A stretch of DNA of 64,000 nucleotides from Octopus vulgaris (lineage: Eukaryota): contig OX597827.1 of assembly GCA_951406725.2 (NCBI GenBank), positions 55,676,001 to 55,740,000 on the forward strand. The letters are read 5' to 3'. Shown one piece after another: positions 1 through 64,000 of the stretch. The number at the start of each line of letters is the position of its first letter. Position 1 is the stretch's first letter. The notes beneath the pieces were generated by a model, which saw only the letters and a list, made by a program, of their open reading frames with translations, was not told where the DNA came from and ran no database searches. A program made the translations under genes and the position numbers.

Positions 1-135
1 CATTTTGAAACATGTAAATAAAATGTGTGGAGGAGGTGGAGAAAGAGATGGAAGAGGAATTGGGGGAGGAAGAAATGGAGAAAGAGGAGGGGAGGGGAGG
101 ACGAGTAAGTAGAAAAGGGTGTAAATGAAACATAC

Positions 136-172
136 CTACAAATACAAGATCTTCAAGAAGAGGTAGATCAGC
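136..172 (-). CDS. DNAL1: DNAL1 exon (ADLPLLEDLVFV-G); gene continues beyond left edge
   Basis: ccag acceptor and gtatgt donor; 37 bp; matches the LC1 'ELPCLEDLVFVGNP' motif; in frame with the previous exon. Confidence 0.93.
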
Positions 173-698
173 CTGGAATAAAAGTTAAAAATTCATGTAA
201 ACAAAAAATACTTTGGCAAATGAAATACAATTCCTGCTACAAATCTGAAGTATAAATTCATTTTTTACTATTTTATTGTGTAATTTTCCATTCTTACATG
301 GCTCAAAAGCAATTTGTTTACATAGATCTTTCAGTGCCACATAAAAAAGCACTGGTGATAGTGCCACATAAAAAGCACCCAGTACACTCTATGGAGTGGT
401 TGGCATTAGAAAGGGCACCCAACCATAGAAACCTTGCCTGGATAGGTGCCTCAGAGGGGAACTTTCTAGGAGCAATCCTGTGGTCATTCATGATCAAAGG
501 GGGTTTTCACCCTTTATATATATCTATAGTATGTGTATAATTCTTACAGACATATATCACCATCACAAGGTCCAGTCTTTGTTGCAGTGTGGTGGTTTGT
601 TTGCCTCAATGACCCTGACAGCTATGCTCGTGGTAAACAAACTCCTTGTAGGACCTCCTATGCTGGATAGGTCAAAGGACAGAGACTAAATTAATATG

Positions 699-1224
699 CA
701 GTTCTATATTTAAGAGATGAGGAATTATATACATCATTTACATTTGACAGATATTTGTCCTCATCTTATTTGTTGTTAACACGTTTCGGTTGATATACCC
801 TCCAGCCTTCATCAGGTGTTTTGGGGAAATTTCAAACCTGGGTTCTCATCCCTAAGGTATTTTTCATTGTTGTTGTTGTTTTTTTCTTTTTGGTGAAGCA
901 ATATCGGTGATTCAAGAAAAACTAGCGACAGACACCCATCTAAAAGAATGCACTAGTATACCAATAAGAAACTTGATGGAAATGTTGACCTTCATTTGTG
1001 CATATGGCGTAATGGTTAAGAGTGCTGGCTACTAATCCCAAGATTCCAAGTTTGATTCCAGGCAGTGACCTGAATAATAATGATATCAAAAAATACCTTA
1101 GGAATGAGAACCCAGGTTCGAAATTTCCCCAAGACACCTGATGAAGGCTGGAGAGTATATCAGCTGAAACATTGTGTTAACAAACAAGATGAAGACAAAT
1201 ATCCATCAAATGCAAATAATGTAG
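699..1224. mobile_element. Palindromic non-autonomous retroelement: inverted body + spacer + tRNA-like head + hammerhead-bearing body
   Basis: Arms ~730-865 and ~1088-1223 are inverted copies; A/B boxes at 1005-1015 and 1050-1059; 9-bp direct repeat attaatatg at 690-698 and 1225-1233. Confidence 0.8.
1133..1178 (+). ncRNA. Minimal type-I hammerhead ribozyme motif (inverted, damaged copy at 777-820)
   Basis: GACAC-CUGAUGA-A-GGCUG..CAGCU-GAAA-CA-UU-GUGUU; stems I and II can pair. Confidence 0.7.
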
Positions 1225-1668
1225 ATTAATATGGACTACTTCCCACCAGAGGTAAAAAATGGGTCTGTATAGGGCCAAAACCCAAATCTAGAACTTGCAA
1301 AGTTACAGAAATAATCAATAACAATTTGAAACCAACCAGAGCTAGGAGAAGAAAGGACAACCCAGATTTGAGAGCAGTGAAGAAAAGTCATCAATGCTTG
1401 TGTTCCATAGGGTTTTAAATTTTGGTAAAAGGTAAGTGATTTCAGGGGAAGAGTAAATCGATTACATCAACCCCAGTGTTCAACTGGTACTTATTTTATT
1501 GACCCTGAAAGGATGAAAGGCGAAGGTGAACCTAGCGGCATTTGAACTCAGAACATAAAGCTGGAAGAAATGCTACTAAGCATTTTTCCTAGCTTGGTGA
1601 CGACTCTGCCAACTCACCACCGCCTTATGTACTTTGATATTAATTACATTAATTGTATTGCTACTTAC

Positions 1669-1722
1669 TAGTTTATTGAATTCATTCCAGTCACTCACTA
1701 CATTATTTGACATATATAATAC
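1669..1722 (-). CDS. DNAL1: DNAL1 exon (VLYMSNNVVSDWNEFNKL)
   Basis: ttcag/gtaagt boundaries, 54 bp, phase 0; resembles LC1 'ILYMSNNLVKDWAEFVKL'. Confidence 0.95.
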
Positions 1723-1874
1723 CTGAAATGATAAACAAGAAATAATCTCTCTATATATAACAGCCAATGTCAGCTTTTTTATTTGTTAGTTCTGTTATGC
1801 TGTATGAAGTCACTCTCTTTCTCTCACACACACATACATACATACATACACACACACATACATACATACATACA

Positions 1875-2104
1875 TTTCTTTATTACCCACAAGGGGCTAA
1901 ACACAGAGGGGACAAACAAGGATAGACATAGGTATTAAGTCGATTACATCGAACCCAGTGTGTAACTGGTACTTAATTTATCGACCCCGAAAGGATGAAA
2001 GGCAAAGTCGACCTCGGCAGAATTTGAACTCACAACGTAACGGCAGACGAAATACGGCTACGCATTTCGCCCGGCGTGCTAACGTTTCTGCCAGCTCGCC
2101 GCCA
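1875..2104 (-). mobile_element. SINE family B (copies include 1413-1626, 4490-4678, 5456-5668, 11358-11580, 15716-15920, 15985-16200, 25503-25706, 27367-27566, 29290-29890 x3, 30892-31105, 59486-60005)
   Basis: Head GGCGGCGAGCTGGCAGAA...GAGTTCAAATTC with A/B-box-like motifs; shared core CCTTTCATCCTTTCGGGGTCGATAAA. Confidence 0.85.
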
Positions 2105-2649
2105 TAGATACATACATACATACATTAGTGTAGCTAGAGTGTGTGCTGCCTGGGGCAGCCCTTCCATCTGTCACCCCACTGGACCCCACAAAAAACACAT
2201 ATGGCTTACAGCAAACCCAAAAGTGCCACCTGGGGCAGACTGCACCTACTGCCCCCTCCCCCAGCTATACACACATATACATACTACTTCCAGTTCAAAT
2301 GCATTATGGTATATCATATTTGAAGGTTGGCAGTCAGACATTTTCAATAAATACAGGCATATACTATTCATGTTTTGTATACATTTAAATGTTTTAGATG
2401 GTAGCTGAGAATCAATTTGTCGCTGAATCCTAGACTCAACTGAAAAACAAAACTCACTCTGCTTAATAGCTTCATCTCACTATCAGTCTTCAGTCATAAT
2501 ACAGATTGTATCAATTTACAATATTATAACAGTTACTTTCAATCACATCTTCAATAAACAGCAGAATGCAAATTTTTACAGATTCCAGTTGAAATCACCA
2601 TAACAACAACCATTTTATGTTACCTAGGATACAAAATTTCATGTTACCT

Positions 2650-3411
2650 AAGATACAAAATAGAAAATAATTCTCTGCAAACTGATCTGGAAAGATTGAA
2701 TCTCTTCATTGATTACCAAGTGCCTAGCAATACTAAACAACCACAATGACTACTAAGTTTGTTAAGTGTCTTACAAAATGGATATATCTTTTCTTGAAAC
2801 TAATTCAACCCCAGTTAAATCTTATTTTCCCTACCAAAGAAAGACACCTGGATGCTGTTCATCTGCTTAAAATTTCAACAGTTAATACCCTTCTCTCACC
2901 TATCTTAACTGAAATATTATATATTGAAACTGATGCTTTTAGAACAACAATCTCAAGTGTCCTTTCTCAGTGTAACAAATCACTCAAAATTCACTTTCTC
3001 CTTGACTAAATTTCTTGTCAATTAAAAGATAAAATTATTAACCATCTTACTAACAATAACTCTGAGCACCTTTTCAAACTCCATCTGTCTAACACCCGTG
3101 GACATGTTTACAAAGTCAGAAAACAGCACAGCTCCCATGACTTTCGGAAACATTTTTTTACACTGAGAGTTGCTGAAGTATGGAACAAACTGCCGGCATA
3201 AGCTGTTAGTTGTCGGAGCACTGCATCCTTCAAAACTTCCATGCTTCCTGAGATTCGCCAACACTACACCTGATTTTCTCCCCTCCATACACATGTAAGC
3301 ATGTATCTGACTCATACACTGTTCACTTTCTAGACATTTGTACATTACTGCATATGCTTTATATGCACTTTTGACAAGTTGTGGTGTACCTGAGCACTGT
3401 ATACAATAACT

Positions 3412-3445
<34 letters not shown>

Positions 3446-3449
3446 CATT

Positions 3450-3490
<41 letters not shown>

Positions 3491-4130
3491 TATAATCTAT
3501 GACTGTCACAGAAAGTGTTAGGAAATGGAGAACATTTTCATTTTGAGGCCATTTTACATTACACACTGATCTATAAGTAGTCTTTTCCTATTTAATCACA
3601 AAAGCAGAAGAAAAATGAAGATAAGATAAGATTGGCCAGAATTATCACTGAAAAGTTCCTGGCTTTGGGTAAAAGAAAATACAGGAGGACCAGTTAATTA
3701 TGATTTTATTTAACCTATTCCCCTCTTAGATTCACACACTTATTGCAGTGGTCCTTCAGTTTTCTAAGCCCTGTAAAATAACTCAGAAGGTTGGGCCTCC
3801 AACCAGGCCTTTTGCGATATCTTTAAAACCAGGAACTTTTAGGCACCCCCTTGTACAATTATGACATTAGAGATAACACAGCTGCTAATTCTCTTGCCAG
3901 ATGCACTTAGTCAAATCTAAGAACTTTGCAAAATGTTAAAAAAAACTTATACTGAAAGCATTGCATATTCAGAATTGAAATCACAATTCTAGTAATCTCT
4001 TCATGCTAAACATTTCATTTCCACAAATCTGTGTTGGCTTGAAAAGCTTTCTACCAACATATAACTCTTACAGCTACTTGTTTATGGTTATAGATCAATA
4101 CTCAACATTTCTTGTGTTTCTGTGTTTAGA
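2650..4130 (+). mobile_element. Decayed Ty3/Gypsy pol relic, interrupted by a CR1-like insertion
   Basis: RNase H-like IETDAFRTTISSVLSQ, YNYDI..DNTAANSLAR and integrase-like SYLFMVIDQYSTF fragments, with stops and frameshifts. Confidence 0.6.
3030..3494 (+). mobile_element. CR1/L2-type LINE 3' fragment with (ATT)n tail; other copies 7634-7980(-), ~16425-16720(-), 21515-21883(+), 58240-58450(-)
   Basis: Encodes SNTRGHVYKVRKQH..RKHFF..RVAEVWNKLP, a typical CR1-group ORF2 C-terminus; several near-identical copies in the window. Confidence 0.8.
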
Positions 4131-4817
4131 TACTCAGACAATTGAAGTGACAAACCCTAGCCAGAAGATACAGCCCCATCTGAAAGTTTGAGCTCTCTGC
4201 AGGAAATCTATTAGACTCTGAATCTACTGAAGAGACATATATTGCAGATTGCTACAGTGTTGACCTGTTGACGAGTCAACCCAAGAAAAATCCTAGGTCT
4301 GCTGATGATTGCTGCAGTAATGTGCTGAGGAGTCAGACTCAACAAATATAAGGGCTGGAGCAGTCCAGCAACAGCCTTGTGAGAGGAGGAAATTAAGCTC
4401 CACCACTTGAAGTTCATTGTCACAGATTTTCATAATGTAAAGTGCTTATAACTATAATTTTCATTAAAATCATGTTTGTTAACATATTGGTTTCAAATTT
4501 TGGCACAAGGCCAGCAACTCTGAGGGCAGACATAAGTCACTTAAATCGACCCCAGTGCTCAACTGGTACTTCGTTTATCGACCCCAAAAGGATGAAAGGT
4601 AAAGTCGAGTCGACCTCGGCAGAATTTGAACTCAGAACGTAAAAACAGACGAAATACTGCTAAGCAATTTTGCCACCTTAACGTTTGTTAACATGTTGAA
4701 ACTACACACCACGAAAAATAAAACAAAAAAAAAAACCCTTCAATTTTTCTGTAGTGATTTAAGGGAGAATACTCTGGAGCATTATTTTCTTGCATGCTAA
4801 AATACTCCATAGCATCT

Positions 4818-5410
4818 CGTGGCTTGCATACCTCTCACAAGCCATTCGTCTTCACCTAGTTCTCTTATTTGTCACCAGACTACAAGGCATAGTACCCTGT
4901 CAAAGGCCTGCTCCAAGTCAATGAATGCTTGGTATAGTAACTTGCTCTTTAGTAAGAACCTCTGTAGTTGCCTCGCTATAAAGAGGGCATCACTAATATC
5001 CTGTCCCCGCACAAACCTGAACTACATCACATCTAAGCTATTTCTTCCTGATTACTTCATAACTTGGTCTATCAGTTTGAGACCTCTGTAGTTGCTTCTA
5101 AAACATTCTTTTATCTTTACAGGAGCTGATGATACTACAGTGTTAATCATCAGGAATGACTCCTTCCTGAACAACTTGATTAGTTATGCAAATGACTAAT
5201 GAATGTGAGTTCGTAATGAGTCCAATGAGGGATTTAGCATGCAGGTAGGTGTCCATCAGGGTCTCATTTCCAGCTCTCTCATATGTATCTTAGTTCCCCA
5301 GGTCATAAAGAGGAATTTAAAACTGGCTATCTGTGGGTACCTCTGTATACTGATGACCTAACTATATCTAGAATCATCAATTTTAGAGTAAACCTACTAA
5401 AGACAAAGCA
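4818..5410. mobile_element. RTE-clade LINE reverse transcriptase relic with internal inversion
   Basis: Minus 4818-5200: DALFIARQLQ..AFIDLEQAFDRV..LGEDEWLVR; plus 5205-5410: VGVHQG..PLYTDDL. Confidence 0.8.
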
Positions 5411-6416
5411 GGAAGGAAAATAGGACATTACTGCCATTCAGAAAACAAGCAAATTTTTCAAATTTTGGTACAAGGCCAGCAAATTCAGGCATGTGGGTAA
5501 GTTGGTTACATCAACCTCAGTGTTCAACTGGTACTTATTTTATTGACCCTGAAAGGGTGAAAGGCAAAGTCGACCTTGGTGGAATTTGAACTCAGAACAT
5601 ACAGATGGATGATATACTGCTAAGCATTTTACCCAGCATGCTAAAGGTTCTGCCAGCTTGCTGCCTTAAGCAAGTTAGATATTACAAAATAAATAAATAA
5701 ATGAATGATAAAAAAATAAAAAGAACTTGAATGCATTATAAGAGGCATAGATATGAAGGCCTATAAATAAAGTAACACCCACATTTGTGTATGAAATTAT
5801 ATAAAGGCCCAGGCATGGCTGTGAAGTAAGAAGCTTGCTTCCAAACCACATGGTTCAGAGCTCAGTCCCACTGCATGACACCTTGGGCAAGTGTCTTCTA
5901 CTATAGCCTTGTGAGTGGATTTGGTAGAGGGAAACTGAAAGAAGCCTGCCATATATATGTATACATACATGTGTGTGTGTGTGTGTGTGTGAGTGTGTGT
6001 GTATGTGTGTGTGTGTATGTGTGTGTGTCTTTGTGTTTGTCCTCCACTGCTGCTTGACACACCAACACCAGTTATCAAACGGTGGTGGAGGTCCAATACA
6101 ATAAACATGAGGCTTAACAAAAAATAAGTACTAGGGTCAATTCATTTGACTAAAACAAATTGCTCAAGCTGGTACCCCAGCATGTTTGATGGGATTCAAC
6201 ACAGTTTGTCTATCAAATTAACTCACAAAGAATTGGTTGGCCTAGGGTTATAGTATAAGACACTTGCCCAAGGTGCTGCACAGTGAAACTGAATCTGAAA
6301 CCATGTAGTTGGGAAGCAAACTTCTCACCTCACAGCCATGGCCCTTCTTCCTATGACTAAGCTGTCACTAGATTTGAACATTCGGAATACTAAAAGAGTT
6401 CAAGCACATTACTTAC

Positions 6417-6506
6417 CCGTAGATTCTTCAGAACATTGATACCTTTCAGTTTTTCTACTAAGTTGTAAGAAATCCACAGCTGTTCAAGTGTTTCTCCAAC
6501 AGCATC
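6417..6506 (-). CDS. DNAL1: DNAL1 exon ([30 protein letters not shown])
   Basis: 90 bp LRR exon; ttcaag acceptor, gtaagt donor; resembles LC1 '[22 protein letters not shown]'. Confidence 0.95.
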
Positions 6507-6948
6507 CTTGAAAATAGACAATGAGTTTCTTGACTTTTAACTTGAATAATTAATCAACAACAGAATTATGGTTCTTCCCTATTGAATATAGTCACAAGAA
6601 TCTAAGTAAACTAGAGGCTGTTGTTGTTTAGCTTCAGGTCAGCTTTGATGGAGCAAGTCAATGACGAAGGTATTTCTGTCACAATTCCCTCACTTGTTTC
6701 CCAAACCTACTGCATGTAGAACACCATTATATACATTATTCAACAAGCCTTTCCCTTGTCTTTTTTTTTAAGACAAAGATGGGATTTGAAGGAAATTTAA
6801 CTGTGAGCAAATTAAATTTAGCTAGATAGTTTTTCCAAAAAACAAAAAAATTTTAACTAATCATGCTATAGTAAAGTAAAAAAAAAAACAAAAAAAAGAA
6901 AGGAAGAAAGGAAAAAACACAAAATCTATAATTTTGTTACAAACTTAC

Positions 6949-7004
6949 CAAACCAGTTAGAACTTTGATTTTGTTTCTACCCAAAGAAAGTATTTTCAAA
7001 TTTT
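6949..7004 (-). CDS. DNAL1: DNAL1 exon (KNLKILSLGRNKIKVLTGL)
   Basis: 56 bp, ttcag/gtaagt, phase consistent with neighbours; LRR motif LSLGRN. Confidence 0.95.
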
Positions 7005-7058
7005 CTGAAAATTTATTGAAAATTGTGAATTTATTATTTGATTAAATTTATAAAATTT

Positions 7059-7439
7059 CATTGTTATACCTGGAGATGGTTATTTTTTTTTGCCATTTAA
7101 ACAGATGCACTATTTATTTAATCTTCACTTTAGTTTTTATTTGTATTATTTTTTAGCTTATACATCTCTCAAAGTTCTTTCATCACACATTCTTTGACTT
7201 CATCAGTGACTCTCTTTGACATATATATATAAACTAAAATTAATACGAATAATTATTGTTAGTTTATACATCTGTCAAAGAGTCACTGATCAGGTCACAG
7301 AATGTGTGACAAAAGTGAAGATAGTATAAATAGTGCATATATTTAATTGATAAAAGAAAACAAAAAATAACCATTTCCAAGTATAACAATACCTGTTCTA
7401 CGCATGTTTTCACATCAAGAATCTTGCAAAACAAATACA
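7059..7439. mobile_element. Asymmetric palindromic insertion with two degenerate hammerhead cores
   Basis: Inverted arms span 7060-7390; minus-strand core CUGAUGA-A-GUCA..UGAU-GAAA at 7178-7206; mutated plus-strand core at 7286-7314; 16-bp near-direct repeat at 7043-7058 and 7440-7455. Confidence 0.65.
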
Positions 7440-8416
7440 TAAATATATAAAATTTTAGATCTACATATCATTTGAATAAATATTACTTTGTCAGTTTAAA
7501 ATATCATGAAGGCTCCCCTTTCATTAAGCACTCACTTGCCTTGCAGAATTGGACAAGAATCGACACTAAAGATTTGATATTTATGCTATTTCAATTTCAC
7601 CCTTTATCTTTTGTTTGTTTCAGTCATCAGGCATGGGAGCTGTGCTGTTTTCTGACTTTGTAAACATGTCCACAGGTGTTAGACAGGTGGAATTTGAAAA
7701 GGTGCTCAGAGTTATTGTTGGTAAGATGGTTAATAATTTTATGGGTGTCTGCCAAGTCAGCTGCTAGATGTCAGAGTTTCAATGTATCCATGCCCAGGGA
7801 AGTAAGGCGTTCAGAATATGGCAAATGCCTGATGGAGGGTATTCTCTTGGATGCATGTTCATCTCTTGCTTCTTATTATTCTCCTCATGTTGCAGTGATA
7901 AATCCTTTGGGGAAAGGCATGAATATCACAAGTTCCATTTTCCTCTTCATAAAATACCTACTGATAGATGTTGCCAATTTTGAGTAGGCACAGGTGTAGG
8001 TGTGTGGTAAGGAGCTTGCTTCCCAACAACATGATTCCAGGTTCAGTTCCACTGCGTGGCACCTTGGGCAAGTGTCTTCTACTATAGTCTTGTGCTGACC
8101 AAAGCCCTGTGAGTGGATTTGGTAGATGGAAACTGAAAGAATCCTATCATGTATATATGTGTGTGTGTGTGTGTTTGTGTTTGTTTGTCCCTCCCCCCAC
8201 CATTTGACAACTGGTATTGGGTTTGTTTACGTCCCTGTAACTTAGCAGTTTGGCAAAAGACACTGATAAAATAAGTACCAGGCTTAAAAAAATCGTAAGT
8301 ACTGGGGTTGATTCATTGAACTAAAATTCTTCAAGGTGGGGTCCCAGCATGGCTGCAGTTTAATGACTGAAACGAGTAAAAGATAAAAGGATTAAAATGT
8401 TGTTTTTTTTTCTTAT

Positions 8417-8840
8417 GGCGTAGGAGTGGCTGTGTGGTAAGTAGCTTGCTTATGAACCACATGGTTCTGGGTTCAGTCCCACAGCGTGACACCTTGGGCA
8501 AGTGTCTTCTACTATAGCCTCAGGTCGACCAAAGCCTTGTGAGTGGATTTGGTAGATGGAAACTGAAAGAAGCCTGTCGTATATATGTATATGTATATGT
8601 ATGTGTGTGTGTATATGTTTGTGTGTCTGTGTTTGTCCCCCCAACATCGCTTGATAGCCAATGCTGGTGTGTTTACGTCGCCGTAACTTAGCAGTTTAGC
8701 AAAAAAGAGACTAATAGAATAAGTACTAGTCTTACAAAAGAATAAGTCCTGGGGTCAATTTGCTCGACTAAAAGGCGGTGCTCCAGCATGGCCACAGTCA
8801 AATGACTGAAACAAGTAAAAGAGTAAAAGGGTAAAGAGTA
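8417..8840 (+). mobile_element. tRNA-derived SINE family A (copies include 5807-6185+, 7986-8390+, 12327-12700-, 26233-26601-, 33850-34256-, 37128-37569-, 46514-46885+, 50290-50445-)
   Basis: tRNA-like head (TGGCTGTGTGG...GGTTCAGTCCC), shared body with internal TA/TG microsatellite, short repeat tail GAGTAAAA; many similar copies. Confidence 0.85.
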
Positions 8841-8988
8841 TGTAAGCACCATAAAACAGATAAGATTTTGGTTAGCTTAGATTTTAACCCAGTTTCTACC
8901 CTACATCATTGCTTTCTTATTCCACTAACTTAAATGAAGTTGCTTAAAATTGTAATAAATTCATTAAAATTACACAAAACAAACTTAC

Positions 8989-9044
8989 TGAGCCCATTCA
9001 AATTTGCAATTTTTTCAATATTATTTGTAGACAATGACAAATGC
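8989..9044 (-). CDS. DNAL1: DNAL1 exon (EHLSLSTNNIEKIANLNGL)
   Basis: 56 bp, tatag/gtaagt; near identical to LC1 'LSLSTNCIEKIANLNGL'. Confidence 0.96.
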
Positions 9045-9190
9045 CTATAAGAAAGAAAATGAAAAATAATTCCACTCATCTAAATTTTCAGCTTTTATCA
9101 CTTGAACATGTTAAAAATACACACACACATAATGTATATGTATGTTTGTGTGTAAATCTATCTGTATGTGTGTATGTATGTGTGTATGTA

Positions 9191-9273
<83 letters not shown>

Positions 9274-9682
9274 GTGAATGTGTGTTTTAAAAAATTATGG
9301 AACGGAGCAGATAAATAAAGTCCAGGGTACATATGTTTCATAGCTAGCAGATCCTCAGAAGTAGTAAATATATACACACATATACATATATATGTACAGA
9401 TAGATAGATAGATAGATAGATAACACACATTATATCACATTTTCATTTGAACTAATATATAACGACCAACATCGTATTATAAGACAGCAGTGTGTGATTT
9501 TAGGGATGTGTTGGCTGCTATTTCTAGCAGTTTAGAGATCATATAAAGGCCCTTTCGTTGGTTCAAGACACAGAAGCTATCTTTATGCTAACACAGTATG
9601 AGAAATTAAGTTTGCATCTTGCTGCCTAAACAACATAATTTAATACATGACAAAAGCGCCATACAGAGACGTTTATAAATAA

Positions 9683-10197
9683 CTAGCAGTATCGCCCGGC
9701 GTTGCTCGGGTTTGTAAGGGAAATAACTATATAAGCATTTTTAGAGAGTTACTTCCCTTATAGATGCCAATTCGGGCTTTCTTAGCCATTTCTGTTTTGG
9801 TGTCTTCAAGCCATGAAGTCGTTGTTCTAAAAGAACGCTGGTCTCCTTGACAACGCTTTACGACGTTGATTTCCTTACACTCCCTTCCCCACAGCTTCAC
9901 GAGGGAGGGAAGAAGGGGAGAAGCAAACAGGTGCAGGTGTGACCATGGACGCCAACTCCGCCGCCATCGACACACAAAAAATTATGCATTAAAATGGAAT
10001 AAAAAACGATGTTAAATTATTTTTAAAATCGTAGACTCATCGTAGACGCGCGCTAATACTCAGACGGGCTCGATATGAATCACGACTATAAGATACCCGA
10101 ATTTGGTTAAACTGCACCGCAAAATGTGGGAGTAGTTAGGAATCTAAATCGAAGGGGACAGACACTCACACAACTACAGTTTTATATATATAGAAGA
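9683..10197 (-). mobile_element. Non-autonomous Helitron (515 bp)
   Basis: 5' TC, 3' CTAG, subterminal hairpin CCCGAGCAACGCCGGG (9695-9710), inserted between A and T, no TSD. Confidence 0.88.
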
Positions 10198-11650
10198 TTG
10201 TTTTATTACTGGCAACAAGTTTGTAACATAATTTAAGTTACTGTAGCTCATCCGCTAGTCACGAAACAGGGGAGTTAACTCCTTAAGCATTTAAACCTGT
10301 GAACAGATGTTAATGCAGAAACAGATGTTTCAAAGACCTATTTACTCCCCCCCCCGGCCCCAAAAATCTATTTCCCTCTCAAGACACTATGGCATACCTA
10401 ACACATACCTTTCTTGAAAGGGGGAAAAATTGATGGGAACGCACACATCCATATTGATACACATTACAACACATCTACAAAATGAATCATAAAATTTTGA
10501 AAAAATTATGAGATGTCAGTAGATATGTATACATTCCCACCAATCTTTTTTTTTTTCCTCACATTAAGTTTCTATATAACTGTAATTTACACCATCTGAA
10601 AGCTAATTGTAGAAAATTTCATTAAAAATTATCCATTTTTCTGAAAGTTATGAGAAAACAAAGTGAATTATCTAAAACGTCTTCTTCACCCATAGAAAAC
10701 ATTTTCACAACAAATTTCGAAATAGTTGTAACTTACATTATCTGAAAGGTATTTGTAGAAAATTTCTCTAAAAAATAACCCCTCCTCTTTTTTTTTTTTT
10801 TTGATAGTTATGAGGAAACAAATTCGAATATGGAGGAAGCTCAGTTGTGTAGTTATACGGACAATATAAAATTTAACCAACTAAACGTAATTTTGTTTAG
10901 AAAGTTAATGCTTTTTTGGAATTTCTGTGCTTCATATCAAAAATGCAAAAAAGACGAAAGCTAAGAACAAAGCCTATGCTAGCGAGTGTGGAGCCCAATT
11001 AGAGAATTGTCAGTGGCGCCCTCTACTCAACAAAAGCTGAAGATTGATGTTTTATGCTTTGTGTTGAATGCCAGTCCCAGCCAAAAAACATTGAGACATT
11101 GAAGCTCCACCATTACTCACAATGATATACTTAAAAACTCTTCATAGTCTCCTCCACTCAAGCACATGTGCAGGACTCTCTCTTGGTGCAGGGTCCGATT
11201 TGAACAAATCTGTCTAAATGACTTAAAACTGGCCCTGTATAAGAATAATGATGCTGTCAATGATGGTGGTAGTTGTTGTATGATGACAACAACGGTGGCA
11301 ACCTTAGGGAGGACAGGGGTTGTTGTCATAGTGATTGCGATCACGACTATGATAGATAATTCTTTCTACTATAGGCACAAGGTCAAAAATTTGTTGGGGC
11401 AGGGATTAGTCAACTACATTGATCCCAGCATTCAACTGGTAATTATTTTAACGATGCTGAAAAAAAAAAAAACCGAAAGGTAAAATCGACCTGGGCAGAA
11501 TTTGAGCTCAGAATGTGAATACAGATGAAGTGCTGCTAAGCAGTTTGTCCAGTGTGCTAACGATTCTGCCAGCTAATCATCGTATGATGATAATTGATCA
11601 TGATGATAGACATTGTAAATAGTTGGTCTTCTATGAGAAAATACACTTAC

Positions 11651-11763
11651 TCGCAAGCAGCTAATGTGGTCACTGTTGGATCAATCTTCTCAATGAAAGG
11701 AACTTGGAATGAGAAATTTAAAACTTTGGTTTCTACAGCTTTTTGACCTTCATTTTCCTTTTC
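11651..11763 (-). CDS. DNAL1: DNAL1 exon (EKENEGQKAVETKVLNFSFQVPFIEKIDPTVTTLAAC)
   Basis: 113 bp, ttcag/gtaagt; aligns by eye to LC1 'QIPPIEKMDASLSMLANCE'. Confidence 0.93.
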
Positions 11764-12218
11764 CTGAAACAAATGTGGAAACCCAACTCAGTCCAGATGT
11801 TTAATCAGAGAAATCAGTGTAAAAATGATTAGCATGTTTGGTTAGTAAGAAATAGAAGATTCAATTGCTATTGTCATTGCATTTTTAGTACAGGCTTGAA
11901 CAGCTGTTTACAAGTGTATTTATATTGTTAAAGGAATTAGAAGAAGGCACCAAAAACTGGTGAGATTGATGCCCCCCACCCTGCCAAGACTGGTGAGATT
12001 GAAAAGAATGGCAGTCTATAGTATAAACAAACCTAAATTTACTAAAATAGGGGTTTAAGAGAGTTCTATCTGCACACATTGCAAACATCCAATCTAACAG
12101 GATAAATCTGACTGAAGACATGAAAAATGGAGTCACTTATACTGCTAAGAACCCTTTAGAGGTATGAAACCAATGGTCACTCTCTGACTGGTCATAACCA
12201 ACAAACTTTTAAGTATGT

Positions 12219-12249
<31 letters not shown>

Positions 12250-13173
12250 CGTATATATATATATATATATACGTATATATATATATATATACACGTATAT
12301 ATATGTATATATATATATATGTATATTCTTTTACTAGTTTCAGTCATTTGACTACAGCCATGCTGGAGCACCGCCTTGGTGGGTTTTAGTTGAATAAATT
12401 GACCCCAGGACTTATTTTTTTAAGCCTTGACAACCAGTTGTCAAGTGGTGATGGGGGGACAAACACAGACAGAAAGACACATACACATAGATATATACAT
12501 ACATATATATATATATATATGTATATATATACACACACACACAGTGGGCTTCTTTCAGTTTCTGTCAACCAAATCCACTCACAAGGATTTGGTCGGCCCA
12601 AGGCTATAGCAGAAGACACTTGCCCAAGGTGCCATGCAGTGGGACTGAACCCAGAACAATGTGGTTGGGAAGCAAGCTTCTTACCACACAGTCATGCCTC
12701 TATATGCACATATATATTTGATATAATTACTCAATCATGAGGAAGGGCAGTGTTCACAACACTTTTAGAGCCTCTGGAGGTATCAGGAGAACTGACCCAA
12801 ATGCTTGTAACAGAGTGGTCTCTGCTAAAAGCACGCAACAGCCAGGTAGTGGTATCAAACTAGGTGATGGATTTAATTCTCCCCACCAAATGTAGCTTAG
12901 TGCTGGCCTTCATTAACAGGAGGGTATTAATCATTTGGATGATACTCTACTTAAACTTTTACAAAGTGAGTGGACAAGTGAATTGAGTATTGTATCGTAT
13001 TATGTCACTATTTCATATCATGGGCCAAAATATTTAGCTAAAATATTGTTTGTTTATCTCATGGCCAACCTGGTTCACCAAACCTGTGATCAAAGGCATT
13101 CAAGCTGTGGCTGTCACAGCTTATTTTCATGTAGTGTTTCTTGGACTATATTTATCAAGTGTGTTCTTGAATT

Positions 13174-13398
13174 CATCATCATCATCGTTTAACGTTCGTT
13201 TTCCATGCTAGCATGGGTTGGACGGTTCAACTGGGGTCTGCGAAGCCAGAAGGCTGCGCCAGGCCCAGTCTGATCTGGCAGTGTTTCTACGGCTGGATGC
13301 CCTTCCTAACGCCAACCACTCCATGAGTGTAGTGGGTGCTTTTTATGTGCCACCTGCACAGGTGCCAGACAAGGCTGGCAAACGGCCATGATCGGATG
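13174..13398 (-). mobile_element. Repeat family C with RTE-type 3' tail and (GAT)n end (copies 320-440, 28190-28380, 35040-35210, 38500-38697, 42947-43240, 51165-51640, 53361-53850)
   Basis: Shared GGCGTTAGGAAGGGCATCCAGC...CCAACCCATGCTAGCATGGAA...GATGATGATG. Confidence 0.8.
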
Positions 13399-13539
13399 AA
13401 GTAAATAAACTGTTATTCCAGGATGAGTTTGTTTGCTACTGTTTCTCGCAGTCCAAACAACCATGCAGAGACTCACTCTAAAGTGTGTGTAAATAATTTT
13501 ATATTGATTAGTATACACTAACAAAAGATGTGCACTTAC

Positions 13540-13584
13540 CCATCTAGCAATAGCTTCCCTGATTGATGTTGGTTTGACGGCCGC
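13540..13584 (-). CDS. DNAL1: DNAL1 exon (AAVKPTSIREAIARW)
   Basis: 45 bp, acag/gtaagt; resembles LC1 N-terminus 'AKATTIKEALARW'. Confidence 0.9.
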
Positions 13585-14033
13585 CTGTTTTTGTTAAAAC
13601 ATGTATCAGTAATATTTATTTTCAGTAGTTATGAAGTTTTATTTTCTTATGAGAGAAATGTATTGAACAGAAAGCATACCTACACAAGTGTGACCCACTC
13701 CCAAGACTTTCTCTTCTCATAACTTTCAGAAAATAATGTATTTCCTTGATAAAATTTTCCAAAAATACCTTTTGGATGGTGTAGATTCCAATTATACTGG
13801 AATTCAATGAAAAAATTTCTTTGCAGTGGGTGAAGAGTTTCAGATAATTCACACAAGGTGACTTTATTTTCTTGTAACTTTCGCAAAAAGATAGTTTCTA
13901 AATAAATTTTCAACAAATAACCTCCAGATGATGTACATTATGATTATAGTGAAATTTAATGTAAAAAGAAAAGAAAATGGCAAAAGCGCACACATATTCA
14001 ACTTACATAATTTTTTGAAATTCAAGTTTCCTT

Positions 14034-14114
<81 letters not shown>

Positions 14115-14142
14115 TGCTAGATATATAGTGGAGGCACAATGG

Positions 14143-14173
<31 letters not shown>

Positions 14174-14558
14174 TATATATATACATACATGGAGGCACAA
14201 TGGCCAGTGGTTAGCACAGCAGACTGGTGGTTTCGATCCCCAGACCAGGCGTTGTGAATGTTTATTGAGTGAAAACACCTAAAGCTCCACGAGGCTTTGG
14301 CGGGGAGTGGGGGAACCCTGGTGTACTCTTTCACCACAACATTGTCTCACTGTTTCTTCCTGTTTCTGTTGTACCTGTATTTCAAAGGGCCAGCCTTGTC
14401 ACACTCTGTATATGCTGAATCTCCCCGAGAACTACATTAAGGGTACATGTGTCTGTGGAGTGCTTAGCCACTTGCATGTTAATTTTACGAGCAGGCTGTT
14501 CTGTTGATCGGATCAACTGGAACCCTCGTAGTCATAACTGATGGAGTGCCATGACACA

Positions 14559-14594
<36 letters not shown>

Positions 14595-14811
14595 CAGTAT
14601 GCATATGTGCGTGCCCACCATTTCTTTTTCTCACATTAAATTCTGCTGTAATCATGATCTACACCATCTGAAAAGTATTTGTAGAAAATTTCATTAAAAA
14701 ATATCCGTTTTCCTGAAAGCTTTGAGGGAACAATGTCTAGGCAGAAGGAGGACACACTAGTGTATGTATGCCAAACAAAATTTATACTTATATATTACTG
14801 GAATTTATTTT

Positions 14812-15604
14812 GGCAGATGTTAGACTTAGGAAGCACTAAGAAGTTAGAATTTCTCCATTTTGACGGGGATTTTTCAGATTTTCTTTTTCACAGTGCCATT
14901 GGAAATGTTCTGGACTATCTTTTTAGCCAAAGAAAAAAGAAAAAAAATTTGCGAAAAATGTATTTTTTAAAAACCTCATCCCCCATCCCACCACTCGGAG
15001 AGGGGAATATGAATCGAGTTTGGTCACTACGCACGGTGATTTCTGGGGGCTCTACACACTTAAAAACCATAAGAGAAGCCTTTACGGAAAAAAAAGTAAA
15101 TATTTTCAGATGAAAATGTGTATGAATTGGCTGTTGTTTCTAGCATATTCCATGAAAGGTGAGATTTAGGGTTGATAAAAATCAAATTTAAAACAAAAAA
15201 AAAATTTTATAGCGTAAATGGGGAGAAAACAGTGAAAAACATCAATACTTGTCAGAGTGAGAAAGAAACGACGAAGGTGGTCATGGAATATGTTAGAAAC
15301 AACAGCCAAATCTCCCTTTAATCACACCTTTACGTCTGAAAATATTTACCTTTTTTTTAACAAAAGGCTTCTCCTATAGTTTTTAAGTGCGTAATGCCCC
15401 CCCCCCCCCCAATCGATTAAGCTCGGGTTTTATATATATATAAAAAAACTATCATTTTCGCATTTTTTTCTAGAAAAATAGTCGGCGATCTTGCCAAATA
15501 GTCCAGAGCATTTCCAAGGGCACAGTTAAAAAAAAAATCTAAAAAGTTCCCGCCAAAACGGAGAAATTCCAACTTGTTGGTGCTTCCTAAGTCCGACGTC
15601 CGCC
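14812..15604. mobile_element. Long-TIR non-autonomous DNA transposon in DNAL1 intron 1
   Basis: GGCAGATGTTAGACTTAGGAAGCAC... matches the reverse complement of ...GTGCTTCCTAAGTCCGACGTCCGCC; imperfect inverted similarity extends over 100 bp; possible 8-bp TSD ttta(t/g)ttt. Confidence 0.75.
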
Positions 15605-16870
15605 TTTAGTTTATCGACCTTTAATGGGATTGACACGTAATGTTGACATCGGTGGGATTAGAACTCAGAACTTGGAGTGGTCTCCCCACTTTTCAAAATA
15701 GTATTAATAATTTTTAAAGCAGCGAGCTGGCAGAATCGTTAGCATACTGGACTAAGAATGTTGTCTGTCATTACGTTCTGAGTTCAAATTCCGCCAAGGT
15801 CGACTTTGCCTTTCATCCTTTTGGGGTCGATAAAATAAGTACCAATAGAACTCTTGGACCGATGTAATCGACTTACGCCTCCCCGAAATTGCTGGCTTTG
15901 TACCAAAATTTGAAACCAATATGAATACTTTCTTACAAGACACGAGGCTGGACATTTTATGGATAAGGGAACAATCGTTTTAGATCCTTTCTACAATAGG
16001 CACAAGGCCTGAAATTTTGGAGCGGGGTGAGTAGTTGATTACATCGACTCCAGTTCTTGACTGGTACGTATTTTATCGAGCCCGAAAGGATGATAAGCAA
16101 AGTCGATTTAAGCTGAATTTGAACTCAGAACGTAAAGACGGACAAAATGCTGCTAAGCATTTTGTCCTGCGTGCTAACGATTCTGCCAGCTTGTCGCCTT
16201 ATAAGTCATTTTATACTAAACCTATGACGGATGAAAGACAAGAAGGAAAAAAATGGAAAGAAAGAAAAGCCACGCCAAAATAACGAACAATAACATTGTA
16301 AATGTAATTAAATAATCAGTTTGCTTATCCCCGCATATTGTACAAGGCGGCTGATCGCGATGAAAGGTAAAGGGAAAAAGTCAGTTACACTTCTTTGTTA
16401 GTGTTGCTTATCTTATAATAACGAGCTTATTGTTACACAGTGCTCAGGTTTACTACAACTATCGGAATAAGTTAAAAGAGGATCAGAAAGCAGCAAGTAA
16501 TAGAAGCAATGATAGCCAAAAGTGGATGCATAAGTACGGTGGATAAAGCACAAAAAGACGGAAAAGTGAACAGTAAAAGAGTCTTAAAGAGGATAAATAC
16601 GCCAAGAGTACAGAATTTTTCAAGGGAATAAAATATTCCATGCTTTGAGAATTCTGAGCATGAAAAAAATGTTTCCGAAAGTCATAAGTGTTGCACTGTT
16701 TTTTTCCGTTTTTTTTAAGGTTTTTTTTTGCTTTTTTACTGACGAGTGGTTCCCTTTTGGAAATGCATCATTGACATGCCTACTCATTTCTATTCTTTCC
16801 CAATAAACCTGAATTGAAACTTAAAATATGAATATTTAAAAAATAGCAACTCGTAGATTTAACAACATAC

Positions 16871-16873
16871 CAT
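16871..16873 (-). CDS. DNAL1: Probable ATG-only first coding exon of DNAL1
   Basis: ATG directly followed by gtatgt donor; next exon is phase 0 and lacks Met; X-box about 22 bp upstream. Confidence 0.75.
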
Positions 16874-16886
16874 AACTCATGAAAAT

Positions 16887-16909
16887 TATTTACTTGTTGT
16901 CATGGAGAT
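16887..16909 (-). promoter_or_regulatory. RFX X-box (ATCTCCATGACAAC, 16896-16909) plus forkhead-type site (GTAAATA, 16887-16893)
   Basis: 14-mer fits the ciliary X-box consensus RTHNYY-WT-RRNRAC and lies just upstream of a motile-cilia gene start. Confidence 0.75.
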
Positions 16910-17442
16910 GCAACATGGAGTTTATAAAATTAGAATCTGAAAATATCGAAAAAAAAAAACGAAACGAAATAATCTCTAAAATTTAATATATATCATAAAA
17001 CTGCGAAGTACTTAATTTTTACTTATAATAGTTCGAATAATCTTCTTTTTAAAATATTGTATAAACTAAAATATATTCTCCTTCACAGTAGCTTTGATGT
17101 AATTCTTTCTATAACCATTCGGATCTTTTCCGTTTGGTTGCCACTTCCATTTTTGCTGTTTTTGTTATATTTGAAGTAATTGTTTCTAATTTAGACACAA
17201 TGCCAGTAATGTTGAGGGAAAGGTATTTATTAGTCGATTACACGACTCCAACAATAGACTGCTGTTTTATTTCATGGGATGATAGGTAAAGTTAATCTCG
17301 GCGGGAACAAATGCCGTTCTAACAATTCTGTCAGCTCGTCGCACACTCGAGTGTGAAATAAACATCAGAGGGACTTTGCTTCACGCAAAAACAGCAGGAG
17401 CTTCTCAATGACATTGTCAGTTCTTCTGATTGTGACTAAAGT

Positions 17443-19428
17443 AGCAGACGTGGAAGATAGGTTGTTCACATAAGTTGGAATTTCTCCGTTTTGACGGGGA
17501 TTTTTCAGATTTTTTTTTACGGTACCCTTGGAAATGACGGGGGGGGGGCGGTTTCGCATGTCGTAGAGCAGATTTCCGTCGATTTCCGTAAAAAACTTTT
17601 ATTTTTTTACATAAGTAATGAGAGCGAAAGAGACTAAGAGGAAGCGATTTTATGACGAGAAGGTTTCACTTTGAAATCGGCCTGTGTGTGTTTGATGGGG
17701 TGTGGGAGACAGACAGTATGTTGTGTAAGTGAAGTGCTTCTGTTAGTGTGTGCGAAGAGACAGAGAGAGTAATGTGTGAAAGAGAGAGATAACTGATTTT
17801 TTACTCGGTGTATGTGTATATGTATGTATGCATGTATGTGTATATGTATGTATGCATGTATCTATGTATGTGTGTGTGTGTAAGTATGTGTGTATGTATG
17901 TATGTATGGCCGATTCATCGTAATTTTTTACTCGGTGTATGTGTATATGTATGTCTGCATGTATGTGTGTGTGTGTATGTATCTATGTATGTGTATGTAT
18001 GTATGTGTGTATGTATGTATGGTCGATTCAGTGTAATTTTTTACTCGGTGTATGTGTATATGTATGTCTGCATGTATGTGTGTGTGTGTATGTATCTATG
18101 TGTGTGTGTGTGTGTAAGTATGTGTGTGTGTATGTATGTATGTATGTGTGTGTGTGTATGTATCTATGTATGTGTGTGTGTGTATGTATGTATGTATGTA
18201 CTCGGTGTATGTGTATATGTATGTCTGTCTCTTCGCACACACTAACAGAAGCACTTCACTTACACAACATACTGTCTGTCTCCCACACCCCATCAAACAC
18301 ACACAGGCCGACTTCAAAGTGAAACCTTCTCGTCGTAAAATCGCTTCCTCTTAGTCTCTTTCGCTCTCATTACTTATGTAAAAAAATAAAAGTTTTTTAC
18401 GGGGGATATCTTTTTATTAAAAAAATATATATTTTTTGAAAAATGATGATTCCTCCACCTCCGGTCCGATTTTGTGGACGCTACGCACTTACGAAGGAAA
18501 AATAAATGAACCTTAAAACAATTTAAGTAATAGAAAAAGGTTTAAAAGAAAATCCATGCGTCCTGGTGACAAACAAATCCATAGATACGGTATTGAATAT
18601 GGTTTCACTAAGGGCGATTTAGCTGTTGTTTTTAGCACATCTCAAGACCATCTGATACCGTCATTGTTTAGTTACGTGGAAATTATTTTTAAAAAACTGC
18701 CGTTCAAACCGAAAAGATCCCATTTGTATGTATCTATGTGTGTATGTATGGCCACACACACATACATACATACACACACACACATACATACACACACACA
18801 TACATGCATACATACATATACACCGAGTAAAAAATTTCAGTTATCTCTCTCTTTCACACATTACTCTCTCTGTCTCTTCACACACACTAACAGAAGCACT
18901 TCACTTACACAACATACTGTCTGTCTCCCACACCCCATCAAACACACACACACACACGTACATCAATGCTTCGGTAACTTCAAAAGAAATTCCCTCGTCA
19001 TAAAATCGCTTCCTCTTAGTCTCTTTCGCTCTCATTACTTCAAATGTTCCCGCAAGCCCATATGTAAAAAAATAAAAGTTTTTTACGGAAATCATCGACG
19101 GAAACGTGCTACTACAAACGAAAGATCACCAAAAAAAAAAAATTCACAAATATGGTGTTGAAAAATGTTTTCCTTTTTCTAACGGAAAGGTTTCACCTTT
19201 CGTTTTTAAGTGCGTAGTCCCCTCAAAAATCGACTAAAATCGGGAGTGAGGTAGGGTAAAAAATTACTATTTTTCAGAAATGTTTTTACTAAAAAGCTCC
19301 CCATCATTTTCTGTGAAAAAGATGCTCCTTCTTAATTTCCATGCAGAAAAGATTAAAAAAAACCCCGAAAAATTCCTGTCAAATGGAGAAATTCGAACTT
19401 ATGTGGGCGACCTTATCCCTGACGTCCA
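17443..19428. mobile_element. Related long-TIR/foldback transposon with nested inverted repeats and an internal minisatellite
   Basis: Termini resemble those of the 14812-15604 element; ~180-bp inverted arms at 17586-17764 and 18224-18402; third arm copy at ~18820-19100. Confidence 0.75.
17797..18225. repeat. Tandem ~115-160 bp units starting TTTTTTACTCGGTGTATG with TG/TA microsatellite bodies
   Basis: Units begin at ~17797, 17924, 18037 and (partial) 18199. Confidence 0.85.
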
Positions 19429-19449
19429 ATATTTAAAACTATAACAATA

Positions 19450-19990
19450 TTAAAAATCCTGTCTTCAAGCAGGCGTTTTAGGGTCAGAAGCGTTTCGTCT
19501 CTTGGCCCGTACACTTCAGCTGAATGCGGCAGCGAGGACTGAATTAGTTTTCATTGACTGAAGGGTTCCAAATGTGGTCTGTTGTCAGTTCCAACCGCTT
19601 TCAACTGGTCTAGCTGTCGTGACTATTTCCTTGGTAGCTTTCTTCGGTTATTTGAGTTCCATACCAATCTTCTGCAAGAAATAGGGCACCTGTCTTGCTA
19701 GGAAGTTGTGACAGCCGACTTCAATGAGGATTGAAGTTATGTGCTAACCGTTGACAAGAGCCTCGTCAATCAAGTTCTGATATTTGATTTTCTTCAGTTT
19801 GCAAAAAACGTCCAGCCCTCCCAGGGCACCGTGAGTACAGCCACGATTATTATTTTTGTGCTCCTGGATAAAAGGAACATGTCTGGTTGGATCGATGTTA
19901 TTGTCATTTCTTCCTGAGAGACGAATTTGTCCTTCAGATCCATCTCCCTGGCAGAGGCTTGATGCAAAATAGAAAATGGGTCTCCCAGCT
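19450..19990 (-). mobile_element. 3' relic of a restriction-like-endonuclease (R2-group, HERO-like) non-LTR retrotransposon
   Basis: Frameshifted peptides TSIQPDMFLLSRSTKIIIVAVLTVPWE...KKIKYQNLIDE...IEVGCHNF match the RPD..ELTVPWE..KY..EVG.RG RLE pattern. Confidence 0.7.
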
Positions 19991-20281
19991 ACAGGCACTT
20001 TCGTTTTTTGTGCATTGTCATCTTCCTTTAGGAATACCTTTTGGTATCATTCCTAAAGAGATGATACCTTTTAGTGACGATGTCTACTGCTTGTTGGCCT
20101 AATTCTCTGCACTTGGTTCTAAAGTAAGAATTAAATAGTTGTTAATTTCTTTTAAACACCCATTCTCTAAAAGATCTCAGTTTAAAAACAAGCTTTAACA
20201 TTAAGCATGGTATCTAAGGACACCAAAATACTTGTTAACTACCCAGTGATTTCAATGTTTGCAACAGTGAGCCATATGTAT

Positions 20282-21151
20282 ACTATAATGCCTTGATATA
20301 AGAGTTAATTTGTTCCCGGAGACTGCTTGTAAAGTGAAAACTCAAGGCAGAGCAGTAATTTCCCATAGTAGCAATGTTATAAATTGTAATTCGCTCTTAG
20401 AAAAATATTTTACCTATAAAATTTATAAAACTCATAAACTGAGACCCCCACTTCGGTCATGACTGACCATGGGATCGCACCTAGAAAGTTACCCTCCCAG
20501 GCAAGGTTGTTTATGGAAGACCAGCAGTCGCCCATGCATACCGGCCTCCCCTCTCCACGCCACCAGTATTATCCAAGGGAAACGTAACAGCCAATACAGC
20601 TTGGCACCAGTGATGTCACAACTCATTTCTACAGCTGAGTGAACTGGAGCAACATGAAATAAAGTGTCTTGCTCAAGAACACAACACGCAGCCCGGTCCG
20701 GGATTCGAACTCACAACCTCACGATCGTAAGCTCGACGCTCTAACCTTCACAAAACTCATAAATAAATGGCAATAAAACATCAATAGAATGTAAAGAATA
20801 TTTTTCTGTAAAGTAAAAAGAATATCAAGATCATTTATAACAGAAACTATTATTACCATAATCATTTTCTGAATCACTTTCACTTTCATTAGATGCATGC
20901 ACACCATCACTTCTGGATGTTATTGCTAATTCACAAGCACTTGTACATGGACTTGTAGATTTCTTTTTAAAAAACAATTCTAGAGTTGTGTGCTTAGAAG
21001 CTTTTTATTGCTCTCTATAAATTTCTTGGTAACATGCAGAAGCATTTGTAATGGTAGTAGAAACTTTTGCACTTCATTCAAGATTTGGATCTTGTGCTTG
21101 AAAAATAAACTTGTAAGCCCAAGTGGGTTTGTGTAAAGTGAGGTATTACTG
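20282..21151. mobile_element. Tigger/pogo-like MITE (second copy ~34630-35373); each copy carries a nested SINE
   Basis: Degenerate TIR CAGTAATACCTC.. with TA ends; two homologous copies in the window. Confidence 0.65.
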
Positions 21152-22211
21152 TAATTGCAAAATGTTGTTTGTTCCAGATCAGTCCTGAATTGAGCCACCT
21201 TTTAATGAAAAGCATTCAAGCAAAGGCAATCCCGTCTATTTTGAAGCATAGCATACCCCAGACTGTATTACTCCTTTTTTTTTATTGTCCCTGGTGTAAA
21301 ATCTCCTCTCCATCTTCTCACTTAGGCTTATGACGTAGTATTATACCTGCCACTTTTTTTCACTATTTCAAGCACCCCATCTTAAATCTGCAGGGTATTT
21401 CTTAATCCTTTGTTTTTATTTGTATTTACAATTTAATTTTCATTTTATAAAGTATTTTTGTAAGAATGTAATAGATATTTTGAGAAGAAAACACAAGTCT
21501 AACAGATATACACATCTGAGCACCTTTTCAAACTCCACCTGTCTAACACCCGTGGACATGTTTACAAAGTCAGAAAACGGCACAGCTCCCATGACTTTCG
21601 GAAACATTTTTTCATGCTAAGAGTTGCTGAAGTATGGAACAAACTGCTGGCATCAGTTGTTAGTTGTCGGAGCACTGCATCTTTCAAAACTTCCATGCTT
21701 CCTGAGATTCGCCAACACTACACCTAATTTTCTCCCCTCCTTACACACACAAGCATATATCTGACTCATACACTGTTCACTTTCTAGACATTTGTACATT
21801 ACTGCATATGCTTTATACGCACTTTTGACAAGTTGTGGTGCACCTGGGCACTGTATACAATAATTTCATTATTATTATTATTATCTATTAAAATAGAGTA
21901 AAGGACAAGCCAACAAGGAAAGAACATGTTAGTTCATGTAGTCCTAGTTCTAGATACTTTAAAAAGGGATGGTTGTATCTGGAATGCTTTTTATCATAGG
22001 TCAGCTGGATCAGGGTTGACCTGGGGTTAAACAACAATAACGATTGAATAAAGGAAATAAAATAACAAGACACAGGAGAATATTGCTCATTATTCTTATC
22101 AAGAACAATGTAGATTTTTATTTTGTAAAAACAAGAGATTTTTAAGTGGCGCAAGTTGTGTATTTACATTAGAAACAAAAAGTAAAAATATTGGACTGAA
22201 GTCTAAGAAGA

Positions 22212-22249
<38 letters not shown>

Positions 22250-25200
22250 AAAAAAGTGAGACTGAACAAATAAATATAGCTCAATAAATAAAATGGAAAT
22301 TAAAATCTTGATTGGTCAAGAATTTTATAACAGAGAGAGAGAGAGAGAGAGAGGGGTTAGGGTTGTAGAAAAAAAAAAAAAATGTTATTCAGGAGAATTT
22401 AAAGAGCAGGAAGAAATTTTTTGCAAAGTCCAAAAATGGAGAAAAGTTCTTTAATTTTTTTCTTTAAAAAAAAAAAAAAAAAATGTGAGGGGGTAAGGGA
22501 GAGGAAGGAAAGAAAGAGAGAAAGAAAATGAAATATGAAGAAGCTTTTTTTTTTTTGAAATTTTTTTTGTAAAGTAAAATATTTGTTACAATATCTCCAT
22601 AGTTTTTTTTTTTTATGACAAACTGTTGCTGTCCATCATCACAGTAGGTAAGCAAAGGTAACCATTGGCAGAGTTTCTTCGATTTTAAACCGAGCCAAGG
22701 TGGGGGGTGGGGGCGGGAGTGGGATTCGAAAAGAAGACAACAACTGCTGTTTAAAACAGACTGCTTGATTTGTGATAGAAGAAATCTTGCAAGGTGAAAG
22801 GGTTAGGGGGTAAAAATAAGACAACCTTTAAAAAAAATAAGGTTAAAAAAAAAAAAAAAAGGAAAGTAGAATTCTCTGCTAACAGCAATGTTAACAGCCT
22901 GAAGAACGAGTCTACTTATAAAGATTATATGGTCATTATCGTTCTTCTTTATTTATCGTTATTAATATTTTAATTTTTTTCTTCTTTAAACACCCATGTA
23001 GCAAATAAATAACACTATTAGTACTAATATTACCATCATATGGCACCCGTGGAAATGCAGTTTTTATTACATAGGTTTCAAGAGTCAACTGCTGCACGGA
23101 CTTACCATTTAACAGTCAGCCAAGTAAAATTAGGGGTGTTAGAGTAGTATGTATGTTTGGGTAACGAATGGGTGGAATCAAATAAAAAAAAAATTTAAAA
23201 TATGCCATGCTGATTTTTTTTTTTTTTTTACAATTTCTGTGTATTAATTATGGATGGAAAGAAGATGCTGCGTGGATTTAGCCATTGATTTCACCCCTTA
23301 GCATTCAGATTATTTATTCACATTGTTTCGAATTAATTATGGCATTATTTTGTAGCTTCAAGACCTCGATGATGTGATTGTTTAGTTTTAGACTGACATT
23401 GTAAGGTAGGTGTGAGAGGCTGGATCTGGCCAATTTGAACATAAATCAGGTAGAATATTTGGGCTTGATATGGCCAATTTAAATGCTAGAAGGTTAAACA
23501 AAAAGTAAATAAACAGATAAATACAAAATAAAAAGAAATTTGCTACATTAGTTGATAGGTGTCCTTCTTCCCAATAAATTTTGTAAAGAATTAACAGTTA
23601 CATTCCTTTAGTGTATTCTAAATTAATGAAAAACTTCATTTTATTTATAAGAAATACTGAATTTCTAAATCTCTTGTAGAGACATGTACGGTGGTGGGGC
23701 GATAGAATGGTTGTATACTGTCAATTTTTAATCTTTAATTAACAACAAGTAACTATTGAAAGTAGGAAAGACATGATCCGAATGTAACTTTTTAAGTTGA
23801 ATTGCAGTAACTTTCCACAATAGATGTTAAGTTTCATTTTCTCTTAGATTTTTGTGTATAGCTTTTTGTTGTTTTTAAAATTTCATTTTGTTTCTTTACA
23901 TTATTTATTGTTAATCATGGGAAATTACCTTTGTTAGGAATGATGGAGTTCATTAACTAAGGCATAAGTTTTTTTGGTTTTTTTTTTTTTTTTTTTTTCC
24001 TTTTACATAGGTCCCAGGTTTTGAATTTATAGGGTAAAGGGCAAGGAAGAATATCAAGGGTATTAGTATCACAAGGGAAGTGAGATGGTCATAACTAGAA
24101 CACGAAACAACCTGGTCATGAACTTGGCTCATCTAACCTCCCTTCTCTTTGGTGTTTAATACAAAGGAATCTTGATTTCTTTTTGGCAGGACACCTGGCC
24201 TTAGATTTCTAAGGAGATTGTAAACAAGAAGTAGTGTGAAGTTTAATGCCTTTCCCAAGGACATTAGCAATGGTTACAACTCAGAATGAAGGCCAGGCTG
24301 CCGATACAGTTCAGCATGAACTTAGCTTTCTGCTCTTGTGGCTGACATGGATTGTGGATGTCAAATATAAGCATAAGAATATGCCAAGTAGGACATAATG
24401 ATTTACTTGGATTAAAAAGAAACAAAACAAACCGATATCAAAGGTGTTTGTCTGAAAATAAAATCTGAATATTTATTTCAAAATATGAAATAGAAAAGGT
24501 TACCTTTTTTTTTTTCATCTATAGATGAAATCATGGATTCATCTATAGATGAAAAAGATGATTCCAGAAAATCTTTAATAAATTACTGATTTAGTTGATC
24601 TATTTTCACCTGTGTGTAAAACCATCTTGTAAAGTTTCTAGTCCTTATATATAAGTTATATGTTATCAGTGGCTTAAAATATCATATTACTTTATTGTAG
24701 TTTAATTATTTTAACTATCAATTATTTATGGTATTTAAATATGATCTGACATTTTTCCAGTGATTGTACATTTTTTTCTGTGACCTCATCAAAGGGATAA
24801 ATATTTCTCCTAATGTATTTGAGTTCTATTCAGGAATTTCTCAAAAGCAATAGTGGGCAGGTAGGGTAAAGAGACAGAACTGACTTTAACTAAGAATCCA
24901 GCCAGTGAATGCAATTTGCTGGAGACTTATCCCTATTATAGCACTTTCTTCAATAGAATCCATCACCTTCGTAGGCCTTTCAAAACTGGTGAGACTGATG
25001 CAATTAATGTTTGGTTTGAACACTTGTAGGGTAGATGTGGGCAAAGAGTGAATTCCAGAAGGCTAAAGCACTGGAGATGCAGTATTGGGTAAAGTATTTA
25101 GGGAAGGATATGGATGATAAGAAGCTGGGGTGAGACAGCTGCAAAAATTGTGGTAAAGTCCTGGTAAGTTGTACTTATATAAAACAGTTTTCATTTCCCA

Positions 25201-28200
25201 GCTCAGTCATTTAACTTAATTTACTCCTGATTGAGATGATTGATACATCTCAGACACAATGGTCTTTTTCATATTTTTTTTGAAAAGCAGCATAAACAAA
25301 ACTAAAGACCCAGTTTTCAACAATGCAACAGAGCTTTCTGTTTTGTTTTCTAATTTACTGCAGCATTTTATAATCTTGAAAGAAAAACACACATACACAC
25401 ACGCATAAAAAAACAAAAACGTTATTTATGACTGAATGGTTGAAAGCAGAAAAAAAAAGCGGAGTACAAGAAGAGAGGTTTGGTGTAAAGAAAGAAAATA
25501 ATTGTTTCAAATTTTAGCACAAGGCCAGCAATTCAAGGGAAGGTGGTAACTGATTATACCGACTCTAGTACTTCACTGATACTTTATTTAATTGACCCCG
25601 AAGAATAAAAGGTAGAGCTGATGTTGGCAGGATTTGAACTCAGTGTTAGAGCTGGAAGAAATGCTGCTAGGCATTTTGTCTGACATGCTAACAAATCTGC
25701 CAGCCCAACAGCAAATATAGTCACATCAGTTCTGTGAATTTCAAAGACCTTTACGATTTAGAAGCAAAAAGAGGAATTGTTACTTTTTAACTAAAATTGC
25801 TATGATGATGGTAGAGTCTGTAAACTATATTTCTATATTATTGAAAATAGTTTGATTTGGCTCCATGTGACTTCGGGCTTCTGTTAGAGGCCTGCAAAAC
25901 TTCAAGTCACATGGAGCTGAATCAAACTGTTTTAAATAATGCACATAACTCCTACTAAATGAGTTGAGTGCTTTTTCCTTTCATCTATCCACTCACTCAT
26001 ATATAATATATATATATTTATTTATTTTCAAAAGCATCTAACATCAAATGGTGTAGTCTTCACCTAATTGCTCCTGACCAATCAGAAGTGCCTGGACTGG
26101 TATCTCACTAATAATATACATTCATTTGCTGTTGTCTCCTCATAAACTCTACATGTGCTGAGTACTCTTATAACCTGTGCTTTGACATGAAATTCTAGGC
26201 CCTTCAGTAATTCCTGTAGAATCCTCAACTGATCTCTTTTACTTGTTTCAGTCATTTGACTGTGGCCATGCTGGAGCACGACCTTTAGTCGAGCAAATTG
26301 ACCTCAGGACTTATTCTTTGTAAGCTTAGTACTTATTCTATCGGTCTCTTTTGCTGAACAACTAAGTTACGGGGACGTAAACACACCAGCATCGGTTGTC
26401 AAGCGATGTTGGGGCGACAAACACAGACACACAAACACACACATATATACATATGACGGGCTTCTTTCAGTTTCTGTCAACCAAATCCACTCACAAGGCT
26501 TTGGTTGGCCTGAGGCTATAGTAGTTGCCACGCAGTGGGACTGAACCCGGAATCATGTGGTTGGTAAGCAAGCTACTTACCACACAGCCACTCCTACGCC
26601 TAAAAAAAACACACACACACACAAACAAACAAAAATCATTTATTCTTAGCGTCTGCATGATAACATGAGGTTATTTCTAGACATGGATGTTAGAAGGTTA
26701 GAGCAAGATAAGAAGTAGAATTTTCGGTGGTATGAAATTAATTTCAAAATGTTGCAATAATGATTCTTTGAAAAAAAATAATTAAATTTTACTTTAGTCT
26801 TGAGGAAAAAAGATCAATTATGGAAGAAATATAAAAATAAGCTTGGTCTTGATAAAAGAGAGAAATAAATAGAAATATCAAAAAGAAAAGATTAAATAAA
26901 ATAAAAAAAATGAACAAGAAAACAAAAGAGTCAAATAAGAAAAAATTAAAAGCCGAAAGGATAAATGTTCAATACTGATTAAGAGAGGTGGTGGGTGACA
27001 TCAGACCAAAAGTAATAAAAAAAAAAAACAAGAAAAAAAAAGGGTGTATTTTGACCTCAACTGAGCAATGTCAACATTAACTGTGTGTTCTTTATATACA
27101 ACAACAGCCTCTCAGGTAGGCTTATTGCTGGAGGACGTTTACAGAAAGGAGAGGTGACAGGAAATTGTAATGTTCATGCATTTTGCAAGAATATCATTGT
27201 GATGAGTATAAATAAAAATACAGTTAATATAAAAAAACTGAAACTGGGGTATGGGGACTTAGCCACTTACTCTATGTTTATTAGGGCAAGTTGTATGATT
27301 AGATGTATAGATAGCATTAATGAAGTATGCTATTTTTAACATAGGCACAAGGCTGAAGTTAATATTGATTTCTAATTTTGGCACAAGGCCAGCAATTTCA
27401 GAGAAGTAGGTAAGTTGATTACATCAATCCCCAGTGCTCAACTGGTACTTATTTTATCGACCCCGAAAGGATGAAAGGCAAAGTTGAACTCAGAACGTAA
27501 AGACAGATGAAATACTGCTAAGCATTTCACCCGGCATGCTAATGATTCTGCCAGCTCACCGCCTTAAGATTGAAGTTAATCTTAACTCACATTATGGCTA
27601 ATTCAATTAAGCACAGAATATTTAGGATAATTACAGAACATTCAGAACATAGTGGGGACAAGACTTATAGATTATCATTCACAAGTTTCAGTCTTTGGAG
27701 TGTGATCATGCTGGAGCAACATTTAGAAGGGTTTAGCTGAAAAAAAAAAAAAAAAATTGATCCCAGTATTTATTTTTCTATGTTTGGTACATATTCTATT
27801 GGTCTCCTTTTTCAAAACTGCTAAGTTATGAGAATGTAAACAAACCAGCACTGGTTGTCAAGTGTTGGTGGTGGTAGGGGACAAACACAGACACACACAT
27901 ACATACATATAGTATAAACAAGATTCAGTTGAGGCACCTAGTTAGGCCGGAATAAAATGCAACCACACCAATTTTTAGATGAATACCAATCTTGGTACAG
28001 AAGTATTGGCAGAATGATATTTGGGTAATGTATGCAGTTAATCTGACCCGAGTATATAATCCACTCTTGAGCTATTTAGACATGTACATTTTATTAAATA
28101 TACAGTCCATAATATACTTCAGAACACGTGAGGAGCATGTTCTTGAGAATTAAAAATAAATGACACTTGTCCTTCAATTGTTACTTATTCATCATCGTCA

Positions 28201-30429
28201 TTTAATGTCCGCTTTCCATGCTAGCATGGGTTGGACGATTTGACTGAGGGCTGGCGAACCAGATGGCTAAACCAGGCTCCAATCTAATCTGGCAGAGTTT
28301 CTACAGCTGGATGCCCTTCCTAACGCCAACCACTCCGAGAATGTAGTGGGTGCTTTTATGTGCCACCAGCACGAGGGCCAGCAAGTTCGAGAGAGGGGTT
28401 AAGTTGATTACATCAATCCCAGTTTTCAACTGGTACTTTTTTGACTTTCTAACAAATCTATCAATTCATCACCATCATTATAATAATTGTAGTAGTAGTA
28501 GTAGCAGCAGCAGCAGAAGAAGTAGCAGATTGAAATTAACAGGATGTGAAATATGGAGATTGGAATAATGTCAGCTCTAGAACTCATGCTGAAGGGGAAA
28601 AGTTCATTAACCATATATCCAAGCAACATCAACATCTATAAATTCCTGAAGATTGCCCTACTGAGAACAGCCCACATGCTCTGGAGAATTCTGACATCTT
28701 CCCTATAACACCTTAGGCTCATAGCTTGGACCTAGCTCTACAGTACATATAAGAACATACAAAAAAAAAAAGGTAAAAATAAAGAACAGTTACTTCTAAA
28801 TCAGATAAAAAGGCTAAAAATTTGCAGGGAGGGCTGAGGCACTCCATCATGATGAGTGTTCCAGTTGATTAGATCAATGTAACACCCTACTTAATTGGTT
28901 GAGTATACCACAGGCACAAGTACCTTTAACATGGTTCTCAAGGAGATTCAGCATGGCACAATGAATGTGACAAGGCTGGCCCATTGGACTACAAGAACAG
29001 CTTTTTACCAGCTGAGTGGACTGGAGTAACATGAAATAAAGTATCTCACTCAGACATAATGTGTCTGTGTCATTGGGAACTGAACTCGTGACCTTACAAT
29101 CATGAGCTGAATACACTAACTACTGAGTCATGTGCCTTCACTGTAGGAAGGAAATAGCCTATTATATCAACCCCCAGTAGTAGACTAGTACTCATTGACC
29201 CTGGAGAGGTAGAGGAAAGATACAAATTGACCTCACAAGCACAAAGCCTCAAATTATGAAGTAGGACACAGTCAACTGATATCAGTATCTAACTGGTACT
29301 TATCTTATTGACACTGGAAGGATGAAAGGCAAAGTTGACCCTTCATGAAATTTGTATTCAGAATGTAAAGAGCCAGAGGAAATGCTGATAGGCATTTTGT
29401 TCCACATGCTAATGATTCTGACAGCTTGCTGCCTTAATAATAATAATAATAATAATAATGATAATGGTTTCAAATTTTGGCACAATGCCAGCAGTTTCTT
29501 GAGGGGAGGGAGCTAGTCGATTACATCAACCCCAGTACTTTATTGGTACTTATTTTGTCAACCCCAAAAGGATGAAAGGCAAAGTTGACCTTGGTGGAAT
29601 TTGAACTCAGAACTTAGCGACAGACAAAATGCCACTAAGCATTTTGCCCAGTATGCTAATGATTCGGCCAGCTTGCCACCTTAATAATAATAATGTGTCA
29701 AATTTTGGCACAAGGCCAGCAATTGCAGAGGGATTAGTTGATTACATTGATCCCAGTTCTATATTTTATCAACCCCGGAAGCATGAAAGGCAACGCTGAC
29801 CTTGGCAAGATTTGAACTCAGAACGTCAAGAGCCAGAACAAATACTACAAAACCAGTTTTGTTTCAAACACTCTAATGACTGTGCCAGCTTCTTACTACC
29901 TACCTACTACTACTACTTCTACTACCACTACTGATGATGATGATGATGATGCTTTTTGTTTGCTTTACATTTTAGGGACAAGGAAGATGGGAAATATAAT
30001 GTTAAAGCTTTTCACAAAGATTATTAATGGATATATTAACCTAGACAACCACATCCTCTTCTACCCATTCCACACATATTTGACTTCTTTCCTAGACGCA
30101 AATAACAAATGTAAAAAAGAAACAATAAAAAAAATTCTTATAAGTTCCAAAGCTGAATTCCACAAGCAGTGGATAATCAATGATTAATTTTATTCTCTTT
30201 TCTATTTCAACCCATTTATTGTGGAAATCAGAAATAGCTACTCAAAATTTCATTACCCTTAACTGCAGGAAGCAGTTTTATATATCAATCTATTTTCTGT
30301 TTGAAACTATTTTTTTGTTGTGATATGTCATTAAGTTGCTGTTTGGAACATAAGTTTACACAGAATTTTAATAGGAAGCTAGAGCATCTTACCAGGGCTT
30401 TACTCTCATCTGACACAGCAGCTGTGAGC

Positions 30430-30640
30430 TTGAAGAGGTCTCATAGCAGGCACCACATCGGGTGACTGGATGTAATTAAGGAAGATCTCCAGGGGTTCAA
30501 TGTCATCTTGGAGGATGCAGAGGGGCTTGCATGGGACTGCCAGCAATGGAGAGCACTGATGGACTTGGTCAGCTCTATGCATGATGACACCCCTGGGACC
30601 ACTAACCTAGGATGACCCCAGCTTCATCAAGCAAGCAAGT
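30430..30640 (+). mobile_element. RTE LINE 3' end fragment with (CAAG)n tail
   Basis: Peptide LDVIKEDLQGFNVILEDAEGLAWDCQQWRAL, typical of the RTE ORF C-terminus. Confidence 0.6.
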
Positions 30641-33520
30641 GTATCAAGTTTACTGAGGATTCATAACTTGCAGAAAAAAACAATTTTATTTTTTGGTAGA
30701 TATTTAACATCATATCATTACTGGAACAGACATGAAATTAATTCTGCAGTTAAAATATTAACCCTTATCAAACAAACTTGCATGAGATGGCTCCTAGTTT
30801 CATGATACAAACTTCCATTTTTAAAGTAATCTAATTGAAAGTGTCCCATTAAAATTTTATGTAAACTTACATTCCAAACAGAACTTAATAATCCTTTCTA
30901 CTCTAGGTACAAGCCTGAAATTTCAGGAGCGGGGCAAGTTGATTACATCGAACCCCAGTACTCAATTGGTACTTATTTTATCGACCCCAAAAGGATGAAA
31001 GGTAAAGCTGATCTCAGCAGAATTTGAACTCAGAACATAAGGACAAATGAAATGCCACTAAGCATTTTGGCTGGTGTGCTAATGATTCTGCCAGCTCGTC
31101 ACCTTACAGCAACTTAATAATGACAATTATTTTACTAAATTCTTCATTATTTGAAACTAAGGCAGTGTTATTTCAACAGAAATACAATAACAAAAGAGTT
31201 AAACCTAACAAATGACTTAAACTAGGATTCCCCTATGGTCACTTGATCTGCTAAAAATAGCAGCTGAATTGCTCTGAAATCATGCACTACCATCTTAAAG
31301 AAGGACACTTTGGCTAGTACAGTACCTCATACATATGAGATGGTTATAGCTGAAACTATTTCACAGGACCGCTGAATTAAGGCTGACACAGCATTAAGCC
31401 ACAACAGCATCACCTAACAATTTAGGGCATGAGAGCATGAGAAATTGGTGAAAAGTGCCTGGCCTGTTTGCAGTGGAATATAGAATTTTCACTTGGGTGA
31501 ATCAGTGGTACCACACTTACATACCGAATCCATTATTTTTTCTTACAACGACTAGAGCTAGATACCCCTAAACAGATGGAATGGTCATAGCTGGAATAGT
31601 TTTTGACCATAAGTTTATTTAATCAGGACTGACCTGCAGGTTAAAATAAGAACAACAGAAGTATCTAAATTATGCTCTATCAAAATACATACCAACAGAA
31701 GAGAAATAAGAACAGACTACAGGTAACAAACATCCGACAGAAAGAAAATAAATAAGTTAAAAAAGAAAAAGAGAGATAAAAAGCTTCCACCAAAAATGAA
31801 GAAGAATAAAGAAATCATTTCATGGAAGGAAGGAGAGGAGCAAATTAAAAAAAACAAAGAGGTAGAGGGTATGTGCTTGCCTCTGTGTGTATGCGTGTGT
31901 ATATATGTATGCATATATGTGTGTAAATATACGTATGTGTGTATGTATGTATGTATGTATATATATAGATGAGCCTACGTGGGAGGTCCTATGTGGCTGC
32001 TTGGTCTGCTAGAAATAACAACCTAATTTCTTGCAAATAGCAACAACCTACCATCTTAAGAAAGGGAAGGACAGGATAACATTGACGATCTAAGATTAAC
32101 TTTGTATGTCTGGAAAAAAATAACTCATTAGGTTACTGCATTACTTAGCCAAGGTGGAATCAGTGTTGTCTGACTTCAGTATATTTTAGCAAAATGTCTG
32201 GATTTAAATATATGGGTGTTTGTATGCATTGGGAAAAATTTAGATGCTACAAAAAAAAAAAAAAGATTAAAGAACCACAAGAATTTTGGTTTTGACCTGA
32301 TAGCAATTTAAAAAGTATCAAACTATTCTGTGAGAGAGGGGGGGCGGAGATAGAGGGAGTGAGAGAGAGAGAGACTGAGAAACAGAGAAAAAGAGAGAGA
32401 GAGAGGGGAGAGAGAGAGAGAACTATTAATCATGTTTATTGAATTATTGTTATGAGAGGATTCAATCATAGTACTGTAAAAAAAAACCAAAAAAACAACC
32501 CCACAAATTACAACTGTTAATTTCCACTTTGAACTATGCTCAATAACAAAGCTGTTCACTCTCTTTCTCTCTCTAATTCTCTATTTTTACCAGCCGTATA
32601 GTCAGGTAAACAGTAGGGCAGGTTGGTTGAGGGAATGGCTTTTTGTTTTTGTTTTTGAAATTTCTGTTATTATTTTAAACAATGTCATGGCCAATGAAAC
32701 ATCATACTGTAACGTCAGTGATAGAAGTACAGACACATTAGCCATAACAGGGGATAGTTCATATACTTGTTGCCCATTGGGTGGACTGGTCGGGGAAAAA
32801 AAATGGGTGGGTTGGTGGAATATCCTGGTGGAATACAGGCATAACATCATATAATCAGTGACTTTCGTTCAAACAATTGTGTATTCTAGAAAGGCTTCAC
32901 AACCACACTGCTCGGTCACTAACCAGTGATAGATAGCTGGAGTGTTTCTCCTCTGTGAGTGTTCAGTGTTAAATTAGGGAATGGTGAAGGTTCTTCACCG
33001 GGACTTATATAGTATAATGGAAATAAATAGTGAGGGTGGGTGAGGGGCAGGCTTCATTGAGAAAGAGCGAGATATTAGACAGAAAATGAGGAGGGAATGA
33101 TAGAGCATTTCTTTTTTATTATAGTTTTGTGTTGTTTTTGTGTTGTGTCTGGCATTGTCAAATAACAGCAAGCAGGCAGGCATGCAGACAAACTGACTGA
33201 CTGGCAGACAGACAGACGGGCAGGCAGGCAGGCAGGCAGGTAGGCAGGCAGACAGGCAGGTAGGTAGGTAGATAGGTAGGTATTTAGGCAGGATATTATG
33301 GATTTGGTTAAGTAATGTAGTCTTTCCATATTTCCCTCTCACCTCTGCTCTGCTTCTGATCTGCTGGCAACCCTCCCTTGAGTCCACTACAGATAAATAA
33401 AAAAGAAAGAACGGGGGTAAGGGGGTGAAAGGAAATAAAACAACCAGGAAGAGGAGAAGGAAAGGAAGGATTGTGGAAGGAGAGTCAGTTGAGGTCCTAT
33501 AACCAACCCCAGCTAAACCA

Positions 33521-33665
33521 TTACTGGCCACTGCCTTGCTGAGGGGCTGTCCCATTCACTAGACCTTTTAATTGTTTTAGCACTGTGTCTAGAAGCTTCT
33601 TTTTGTCTCTTTCATTTTTCTTCAATGGTGTAAACATGAATTTCTTCTTATCTCCACTATTTAAC
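33521..33665 (-). CDS. EXOC6: EXOC6/Sec15 last coding exon (KLNSGDKKKFMFTPLKKNERDKKKLLDTVLKQLKGLVNGTAPQQGSGQ*)
   Basis: ttgcag acceptor, TAA stop at 33521-33523; Sec15-like C-terminal 'KNERDKKKLLDTVLKQL'. Confidence 0.95.
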
Positions 33666-34327
33666 CTGCAAAAGTAAAAAATATATATATACAGAAAAAG
33701 ACTGAGAAAGAAAAAAAACAATGCAAATGAACTGGAAAGGCAGTATTTAGGAAAGTTAACAGTGTATATAAAGATCTGACAGCTGACTAAAGGCTAGATA
33801 TATTTGCTGTAATATTTACATTTGAAACTAAACATATCTTTTTTTTTTTCCTTACTTGTTTCAGTCATTTGACTGCGGCCATGCTGGAGCACTGCCTTTA
33901 ATCGAGCAACTCGACCCCGGGACTTATTCTTTTGTAAGCCCAGTACTTATTCTATCGGTCTCTTTTTGCCGAACCGCTAAGTGACGGGGATATAAACACA
34001 CCAGCATTGGTTGTCAAGCAATGCTAGGGGGACAAACACAGACACACAAACACACACACGCATACATATTTATATATGTATATACATATATACGACAGGC
34101 TCCTTTCAGTTTCCGTCTACCAAATCCACTCATAAGGCATTGGTCGGCCCGGGGCTATAGCAGAAGACACTTGCCCTAGATGCCACGCAGTGGGACTGAA
34201 CCCAGAACCATGTGGTTGGTTAGCAAGCTACTTACCACACAGCCACTCCTATGCCTACATGTTCAAATATCTAATATTTAGACTTGTTTTTATAGTCTAT
34301 ACTTGGGTGGATGTTTTAACATACATA

Positions 34328-34419
34328 TATCTCTGAAGAGCAGAAGCGTTGTCTATAAATGCTTATCAATATAGGATTTCATTATAGGGACAACTCTTCT
34401 GTGAAACGATTGTAAGATG
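34328..34419 (+). ncRNA. Type-I hammerhead ribozyme with extended stem II
   Basis: UAUCU-CUGAAGA-GCAGAAG...CUUCUGU-GAAA-CGAUUG-UA-AGAUG; all three stems can pair; core intact. Confidence 0.78.
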
Positions 34420-36016
34420 CTATAAATAATTAATTCAAGACTTTTAAACTGTCATATACATTATATATTTAAGCTTATACATATTTACATATATTTTTAT
34501 ACATATTTATATTTATTTATTTATACATTTTTAATACAGCAATTATTTTTCATACATGTATATCTTTCTGAGGAGTTTTGATATTGATTTCCTAATATTA
34601 ATAATAATATATTATTAAAATATATATATATATGAGTTAATTTGTTCCTGGTGACCACTCATAAAGTAAAAACTTGTAAAGCAGAGCAATAATTTCCCAT
34701 GGTAACAATGTTATAAATTGTAATTCGTTCTTAGAAAAATATTTTACCTATAAAATTTATAATACTCATAAATAAATGGCAATGTAGAATGTAAAGAATA
34801 TTTTATATAAAAAATTATGTCAAGATCACTTATAATAAAAAAATATTATTATTATTATAATTGTTTTCTGAATCACTTTCACTCACACTAAACTTGCGCA
34901 CACCATCACTTGTAGGTGCGATTGCTGATTCACAAGCACTTGCAGACAGGCTTGTAGATTTCTTTTTAAAAAACAAGTCAGGAGTTGTTTGCTTAGAAGA
35001 AGCTTTTTTCACTTTCTATACATTTCTCAGTAACACACGTAAAAATACACCCAATACACTCACGGAGTGGTTGGCGTTAGGAAGGGCATCCAGCTGTAGA
35101 AACACTGCCAGATCAGACTGGAGCCTGGTGCAGCCTCCAGGCTTCCCAAACCCTGGTTGAACCGTCCAACTCATGCTAGCATGGAAAACGGACGTTAAAT
35201 GATGATGATGACACAGAAGCATTTGTTATGGTAGTTGAAACTTTTGCACTTCATTCAAAATTTAGATCTTGTACTTGAAAAATTTCAGCTCACCATACAA
35301 AAGTGAGCTGAAAAATAAAACTCATACACCTGAGATCTTGTAAAGCAGGTCCTCGTAAAGTAAGGTGTTACTATATATATATGCATATATACACACAAAA
35401 ACCATCTGTGTCCAACTAGTCATCATGATTGACTGCTAACTCCACAAGTTTTTTATTTTCTCTCTGTTTATTTCCTCATGTTCACAAACAATACACAATG
35501 CTTCAAGCAAACTACAATACTCTTGTAATTGATATAAAGTTAGAAATACTGGACATTAAATGTTTGACAAAGAAATATCCAGAGGAAGGAAATTCTGAGT
35601 CAATTTTCATTATAACTTGAGTAGAGGAAATCAAATACTTTCAAATGCATGCGAAGAACTGGGAAGTTCTTAGCCATTAAAAAAACATTAAAAGTTCAAA
35701 TGTCTGAGAGGAATTTTTCTAAATAAGGTTATAATCTTTTCTCCCATTAATTTCACTATGAACATCACTGCTATTTTTCTATTGGTTTGATCTGTGATTA
35801 GCATCAGGGTATTTTATTTCTAGACATGTACATAGTACAAGACTAAATTAAAACAAGGAACCATTATTCCAAAAGGCTTATAGACATAATTATTCACTCA
35901 GCCACTGATACCTGTATATTATTTACTGTCAAATCATAATTGTAAAAGGAAAGTAATAGCATTTCTATAAAATAAAAACCTAATAAAATATAGAAAAAAA
36001 ATATCAAGTCACTTAC

Positions 36017-36129
36017 TTTTCTAAGAGTGATATAGCTACAACAGGTTTGACGCGAACATATTTACACTTTGGTTGACCATAATCAGCCAAATAAACAGAC
36101 CAGTCCCAGTTCAGGAGCAGATCAAGAAG
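36017..36129 (-). CDS. EXOC6: EXOC6 exon (LLDLLLNWDWSVYLADYGQPKCKYVRVKPVVAISLLE)
   Basis: 113 bp, ag/gtaagt; conserved WDWS.YLADYG motif. Confidence 0.96.
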
Positions 36130-36302
36130 CTAGTAAATAGAGAAATAAACAAATTGCAAGATAAACTTCACATATTGTGTGTGTGTGTTTTTGAGTGTAC
36201 ACACATGTCCTTACACCTGTTTCAAGGTGAATAATCAACTAGTAGAAAGAACTCAAATCAACTGGCAGAATTAGAGGTAATTTTTGTAGAAAAAAGAAAG
36301 AA

Positions 36303-36304
<2 letters not shown>

Positions 36305-36366
<62 letters not shown>
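36305..36366. repeat. (GA)n microsatellite; many other (TA)n, (CA)n and (ATT)n tracts, e.g. 12215-12325, 14034-14185, 63662-63702
   Basis: Direct inspection. Confidence 0.95.
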
Positions 36367-36369
<3 letters not shown>

Positions 36370-37018
36370 GCAGAAATAGGTGTGCTGCAGTAGAGGAGAT
36401 ATTAGTTTATCGACACTGAAGTTTATTGTGATATTCAAGCAAGAAATATTACAACTTGGTGTTGTTGTTTATTTATAGCCATTGGTGTGGATGTGGTCTC
36501 CTGTTTGTGTCTGTTCATTGGTTTGCTTTTTTGAGCATGATTGGAAAATGGACATTAAAGATGATGATGATAATGATGTTGAAGGCTGTTGTCTTTTGTT
36601 TCTTGACTGGTTGATTTTTGTGACCTAATGTTGAATTTGTGATGAGGGGCATGTTTGTATTTTGTTTGTTTTGTTTTATTTAATTGGGTTACTTATTTGA
36701 TGAATTTATCTGTTAACTTAATTAAGGCTATTTATTTGCTTTTTGATCAGTTTTATTGATTAGAAACAAGTGTATGTCATGTATTGTGTTTCATATATAT
36801 TGGTATATATATGAAGTACAAACTGGGCCTGATGTTACTTATTTTTGGTGATCAGATAAGAATCTGTGTTTTCATCATTACATAGCTGCAAATCCACACA
36901 CATTAACCCATATATGTATAGTAAATAGAAGCACATATACACTCAATAACTGAAGGTGACAAATTATCAACTGTAAAATATTGAAATAAATGTTCCAACA
37001 AGAAGTCAATGACCTTAC

Positions 37019-37092
37019 CTGCCTGAGATCAGCAAAAGCCAACAGCAGCGTCCCGTCATTAAATCCAGACACTGGGTCTGATGCAGCAAATT
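37019..37092 (-). CDS. EXOC6: EXOC6 exon (QFAASDPVSGFNDGTLLLAFADLRQ)
   Basis: 74 bp, ttcag/gtaagg, phase consistent. Confidence 0.95.
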
Positions 37093-37351
37093 CTGAAAGT
37101 ACAATGAAACATATTTTAAAACATTTTATTCTTTTATTCGTTTCAGTCATTTGACTGTGGCCATGCTGGAGCACGACCTTTAGTCGAGCAAATCAACCTC
37201 AGCACTTATTCTTTGTAAGCCTAGTACTTATTCTATCGGTCTCGTTTGCCGAACTGCTAAGTTACAGGGACATAAACACACCAGCATCGGTTGTCAAGCA
37301 ATGTTGGGGGTGGGGTGGGGGGCAAACACAGATACTCAAAACATATACACG

Positions 37352-37393
<42 letters not shown>

Positions 37394-38019
37394 CATACAT
37401 ATATGCAATGGGCTTCTTTCAGTTTCTGTCTACCAAATCCACTCACAAGGCTTTGGTCGGCCCAAGGCTATAGTAGAAGACACTTGCCCAAGGTTCCACG
37501 CATTGGGACTGAACCCGGAACCATGTGGTTCGTAAGCAAGCTACTTACCACACAGCCACTCCTACGCCTATTTTATATATTAAAGCAGATGAATGCCAGA
37601 AAAGGTAAAGCATTGAAATAAATACCTTTCTTTAAATTTTTGTGTGGTTTAGGATGCTTGTATGTGTTTAATTTTAATTTGTGTTTTACAGGGGACTGGG
37701 ATCAGCCATTAACTAAGCAAGAAGTTTGGTTCTTAGGATATAACTTAGCAATGTCAGATATGTGAAATAGCCTTAAGAGATCATCAGAAATTCCATGGGT
37801 TAGCATTTGTAATAACTTTGAATGTATTATCTATGTGTTGTTCATACAGATGATATAAAGAGAATATTGTAAAACTGTTTTCTTAATATGTACTGGTGGT
37901 TTCTTTGTGAAGACCCTAAAATGGAGGATGTTTTCAAGACAAGAATTTATGGAACCAGAACAACCAGTAGAGTGGCTAAGTGCATGTGTGTGTGTGTGCA
38001 CGTGTATGTGTCTCAATTG

Positions 38020-38215
38020 CACAGATATTACTCTAGAAGTAGTCATTAGTTTCTGCTACTTAGGTGACTCAGCAATGGAGATGGGTGCTCCAAAAAAAGC
38101 ATGGTAGTCAGAGTAAGAACAGGCTGGGAAAACATTATTCAGGGAGCTGTTACCTCTGCTGATAACAAAAAGCCTTTCCATCAGAGTGAAGAGCAGATTT
38201 GTATGATGTTTAAGA
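38020..38215 (+). mobile_element. RTE LINE RT C-terminal fragment
   Basis: LEVVISFCYLGD...RVRTGW..FRELLPLLITK. Confidence 0.7.
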
Positions 38216-38740
38216 AGGAAATAGATGATGATGATGAATAGGTATGGTGACAAATAAGGATGTTAAATAAAAAAAAGTGTAGGCTCTGATTGATCAAACA
38301 TAGATATGATAAAGGCATTGGAAAGTTGTTGGTTGTATCTAGTTTATCATTTGAGAAGGGATGACAGGAGACTGAGACTCCTGACAGTTTGCTGTACTTG
38401 AGAAGACACATCAAGCTAAGCAAGATCATGGTTGTCCATGCATATAGGCATGTCCTCTGCATCCATCTTCAACTGAGCCTTCCTAATCTTGCAGGCTCAT
38501 GGGAGCTGGTGCCGTGTAAAAAGCACCTGTACTGGTGCCATGTAAAAGCACCCAGTACACTCTGTAAAGTGGTTGGTGTTAAGAAGGGCATCCAGCTGTA
38601 GAAACCATCCCAAAACAGACAAATGGAGCCTGGGTAGCTCCTGTCAAAACCATCCAATCTATGCCAGTATGGAAAAAGGATGTTAAGTGATGATGATCTG
38701 AATGGTAAAATAAGTTTTCGAAAAACATATGGCTACTCAC

Positions 38741-38882
38741 GTTCACACTGAATCAGGTCTAAATTAAATTGCTGTAAAGCACCCATTGTAACTTGTTTGA
38801 CATCATTGTCCATCACAAAATCCATCAAGCTACACGCTATATGCTTGCAAGCAGACATACATGCTGTTCTGGCAACCTTTTC
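38741..38882 (-). CDS. EXOC6: EXOC6 exon (EKVARTACMSACKHIA...QQFNLDLIQCE)
   Basis: 142 bp, acag/gtgagt; conserved TACMSACKH motif. Confidence 0.96.
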
Positions 38883-40089
38883 CTGTAGAAAATATGGAAA
38901 AATACAAAATGGTTAACAAATAAACATTTATATCACTTTGGTACAAGCAACAAATCTGTGAGGGAGGAGAACAGTTGGTTGAATTGATCCTAGTATATAA
39001 CTGGTACTATTTTATGAACCTCAGAGATGTAAGACAAAACTGACCTTAGAGATATTTTAGAGTATAAAAGGAAAAAAAACCCCAACTAAATACTGCATGG
39101 CATTTAACTAGAAACTCTGCTAATTTTGCTAATCTACTGACCTAGCAATTGATTTCTTTCTTATAAACAAAATCAACTGATTTGTGGTGTAGTCAGTAGA
39201 ACTAATCTCAGTTTAATTTAATGACAGCATATAGTTCAATATTGAAGAGAGAGAGAGGAACAAAAACTAAATATCAAATCTTGACTGTTACTCTGTTTTG
39301 GTCATTTTCAGAAATGAAAATCATCATGCATGATAATTAATCCCTTGTAACCCATAGAGACATAAAAGACACCACTGAAATCTACCTCTTCATGTAGTGA
39401 TTCATAAAAGTATCATACTGATGTGGTTTCTGGTTGCTTTATTCAGGCTCATAGGAGGATCTGAGCTCTGAACAGTCAGCTAAAATATTTATTTCCAGTT
39501 AGTGAAACAGGTATATTGAGTTTAGTATCTTTGCTTGGGTCTCATTGAAGAATTGATGACAGTATTTGAGCCACCATACTGCTACATAAGAAAACCAAGC
39601 TTACAGTCCATATTATAGTAAAAGCCATGTTTCTCACACGTCTATCTATGCATCACATGCTCAGATTACGATGATTTTCAAATAATTCATTTATTTTTTT
39701 TATCATTTAGTCAGAACGAAAAGCAATGTCCATAACACCACCACCTTGAGAACCGGTTGGTGGTGTTAGATTGGGTGACAGAGTAAGTCTATGACTCACA
39801 TAGCTATGATAGGAACTTAAAAGGCAAAAATACAGAACAAATACTGTAAGGTATGTCTGCCAATCCACCACTCTGTATTGATGCCTTTTTATTGACTATA
39901 AAAGGATAAAAGGGAACAATTGATCTCAGAGAGGTTTGAACTTAGAGAACAAAGTCTCAGAACAAATACTGCATGTCATTATGACTGACAATCTAAAAAC
40001 TCAGCTAATTTGCTGCTTGTAGAAATGGAATAGAAAACAGTGAACTTATTCAATTTATTCATTGAATTCACTTCTACAATGAAAGGAAA

Positions 40090-40380
40090 ATGATTCTTTG
40101 GATTTTTCTTCAACAATCTGACACCAAGTTACCATTCACTCTAAAGAAGAAAAAATGCAATTTTCCTCTAAGGCATACTTTCATTATGATGATAACTAAG
40201 AGTCAAGGACAAAGTTTGAAGAGGAGTGCATTGTATCTTCTGATTCCAGTGTTCACACATGGACAATTATATGTTGCTATCAACAGATCAAAGAAAATTT
40301 ACAGAACAACCAGAAAGATACTTCTTGATGGTGAATACAGGATATAGACTAGGAACACTGTTACGGAAGAAATCATCCAA
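40090..40380 (+). pseudogene. Helitron RepHel (PIF1-like helicase) C-terminal relic
   Basis: FPLRHTFIMMITKSQGQSL..LYL..PVFTHGQLYVAINR matches helicase motifs V/VI (T.NKSQGQ, FSHGQLYVA.SR). Confidence 0.85.
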
Positions 40381-40908
40381 GTAAATTATAGAATGCATAT
40401 ACTAAGTTTGCAGAATATGAAATAAAATAATTAAAACGTAAATACTTATTGCTTACCCTTTAGCATTCAGATTACTCTGTCAAATGTAATGCTTATTTAT
40501 GCATATTGCTTTGAATTCATTATGCATGATCTCATAGCTTCAAGACTTTGATGGTGTGATGGTTTATTTTTAGAATGACATTGTAGGGTAGCCGTAAGAG
40601 GCTGGCTCTGGCTGGCCTGAACATGAAATAAGTAGAATATTTGGGCGTGATATTGCTATGGCCAGTTTAATGCTAAAAGAGTCAAATTTTGCCTTTTTGC
40701 CATCAGCAAAAGGAACGAGTCGAGAACTTCTGAACTTAACTTGAGCAGATGTTGTAAACCAATTTGTTAAACTTTACTGACCTCTTGAATCAGTTGCATG
40801 CATGTGTGTGTGTGTGTGTGTGTGAGCATGCACATTTGTATGAGTGAAGAGGAGGAGTGTGGGGGGAATTATAGAGAGAAAAACAAAACAAAAATCAAGA
40901 TGACTTAC

Positions 40909-41015
40909 TGGCAGGTTAGTGAATGACATAAATGTACTTTGTAAAAAAGCGATAAGATCCATGAGGTAGCCACTTGCATGACCTTTAGATTCCATTAACG
41001 CCCAGTCATAATTTG
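40909..41015 (-). CDS. EXOC6: EXOC6 exon (ANYDWALMESKGHASGYLMDLIAFLQSTFMSFTNLP)
   Basis: 107 bp, ttcag/gtaagt. Confidence 0.96.
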
Positions 41016-41105
41016 CTGAAACATGTAGGAGAACACATTTGTTTAGAAACCCATTGACACAAAACATTAACATTACCAGATTAATTGATTAATTTCATAA
41101 GGTAA

Positions 41106-41441
41106 GAAATATTGAATTTCTAAATCTCTCGTAGAGACATGTACGGTGGTGGGGCGATAGAATGGTTGTATACTGTCAATCTAACAAGAACGTGACAGTA
41201 GGGGGTACACCACCGCTGTATAGCCCTAGGAAGCATCGAACGCCTCCTGATAGCTTTGACACATTTTTTTTTTCCCTGTGTCCTTATATACATCCTTGTC
41301 TCCCCTTCGTATATGTATATAAGGACACAGGAAAAAAAAATGTGTCAAAGCTATCAGGAGGCGTTCGATGCTTCCTAGGGCTATACAGCGGTGGTGTACC
41401 CCCTACTGTCACGTTCTTGTTAGATTGACAGTATACAACCA
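41106..41441. mobile_element. Young asymmetric palindromic insertion (~133-bp arms) with TSD
   Basis: 41160-41293 is nearly the exact reverse complement of 41313-41444; ttcataaggtaa at 41094-41105 and 41442-41453; same terminus also present at 23648-23725. Confidence 0.85.
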
Positions 41442-42243
41442 TTCATAAGGTAATTATTACAAATATATGTTCAAATTCTAATGATGTGAAAATATTTATT
41501 GGTGATAAAACAAAAGAATTATAACTGTCTCTCATGTCACCTTTGTTTTATTAATCTTTGTTTAAAACAAATCTTTTAGAATAATATAAATAATTGTATA
41601 GGAAATTGTTAATAAAATATTTTTATATAACTATTTAGAGACTTCATCCATTGCTTACTTTAACACTAATGTTTGTTGCAAGCATTCAGGCCAGCTTCAA
41701 AGATAACTTTTGCCTTTACACTCCTGAGTTTTGGTGGCCCCGAGGAGAGTAATGGCTCCCTTGATTTCTTATCTTTGTTTTCCATTCTCACACGAGTTAG
41801 ACAGAATCTTCTGAGGTAGATTTTCTATGGCTGGATGCTTTTCCTGTCACCAACCCATGAGGAAACATTTCCCCATTACCAGACATGCTTGTCACAAAGG
41901 ATGGGGAATGAACGAGACTCATTTATAATCATCATGCGATGTCAAGACAATCACACACATACATATATAACATATTGGGTATATATGATACATATATATC
42001 AATATATGTATATATCTTTGTCAGTAAATCATAAATCCAAAAAAAAGCAGCAGTGTATTTAGATAGTTATGGCCGATTCACAGGGTTACCCAAGGTTTCA
42101 TGTTCATAAAGCACTTGGCTCTACATATGTCTTGCTAGACCCTAATTAAATTAGGGTCTGACAAGACATATGTAAAGCCAAGCGCTTTATGGATGCGGAA
42201 CCCTAGGTAACCCTATGAACCGGCCATAAGTATCTTTATCTAA

Positions 42244-42284
<41 letters not shown>

Positions 42285-42607
42285 TGATAGGCTTCTGTCC
42301 ATCAAATCCACTCACAAGGTTGGGAAGCAAGCTTCTTAACCACACAACCATGTCTCCAATAAAAAAAGAAAAAAAAAAGTCAAAACTTGAACTATTCCAC
42401 TATTTACTTGTAGCCTGTTTTGGTTCTTATATTATCAAGCAGCTAATCTAGCTGCAACATCTCAAAATTCTGGAGGCAAGATTTCCTTTCCTTACAGTTG
42501 CTGAAAGTGTGTTAGTGATTTGTTACCATAAATGTAACCAACTAGACTAAAGATTATAGTTCAAGCATCCCTCATTAACCACATACACACACACAGAGTA
42601 TACGTAC

Positions 42608-42680
42608 CTAAATCTAAAAATTCGTCAATTTTCACGTTAAGCTGTTTATATATATATTCTTCTGCTTCACTGCGTGCATC
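42608..42680 (-). CDS. EXOC6: EXOC6 exon (DARSEAEEYIYKQLNVKIDEFLDL)
   Basis: 73 bp, ttcag/gtacgt. Confidence 0.95.
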
Positions 42681-42900
42681 CTGAAGTAAAAAATTCACCA
42701 TGTTAAAACTACAAACATGAACATTGTGTTCAATAAGGAAACAGATATAATATATACAGAAAATGGTAGGTTATTGTAAACATTTATTTATAATTCAGAT
42801 ATTAGGTGTTGTATTCTCCAGCATAAAAAGCTATGATGATGATGACAAACAAGCATTTTTACGATTGTGGTTTGTGTGCACAAAGAAGTGAGTACCAGTG

Positions 42901-43414
42901 TTAACCCTTCAGCATTCAGATTATTCTGTCAAATGCAATGCTTCTTGATGCCCTTCCTAATGTCAATCACTCCAAGAGTGTAGTGGGTGCTTTTACGTGC
43001 CACTGGCACGAGGGCCAGTCAGGCCGTTGCCAGTACCGCTTGACTTGCCCTTGCGCAGGTGGCACATAAAAGCACCCACTACACTCTCAGAGTAGTTGGT
43101 GTTAGGAAGGGCATCCATCTGTAGAAACTCTGCCAGATCAGATCGGAGTCTGGTGCAGCCATCTGGTTCGCCAGACCTCAGTCAAATTGTCCAACCCATG
43201 CTAGCATGGAAAGCGGACGTTAAACGATGATGATGATGATTGTTTTGAAATAATCATTCGTTATCTAGTAGCTTTGAGATTTTGATGATGTGATTGTTTA
43301 TTTTTTACAATGACATTATAGGATAGATGGCAAAGGCCAGATCTGGCCAGTTTGAACATAAAACAGGTAGGATATTTTGGCTGCATATGACTGGATTGAA
43401 TGTTAAAGGGTTAA
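42901..43414. mobile_element. piggyBac-like MITE (TTAA-CCCT...AGGG-TTAA) with nested family C insertion; copies 23291-23497, 40453-40685, 46887-47085, 49280-49470, 54683-54830; related MITE 53120-53352
   Basis: TTAA ends, short TIR, shared internal sequence across copies. Confidence 0.75.
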
Positions 43415-43955
43415 GACAGTAAATCAAAAGATTAGTAAATCAATATATTGTAACATCATTTTATCTTTGCAGATGAAGTTAATCTGAAAATTATAATATT
43501 TGACAACATATCTCTAACATTTAGCATCTCAAGTCTCTTGTACTTGCTGCATGAGATAAAGTAGGTCCTCTGAGTTTTATCAAAATGTTTCTTGTGGTTT
43601 TGGTTCTTATATTATCAAGCAGTAAGTCTAGCTGCAATGTCTCAAAATTCTTGAGGCTAGATTTTCTTTTATGTTTATCTATATTTCAATATTTTTACAT
43701 GATAAATAAGTCTGATAAAACTTTCCAATGATATTTATGAAATAACTGTTTTATTTGGAGACTACTCTCAGTCAGGAACAGTAGTAAATAAGTTGTGTTG
43801 AATTTCTCAACCTGATGTGAGTGTGTGTGCATTTACATGCAAGCATATATTTGTCAAATATATTATTGAAGCATTGTTTTACAGTTAGATGCCCTTGCTG
43901 TTACCAATCCCTAACTGTCTGTCAAACACAAATATATATATATATATATCCATCA

Positions 43956-44049
43956 CAGCTGATCTTACCAATTGGTTTCGTGTTAGGGGTACAACGGATT
44001 GTTAGTTAACAATCTGATTATATAACTCCATGCTCATCAGAGATAGCTG
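43956..44049 (-). ncRNA. Type-I hammerhead ribozyme with extended stem II (sense in an EXOC6 intron)
   Basis: CAGCUAUCU-CUGAUGA-G...C-GAAA-CCAAUUGG-UA-AGAU(C)AGCUG; palindromic stem III, 9-bp stem I. Confidence 0.82.
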
Positions 44050-44992
44050 ATACGGAATGAAATATGGTGACTGCTCTCTATTGTTGGAGGTGAAAGGACA
44101 CATCCAGTTTGTGGTTGCTGTAAAGTGATGAAAAGAAACCAAAGGGATTTAGTTAAGAGTTATGTCCCTTGGTACCGAGTCATCGCTACTGCAAGTTGGC
44201 AAGAGTTTATGAAGTGTTTGTAGGAATTATATATACATATATATATATCTTATATACATGCACACATACACATATAAATAAATATATACATATATAATGC
44301 TTTTCTCAGGAGACAAGGGCTGTACCATAACTTCTGTAAAAAATGCCCCGTCAGTCATGAATGTCTATGGGATTGCACCTAGAAGATTCCCCTCTGAGGC
44401 ACAAGTCCAGGCAAGGTTGTTTGTGGAAGATTAGCAGTCACTCATGCATATCAGTCTCCCCTCTCAAAGTTACCGATGTTGTCCAAGGGAAAAGCAAAGG
44501 CTGATACAGCTTGGCACCAGGTGAGGTCACAACTCATTTCTACAGCTGAATAAATTGGAACAACATGAAATAGTGTTTTATTCAAGAACACAACACACAG
44601 GCCAGTCCAGGACCAAACTCATTACTATGATTGTGAGCCTGACGCTCTAATCAGTGGGCCATGTGTCTTCACATAACCTCTGTTAAGCTCTCCAAAAGGA
44701 GACTGAGAAAAAGTGGGGCTGTGTGGTCAAGAAAGAAAATTGGTATACATAGTGTTATTATTAAACCTGTAACATCACCCAAAACAGAATCTTTGGATTG
44801 TGCCAAAATTCCTGGCAATGAGTCAATTCTTTTCTGGCCCTAACTTAACTTTCAATAGGTCTTGTAGAGTAAAAGCAGAGTATTATTAATGTTATGAAGA
44901 ATCATGAAAAAAATCTAATAATGCAAAGTATGGGAATCAACTTTGTCAAAAAATTAGAATGAAGTTTAAAAAGCCTTTAAGATGGAACTTAC

Positions 44993-45047
44993 CTTAAACA
45001 TTGATGTACCATGTAGTTTAGCAACATGAATACTATCTTTCTCAGCA
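44993..45047 (-). CDS. EXOC6: EXOC6 exon (GAEKDSIHVAKLHGTSMFK)
   Basis: 55 bp, tttag/gtaagt, phase consistent. Confidence 0.93.
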
Positions 45048-45193
45048 CTAAAATTAGACAAATATAAAGGTTACTGTAGCAGTGTGCTGAGTTAATGAAT
45101 GAATGAATTAACGAATTTAAACATAAGGATAAAGACAGCAACTGTGATTTATTTCAGCAAACAAACAGGTAAAAAGCAAAACCAATTACTTAC

Positions 45194-45273
45194 CCAGTTA
45201 TATTGGAAATGTATTCTTCCAATGAACTACAGGATTTCTCTAAGTTATTCATATTAATGGAAATTTGGATGAG
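45194..45273 (-). CDS. EXOC6: EXOC6 exon (LIQISINMNNLEKSCSSLEEYISNIT)
   Basis: 80 bp, ttcag/gtaagt. Confidence 0.95.
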
Positions 45274-45676
45274 CTGAAAAAGAGGAAAGGCTTTTACAAT
45301 GGATGTGTGTGTGTGTGTGGGTGGGTGGGTGTACGGAAGGATCGCCATTAGTTTTGATAAGGTGGGTTCAGTGTTTTGACCAACAGCATTACCTACTCAT
45401 GCATTCCCCGGGTTCTACCCGTAACATAATAATCAGGAGTCAGTGAGACTGTGATAATGCTGTAGCTTCTGCATTACAAGTACAAACTATCTGACAGATT
45501 TCTATACAGTTTTCATCTCCCCAATTTCCCTCACAAGTTGTGGGTCAACCCAAGGTTATAGAAAGTGACAATTGCCCAAGATATAATGCAGTGAGATTGT
45601 ACATGGACCTTGTGGCATGAAGCAAATTTGTTAACTATTTGGTTATACTGTGCTCGTGTATGCATGTGTGTGCATG

Positions 45677-45719
<43 letters not shown>

Positions 45720-46430
45720 CTTGGATATACTTTGACCTAAGAATGGCCCAGGCTATGTCCAACTTAATAGCACTACCTGATAGGATTTGCTAAATCCTTT
45801 TTAAGTCATGTTTTGTAGTATAATGGCCCATCAAACTGTGATTATAACTCTATGTTGATGTAGCTTTGGTTTAAGAAAATATTTTAGTGTTTTACTCAAA
45901 GCAACCACAGCAATGAAGGTAGTCAATTGATATATAGAATCCATTTCCCCCTACATATTGCAATGCAATAAAAAATTTTTTTCATTTCAGTTGAACAAAA
46001 GAAGTGTAGATCAGACTACATAACAGCAATATATTTTGATTTCCATTTAGCTTTTGTGGCATTAATTTGTCAGGTTTTCTTGATTTTCCTCTGTGGTGCA
46101 AAGGTCAAACAACTATCAACAAGTCAATATTAAGTTCTGCAACTTTTCAAATTGTTTTGCATGGGTCCACTTCAATAATGGCTCTCAACAGGTTAGTGTT
46201 AATCACCCCTGAAAGTTGGTTGCAACCTTCTTCATGTTCAAGGCTCTCATCTCCATTGTAAATATTTTGAGAACCAATGTTGAACTGTATATTTATTGAC
46301 AATTCTCTGTTAGAATACTAGATTGATATTGCAAGTAGTTTTCACTGCTCTGTGTTCTATTTTGAACTCATGCAATAAAATCGCTCAAATTTTCATTTGT
46401 TTCCCAACCACCGTTAATTTAATAACTTAA
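45720..46430 (-). pseudogene. Decayed mariner transposase
   Basis: Frameshifted peptides TVQHWFSK, GDESLEHEEG, LRAIIEVDP and KWILYIN correspond to mariner HTH and DEKWILYDN regions. Confidence 0.75.
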
Positions 46431-47429
46431 AGTAAACAACAATAAACAGTGAAAGCAAAACCACTAGCATAATTCACCAACTGAAATCTACACTCCAAAA
46501 CGATATTACATGGATGGTAAGTAGCTTGCTTACCAACCACATAGTTCCAGGTTCAGTCCCACTGTGTGGCACCTGGGGCAAGTGTCTTCTACTATAGCTT
46601 CGGGTCAACCGAAGCCTTGTGAGTGGATTTGGTAGATGGAAACTGAAAGAAGCCTGTCATATACATGTATATATATGTGCATGATTGTGTGTCTGTGTTT
46701 GTCCCCACAACATTGTTTGACAACCGATGCTGGTGTGTTTACGTCTCCGTAACTTAGAGGTTTGGCAAAAGAGACTGATAGAATAAGTACTAGGCTGACA
46801 AAGAATAAGTCCTGGGGTTGATTTGCTCGACTAAAGGCAGTGCTCCAGCATGGCCACAGTCAAATGACTGAAACAATTAAAAGAGTAACCTTTTAGCATT
46901 CAAATTATTGTCAAAAGTAATGTTTATTTATTATTTTGTAGCTTTGAGATGTTGAAAAGTAACTCTTAATTTTTAGAATATAGTGTGAGAAAAGGGTTGG
47001 TGTGAGAGACCAGGTCTGGCTAGTTTGAACATGAAAAAGATAGAATATTTTGGCTGGATATGGCCAGCTTAAAGGCTAAAAGGTCAAAAAACAAGTACCA
47101 AAGTATAAAATAGCAAGAGTCATGCTTATTTTTGCACCATCCCAATATCACAAGTCACTTGTATCACCTGTATTGACCAGACTATTGGATGTTGTTATAC
47201 ACCACTGGCCACAATGCACTTCTAACTCTATTTCAATTTTATTCTTCTTTTCCATCATAAGTAATTTTTAAAAAATCACCAATCTCAGATAAAGTCACAC
47301 TTGGACAAATACAAATTGGTTGTTTATAACTTGCAAATATCAAAGTAAGAATCATTTTTATAGAAATATTATTTTGACAAATGATACAATCCAAAATATT
47401 AGAGATGTTCTCTTCCTTACAGTAAACCC

Positions 47430-48040
47430 AGTGAGGATGCACTTCAAGTGGTCTTTCCAACACTTTTTAAGACCAATATGTTGATGAGAGACCTCTGTTA
47501 GCTCACAAAAGAACACTGTATTTGGCAGACAGGATTCCCTCAGATGGATTATGTCCACAGTTCAAAGGAGAATATGTTTTGTAATCATTGCTTCAACATG
47601 GATGGACTGCATATGCTTCAAGATTTCTGTATGCTGTATTTTGCTTTTCTGAGTGTTACTTAGGATACACCGCAAACTATAAATGGGGAAACCTTCAAAT
47701 GTTCTGATTACTTTTCTGAAAAGCATCCAAGTTTTACATTGATATAAACAATAAAAGTCGCCCTTTCCAAGCCTAGCTAGGCTCATGGACTCAGTTTCCC
47801 GGTTTCAATGGCGTAAGTGTTCCCCAGTTGGATGGGATGCCAGTCCATCGCAGCGTTACTCATTTTTACCAGCTGAGTGGACTGGAGCAACGTGAAATGT
47901 AGTGTTTTGCTCAAGAACACAACGCGTTGCCTGGTCCAGGAAGTGAAACCACAATCTTACAATCATGATGCTGACATCCTAACCACTAAGCCACGCACCT
48001 CCACTTGCATTGATATAGTAGAGTCAAAATACAGGCACAC
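47430..48040 (-). mobile_element. RTE/BovB-like LINE relic interrupted by a SINE (47760-48004)
   Basis: YQCKTWMLFRK..LRCIL..EIL..LPNTVFFCEL..KKCWKDHLK; cattgatata duplicated at 47737 and 48008 around the SINE. Confidence 0.7.
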
Positions 48041-48122
48041 ATACACATAAGCAAAACTAGAAAGATCTGAGGAGGAATATTTACTGTTAAATATAATTAC
48101 AAAGAAAATGCAATCAACTTAC

Positions 48123-48234
48123 TTGTAGAAGGCTGAGGGAGGGCTTTTTGATGAGAGTTGATAAGCAGCCACTAAGTGTTCTTGTTAAAAGTTGATTTGT
48201 TGATTTACGAATCATATCATCTATTTCTGTGTGA
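48123..48234 (-). CDS. EXOC6: EXOC6 exon (SHTEIDDMIRKSTNQLLTRTLSGCLSTLIKKPSLSLLQ)
   Basis: 112 bp, cacag/gtaagt; conserved TEIDDM.RKSTN.LLTRTLS motif. Confidence 0.97.
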
Positions 48235-48435
48235 CTGTGAATGAAATGTATAAAAAGAGACAAACATTTCAAATTAATTTTAAATTAATTAACGTTTAAT
48301 TAACCCTTTTATTGCAGAAAGTAGAAATATCCACTCAAAATTTCATTACCCTTAACTGTAGAAAACAGTTTCTATACCAATCTACTTTTGTTGTGGAATG
48401 TCATGTTTAAAACTATTTTCTGTTGAGATCCGGGA

Positions 48436-48765
48436 TCCCCTTCGGTCACGACACTGACCATGGGATTGCACCTAGAAAGTTACCCTCCTAGTCACAAGTC
48501 TGGGCAAGGTGGTTTATGGAAGACCAGCAGTCGCCCATGCATACCGGCCTCCCCTCTCCACGCCAACAGTGTTATCCAAGGGAAAGGCAAAGGCCGATAC
48601 AGCTTGGCACCCGTGACGTTGCAACTCATTTCTACAGCTGAGTGAACTGGAGCAACGTGAAATAAAGTGTCTTGCTCAAGAACACAACACGCAGCCTGGT
48701 CCGGGATTCGAGCTCACAATCTCACGATCGTAAGCTCGACGCTCTAACCACTGAGCCATGCGCCT
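48436..48765 (-). mobile_element. tRNA-derived SINE family D (copies 20441-20746, 44345-44670, 60750-60945; related heads at 14190-14550+, 28845-29140-, 47760-48004-)
   Basis: Head GGCGCATGGCTCAGTGGTTAGAGCG...TCGAATCCCGG followed by GTGTTCTTGAGCAAGACACTT core; the 20441 copy is flanked by an aaaactcataaa duplication. Confidence 0.85.
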
Positions 48766-49619
48766 TCTGTTGAGATATGTCAAGTATATTGGGGCAATGT
48801 GACTTGCAGAAAATACCAACTTATTTTTTGGTAGATATTAACATCATTACAGAAAGAACCATGAAATTCAATTCATAGTCAAAGGGTGAAGAAAGCCAAG
48901 ATAATATAAAATAGTAGGAAAAACAAAATCATTCCGCTCCTGTTTTTCATGGCAGTATAAGCCAGAGATGTGGTAAAGATTCAAATGTTTTTCACAAATA
49001 TTTATGGTGCTTGCAAAAGCCAAATAATCTTCCTACTGTTTATATTTTTATTGCAATAAAAGTTTGATGCATTTTTCTCTCAATGATATAAACTAAGGTA
49101 AAACAAAATGTCTGGAAGAATTTGAACACATAAAAATTCTAACACCATCGTGTCTGATACATCACGACAATTTCTCGCATGCGCGCACACACACACACAC
49201 ATATGCTTTCTCATAACTTTATAAAAAATTTGAAACACATATTTCTTCATCTAATGAGTGAACCATAGTAATTTTTATGTTAATCATTTAGCATTCAGAT
49301 TACTCTGTCAAATGTAATACTTGTTTATTCATATTGCTTTGAATTAATTATGCATTATCTTTTTAGCAATGTGATTATGATGTGATAGTTTTATTTTACA
49401 GTGATATTGGAGGGAAAGAATGAGAGGTTAGAGCTGGCCAGTTTCAACATAAAACAGGTAAAATATTTAAAAGTTTTATCCATGAAAGCATATAATATTA
49501 ATTTACAGCAGGAGTCTCTTCCTAGCGCTAGCTAATCACCTGTCGGACAAGAATGGTATCAAATTTGAAGTGAGCAAGCTTAAGACTATCAAGATAATGT
49601 GTTGAGCATGTTAACTTAC

Positions 49620-49729
49620 CTTAAATGTAAATCAGATGAAAATTTCAAGCAAGCATTAATATACTCCTTGACTTCGTGATAAATTTTTGGTACAAATTGA
49701 GAGAAAGGAAACTGTTTTGGAAAGTCATT
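49620..49729 (-). CDS. EXOC6: EXOC6 exon (NDFPKQFPFSQFVPKIYHEVKEYINACLKFSSDLHL)
   Basis: 110 bp, tgcag/gtaagt; conserved FPK.FPFS..VP motif. Confidence 0.97.
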
Positions 49730-50826
49730 CTGCAACATAAAACATAAAAATATATATTAAATATATAACAAAACAATGTTGTCATTGAAATAAAGTACCA
49801 AGATTACTTCTGCCCCCCCCCCCCCCAAAATGTATATATTTTATTCCTCTAGACTCAGTATATCATTATTATTATATTATCATCATTTGAACAACCACTT
49901 TGCCAGGCTTGTATGGGTAAGCTGGAGTCTGTTGAGGTGAATTTTCTACAGTTGGCTGTCTTTCCTATTACCATCCCTTACCTGTTTCCAGGTAAAGTAA
50001 CATATCTCCATGACTTGACATGTCTTCACAGAAGATTGGAAAAAAAAAAGACACTGCTTGCATGACAGTGACACTCATTTACAACTTTCACACGACATCA
50101 AAGCAAGTGCCTTATGATACCATGAAATTGTAATATTTTTACTAATTTCTTAATCATGATTAGCAAAAGTGAAATTGCTTGACTATGTAAATATTTAATC
50201 TTATATAAAAATACATACATTCTGTGCATTTTCCTTCCTCTCATATTTTTCACTATATCTATCTATCTATACAGACAGACACACACATACACTAGTTTTC
50301 TTTCAGAGTCTGCCTACCAAATCCACCTCACATAGTTTTGGTCAACTCAGGGCTATAGGAGAAGATATTTGCTCAAGGTGCCATGCAATGGGACGGAACC
50401 TGAAACCATGTAGTTGGGAAGCAAACTTCTTACCACACAGCCACGTCTGTACCTTAGTATACAAATCATAGCACTTCATAGATATGCAAGTGGTTGAGAT
50501 TTGTTGCTTTTTCTTTTGTATCTAATTTAAAAAAAAAAAAAACTCTTTATTAGTTGGATCTGGAGGAAGGATTGTTGTGCAGGCACTCTAAAACTGGTGA
50601 GGTGAACTTGGTGAAAATACCTCTTGAATATTTACAGGTAAGACAAATGCAAGAGAATTCCTGTGGGTCAATGTTCTCAAGGACGAGGCATAGAGGTTAA
50701 TAATGAAGTCTAGAAATAGGGTGGCTGAACATTGCAGGATTTGAACTCAGAGTACTGAGACAGAACAAATAAAATAAAGTGAATCCTGTGAAAATAGGTT
50801 ACGGAAGGCATCACACGATTACTTAC

Positions 50827-50977
50827 CGCTGTTAATTGTTCTGATAAAGGAAAATCTCCCATAATTGTCTGAAAGTCTTTCTCATTTTCTATGTACATTG
50901 GTGTGTAGTTGTCATCACTGAAGATTCGGTCAAATATTGCTGCCCACTTTGTCATCAACATCTCATTATATTGATCC
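50827..50977 (-). CDS. EXOC6: EXOC6 exon (RDQYNEMLMTKWAAIFDRIFSDDNYTPM...EQLTA)
   Basis: 151 bp, gtag/gtaagt; lies within ORF 50710..50994. Confidence 0.96.
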
Positions 50978-51865
50978 CTACAACAACAAAACAAGTCAAT
51001 GATTGATTGAGTTATTACTTTTCAACTTATCATTTAAGACAGTCTTATCCCTTTTTTTTAATTGTTCTTCATCACCCACATAACTGTTCTGCAGGCTGAG
51101 TCACAGGCAGTAAATAATTCTCCATAGATACAAGCTGTATTCATTATGCAAAACTTATTTTCAAATCATCATTTAATGTTTGTAGTCCAAGCTGGCATGG
51201 GTTGGATGGTTTGATCAGAGCTGGTAAGCTGAGGGGCTGCACCAGACTCCAGTCGGATTTGGGATGGTTTCTATGACTGGATGCCCTTCCTAACACCAAC
51301 CACTCCAAGAATGTAATGGGTGCTTTTATATGCCACCAGCATGGGTGCCAGTTGTGTGTCACCAGTATCTGCCAGGAATACTGTTTCACTTGGTTTGATA
51401 TGTCTTCTCAAGCACAGCATATCGCCAAAGGTCTTGGTCATTTGTCATTGGCTCCATGAGGTCCAGCACTCAAATGGTGCTTTTTATGTACCACCAACAG
51501 AGGTGCTAGTTATGTGACATCAACAATGGCCACAACTATGATTTCACTTGGCTTGAAAGGTCTTCCCAAGCACAGCATATCGCCAAAGGCCTCAGTCACT
51601 AGTGATTGCCTCTGTGAGGCCTAACATTTGTCCCATGCCTTCCTGTTTCTCCCTCTTGTTAATTATTACAATGAATAGAAAACTGTATTCAATATTAAAC
51701 ATTTCAAAAGTCTATTTTCACAAAATAGGTTTTTGATTGTTTCATTCAAAGTGAACGATGTATCTTCTTGGTTTGACAGACAAAAGAGCAAAACAAAAAT
51801 CATTAATTAATTATAACCTAATGAAGAAAAGCATAAAGGAACCAAAAAATAAAAAAAATACTAAC

Positions 51866-51915
51866 CTGATCTCAAGTAATAATTCTAAAAGGTGCCCCAC
51901 ACTGAAACCATAACC
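51866..51915 (-). CDS. EXOC6: EXOC6 exon (GYGFSVGHLLELLLEI)
   Basis: 50 bp, ttcag/gttagt. Confidence 0.94.
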
Positions 51916-53993
51916 CTGAAGATATGAAGATATAATCAGAATATTATTAGAAGAACTCATTTAAACTATCATCATCATCATCATCATCACAACAATCATA
52001 CATATATCATCATAACAACTATTTCACTTACTATTCTTTTAAAACTCACTCTTTTTCCTGGTTGTCTCAAAAATTACAAAATAACAAAAAGGTTTACTAC
52101 ATCAGATCTATCCATACATCCCAGGAAAAAGACAAATTGACATCAATTTCGAATTGGTACCAACAAAACTATCATTACGCTAATTAATTCCCCTGAATAG
52201 CATAAATTGCAGTTTTTTTTTTTGTCGTTGGTCAGAAAATGTTATTTTCTATTTCCTTCTACCTACAAATCAAAAGAAATTACTACTATTCCGTTCGAAC
52301 TTTGCTTTTGTCACCTGGACATCAATGTTTTGAAACTGACCAATTTTCCATTACATTTCAGACAGATTCAGTGCTGAGTTGCTGAAGCAGAAATATCGTT
52401 ATAGCAAATATTCTGCTCAATATGACAGATTTGCTTCTCAGTTGCTTGACCTTAACCATTTTAGCATGTCCCTTAATGGTTGACAATATGTGCATCTTTA
52501 ATCATGAGGAGTAGTGGGGTGCAGCCTCATAGTCATGAATTCAGAAGGATTCTTTGGGGTTTGAATAGATGTAAGAAAAGCAAAGTTTGAAGGAAATGTT
52601 AACCATTTTTCATACTTTCTAGTGGTATGCAAATAGGAAATAACAGTTGCTACCCAAGGATAAAAATTGTGCTACAGTTTGTCTTATCCAGTTTGAGGTA
52701 CTTCAAACTGGATAAGACAACATTGCACTGTATACAAAATAATGTTTGTATAAAAAAGAATATTGTTACAATTCTAGAAACAGTATAACACATACAGTGT
52801 ATCTACGCATAGTCAATTCACATAAATGAGATAAAAATCTCCCAGTGGAGAAGCTCATTGAAGTCAATGTCAAAATCAATATTATCAATACTCGAACACT
52901 TATCTTTCTGTATTGGCTTTTAAGAGTCATATTGCCTTGTTACCTCGTCAATAAGGCTCAATCTTCTAAAAACCTGCAGTTTCATTCATTATCTCATCAA
53001 CAAGGTGCATCCTTCTAAAGTTGGATATGGATATACATACCCACATTCCAAATCATTTTTAGCTGATCTTTAGTTTGAGCAAGCCCTACAACCATTTTAA
53101 TACCAAGTTTAATCCAACATTAACCTTTTTGTTACCATATTTCTGTTGAAATACACACTATAATTCAATAATTTTGAAAATAATGAAGAATTTAGTAAAA
53201 TAACTGCCATTATTAAGTTGATGTTTGGAACATAAATAAATGTGAAATTTTGATGGATGATCTTAGTTCAGATCACTTTAAAACAGTAGATTTGTATCAT
53301 AGAACTGGTAGGGTTGGGAAAGTTTTGCATTTGTTGCTAACAAAAGTGTTAATCATCGATTCATCATCATCATCATTTAACGTTCGCTTTCCATGCTAGC
53401 ATGGGCTGGACGATTTGACTGAGGGCTGGCGAGCCAGATGGCTGCACCAGGCTTCAATCTTGATCTGGCAGAGTTTCTACAGCTGGATGCCCTTCTTAAC
53501 ATTAATCACTCCGAGAGTGTAGTGAGTGCTCTTACATGCCACCAGCACAAGGGCCAGTCAGGCAGCACTGGCAATGACCTCGCCCGAATCTTTTACACAT
53601 GTCACTGGCGCAGGTGCCAGTAAGGCGATGCTGGTAACGAACCCGCTCGAATGGCATTTTTTACGTACCACTGGCACGGAAGCCAGATAGCCGCTCTGGC
53701 AACGATCACGCTCGTATGGTGCTCTGAATACCATACTAGCACGGGGCTCGAGTGCCAGTAGTGCGACGCTGGTAATGATCATGCTTGAATGGTGCCTTTT
53801 AAGTGCCACTGGCATGGAAGCCGGTTAGCCGCTCTGTCAATGATCACACATATTATATTATTTTACATGCTTAAAATATTATATTTGACAATCTCGTATT
53901 TGTACTTTTGGCTTTGATGCCCAGTCACTACTACAGTTAACTTTCAGTCAATTTGTCTGAGGGCCATAATAGAACTGAAAGAAGTTTACTCAC

Positions 53994-54065
53994 CCGCAGT
54001 GTATGGCAGAACAAAAGAATAAGGTTTTTAATTTCCAACATGATATTCTCAGAATTGCAATATCC
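53994..54065 (-). CDS. EXOC6: EXOC6 exon (GYCNSENIMLEIKNLILLFCHTLR)
   Basis: 72 bp, ttcag/gtgagt. Confidence 0.95.
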
Positions 54066-55417
54066 CTGAAATACAAAAAGACAGCTGAGTTTGGGTGGTG
54101 AAATTTTGATAAAATTTTTTATAAAGAGACACAAAAACTGAGAAATGAAGTTTCTGATAACAAAAAGGATTTTGTAGCTCAAAATAAAGATTTTAGATTC
54201 TATATAAATGCCATCAAATATAATATTTAGTGTAAAAGGCTTGTTTCCTTAATAAATAAATGCGATCACATATACAAGACAATAAGGATTTTTTATATCT
54301 GTGGTTCTTAATCTGTGTGGTAGTGGCCCTTTGGGGGCATTGTGTGTTCAGAAAAGGGACAGTAAATGTTGAAGTGTGCAATGGGGGTGGAGGCAGTGCG
54401 TATTTAGAGGGATTACGATTTTCCTTATAAATACAATATTTAAAGCAATATTTCAAACATTTTTTTTACAATAATATTTTTCAAGATTAAAATATGAACA
54501 GGAAGAACATTGCATTATTATTGAGCAGAGACATGGTTGATGATGCACTAAGATCCAGTATAATTTTCTTATTTAAGCTTCCATTTTTAGTCATTTCCAT
54601 AGGGGCCACCAGTCGACACAAACATCTAGAAATGAGGCACATGCTTGACAGGATACTATAATATGAATAAATATATCATTGCTTAAACCATTAATGTTCA
54701 GATTATTCTGTCAAATGTAATGCTTATTTGCTCAAAGTGGTTTGAATTAATCATGCTTTATCTCGTTGCTTCTAGATTCCAATGAGGTGATAGTATATTT
54801 TTATATGGCTAATTTAAATGCCAAAGGGTGAAAACTGGCTTCAGTTTGATTAAAATGATCTACTGCTTTTTATTTTTAATTTTTTGTTACAACATGGGTA
54901 GGGAGTTGTTTGCAAAATCCTACTCTTTAAAAGGGGGCACTGAGTTACAAAAGGTTGAAAACATATGGTCACTCAATCTGCTAGAAATAGCTGCCACATT
55001 TTTTCTAAATCATATCCCATCAACTTGAAGAAGGATAAATTGAACAATATAGGTATACATATATATATGTTACATAGGAAGTTATGAAGATAAACACAAG
55101 CTTCATACAAATATATTTATATGGAGCACAAAGAAATTGAGAATAAAAGTACTGAATAAGATAAGCTTATCTTAATCTGTACTTTTATTCTCTATTTTTT
55201 TTTGCACTTCATGTAAATGTATAATTTTGTCAAGTATAACTGTATTTATCTCTATTACTTCCATCATATCAGCTCAATTTGGATTTCTTCTACACCCATT
55301 CCTGATGGTATGGGCCTTGCCTGGACCAAATATTTAAAGTTTAAATCCTCTTGAGTACTATGATGAGTTTTCTATACTGAGCATACCCAGCTCTCACACC
55401 AACTCTCTCTCTCTCTA

Positions 55418-55455
<38 letters not shown>

Positions 55456-55505
55456 CACACACATATATATATCTGTAAATGTAATATGTGACAATTATTC
55501 GGTAG

Positions 55506-55573
55506 CCATGATAAAACTCCAAGTTTCGAATGCCAAGGTGGAAATCCACGCCACCATCTCTTCAGTTATCTGG
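55506..55573 (-). ncRNA. Type-I hammerhead ribozyme overlapping a 56-bp-arm hairpin (55473-55643)
   Basis: CCAGAUAA-CUGAAGA-GAUG...CAUUC-GAAA-CUUGGAG-UU-UUAUC(A)UGG. Confidence 0.78.
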
Positions 55574-56283
55574 CCATCGGAAAAATACGAAACTCGGAGT
55601 TTTATCATGGCTACCGAATAATTGTCACATATTACATTTACAGTTAAATTCCTCTATTTACATAATATCGAGGTCTCTTTCATTCTTTTGTTGTCTTACC
55701 ATTTTAATCAATATATATATATATATATATATGGTTGAAATGTACAAAAAACAAAAGGTAGAAAGAGATGAGGGAACAACAAGCAAGGTGTATTAATTTG
55801 ATGCTGGGGAAAAATGTAAAAGTCTTTGACATTTCCAGCCTGTGCTCTTTGACAGAAAAGAATGAGAAAAAAATGGAGAGAAAGGAAAAAAAATGGAGAG
55901 AGATAAAAAATGTATATATATGTATGTATGCATGCATGTATGTATGTTAAAGACAATGTTTTTTGTATTTGGGATCCCTTTGATCCTAGTTTGTTTGGTC
56001 AGGGATGACTTGGCACTAAACAACAACAATTATCACATATAAATAATATTAACACATTTTATCCTACTTGTAATGTATAATGGTAGCTTCAGTAAAATTC
56101 GTTTTCCTGTTGTTGTTAATATAAAGAAACAAGAAAAAAACTTTTCTGCTTGTATTATGTACAACATTGCAGTTAGTCATAAAACAAAGCAGTAAAATTA
56201 TGCCATATTGATACTTTAAGGAAATATATTTTAAAGTTAAACTGATGTGTGTGTGTGAGAGGGAAGGGCCCTGATAAACTTAC

Positions 56284-56404
56284 ACAATTCCTACGCAATT
56301 CAGCAGCTATTTTTGACACAGCCATTTCCCATAATTCATCCATATAGGCCTGGTTTACAAGACCACTTGTTGTGTTCAGAATGTGATCTTCCACCACAAA
56401 AAAT
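56284..56404 (-). CDS. EXOC6: EXOC6 exon (GFFVVEDHILNTTSGLVNQAYMDELWEMAVSKIAAELRRNC)
   Basis: 121 bp, ttcag/gtaagt; conserved GFFVVEDHIL motif. Confidence 0.97.
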
Positions 56405-56564
56405 CTGAAATGGTATAAAACAAAGAATTATCACTAACACATCAACAATGATTGAGAGAGAGAGAAAACAAAATATGTCATTAAATAAGACAAACATGGA
56501 ACTTAAGAAAAATCGTTTTACAATTAAGCCTCTTGTCTCCTAATAACTAACTTCAGGAACCATT

Positions 56565-56775
56565 GAAGGATCCTCTACATGGGTGCTCAGACTGCTAGAA
56601 ATAGCAGCTAAATCTTTCTTAAATCACACCATACTGTCTTTGAAAAAACTATAGCACTTGGAGGATAATGTGGTTGTAGATGCTTTGTTTGAATAAAAGA
56701 TGGAATGGTCATGGCTGGAATGCTTTTGGTCATAGGTCTGCTTGATCATTGTTGACTCAGAGCTGAAGTACAACT
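56565..56775 (+). repeat. Old dispersed repeat family E (CTGCTAGAAATAGCAGCCAAATC...GGTCATGGCTGGAATG); about a dozen diverged copies in the window
   Basis: Recurs at ~6615, 13020, 15270, 31225, 31975, 54960, 57500, 61100, 61700 and 62890. Confidence 0.7.
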
Positions 56776-57036
56776 ATTAAACTCCAATCATGGAACATCT
56801 CTGATCGTGGATTTGCTTAGTCAGGTCTGGACTGGGGTTCAAAAACAACCATAACTGGTACTTTATCAATTTCTCAGTGATGTAAAGCAAAACTAACTTT
56901 GAAGTCAAAACTAAATATTCTAAGTCATACATTCATAGCCTACAAAGTGTAAGACTTGTTAGAGAAGAGCTGTGACTGTGTTACATTCATGCTTTTATAT
57001 TACAGAAGGTATCAGAATACTTAAACTTTGACTTAC

Positions 57037-57083
57037 CCAACAACATCATGAAAATACAATTTATAGGAATCTAAACTTTCATA
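57037..57083 (-). CDS. EXOC6: EXOC6 exon (YESLDSYKLYFHDVV-G)
   Basis: 47 bp, ttcag/gtaagt, phase consistent. Confidence 0.93.
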
Positions 57084-58241
57084 CTGAAATGAAAAGAAAA
57101 CATGAAATTTAAAGGATACGTAAGAAATATTACTTTTATAACAGTGCTCTGTTTCTAATGTTTCTAAAACATTAACATTCCAGAGAAATGTTTTATTGAT
57201 CACTCAATGTAATTTAAATACCTTAATAATCATTCCATTTTGACGTCTACTTTTCCATACTTATATCATGAAGGTTAAATAGAACATATAATAGAGTTAG
57301 AGTTAGCTGAATCAACAGGGACTATTCAAGGGCCATAGTTCATACAGTACTACCAGTGGCATAGCTAGAGTATGTCTCCCATTCAACCCCAACAAACAGC
57401 CTATGCTGGTTTATATAGCAAGCTCCAAACTGCTGCCTTCATATGCAGCTATGCTATCACTGTTGTGATAACTCTAAGACAAAGTGAGAGACCACTAAGT
57501 GGACCTTCTAGAAATAGCAGCCAACTCTCACCCCCCAAATCACAACCTACTATCTTAAACAGGAAGAACACTGGATAATGCAGCATGAAATGTACTATGG
57601 CAGGTAATAATAAAATGAGATAATAACAGCTGGATGGCTGTTAACCATAGGAGTTTGATAAGGGTTGATCTGAAGCTAAACAACAATAACTCATTTAATA
57701 GCCTAGTTTATCAACAGATATTGATGATGCAACTTAAAATAAGGTCATAAGCATGGTTTCATGCCATTCAGCGTATTATATAACAATTCAATGTTTCATT
57801 AATTTTTAGTACTGAGGTCACTTTAAGCTTGTAGATGGCAATGGCCATGCGGTTAAGAAGTTTGGGTTTCAAGTTTGGTCCCACACCATGGCATCTTAGG
57901 CAAGTGTCTTCATCTACAGATTCTACTGAACACTGCCTTAAGAGCAAAACCCAAAGACAGTAACAGTGTGGAAGCCTGAAATGTACATATGTATATTTGA
58001 ATGTATGTATGTGCACGTTTGGATTATTTACACATGTCTCTCCATTTCTGTTTTGATGTTAACACTGCTTGAGAACCAGTGTTCAGCATTCATATTCGTT
58101 AACTTAGCAGTTTGATAAATAGAGATCATCATCAAGTACTAGATTTAAAAGTAAGAATTAAGGGCCAATATGATCAACTTTAAACCCTTCAAGGCAGTGC
58201 CCCAGCATGGATGCAGTCCAACAATTTAAACATGAAATTAA

Positions 58242-58282
<41 letters not shown>

Positions 58283-58960
58283 TGAAATTATTGTATACAG
58301 TGCTCAGGTGCACCACAACTCGTCAGAAAGTGAGTATAAAGTATATGCAGTAATGTACAAATGTCTGGAAAGTGAACAATGTATGAGTCAGATACATGCT
58401 TGTGTGTATAGAGGGGAGAAAATCAGGTGTAGTGTTGGCGAATCTCAGAATGAAATTAACAAAACACTCCTAAGATATATTATGCAAGCTCTATGAGCTG
58501 GTATTTTTACACTCACAACCACTAAACCATTTTGAAAAATGTAGATATTAAAGACACTAAACTTCTGTGGACAAGCGACTATTAACAAGAGGTTCTGGAA
58601 TCATTGTTTTCATTTATAGTTTTGTCTATTTTTATATCCTTTCAATGACCCATGTTAGCAAGGGTCAGATAGCATTGTGAATTTTAAATAGTTGCATAAA
58701 CTATTGCAATAAGCTGCCATAAATCATCATTATTCTCTTAATGCTAGTTTTAGACTGGATTAGAAATGTGTACTGTAGCACGTATAGCCACTCCCGTTGA
58801 TGTACCTGTGAGGATCAATGTCCTGAATTCTGATTTCATCTATGCCATCTTTAGTGAATTGGTTTCCTAAAAAGGTTAAATAATATTAATAAGCTTTGAA
58901 TTAAGGTGCCACAGTATGAAGATGATGTGTATGCAAATAAGAATAAAATAAAAATATGTA

Positions 58961-59010
<50 letters not shown>

Positions 59011-59031
59011 AATATATGAAGCAAGACATAC

Positions 59032-59115
59032 CATGTTTTGCGAAGGTTTTAAGGATAAACGCGCTTGTTTTCGCCTCTGTTTCCGGTAGTATGTTTCAAA
59101 AGTTTCCCGTGCACC
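59032..59115 (-). CDS. EXOC6: EXOC6 exon (GARETFETYYRKQRRKQARLSLKPSQNM)
   Basis: 84 bp, ctag/gtatgt; conserved YYRKQRRKQARL motif. Confidence 0.97.
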
Positions 59116-60505
59116 CTAGACGGAATAAGAGAAAAGTGAAATTAAAAGGAACCAGTGGTTTATTTCAGTTTGTTTACTACTTCAGCTTAACAGCTGAGAT
59201 AAATAACAATGATAAATAAGGTGCATGATATTGCTAGAATGATACTCTTTTACTTGTTTCAGTCATACTATACAAGAATGGAAATAAAATACAATAAAAT
59301 AAAACCTATGAGTTAGAGTGATAAGAAACCAAAGATTTGGAACAATAATGCCTTTACTGAGGACACAAATGAAACCATCATAAGTGAGAGCTGATATGGA
59401 GCTGTATTAAGTGCTCACCACAAATAACAAAACCTTACACAAAGAAAGTGTGAGCAATGTAAAAAAACTAATATTTAGGAGGTTGAAGGTGGTGAGCTAG
59501 CAGAATCATTAGCACACCAGGTGAAAATATTTGGCGGAATTTTGTCTGTCTTTACATTCTGAGTTCAAATTCTGCCAATGTTGATTTTTAAGGTGACGAG
59601 CTGGCAGAATCACTAGCATGCCAAGCAAAATTCTGAGTGGAATTGCATTTGTCTTTACATTCTGAGTTCAAATTCCACTGAGGTCGACTTTGCTTTTCAT
59701 CCTTTTGGGCTCGATAAAAAGAGTGCCAATTGAACGCTGGAGTTGTTGTAATTGACATACCTGCTCCCTTGAAGTTGCTGGCCTTGTACCAAAATTTGAA
59801 ATCATTATTCGTATTATTAAGGTAGCAAGGTGGACAAAGTGTTTAGTGGTATTTTGTACATCTTCATGTTTTGAGTTGGGGTTGACTTTGCCTTTCATCC
59901 TTTTAGGGTTGACAAAATAGGTACCAGTCAAGTACTAAGGTTGATGTAATCAACTTCTCCCACCCAACAAAGACTTCTAACCTTGTGTCAAAATTTGAAA
60001 CAGTTCTTATTATTAATATTATAAGCACATTAGGGTAGTGGGTTGGCAGAATCAGTAGAGGTGGGTAAAACTATCATCATCACTGAATGTTTGCTTTTAA
60101 TATGCTTGCATGGGTTGGACTGGCCTTCTTTAGCAAAGCATCCCACTGCTTGTTGCAGTCCCTTATCAACATGTTCATTGAAGTCCAACCTCCTGAGATC
60201 TTTCATTACATCTTCTCATGTCTTCTTTTTCTGAGTATAATATGAAATCAAATACACAATATACCTTTGCTTTACATTCCCTTGCTTAAATAAAATACCA
60301 GTCAAATATTGGGGATGACATAAATGACTATCTACCCATCCCGGAAAAAATGGTTGGCCTTGTGTGTATTTAAAAAAATTATAGTTTTATTCATGCCATT
60401 GCCTATGTTACATTCCTAGTAAAAACATTTGATTCTTTCCAAGTTTACCCAGCCAAAGTGTTAAGAATCAAACACAAAAACCAGTATTTTTTCGATAATA
60501 CTTAC

Positions 60506-60574
60506 CAAAACTGAATATATATGAAGGCATCTGTAAACTGGTGAGAAGTCAATTAGGTCCTGAGCACTAAGTTC
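60506..60574 (-). CDS. EXOC6: EXOC6 exon (ELSAQDLIDFSPVYRCLHIYSVL)
   Basis: 69 bp, ttcag/gtaagt; conserved DFSPVYRCLHIY motif. Confidence 0.97.
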
Positions 60575-62663
60575 CTGAAAGGGAAAAGGAAATAAAAATG
60601 TACATCATGGTAGAACAGAAGACTATCAATCAGTTGCTGTGCTTTTGAAGTTACAAATAGCTGTAAACAGCATTTGATTTTCTTTGTTTGCCCCCACCCT
60701 CATGTGTAGGATGAAGTTACTTATCCCAGGTCAGCTCTCATAAAGTTGTGACCCCCTTCGGTCATGAATGACCATGGGATTGCACCTAGAAAGTTACCCT
60801 CTGAGGCACAAGTCTGGGCAAGGTTGCTTTATGGAAGACCGGCAGTCGCCCACGCATACCAGCCTCCCCTCTCCATGCCACAGATGTTATCCAAGGGAAA
60901 TGCAAAGGCCGATACAGCTTGGCACCAGTGACATCGCAGCTCATTTATTAATTATTAACGTGCAAGTGGCTGAGCACTCCACAAACATGTGTACCCTTAA
61001 CGTAGTTCTCGGGGAGATTCAGCGTGACACAGAGTGTAACAAGGCTGGCCCTTTGAAATACAGGTACAACAGAAACAAAGCATTCCAGCAGCAATCATCC
61101 TGTCCTTTTGTGTATCTAGGACTACACTGTCCAATGTTTCTTTCTTTTGTCATTTCAGATAGAAGTGTGTAGTTTGAGAGAGATTTTGCTGCTATTTCTA
61201 GTAGGTTGAGTAAGAGTATAGGCACTACCTCACAGGCTCAAAGTTTGGTTGCTATTTATCATAGGTAGATTAGTTAGTGTGGTGGAAATTTCTCAGTGGT
61301 TTATTTTGATTCCTAACTACAAAACATTTCACTTGACTTTCTCTTAAAGGCCAACTTGTTATTGCTGTGTAACCACAGGTCAGTTTTGTAGTTATCAGCC
61401 AAATTTAGGTGCAATCCGGAGGGCCAGATAGAATATGTCCTGATATTTATTCCAACTCTTTACCTTCTATGAATCATTATTGAAGCAGTGGAGGTGCAGA
61501 AATTGCGGAATGATAGGCTAAAAGCCTTGCAATATTTACATCTGTGTATATTTTGAGTTCCAATATTGCTATGGTTAATTTTATCTTCTACACTGCCGAG
61601 ACTAATAAAATAAATACTAAATATTGGGGTCATACTAATCAACTGACAAATCTTGGTCTTAAGCTAACATTGTAAAATATCATTATCATTATTCTCAAGA
61701 GAGGGCATCAAAGTCATCACTCAACCTGCTAGAAACAGCAGTCAAACCTTCCTCAAACCACGCCCTATAGTTATAAACAAGACAGGGCACATTGGATAAT
61801 TGATTTCTTTGAAATATCATGTCTGGAGATGAAAAATTGGATAGGTCATGGCTGGAGTGCTTCTGATCACAGATCTTGGTTAGAGCTGAACTGAGGTTAA
61901 AAAAGGCCAGACTATATACTTTATGGTCTCTAGTCTGGTGCTTTACATTAGTTTGTAAAAATACTGCTTATATTTTGACAGAAAAAGTATCAATACATAC
62001 TCAACAGAATCTGAGAACAATATTTGGTAGAGCTTCAGTATGATACTCAGCAAATTAATAATATAATTATTTAACGTGGATGTTCTATTACAACAAACTA
62101 TTCTATGGTAGATACTATGATAGAAACTCTCATATAGGCTTTTAGTGCAAAATGCACTCTTGTTTATATATCACTAGTGGGGAGATAAATCCCTACGAAC
62201 TCCAGCACCGAGACTACCAGATCACGTAATTTCAACCTTCATTGGTCTTATCAACGATGGACACTCAACCTCTAGAGATAGTATCAACTCATCTCTCCAA
62301 CAGTGATAAATATGAAAAAAAAATGCTAGAACAGGTACTGGTATCGCGATTAGCCAGTGAGCTTGTTAAAAAATATATATTAGCAACGGAGGCAGTATTA
62401 CTATCAGGAGGTAATATTTATTTCCATGTTGGTTTTTTTTGTGCAAAATGCAAAAAAGCCAATGTGAGCGTTTCTCTCATGGTATCTACAATAGTATAGT
62501 AAGTTCTAACACAACATCCATGTTTAAGTAGGAATAAATATTACCTCTACTGAACCAGAGTTACACTCAATCAACTGAACTTCACACACACACAAACACA
62601 CTAAGAAAACTTGTGCTAAGGATAATAATACTGAAATTATATTGAAAATTTCTGTATGCTTAC

Positions 62664-62798
62664 TTCATCTAGTTGTTCCTCCTCAGATTCTTCTTGGACT
62701 TGAGGTATCTCTCCAGTGAATGGATTAGGGGGTGGTGGTGCTCTACGCCGACGTTTCTGTTTCACAATGGAGGGATCAATATTGTTCTGCTCAGCAGC
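62664..62798 (-). CDS. EXOC6: EXOC6 exon (AAEQNNIDPSIVKQKRRRRAPPPPNPFTGEIPQVQEESEEEQLDE); upstream exons lie outside the window
   Basis: 135 bp, phase 0, ttcag/gtaagc; joins in frame to the 60506-60574 exon. Confidence 0.9.
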
Positions 62799-63659
62799 CT
62801 GAAATGACAAATAATATATGTATAAGTATGTACAAATATGTGTGTGTGTGTGTGTATATATATATACACACATATCGTTATCATTATTCTCAAGAGAGGG
62901 CATCAAAGTCATCACTGAACCTGCTAGAAACAGCAGTCAAACATTCCTCAAATCACACCCTATAGTCATAAACAAGACAGGGCAAACTGGATAATTGATT
63001 TCCTTGAAATACTATATCTGGAGATGAAAAGTGGATAGGTCATGGCTGGAGTGCTTCTGATCACAGATCTTTTTGGTTAGAGCTGAACTGAGGTTATCAT
63101 CAGTTAAAATATACTTGGGGCATATTTGAACCCAAGAGAAAGCCATTCACTGTGTTTTGTCACGGAGAAACTTTCTCACTGTAGACAAATGGTGTAAATA
63201 CACCAAAATCAGTTCACAGCACCATACACACGCACAGAGTTTGTTATAGTCATGCATACAAAACATAAGAGCTCAGATAGTATTTACATACATACACCAC
63301 AAACAGGGAAATTAATTTTTAATTTCCTGAAATCTCACCCCTTTGGTTTTTAAGAGTTGTCAACAACTGCAGCTTGGTTTTTGCTTACTTTCTCCAAGCT
63401 TTGAGGCAAATTTTAATTCATTAAGAATTTTTTTGAGATACAGTATACAGCCATATGAGGTACATCATTCAGTTTATATCTGAATTGTGTAGCATACTAG
63501 GATTTAGAGATCATTGCATACCCTGGCCAATAAATGCCCCAAAATAAAAAAAAAAATTAAATCTCAGGGTTATATAGAGTAAGAGAAGAATTTGAATTAT
63601 TAGGTACTTTTAGAGAGAAAACCTGTGTGAGACACAAATGGAATAAACTACTGAAAGTG

Positions 63660-63706
<47 letters not shown>

Positions 63707-63881
63707 GGGTGGCTTATTAACAATTTACCAACCAAAAGGCAAAATTATAGATGTCACTAAAGTGACACAGGGAACTAAGTAGTACCAGCACTGCTAGAAA
63801 TAAGAGTCAAAACAACTCAATAGACACAGATAGCACCATCTTAGTGACTGACAAAGGAGACAAGCTTCCTACAGTGGATAT

Positions 63882-63942
63882 AGCCAGATCACCGGTGATT
63901 TTGAATTTTGATGCTAGAGCATCTGAATACTCATCGGTGGCT
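63882..63942 (-). ncRNA. Degenerate type-I hammerhead motif
   Basis: AGCCA-CCGAUGA-G..GAUGC-UCUA-GCAUC..C-AAAA-UCACCGGUGA-UC-UGGCU; stems present, two core substitutions. Confidence 0.6.
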
Positions 63943-64000
63943 CTTACTGCACCTAGGGTTAAACTCAACTCATACACACACACACACACACACACACATA

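Follow-up and report, generated by a model that had tools for sequence, protein, structure and literature searches.

The question raised by this 64,000-nt stretch of Octopus vulgaris DNA (the window) is what hammerhead ribozyme motifs of several kinds are doing in the introns of two conserved genes. A sequence-only reading had reported the type I layout at six places, and all six are present: 777-820 (minus strand) with 1133-1178 (plus), 7178-7314 (one arm per strand), 34328-34419 (plus), 43956-44049 (minus), 55506-55573 (minus) and 63882-63942 (minus). Every locus is intronic, as that reading had it, and the two host genes can be named.

134..13584, minus strand: host gene DNAL1 (axonemal dynein light chain 1), continuing beyond the left window edge
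13584-13540, 11763-11650, 9043-8990, 7005-6949, ~6510-6420, 1731-1669 and 175-134, minus strand: coding exons of DNAL1
33524..62798, minus strand: host gene EXOC6B/Sec15, with 16 coding exon matches in the window and more exons to the right

Pfam gave no match in any of 150 frames, taken from the 178 unmasked ones of positions 1-33500, and a splice-site scan overlooked DNAL1; since this gene was later recognised from a short exon, both blanks are uninformative.

The motifs are not chance matches. With 40 shuffles each, descriptor matches in the window numbered 2, 3 and 2 against means of 0.025, 0.25 and 0.5, and a stricter descriptor gave 1 match against 0 in 20 shuffles. The stronger proof is that, as had been noticed, the stem sequences differ: the loci belong to six families with unrelated stems and a common core. 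Rfam returned no hammerhead family match in the window or in seven loci, only microsatellite and hairpin noise.

These families, F1 to F6, are unrelated to one another and have hundreds to thousands of copies each (first-look candidates: F1 2855, F2 28-2275, F3 654, F4 1205, F5 2225-2443, F6 258-2075). In the window they are represented as follows.

699..864, minus strand: F1 inverted arm, the tail-bearing 3' end of a Penelope/Poseidon-type element; sense to DNAL1; holds hammerhead 777-820
892..993, plus strand: reverse transcriptase fragment of the F1 parent, lying between the arms (34 codons; 31 of 34 residues identical to locus L191)
998..1072, plus strand: F1 head, derived from a tRNA and with A and B boxes; a degenerate cloverleaf and not a tRNA gene
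1073..1226, plus strand: F1 (AAT)n, start codon at 1104 and hammerhead 1133-1178 inside the first ORF codons
7060..7390, both strands: F2 outward-facing inverted pair, the 3' end of a GIY-YIG-type element, ending 55 nt from a DNAL1 exon
34325..34632, plus strand: F3, the 3' end of a Hydra-clade element, antisense to EXOC6B in its last intron
43945..44178, minus strand: F4, the 3' end of a Hydra-clade element near the published Hydra-1_Obim, sense to EXOC6B
55467..55712, both strands: F5 inverted pair, the 3' end of a Hydra-clade element, with hammerhead 55506-55573 on the minus strand
63702..63972, minus strand: F6, 0.8 of a 340-nt, ORF-less, circularly permuted unit, with hammerhead 63882-63942; sense to EXOC6B

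A density of roughly one element per 10 kb, as first estimated, holds in the window; elsewhere the six families occupy 17 places in about 1 Mb (1 per 59 kb). Beyond them there are about ten more hammerhead families. Of 27 "other" descriptor matches, 14 were dropped as variants of F1, F2, F3 or F6, and 13 remained. The expectation that annotation would miss such elements does not hold: as repeats they are already annotated, the 2026 annotation of O. vulgaris assigning 6.83% of the genome to 190 families of Penelope-like elements (PMC13282606), in a main text from which the word ribozyme is absent.

The core (CUGANGA, GAAA and UH, closed by stem I) is complete in the majority lines of F1 to F5. 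Among best-matching copies it is intact in 36 of 55 for F1, 6 of 26 for F2, 44 of 51 for F3, 32 of 46 for F4 and 26 of 29 for F5; the low count for F6 (9/48) is due to a C at core position 4, found in 32 of the 48 copies. The palindromic stem III that had been described is exact in the majority lines of F1, F3 and F6, has one mismatch or one central base in F4 and F5, and is only partly palindromic in F2. Its self-duplex is worth -1.7 to -19.5 kcal/mol, against 0 to -0.9 for the hairpin. In all six families core positions diverge less from the majority than the others (0.035 against 0.098 in F4), which is unexpected under strictly neutral decay, a pattern that subfamily structure or the choice of best matches can also produce.

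Most copies in the window are damaged, and only two retain the core with usable stems. The copy at 777-820 lacks two bases at stem III and the cut site, that at 1133-1178 has lost its stem III palindrome, and that at 43956-44049 is broken at the base of stem II; G12 is changed at 63882-63942, which also has C at position 4. In the F2 pair, the plus arm near ~7287 has G8 and G12 changed and the minus arm keeps the core with weak stems. F3 (34328-34419) has a full core and a 63-nt stem II and is the best-folded copy of the window, the core of F4 is intact, and the minus-strand hammerhead of F5 is complete with a full core, its plus arm holding the GAAA half and tail only. Published minimal hammerheads cleave weakly (PMC4209133).

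Where do these pieces come from? Copies have a fixed 3' end and a ragged 5' end, most are short and protein-free, and an inverted arm is found in 20 of 30 F1 loci and 13 of 30 F4 loci. In five families, longer copies run unbroken into endonuclease-coding sequence, and in F1, F3, F4 and F5 into reverse transcriptase as well; the parents are one Penelope/Poseidon element, three Hydra elements and, for F2, a GIY-YIG-type element, and the copies are 5'-truncated and often 5'-inverted. The first locus of the window even holds a piece of its own parent's reverse transcriptase. We therefore consider it very probable that five loci are short, mostly decayed 3' pieces of coding Penelope-like elements, that the sixth is a protein-free 340-nt repeat likely borrowing the same enzymes, and that the hammerheads are likely cargo with no job in the host genes. 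The proposal of Penelope-linked, non-autonomous ribozyme retroposons thus stands for the Penelope link, the short self-complementary stem III and the ORF-less F6, and fails for the five families that run into coding parents.

F1 is assigned to the Penelope/Poseidon clade on its motifs. Of 30 loci fetched with upstream sequence, 29 have hammerhead-region sequence downstream of the parent ORF. The majority frame (798 aa; motifs DKG, YVDD and Y-x-G-x-T) is a single ORF with a DKG reverse transcriptase, then a GIY-YIG endonuclease with CCHH and no linker zinc finger. RVT_1 is recognised in the F1 parent (E 5.8e-8); Pfam gave firm confirmation for only 1 of 10 parent fragments. None of the parent ORFs seen was intact: among the 150 F1 protein matches listed, open frames reached 569 aa at most. 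Close relatives are also found in other assemblies. The pseudo-LTR has a partial tandem, an inverted 5' arm, a tail and the ORF start within the repeat. F1 shares DKG, the C-terminal GIY-YIG with CCHH, the missing linker finger, the ORF start at the hammerhead, the tail, the inverted 5' arm and partial tandems with descriptions of Penelope from Drosophila virilis (PMC2377424) and PAc from Anolis (PMC11167929).

In F2, the hammerhead lies 280-350 nt behind an endonuclease-like frame in all three loci checked of 14 fetched. Its relatives match GIY-YIG with low scores and have a linker with cysteines, features suggestive of Neptune or Nematis. Reverse transcriptase was not seen in the loci read, and direct comparison with the F1 endonuclease gave no match.

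F3, F4 and F5 are, by their motifs, Hydra-clade elements as these are described by Craig et al. 2021 (PMC8557442): the linker motif CxCX5C, CxxC and LN..CxH are found in F4 and likewise in F3 and F5 (single decayed copies in the latter two), CxxC and CxH flank E and N, CCHH is absent, the targets are (TA)n and the hammerhead is near the 3' end. By eye, the F4 reverse transcriptase closely follows the printed Hydra-1_Obim protein of Octopus bimaculoides (PMC8557442). They differ from the Hydra elements of that source in being other families with other stems and in their 3' regions of 0.6-1.1 kb, and F3 has an asparagine-rich stretch. F5 uses two alternative 3' ends (17 long and 12 short of 30).

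F6 is another matter. It has no frame above 45 codons, 40% GC, a circular fold with z = -4.6, two alternative 3' ends and two subfamilies in which both stem II and stem III carry paired changes (7/48 copies). A direct repeat at 328-341 nt is seen in 6 of 30 loci, and copies extend up to ~1.9 units; greater-than-unit copies are common and L338 has two hammerheads, with at least two full units at none of 40 scored places. This ORF-less, low-GC unit within 170-400 nt, with one type I hammerhead, head-to-tail permutation and a strong fold, resembles the non-LTR retrozymes (Cervera & de la Pena 2020, PMC7229834; Li, Clavereau & Pollet 2026 preprint). Unlike these, it is seen as 0.7-1.9 units and not in long arrays; its stem III is long and palindromic, and it has C at core position 4, a Penelope-type tail and 5' inversions. 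Copies starting at the cut site were considered and rejected: six junctions lie 14-27 nt behind the site in one set, but a downstream-only query gave none at the site. The site is read through in 18 of 29 copies (nearest starts -11, -9 and +3).

The mechanism that we propose is the following. The parent RNA would start within the pseudo-LTR and be reverse transcribed, beginning close to its 3' end, at a nick in AT-rich DNA, a mode established for the Penelope class. We infer nick-primed insertion here from 3' ends that are fixed, from the two alternative ends and from flanking microsatellites. Synthesis that halts early or folds back would give the truncated copies and outward-facing pairs, which are seen as structure. 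As for the hammerhead, its stem III is too short to fold alone; going by the literature, cleavage would be restricted to two copies joined through their palindromes and would serve to trim parent RNA in multimeric form. Cutting seems unneeded for insertion, since F6 copies read through the cut site.

It could instead be that each of the six is a non-autonomous ribozyme retroposon in its own right, a retrozyme or a SINE, and makes its own short RNA. Most copies are indeed short and ORF-free, and F6 fits this idea outright. The 5' ends of F1 cluster at its head, and clusters are also seen at 25-43 nt from the core in F4 (18/29), at 43-62 nt in F2 (18/29) and at 20-36 nt in F5 (13/30), as expected of short RNAs begun in solo pseudo-LTRs; these three clusters are less secure, since the queries began near them. 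On the contrary, F3 has no cluster (ends from -7 to -465; an apparent fixed 5' end was rejected as a query artefact), F1 to F5 showed no short repeats of constant length that exceed one unit, and in these five families the same sequence runs on into the coding parent along a smooth truncation gradient. The parent ORFs refute the strong form of the idea, and we find it improbable as a whole. Even less credible is that some copies were retained by the host for cutting DNAL1 or EXOC6B pre-mRNA. Five hammerheads are in the host-transcript sense, the distance to a DNAL1 exon is 55 nt for F2, and an EXOC6B donor lies ~50 nt from F6. The full core of F5 in EXOC6B sense makes some cleavage of this pre-mRNA conceivable, and it may occur. 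But four of the five sense hammerheads are damaged, the best-folded copy is antisense, the window copies have fold z-scores between -2.3 and +0.7, the density is that of a repeat-rich genome, and the stem III palindromes differ among the sense copies, which makes mutual pairing impossible. We thus retain the origin from coding Penelope-like elements, with F6 as a likely user of the same enzymes.

The F1 head deserves separate consideration. This tRNA-derived sequence sits just before the start codon. With the lowered threshold, ARAGORN recognises a degenerate tRNA-Ser(ACT) shape, and with the default score it finds no tRNA gene in 15 F1 loci. In the majority of 30 long copies both boxes (A and B) survive, whereas the acceptor stem and the T stem do not. 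Short copies start at the head in 15 of 17 and 21 of 29 cases (L006 was classed as inside the head rather than below -15, its upstream match being unlinked, and L012, at -18, was put in the cluster). That F1 is a free-standing SINE was rejected, as long copies run into the ORF; the short ones have no separate non-coding master, and the head belongs to the coding element. Most likely, F1 RNA starts at this head. Whether RNA polymerase III starts the short copies there, as end clustering and the T-run count indirectly suggest, is a matter of about even chances.

Almost as probable is that the head is no promoter: it would descend from a SINE insertion in the pseudo-LTR and have been carried along, the 5' ends piling up because a GC-rich palindrome stalls reverse transcription or makes it fold back into the inverted arm, or because RNase P cuts there. 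A 12-base palindrome overlaps the start of the head, palindromes are known at pseudo-LTR 5' ends and inversion junctions (PMC3846280), and many F1 5' ends are inversion junctions. In addition, 6 of 29 head matches stop at (AAT)n and lack the hammerhead part, as a plain SINE would; 4 of 8 head-before-ORF copies extend upstream into the preceding endonuclease, which means that some RNAs began earlier; and the 5' ends of other families cluster without a tRNA head. Against this, A and B boxes have outlived the acceptor and T stems, and the 5' ends lie at -20 to +4 of the head, the region where a polymerase III start is expected. The F1 majority sequence (2667 nt) has no T4 run where 2.6-4.7 are expected (P 0.008-0.06 with three nulls), unlike a Hydra control (6 against 4.9-5.7), a depletion that is weak in single copies: two long ones have 0 and 4 runs, and at one site T4 is present in 2 of 3 copies yet absent from the larger majority line.

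Hammerhead-bearing Penelope ends are a known kind, and the original observation, which matters little, repeats a 2014 result in a new genome. Pseudo-LTR ends that are 5'-truncated and often 5'-inverted were described in 2014 (PMC4209133) and 2021 (PMC8557442), octopus Hydra elements included. As in the minimal hammerheads of metazoan Penelope-like elements (Cervera & De la Pena 2014, PMC4209133), the motifs are of type I with a short helix I and a longer helix II, an extra base after A9 (F1, F2), G10.1-C11.1 and a palindromic stem III, and a genome contains many families, most motifs standing singly in truncated elements, with opposite-strand pairs 100-700 bp apart. The ~60-nt stem II of F3 and F4 sets the present elements apart, and we saw neither octopus nor a tRNA-like head mentioned in the 2014 text. 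What seems new is the F1 head: our literature search found no description of a tRNA-derived head in such an element, although Repbase or Dfam may already hold F1 with its head.

This head matters more, since Penelope-like transcription is known from very few cases. The pseudo-LTR promoter described for Penelope consists of Inr/DPE and an intron (PMC2377424), whereas F1 has tRNA-derived A and B boxes there; a coding retroelement driven by a tRNA-type promoter would, if true, be unusual. F1 resembles the SINE-like Sm-alpha and Sj-alpha of schistosomes (PMC6765202), with a polymerase III-type promoter, putative in F1, followed by a hammerhead; the schistosome elements are non-coding tandem SINEs, whereas the F1 head is in a coding Penelope-like element. 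F6 is a dispersed, retrozyme-like family of greater than unit length, and its ends preserve a record of the template, which offers a handle on whether spread requires cleavage. A more daring combined reading, which we hold to be rather unlikely, sees in F6 a retrozyme of cephalopods that spreads with C at position 4, and holds that F1 swapped its polymerase II promoter for a captured, tRNA-derived polymerase III promoter, so that one head would start both a T4-purged, 2.7-kb coding RNA and a 300-nt, hammerhead-bearing SINE-like RNA with thousands of copies. If this is true, F1 would be a SINE that arose within the very element that helps it, and would offer a route to hammerhead SINEs of the schistosome type.

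All six hammerhead loci lie in introns of DNAL1 and EXOC6B, two genes of the minus strand that were identified by exon matches (mostly 95-100%) to Octopus vulgaris proteins so labelled. Each locus contains one of six dispersed repeat families, F1 to F6.

Hammerhead loci and their placement
699-1226: F1, DNAL1 intron
7060-7390: F2, DNAL1 intron
from 34325: F3, EXOC6B intron, antisense to the gene
from 43945: F4, EXOC6B intron
from 55467: F5, EXOC6B intron, hammerhead sense to the gene
from 63702: F6, EXOC6B intron

The type-I layout proposed from the sequence alone (stem I, an intact or decayed CUGANGA, stem II, GAAA, stem III of short length, UH) is seen at every locus, and descriptor matches in the window exceed those in shuffled sequence in all four settings (2 versus 0.025, 3 versus 0.25, 2 versus 0.5 and, for the setting with 20 shuffles, 1 versus 0). 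The families are distinct, as had been claimed: their majority sequences have a common core and unrelated stems. In calculations on these family sequences, stem III is unable to form a hairpin by itself but can pair with a second copy. The window copies are worn, only F3 and F5 retaining the core and usable stems. Hammerhead positions are numbered in the customary way.

The density of about one hammerhead per 10 kb needs qualification. Elsewhere in this 2.8 Gb genome, the six families alone are sparser (17 places in about 1 Mb of bystander DNA), while about ten further families add 13 strict type-I matches in 1.26 Mb of bystander DNA, versus 0 in 0.51 Mb of shuffled sequence (loci L044, L330 and L422, of one family, and L242, L248, L463, L149, L173, L292, L413, L274, L287 and L141). 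The density of all families together may therefore be near the original figure, judging from these samples.

Matches to repeats of the fetched loci cover about one third of the window. At least three tRNA-type SINE families are abundant (1450-1640, 1933-2125, 5474-5690 and many more), and (TA)n, (CA)n and (AAT)n tracts are dense. Near-perfect long inverted repeats (96-99%) that have no hammerhead core (41160-41444; 17586-18950; 3029-3142 with 7629-7742) are probably young DNA transposons or MITEs. Decayed fragments at 19797-19988 (minus), 4875-5289 (minus) and 30409-30623 look by eye like R2/Hero-like and RTE-like LINEs; Pfam did not confirm these three. The intron that F1 occupies adjoins the DNAL1 exon 1669-1731 (minus), present in protein P0004 and missing from P0003 and P0007, which reflects either alternative splicing or a difference between models.

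Family copies share their 3' end, vary at their 5' end and frequently have an inverted arm that faces outward (20 of 30 F1 loci, 13 of 30 F4 loci). Walking upstream of F1 leads to a reverse transcriptase together with a CCHH-bearing GIY-YIG domain, motifs by which the parent is assigned to Penelope/Poseidon; the window copy keeps 34 codons of this reverse transcriptase between its two arms. Upstream of F3, F4 and F5 are endonucleases bearing the Hydra-clade motifs as defined in PMC8557442, whose supplement already contains an octopus Hydra element including its hammerhead. An endonuclease-like frame precedes F2 in the three loci checked, and the relatives of this frame have a cysteine linker. 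The families had been read as non-autonomous retroposons; this fails for F1 to F5, since they have coding parents, and holds for F6, which has no ORF. The elements described in PMC4209133 give the same overall picture, including lone motifs of truncated elements and opposite-strand pairs.

Some details of these families are worth recording. Relatives of the C-terminal half of F1 occur in other assemblies (proteins P0058-P0075, 55-69% identity). The coding region of an F3 parent (L358) includes a long asparagine/isoleucine-rich (AAT)n stretch, resembling inserts described for rotifer Penelope elements. One F5 copy (L281) contains, about 800 nt upstream of its hammerhead, an inverted piece that resembles the 5' part of U2 snRNA. 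The nine-letter stem III of the F5 majority sequence is shared with the hammerhead at which the PMC8557442 supplement entry directly preceding Hydra-1_Obim ends.

In F1, the stretch from the endonuclease stop to the start codon that follows holds an 80-nt tRNA-derived segment (the head, with A box and B box), then (AAT)n; the hammerhead is within the first codons of the ORF. The A- and B-box consensus and the polymerase III start and stop rules used here are the standard ones. The head may be a promoter at which the RNA starts. Followed towards their 5' end, 30 copies chosen by the hammerhead region end short of the head in 8 cases, inside it in 5 and between -18 and +4, counted from where the head begins, in 15, while 2 extend farther upstream; of 29 chosen by the head, 21 end between -20 and +2 and 8 extend farther upstream. 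Runs of four T are absent from the 2667 nt of the majority sequence (expected 2.6-4.7, P 0.008-0.06), versus 6 in the Hydra control, a depletion that is less clear in single copies. The head precedes the ORF in 8 of the 29 copies having its 5' part; 2 of these start at the head and 4 run on into an upstream copy. What speaks against a promoter is that a palindrome overlaps the start of the head, that palindromes of this kind are described at inversion junctions in PMC3846280, and that 5' ends are also clustered in the headless F2, F4 and F5. A literature search outside Repbase and most subscription papers turned up no report of a Penelope-like element with a tRNA head; the closest arrangement among its results is the schistosome hammerhead SINE as described in PMC6765202.

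In F6 (GC 40%), the sequence downstream of the hammerhead recurs upstream with a period of about 340 nt, and the hammerhead forms in the circular fold (z = -4.6). Paired changes in stem II and in the palindrome of stem III separate two subfamilies (7 of 48 copies); no other within-family covariation was found. The master probably carried C at position 4, because C is present in 32 of 48 copies and both CpG decay products occur. The ends form two clusters separated by about 50 nt; they lie next to (TA)n and come with 5' inversions, the signature of Penelope-type insertion. The cut site is read through in 18 of 29 copies, and none of 40 places has an array of at least two full units. F6 works like a non-LTR retrozyme, a class whose features it shows in part only.

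A mechanism can be proposed around the structure, parents, decay and F6 read-through observed here. PMC2377424 places the promoter of Penelope in the pseudo-LTR; PMC11167929 describes a tail produced by internal start of reverse transcription, AT-rich insertion targets and hammerhead cutting that is dispensable in vitro, and PMC4209133 reports weak dimer cleavage. The hammerheads, once paired, would trim multimeric parent RNA and so serve the parents, while the intronic copies of the window would be inert; a Penelope-type enzyme would mobilise F6, and F1 RNA would start at the tRNA-derived head. The hammerhead observation is real and for the most part already known; the interest of the case rests on the tRNA-headed F1 family and the retrozyme-like F6 unit.

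Follow-up and report, generated by a model that had tools for sequence, protein, structure and literature searches.

A hammerhead motif with a long stem II in an octopus EXOC6 intron, a probable decayed remnant of a Hydra-clade Penelope-like element

Hammerhead ribozymes are located in the terminal repeats of Penelope-like elements (PLEs), where the minimal metazoan forms cleave poorly in vitro and where cutting of the precursor RNA has been proposed as their role (Cervera and De la Pena, PMC4209133). Within the PLEs, the Hydra clade is described as combining a DKT motif, a CxCX5C linker, the absence of CCHH, a (TA)n insertion and a hammerhead, the last being carried by all Hydra PLEs, and a head-to-head inverted arrangement is described for PLE insertions (Craig et al., PMC8557442). 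One such hammerhead, Hydra-1_Obim, was published from Octopus bimaculoides (PMC8557442, Files S1-S2), and a count in the giant squid genome gave 235 hammerhead loci (PMC6962438).

Against this background, we analyzed a 64,000-nucleotide stretch of the Octopus vulgaris genome (contig OX597827.1, positions 55,676,001 to 55,740,000; hereafter the window), which carries a type I hammerhead motif on its minus strand. We put at about 85% the probability that this motif is the 3' terminal-repeat hammerhead of a Hydra-clade PLE, truncated within an EXOC6 intron and predicted to be inactive through decay of its stem II base. An earlier, sequence-only reading of the motif had not named a PLE origin.

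The hammerhead motif and its host intron

Based on the minus-strand sequence, a constrained fold and the family alignment, the whole motif spans positions 44056 to 43949. As that reading had claimed, the core is intact, with CUGAUGA (C3-A9) at 44040-44034 and GAAA (G12-A15.1) at 43979-43976, both supported by the sequence and by the family columns; all 11 of the 11 core letters are present, together with A17 at position H17. The GUA cleavage triplet is likewise present, at 43968-43966, and the hammerhead consensus places the predicted scissile bond between 43966 and 43965. Stem III was found to be palindromic, as proposed, with 3 bp and an AAUU loop in the self-complementary sequence ACC-AAUU-GGU (43976-43967); its perfect palindrome is the product of a CpG change at 43973, where 51 of 77 family copies carry G. 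The stem II region, counted between CUGAUGA and GAAA (44033-43980), is 54 nt long, in agreement with the earlier estimate of about 54 nt.

Stem I pairs the strand 44056-44041 with 43965-43949, as placed by the fold and the family alignment. It forms 9 bp with a bulged C43961, followed by a 2x2 loop and 5 further base pairs (44056-44052 with 43953-43949), so that stems I (4+5+5 bp) and III (3 bp) close around the core and stem I is open-ended. The 9 bp and the single bulge described earlier were therefore recovered, but the loop and the five outer pairs had been missed, and the clean form of the stem rests on the T at 44043, a minority letter found in 7/77 copies. The pair 44043-43963 is open in 57 of the 65 aligned copies, and the family stem I thus keeps an internal loop, which might serve in a loop I-loop II tertiary contact.

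A strict hammerhead descriptor matched the window twice, whereas 100 resampled windows gave 0.01 matches on average, indicating that the motif does not arise by chance. The Rfam hammerhead models left the motif unmatched at the gathering score and at E values up to 10, likely due to the long stem II.

The motif lies in a GT..AG intron of the EXOC6/Sec15 gene (44992-42681, minus strand), which was delimited by its splice ends and by exons matching Pfam Sec15_C on either side; the N-terminal exons of EXOC6 are located just outside the end of the window. The two exons directly flanking the intron, putatively 45047-44993 upstream and 42680-42608 downstream, had no Pfam match of their own and were placed by splice sites and open frames between the Sec15_C matches. 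Since the Sec15_C exons are on the minus strand and the GT/AG intron lies between open exons, the motif is in the EXOC6 sense orientation, which bears out the earlier placement in this intron in the transcribed orientation. The same intron holds SINE-like, very high-copy short repeats at 44346-44675 and 42944-43240.

A dispersed repeat family and its parent element

The genome searched comprised 2.8 Gb in 227 contigs. An exact-core pattern gave 216 matches, whereas its reversed control gave none, and the motif is therefore not specific to this locus. A 171-nt query returned 1672 first-look candidates, and among the 40 scored, the other copies match at 83-89%. When the window copy was aligned with family copies by blastn, the match covered 44191-43943 (reaching 44259 in one case) at 76-89% identity. 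The locus thus holds an ORF-less 3' terminal fragment of about 250 bp: no PLE protein match was found in the window, the ORF of this copy being lost, and the copy is also without the 25-130 nt that other copies carry past its 3' end. It is flanked by an (AT)9 microsatellite bordering the 3' end of the element (43932-43949) and by a TA-rich microsatellite just past its 5' end (44228-44296), as for a (TA)n insertion, and many copies of the family end in microsatellites.

To describe the family structure, the named structure was scored on 65 of 77 copies, the 12 with indels being left out. With 39 pairs, 84% of the cells were paired, against 30-40% in slid controls, and the family stem II forms a 22-bp interrupted rod. 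The pair 44027-43986 is GC in 34/65 copies and AU in 19/65, tracking subfamilies, and all eight basal stem II pairs are kept in 12 of the 77 copies. In 500 shuffles, two of four covariation measures beat all shuffled sets (two-sided changed cells, 73 vs 49, and the covariation score), although relatedness among copies inflates both; the remaining two did not (151 and 202 of 500). When the 65 copies were folded jointly with RNAalifold, the result held 7 pairs (-0.62 kcal/mol) and no hammerhead, a failure that we attribute to CpG decay in every copy. We read the family hammerhead structure as real in the source elements.

Longer copies continue upstream into a degraded ORF with reverse transcriptase (RT) and GIY-YIG-type regions, placing the hammerhead downstream of an RT-endonuclease ORF. 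Such copies (L044/L059, L050 and L165) align at approximately 37-60% with the 607-aa ORF of L065, a sister family of younger age, over both the RT and the endonuclease. In L165, the DKT motif, the RT and the hammerhead lie in order on one strand, and FSDKTK, in which DKG is changed to DKT, occurs in this hammerhead-bearing copy and in L172. A CxCX5C linker was found in 17 of 24 linker-spanning matches. By eye, the stretch from the VVY to the YVG strand shows no paired Cys, which may correspond to the absence of CCHH. Pfam gave no match on four protein fragments of the family and a sub-threshold GIY-YIG match (E=0.013) on the L065 ORF of the sister family. Among loci found through the upstream coding sequence alone, as DNA or protein, 55 of 84 have a full or partial match to the motif. 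Taken together, the DKT motif, the CxCX5C linker, the RT/GIY-YIG-type ORF, the (TA)n and the hammerhead point to a Hydra-clade PLE as the probable parent, an assignment made from sequence motifs. A Neptune-clade PLE was considered and rejected, as that clade needs CX2-5CxxC and DKG, and the family has CxCX5C and DKT instead.

The arrangement of the copies also bears on whether the locus is a monomer of a non-LTR retrozyme, that is, of a tandem hammerhead repeat giving rise to a small circular RNA. A type I hammerhead in a repeat of about 250 bp with low GC would suit such an element, and descent of retrozymes from PLE terminal repeats has been reported (bioRxiv 10.64898/2026.07.22.740005). However, the ragged 5' ends of the copies run into the PLE ORF, several close family pairs are inverted, head-to-head and not head-to-tail, and the window holds no second copy of the 43949-44056 hammerhead family and no tandem array at the locus. 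This reading is already largely refuted, and we regard its chance of being right as close to nil.

Several other elements were observed along the way. On the plus strand of the window, positions 34326-34420 hold a second hammerhead, with CUGAAGA, GUA and a 63-nt well-paired stem II, in the orientation opposite to EXOC6. It belongs to a young repeat family, whose other scored copies match at 95-98%; an ORF was looked for within 1.5 kb of seven copies and none was found. This motif is a better candidate than 43949-44056 for an active long-stem II hammerhead. Long near-perfect inverted repeats at 17586-18950 (179 nt at 99%) and 41160-41444 (120 nt at 98%, the arms separated by 45 nt) are possibly young inverted element insertions. 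The L064/L065 sister family (L065:2607-4427, plus strand) is a young Hydra-clade PLE family, in which many copies besides the one with the 607-aa frame have kept long open frames; its hammerhead-like core reads CCGAAGA, not CUGAAGA, in these copies. Head-to-head terminal fragments of this younger family lie at 55434-55732 of the window, and their minus-strand half holds a third hammerhead, with its core at 55565, within the gene and in the EXOC6 sense orientation. Elsewhere in the genome, a copy at L035:1000-1300 shows a local tandem triplication with a 77-nt period, in which the hammerhead piece is deleted at the core/stem II junction and the core is broken. Near one Hydra-clade copy, L058:5026-5769 (plus strand) holds part of another PLE-type endonuclease, this one with Cys pairs, which we take to be of the canonical, Neptune-like kind. 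Approximately 2 kb from another PLE copy, L061:400-1305 (minus strand) holds an intronless 302-aa open frame that is methyltransferase-like (GCGSG, NPPY) and presumably resembles HemK/N6AMT1.

Decay of the window copy and its predicted activity

Compared with the commonest letters of its subfamily, the window copy differs in 14 of 130 columns (JC 0.116), within the range of 7-40 seen in sister copies, and 7 of the 14 differences fall at CpG sites. On a published scale in which JC 0.09 corresponds to 25 My and 0.2 to 56 My (PMC13282606), this would place the copy very roughly at 30 My, a figure inflated by the CpG changes. The sequence-only reading had suggested CpG decay at the base of stem II (GCG to GCA and CGC to CAC), and the 77 copies confirm it: position 44031 is G in 49/77 and 43981 is G in 47/77, and both are A here. 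A further change at 44027 breaks a third pair. Four of the eight basal pairs of stem II are left, none of them adjacent, making this the sole copy of the 77 without a stacked pair. Near-intact is thus an apt description of the core, whereas stem II does not merit it.

Next, folding predictions, which leave aside tertiary contacts and Mg2+, were examined for the window copy. A stable stem II closed by G10.1-C11.1 was not found, the predicted probability of this pair being at most 0.001 in four contexts. Instead, a misfold pairing the core with stem III is predicted with a probability of 0.5-0.6 locally, and stem I is lost in wider sequence contexts (predicted probabilities of 0.02 and 0.00). 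Because the base of stem II is broken and G10.1-C11.1 is predicted to form so rarely, the window hammerhead is likely inactive now according to these models. This supports the earlier suggestion that it may have been attenuated, the active fold being predicted to be rare. The companion suggestion, that it could cut EXOC6 pre-mRNA, is unsupported: the window offers no second family copy for a dimer, and the probable orthologue described below shows no excess conservation.

A weak residual cleavage within the same PLE origin would entail slow nicking of some EXOC6 pre-mRNA, with splicing and the gene unaffected. The intact core, GUA, stem I and 3-bp stem III are compatible with it, G10.1-C11.1 is still able to pair, and the stable upper stem II hairpin (predicted probability of 0.98-0.99 locally) keeps the two strands close. 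Constraining the copy to the hammerhead fold adds only 5.0 kcal/mol relative to the ensemble, which places it 17th among the 63 scorable copies (14 of 77 could not be scored), and natural twister ribozymes are described as coping with many imperfections (PMC11662667). Splicing still takes place in introns that a slow hammerhead cuts (PMC2995048, citing Dye 2006 and Fong 2009), so that a slow cut would probably be tolerated by EXOC6. Nevertheless, G10.1-C11.1 stands alone, its distal neighbours being mismatched, and both the competing fold that sequesters the core and the loss of stem I in wider contexts weigh against cleavage. We therefore consider residual activity unlikely.

To understand how such damage arises, substitutions were counted in an unbiased set of copies, found without using the ribozyme sequence. 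Strong core conservation (8/460 vs 281/3634) had been a candidate result but was rejected, since it was mostly gone in these copies and reflects ascertainment bias. In the unbiased set, A/T core sites were changed in 18/339 cases (5.3%) vs 143/2200 elsewhere (6.5%; p=0.47), and G/C core sites in 11/153 (7.2%) vs 171/1195 others (14.3%; p=0.016). The excess retention at G/C core sites may be due to subfamily structure or to weak selection. The free core position N7 varies (T35, A10, G3, C3), which is what selection on the source elements would predict. The essential G12 is itself a CpG site and behaves like the others: it is mutated in 13 of the 46 unbiased copies, suggesting that the damage is ordinary post-insertion decay and not tuning. 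Overall, the data fit post-insertion decay, with selection acting on source elements only.

A domesticated ribozyme, deliberately attenuated and regulating EXOC6 mRNA output or splicing in the manner of the conserved intronic hammerheads of amniotes, was weighed against this decay. The sense orientation within an intron could be cited for it, although the orientation of one copy amounts to a coin toss. A 97-nt contig under another species label (run X5) differs at 2 of 91 positions over 43959-44049 and has single-copy-like depth; from its sequence it is probably the orthologue, in which case the insertion likely predates the split from that species. Yet, with one probable orthologue, 2/91 is not significantly lower than the 29/572 differences of the flank (P=0.16). 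The subfamily divergence of 14/130 is likewise that of an ordinary sister copy, and by stacking the stem II is the worst preserved of the 77. We hold domestication to be extremely unlikely. A presumed RNA run (X15) contained only short paralogous pieces, which have no bearing on expression or cleavage.

Under the preferred reading of a decayed PLE terminal fragment, the ribozyme of the active element would likely have cut the precursor RNA after GUA near its 3' end, defining the transcript ends. A 5'-truncated reverse transcript was then probably inserted at a TA microsatellite and decayed neutrally. The remaining copy is likely transcribed passively within EXOC6 pre-mRNA and removed with the intron.

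Comparison with described hammerheads

As a single locus, the motif is a fossil of little importance. The at least 216 core-intact copies of the family, in varied states of decay, would constitute a natural mutant library for the cleavage requirements of PLE hammerheads, and the same copies could show whether active ones are purged from sense-strand introns. A bolder proposal would have octopus PLEs carry a hammerhead of new architecture, its short stem II exchanged for a 22-bp rod, with intronic core-intact copies in the hundreds, the EXOC6 one included, still nicking host pre-mRNAs and shaping splicing or transcript output. We consider this very unlikely.

Among described systems, the intronic hammerheads conserved in amniotes (RECK and others; PMC6155905) share the type I fold, the intronic position, the sense strand and a retroelement ancestry. 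They are, however, near single-copy and highly conserved, whereas the present motif belongs to a family of hundreds of copies in decay, and its own stem II is broken. The metazoan non-LTR retrozymes (PMC7229834) are likewise short, low-GC repeats with a type I hammerhead; in contrast to them, the present family shows no head-to-tail tandems, and its longer copies are contiguous with a PLE ORF.

The PLE terminal-repeat hammerheads of Cervera and De la Pena (2014, PMC4209133) are closer. As here, they are mostly scattered single motifs left by truncated PLEs, with inverted pairs spaced at 100-700 bp, a larger-than-usual helix II, high heterogeneity among copies, a conserved G10.1-C11.1 and a palindromic helix III. 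The present motif differs in that stem III has three true base pairs, unlike the minimal form, helix II is far longer and no extra nucleotide lies between A9 and G10.1.

The Hydra-clade PLE hammerheads (Craig et al. 2021, PMC8557442) share the GIY-YIG-type C-terminal endonuclease, DKT, CxCX5C, the TA microsatellite at the insertion, a type I hammerhead near the 3' end and a short self-complementary stem III, and the published list likewise includes hammerheads with A at the cleavage position. The sequence of the Hydra-1_Obim hammerhead differs from that of the window family, as compared by eye and for the hammerheads only, and the window family therefore appears to be another one. No description of a family with a 54-nt stem II was found in the literature covered, outside which lay Repbase/Dfam and most of the PMC8557442 supplement, and it may be catalogued under another name. 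In the 26 Hydra rows of File S2, stem II has 3-7 bp and loops of 3-10 nt, for a total of at most about 26 nt, compared with 54 nt and a 22-bp rod here, approximately twice the longest listed for the clade. PLE hammerheads of the Hydra clade are already known; what is modestly new is the long, rod-like form of stem II, and the family extends the catalogue of PLE hammerheads slightly.
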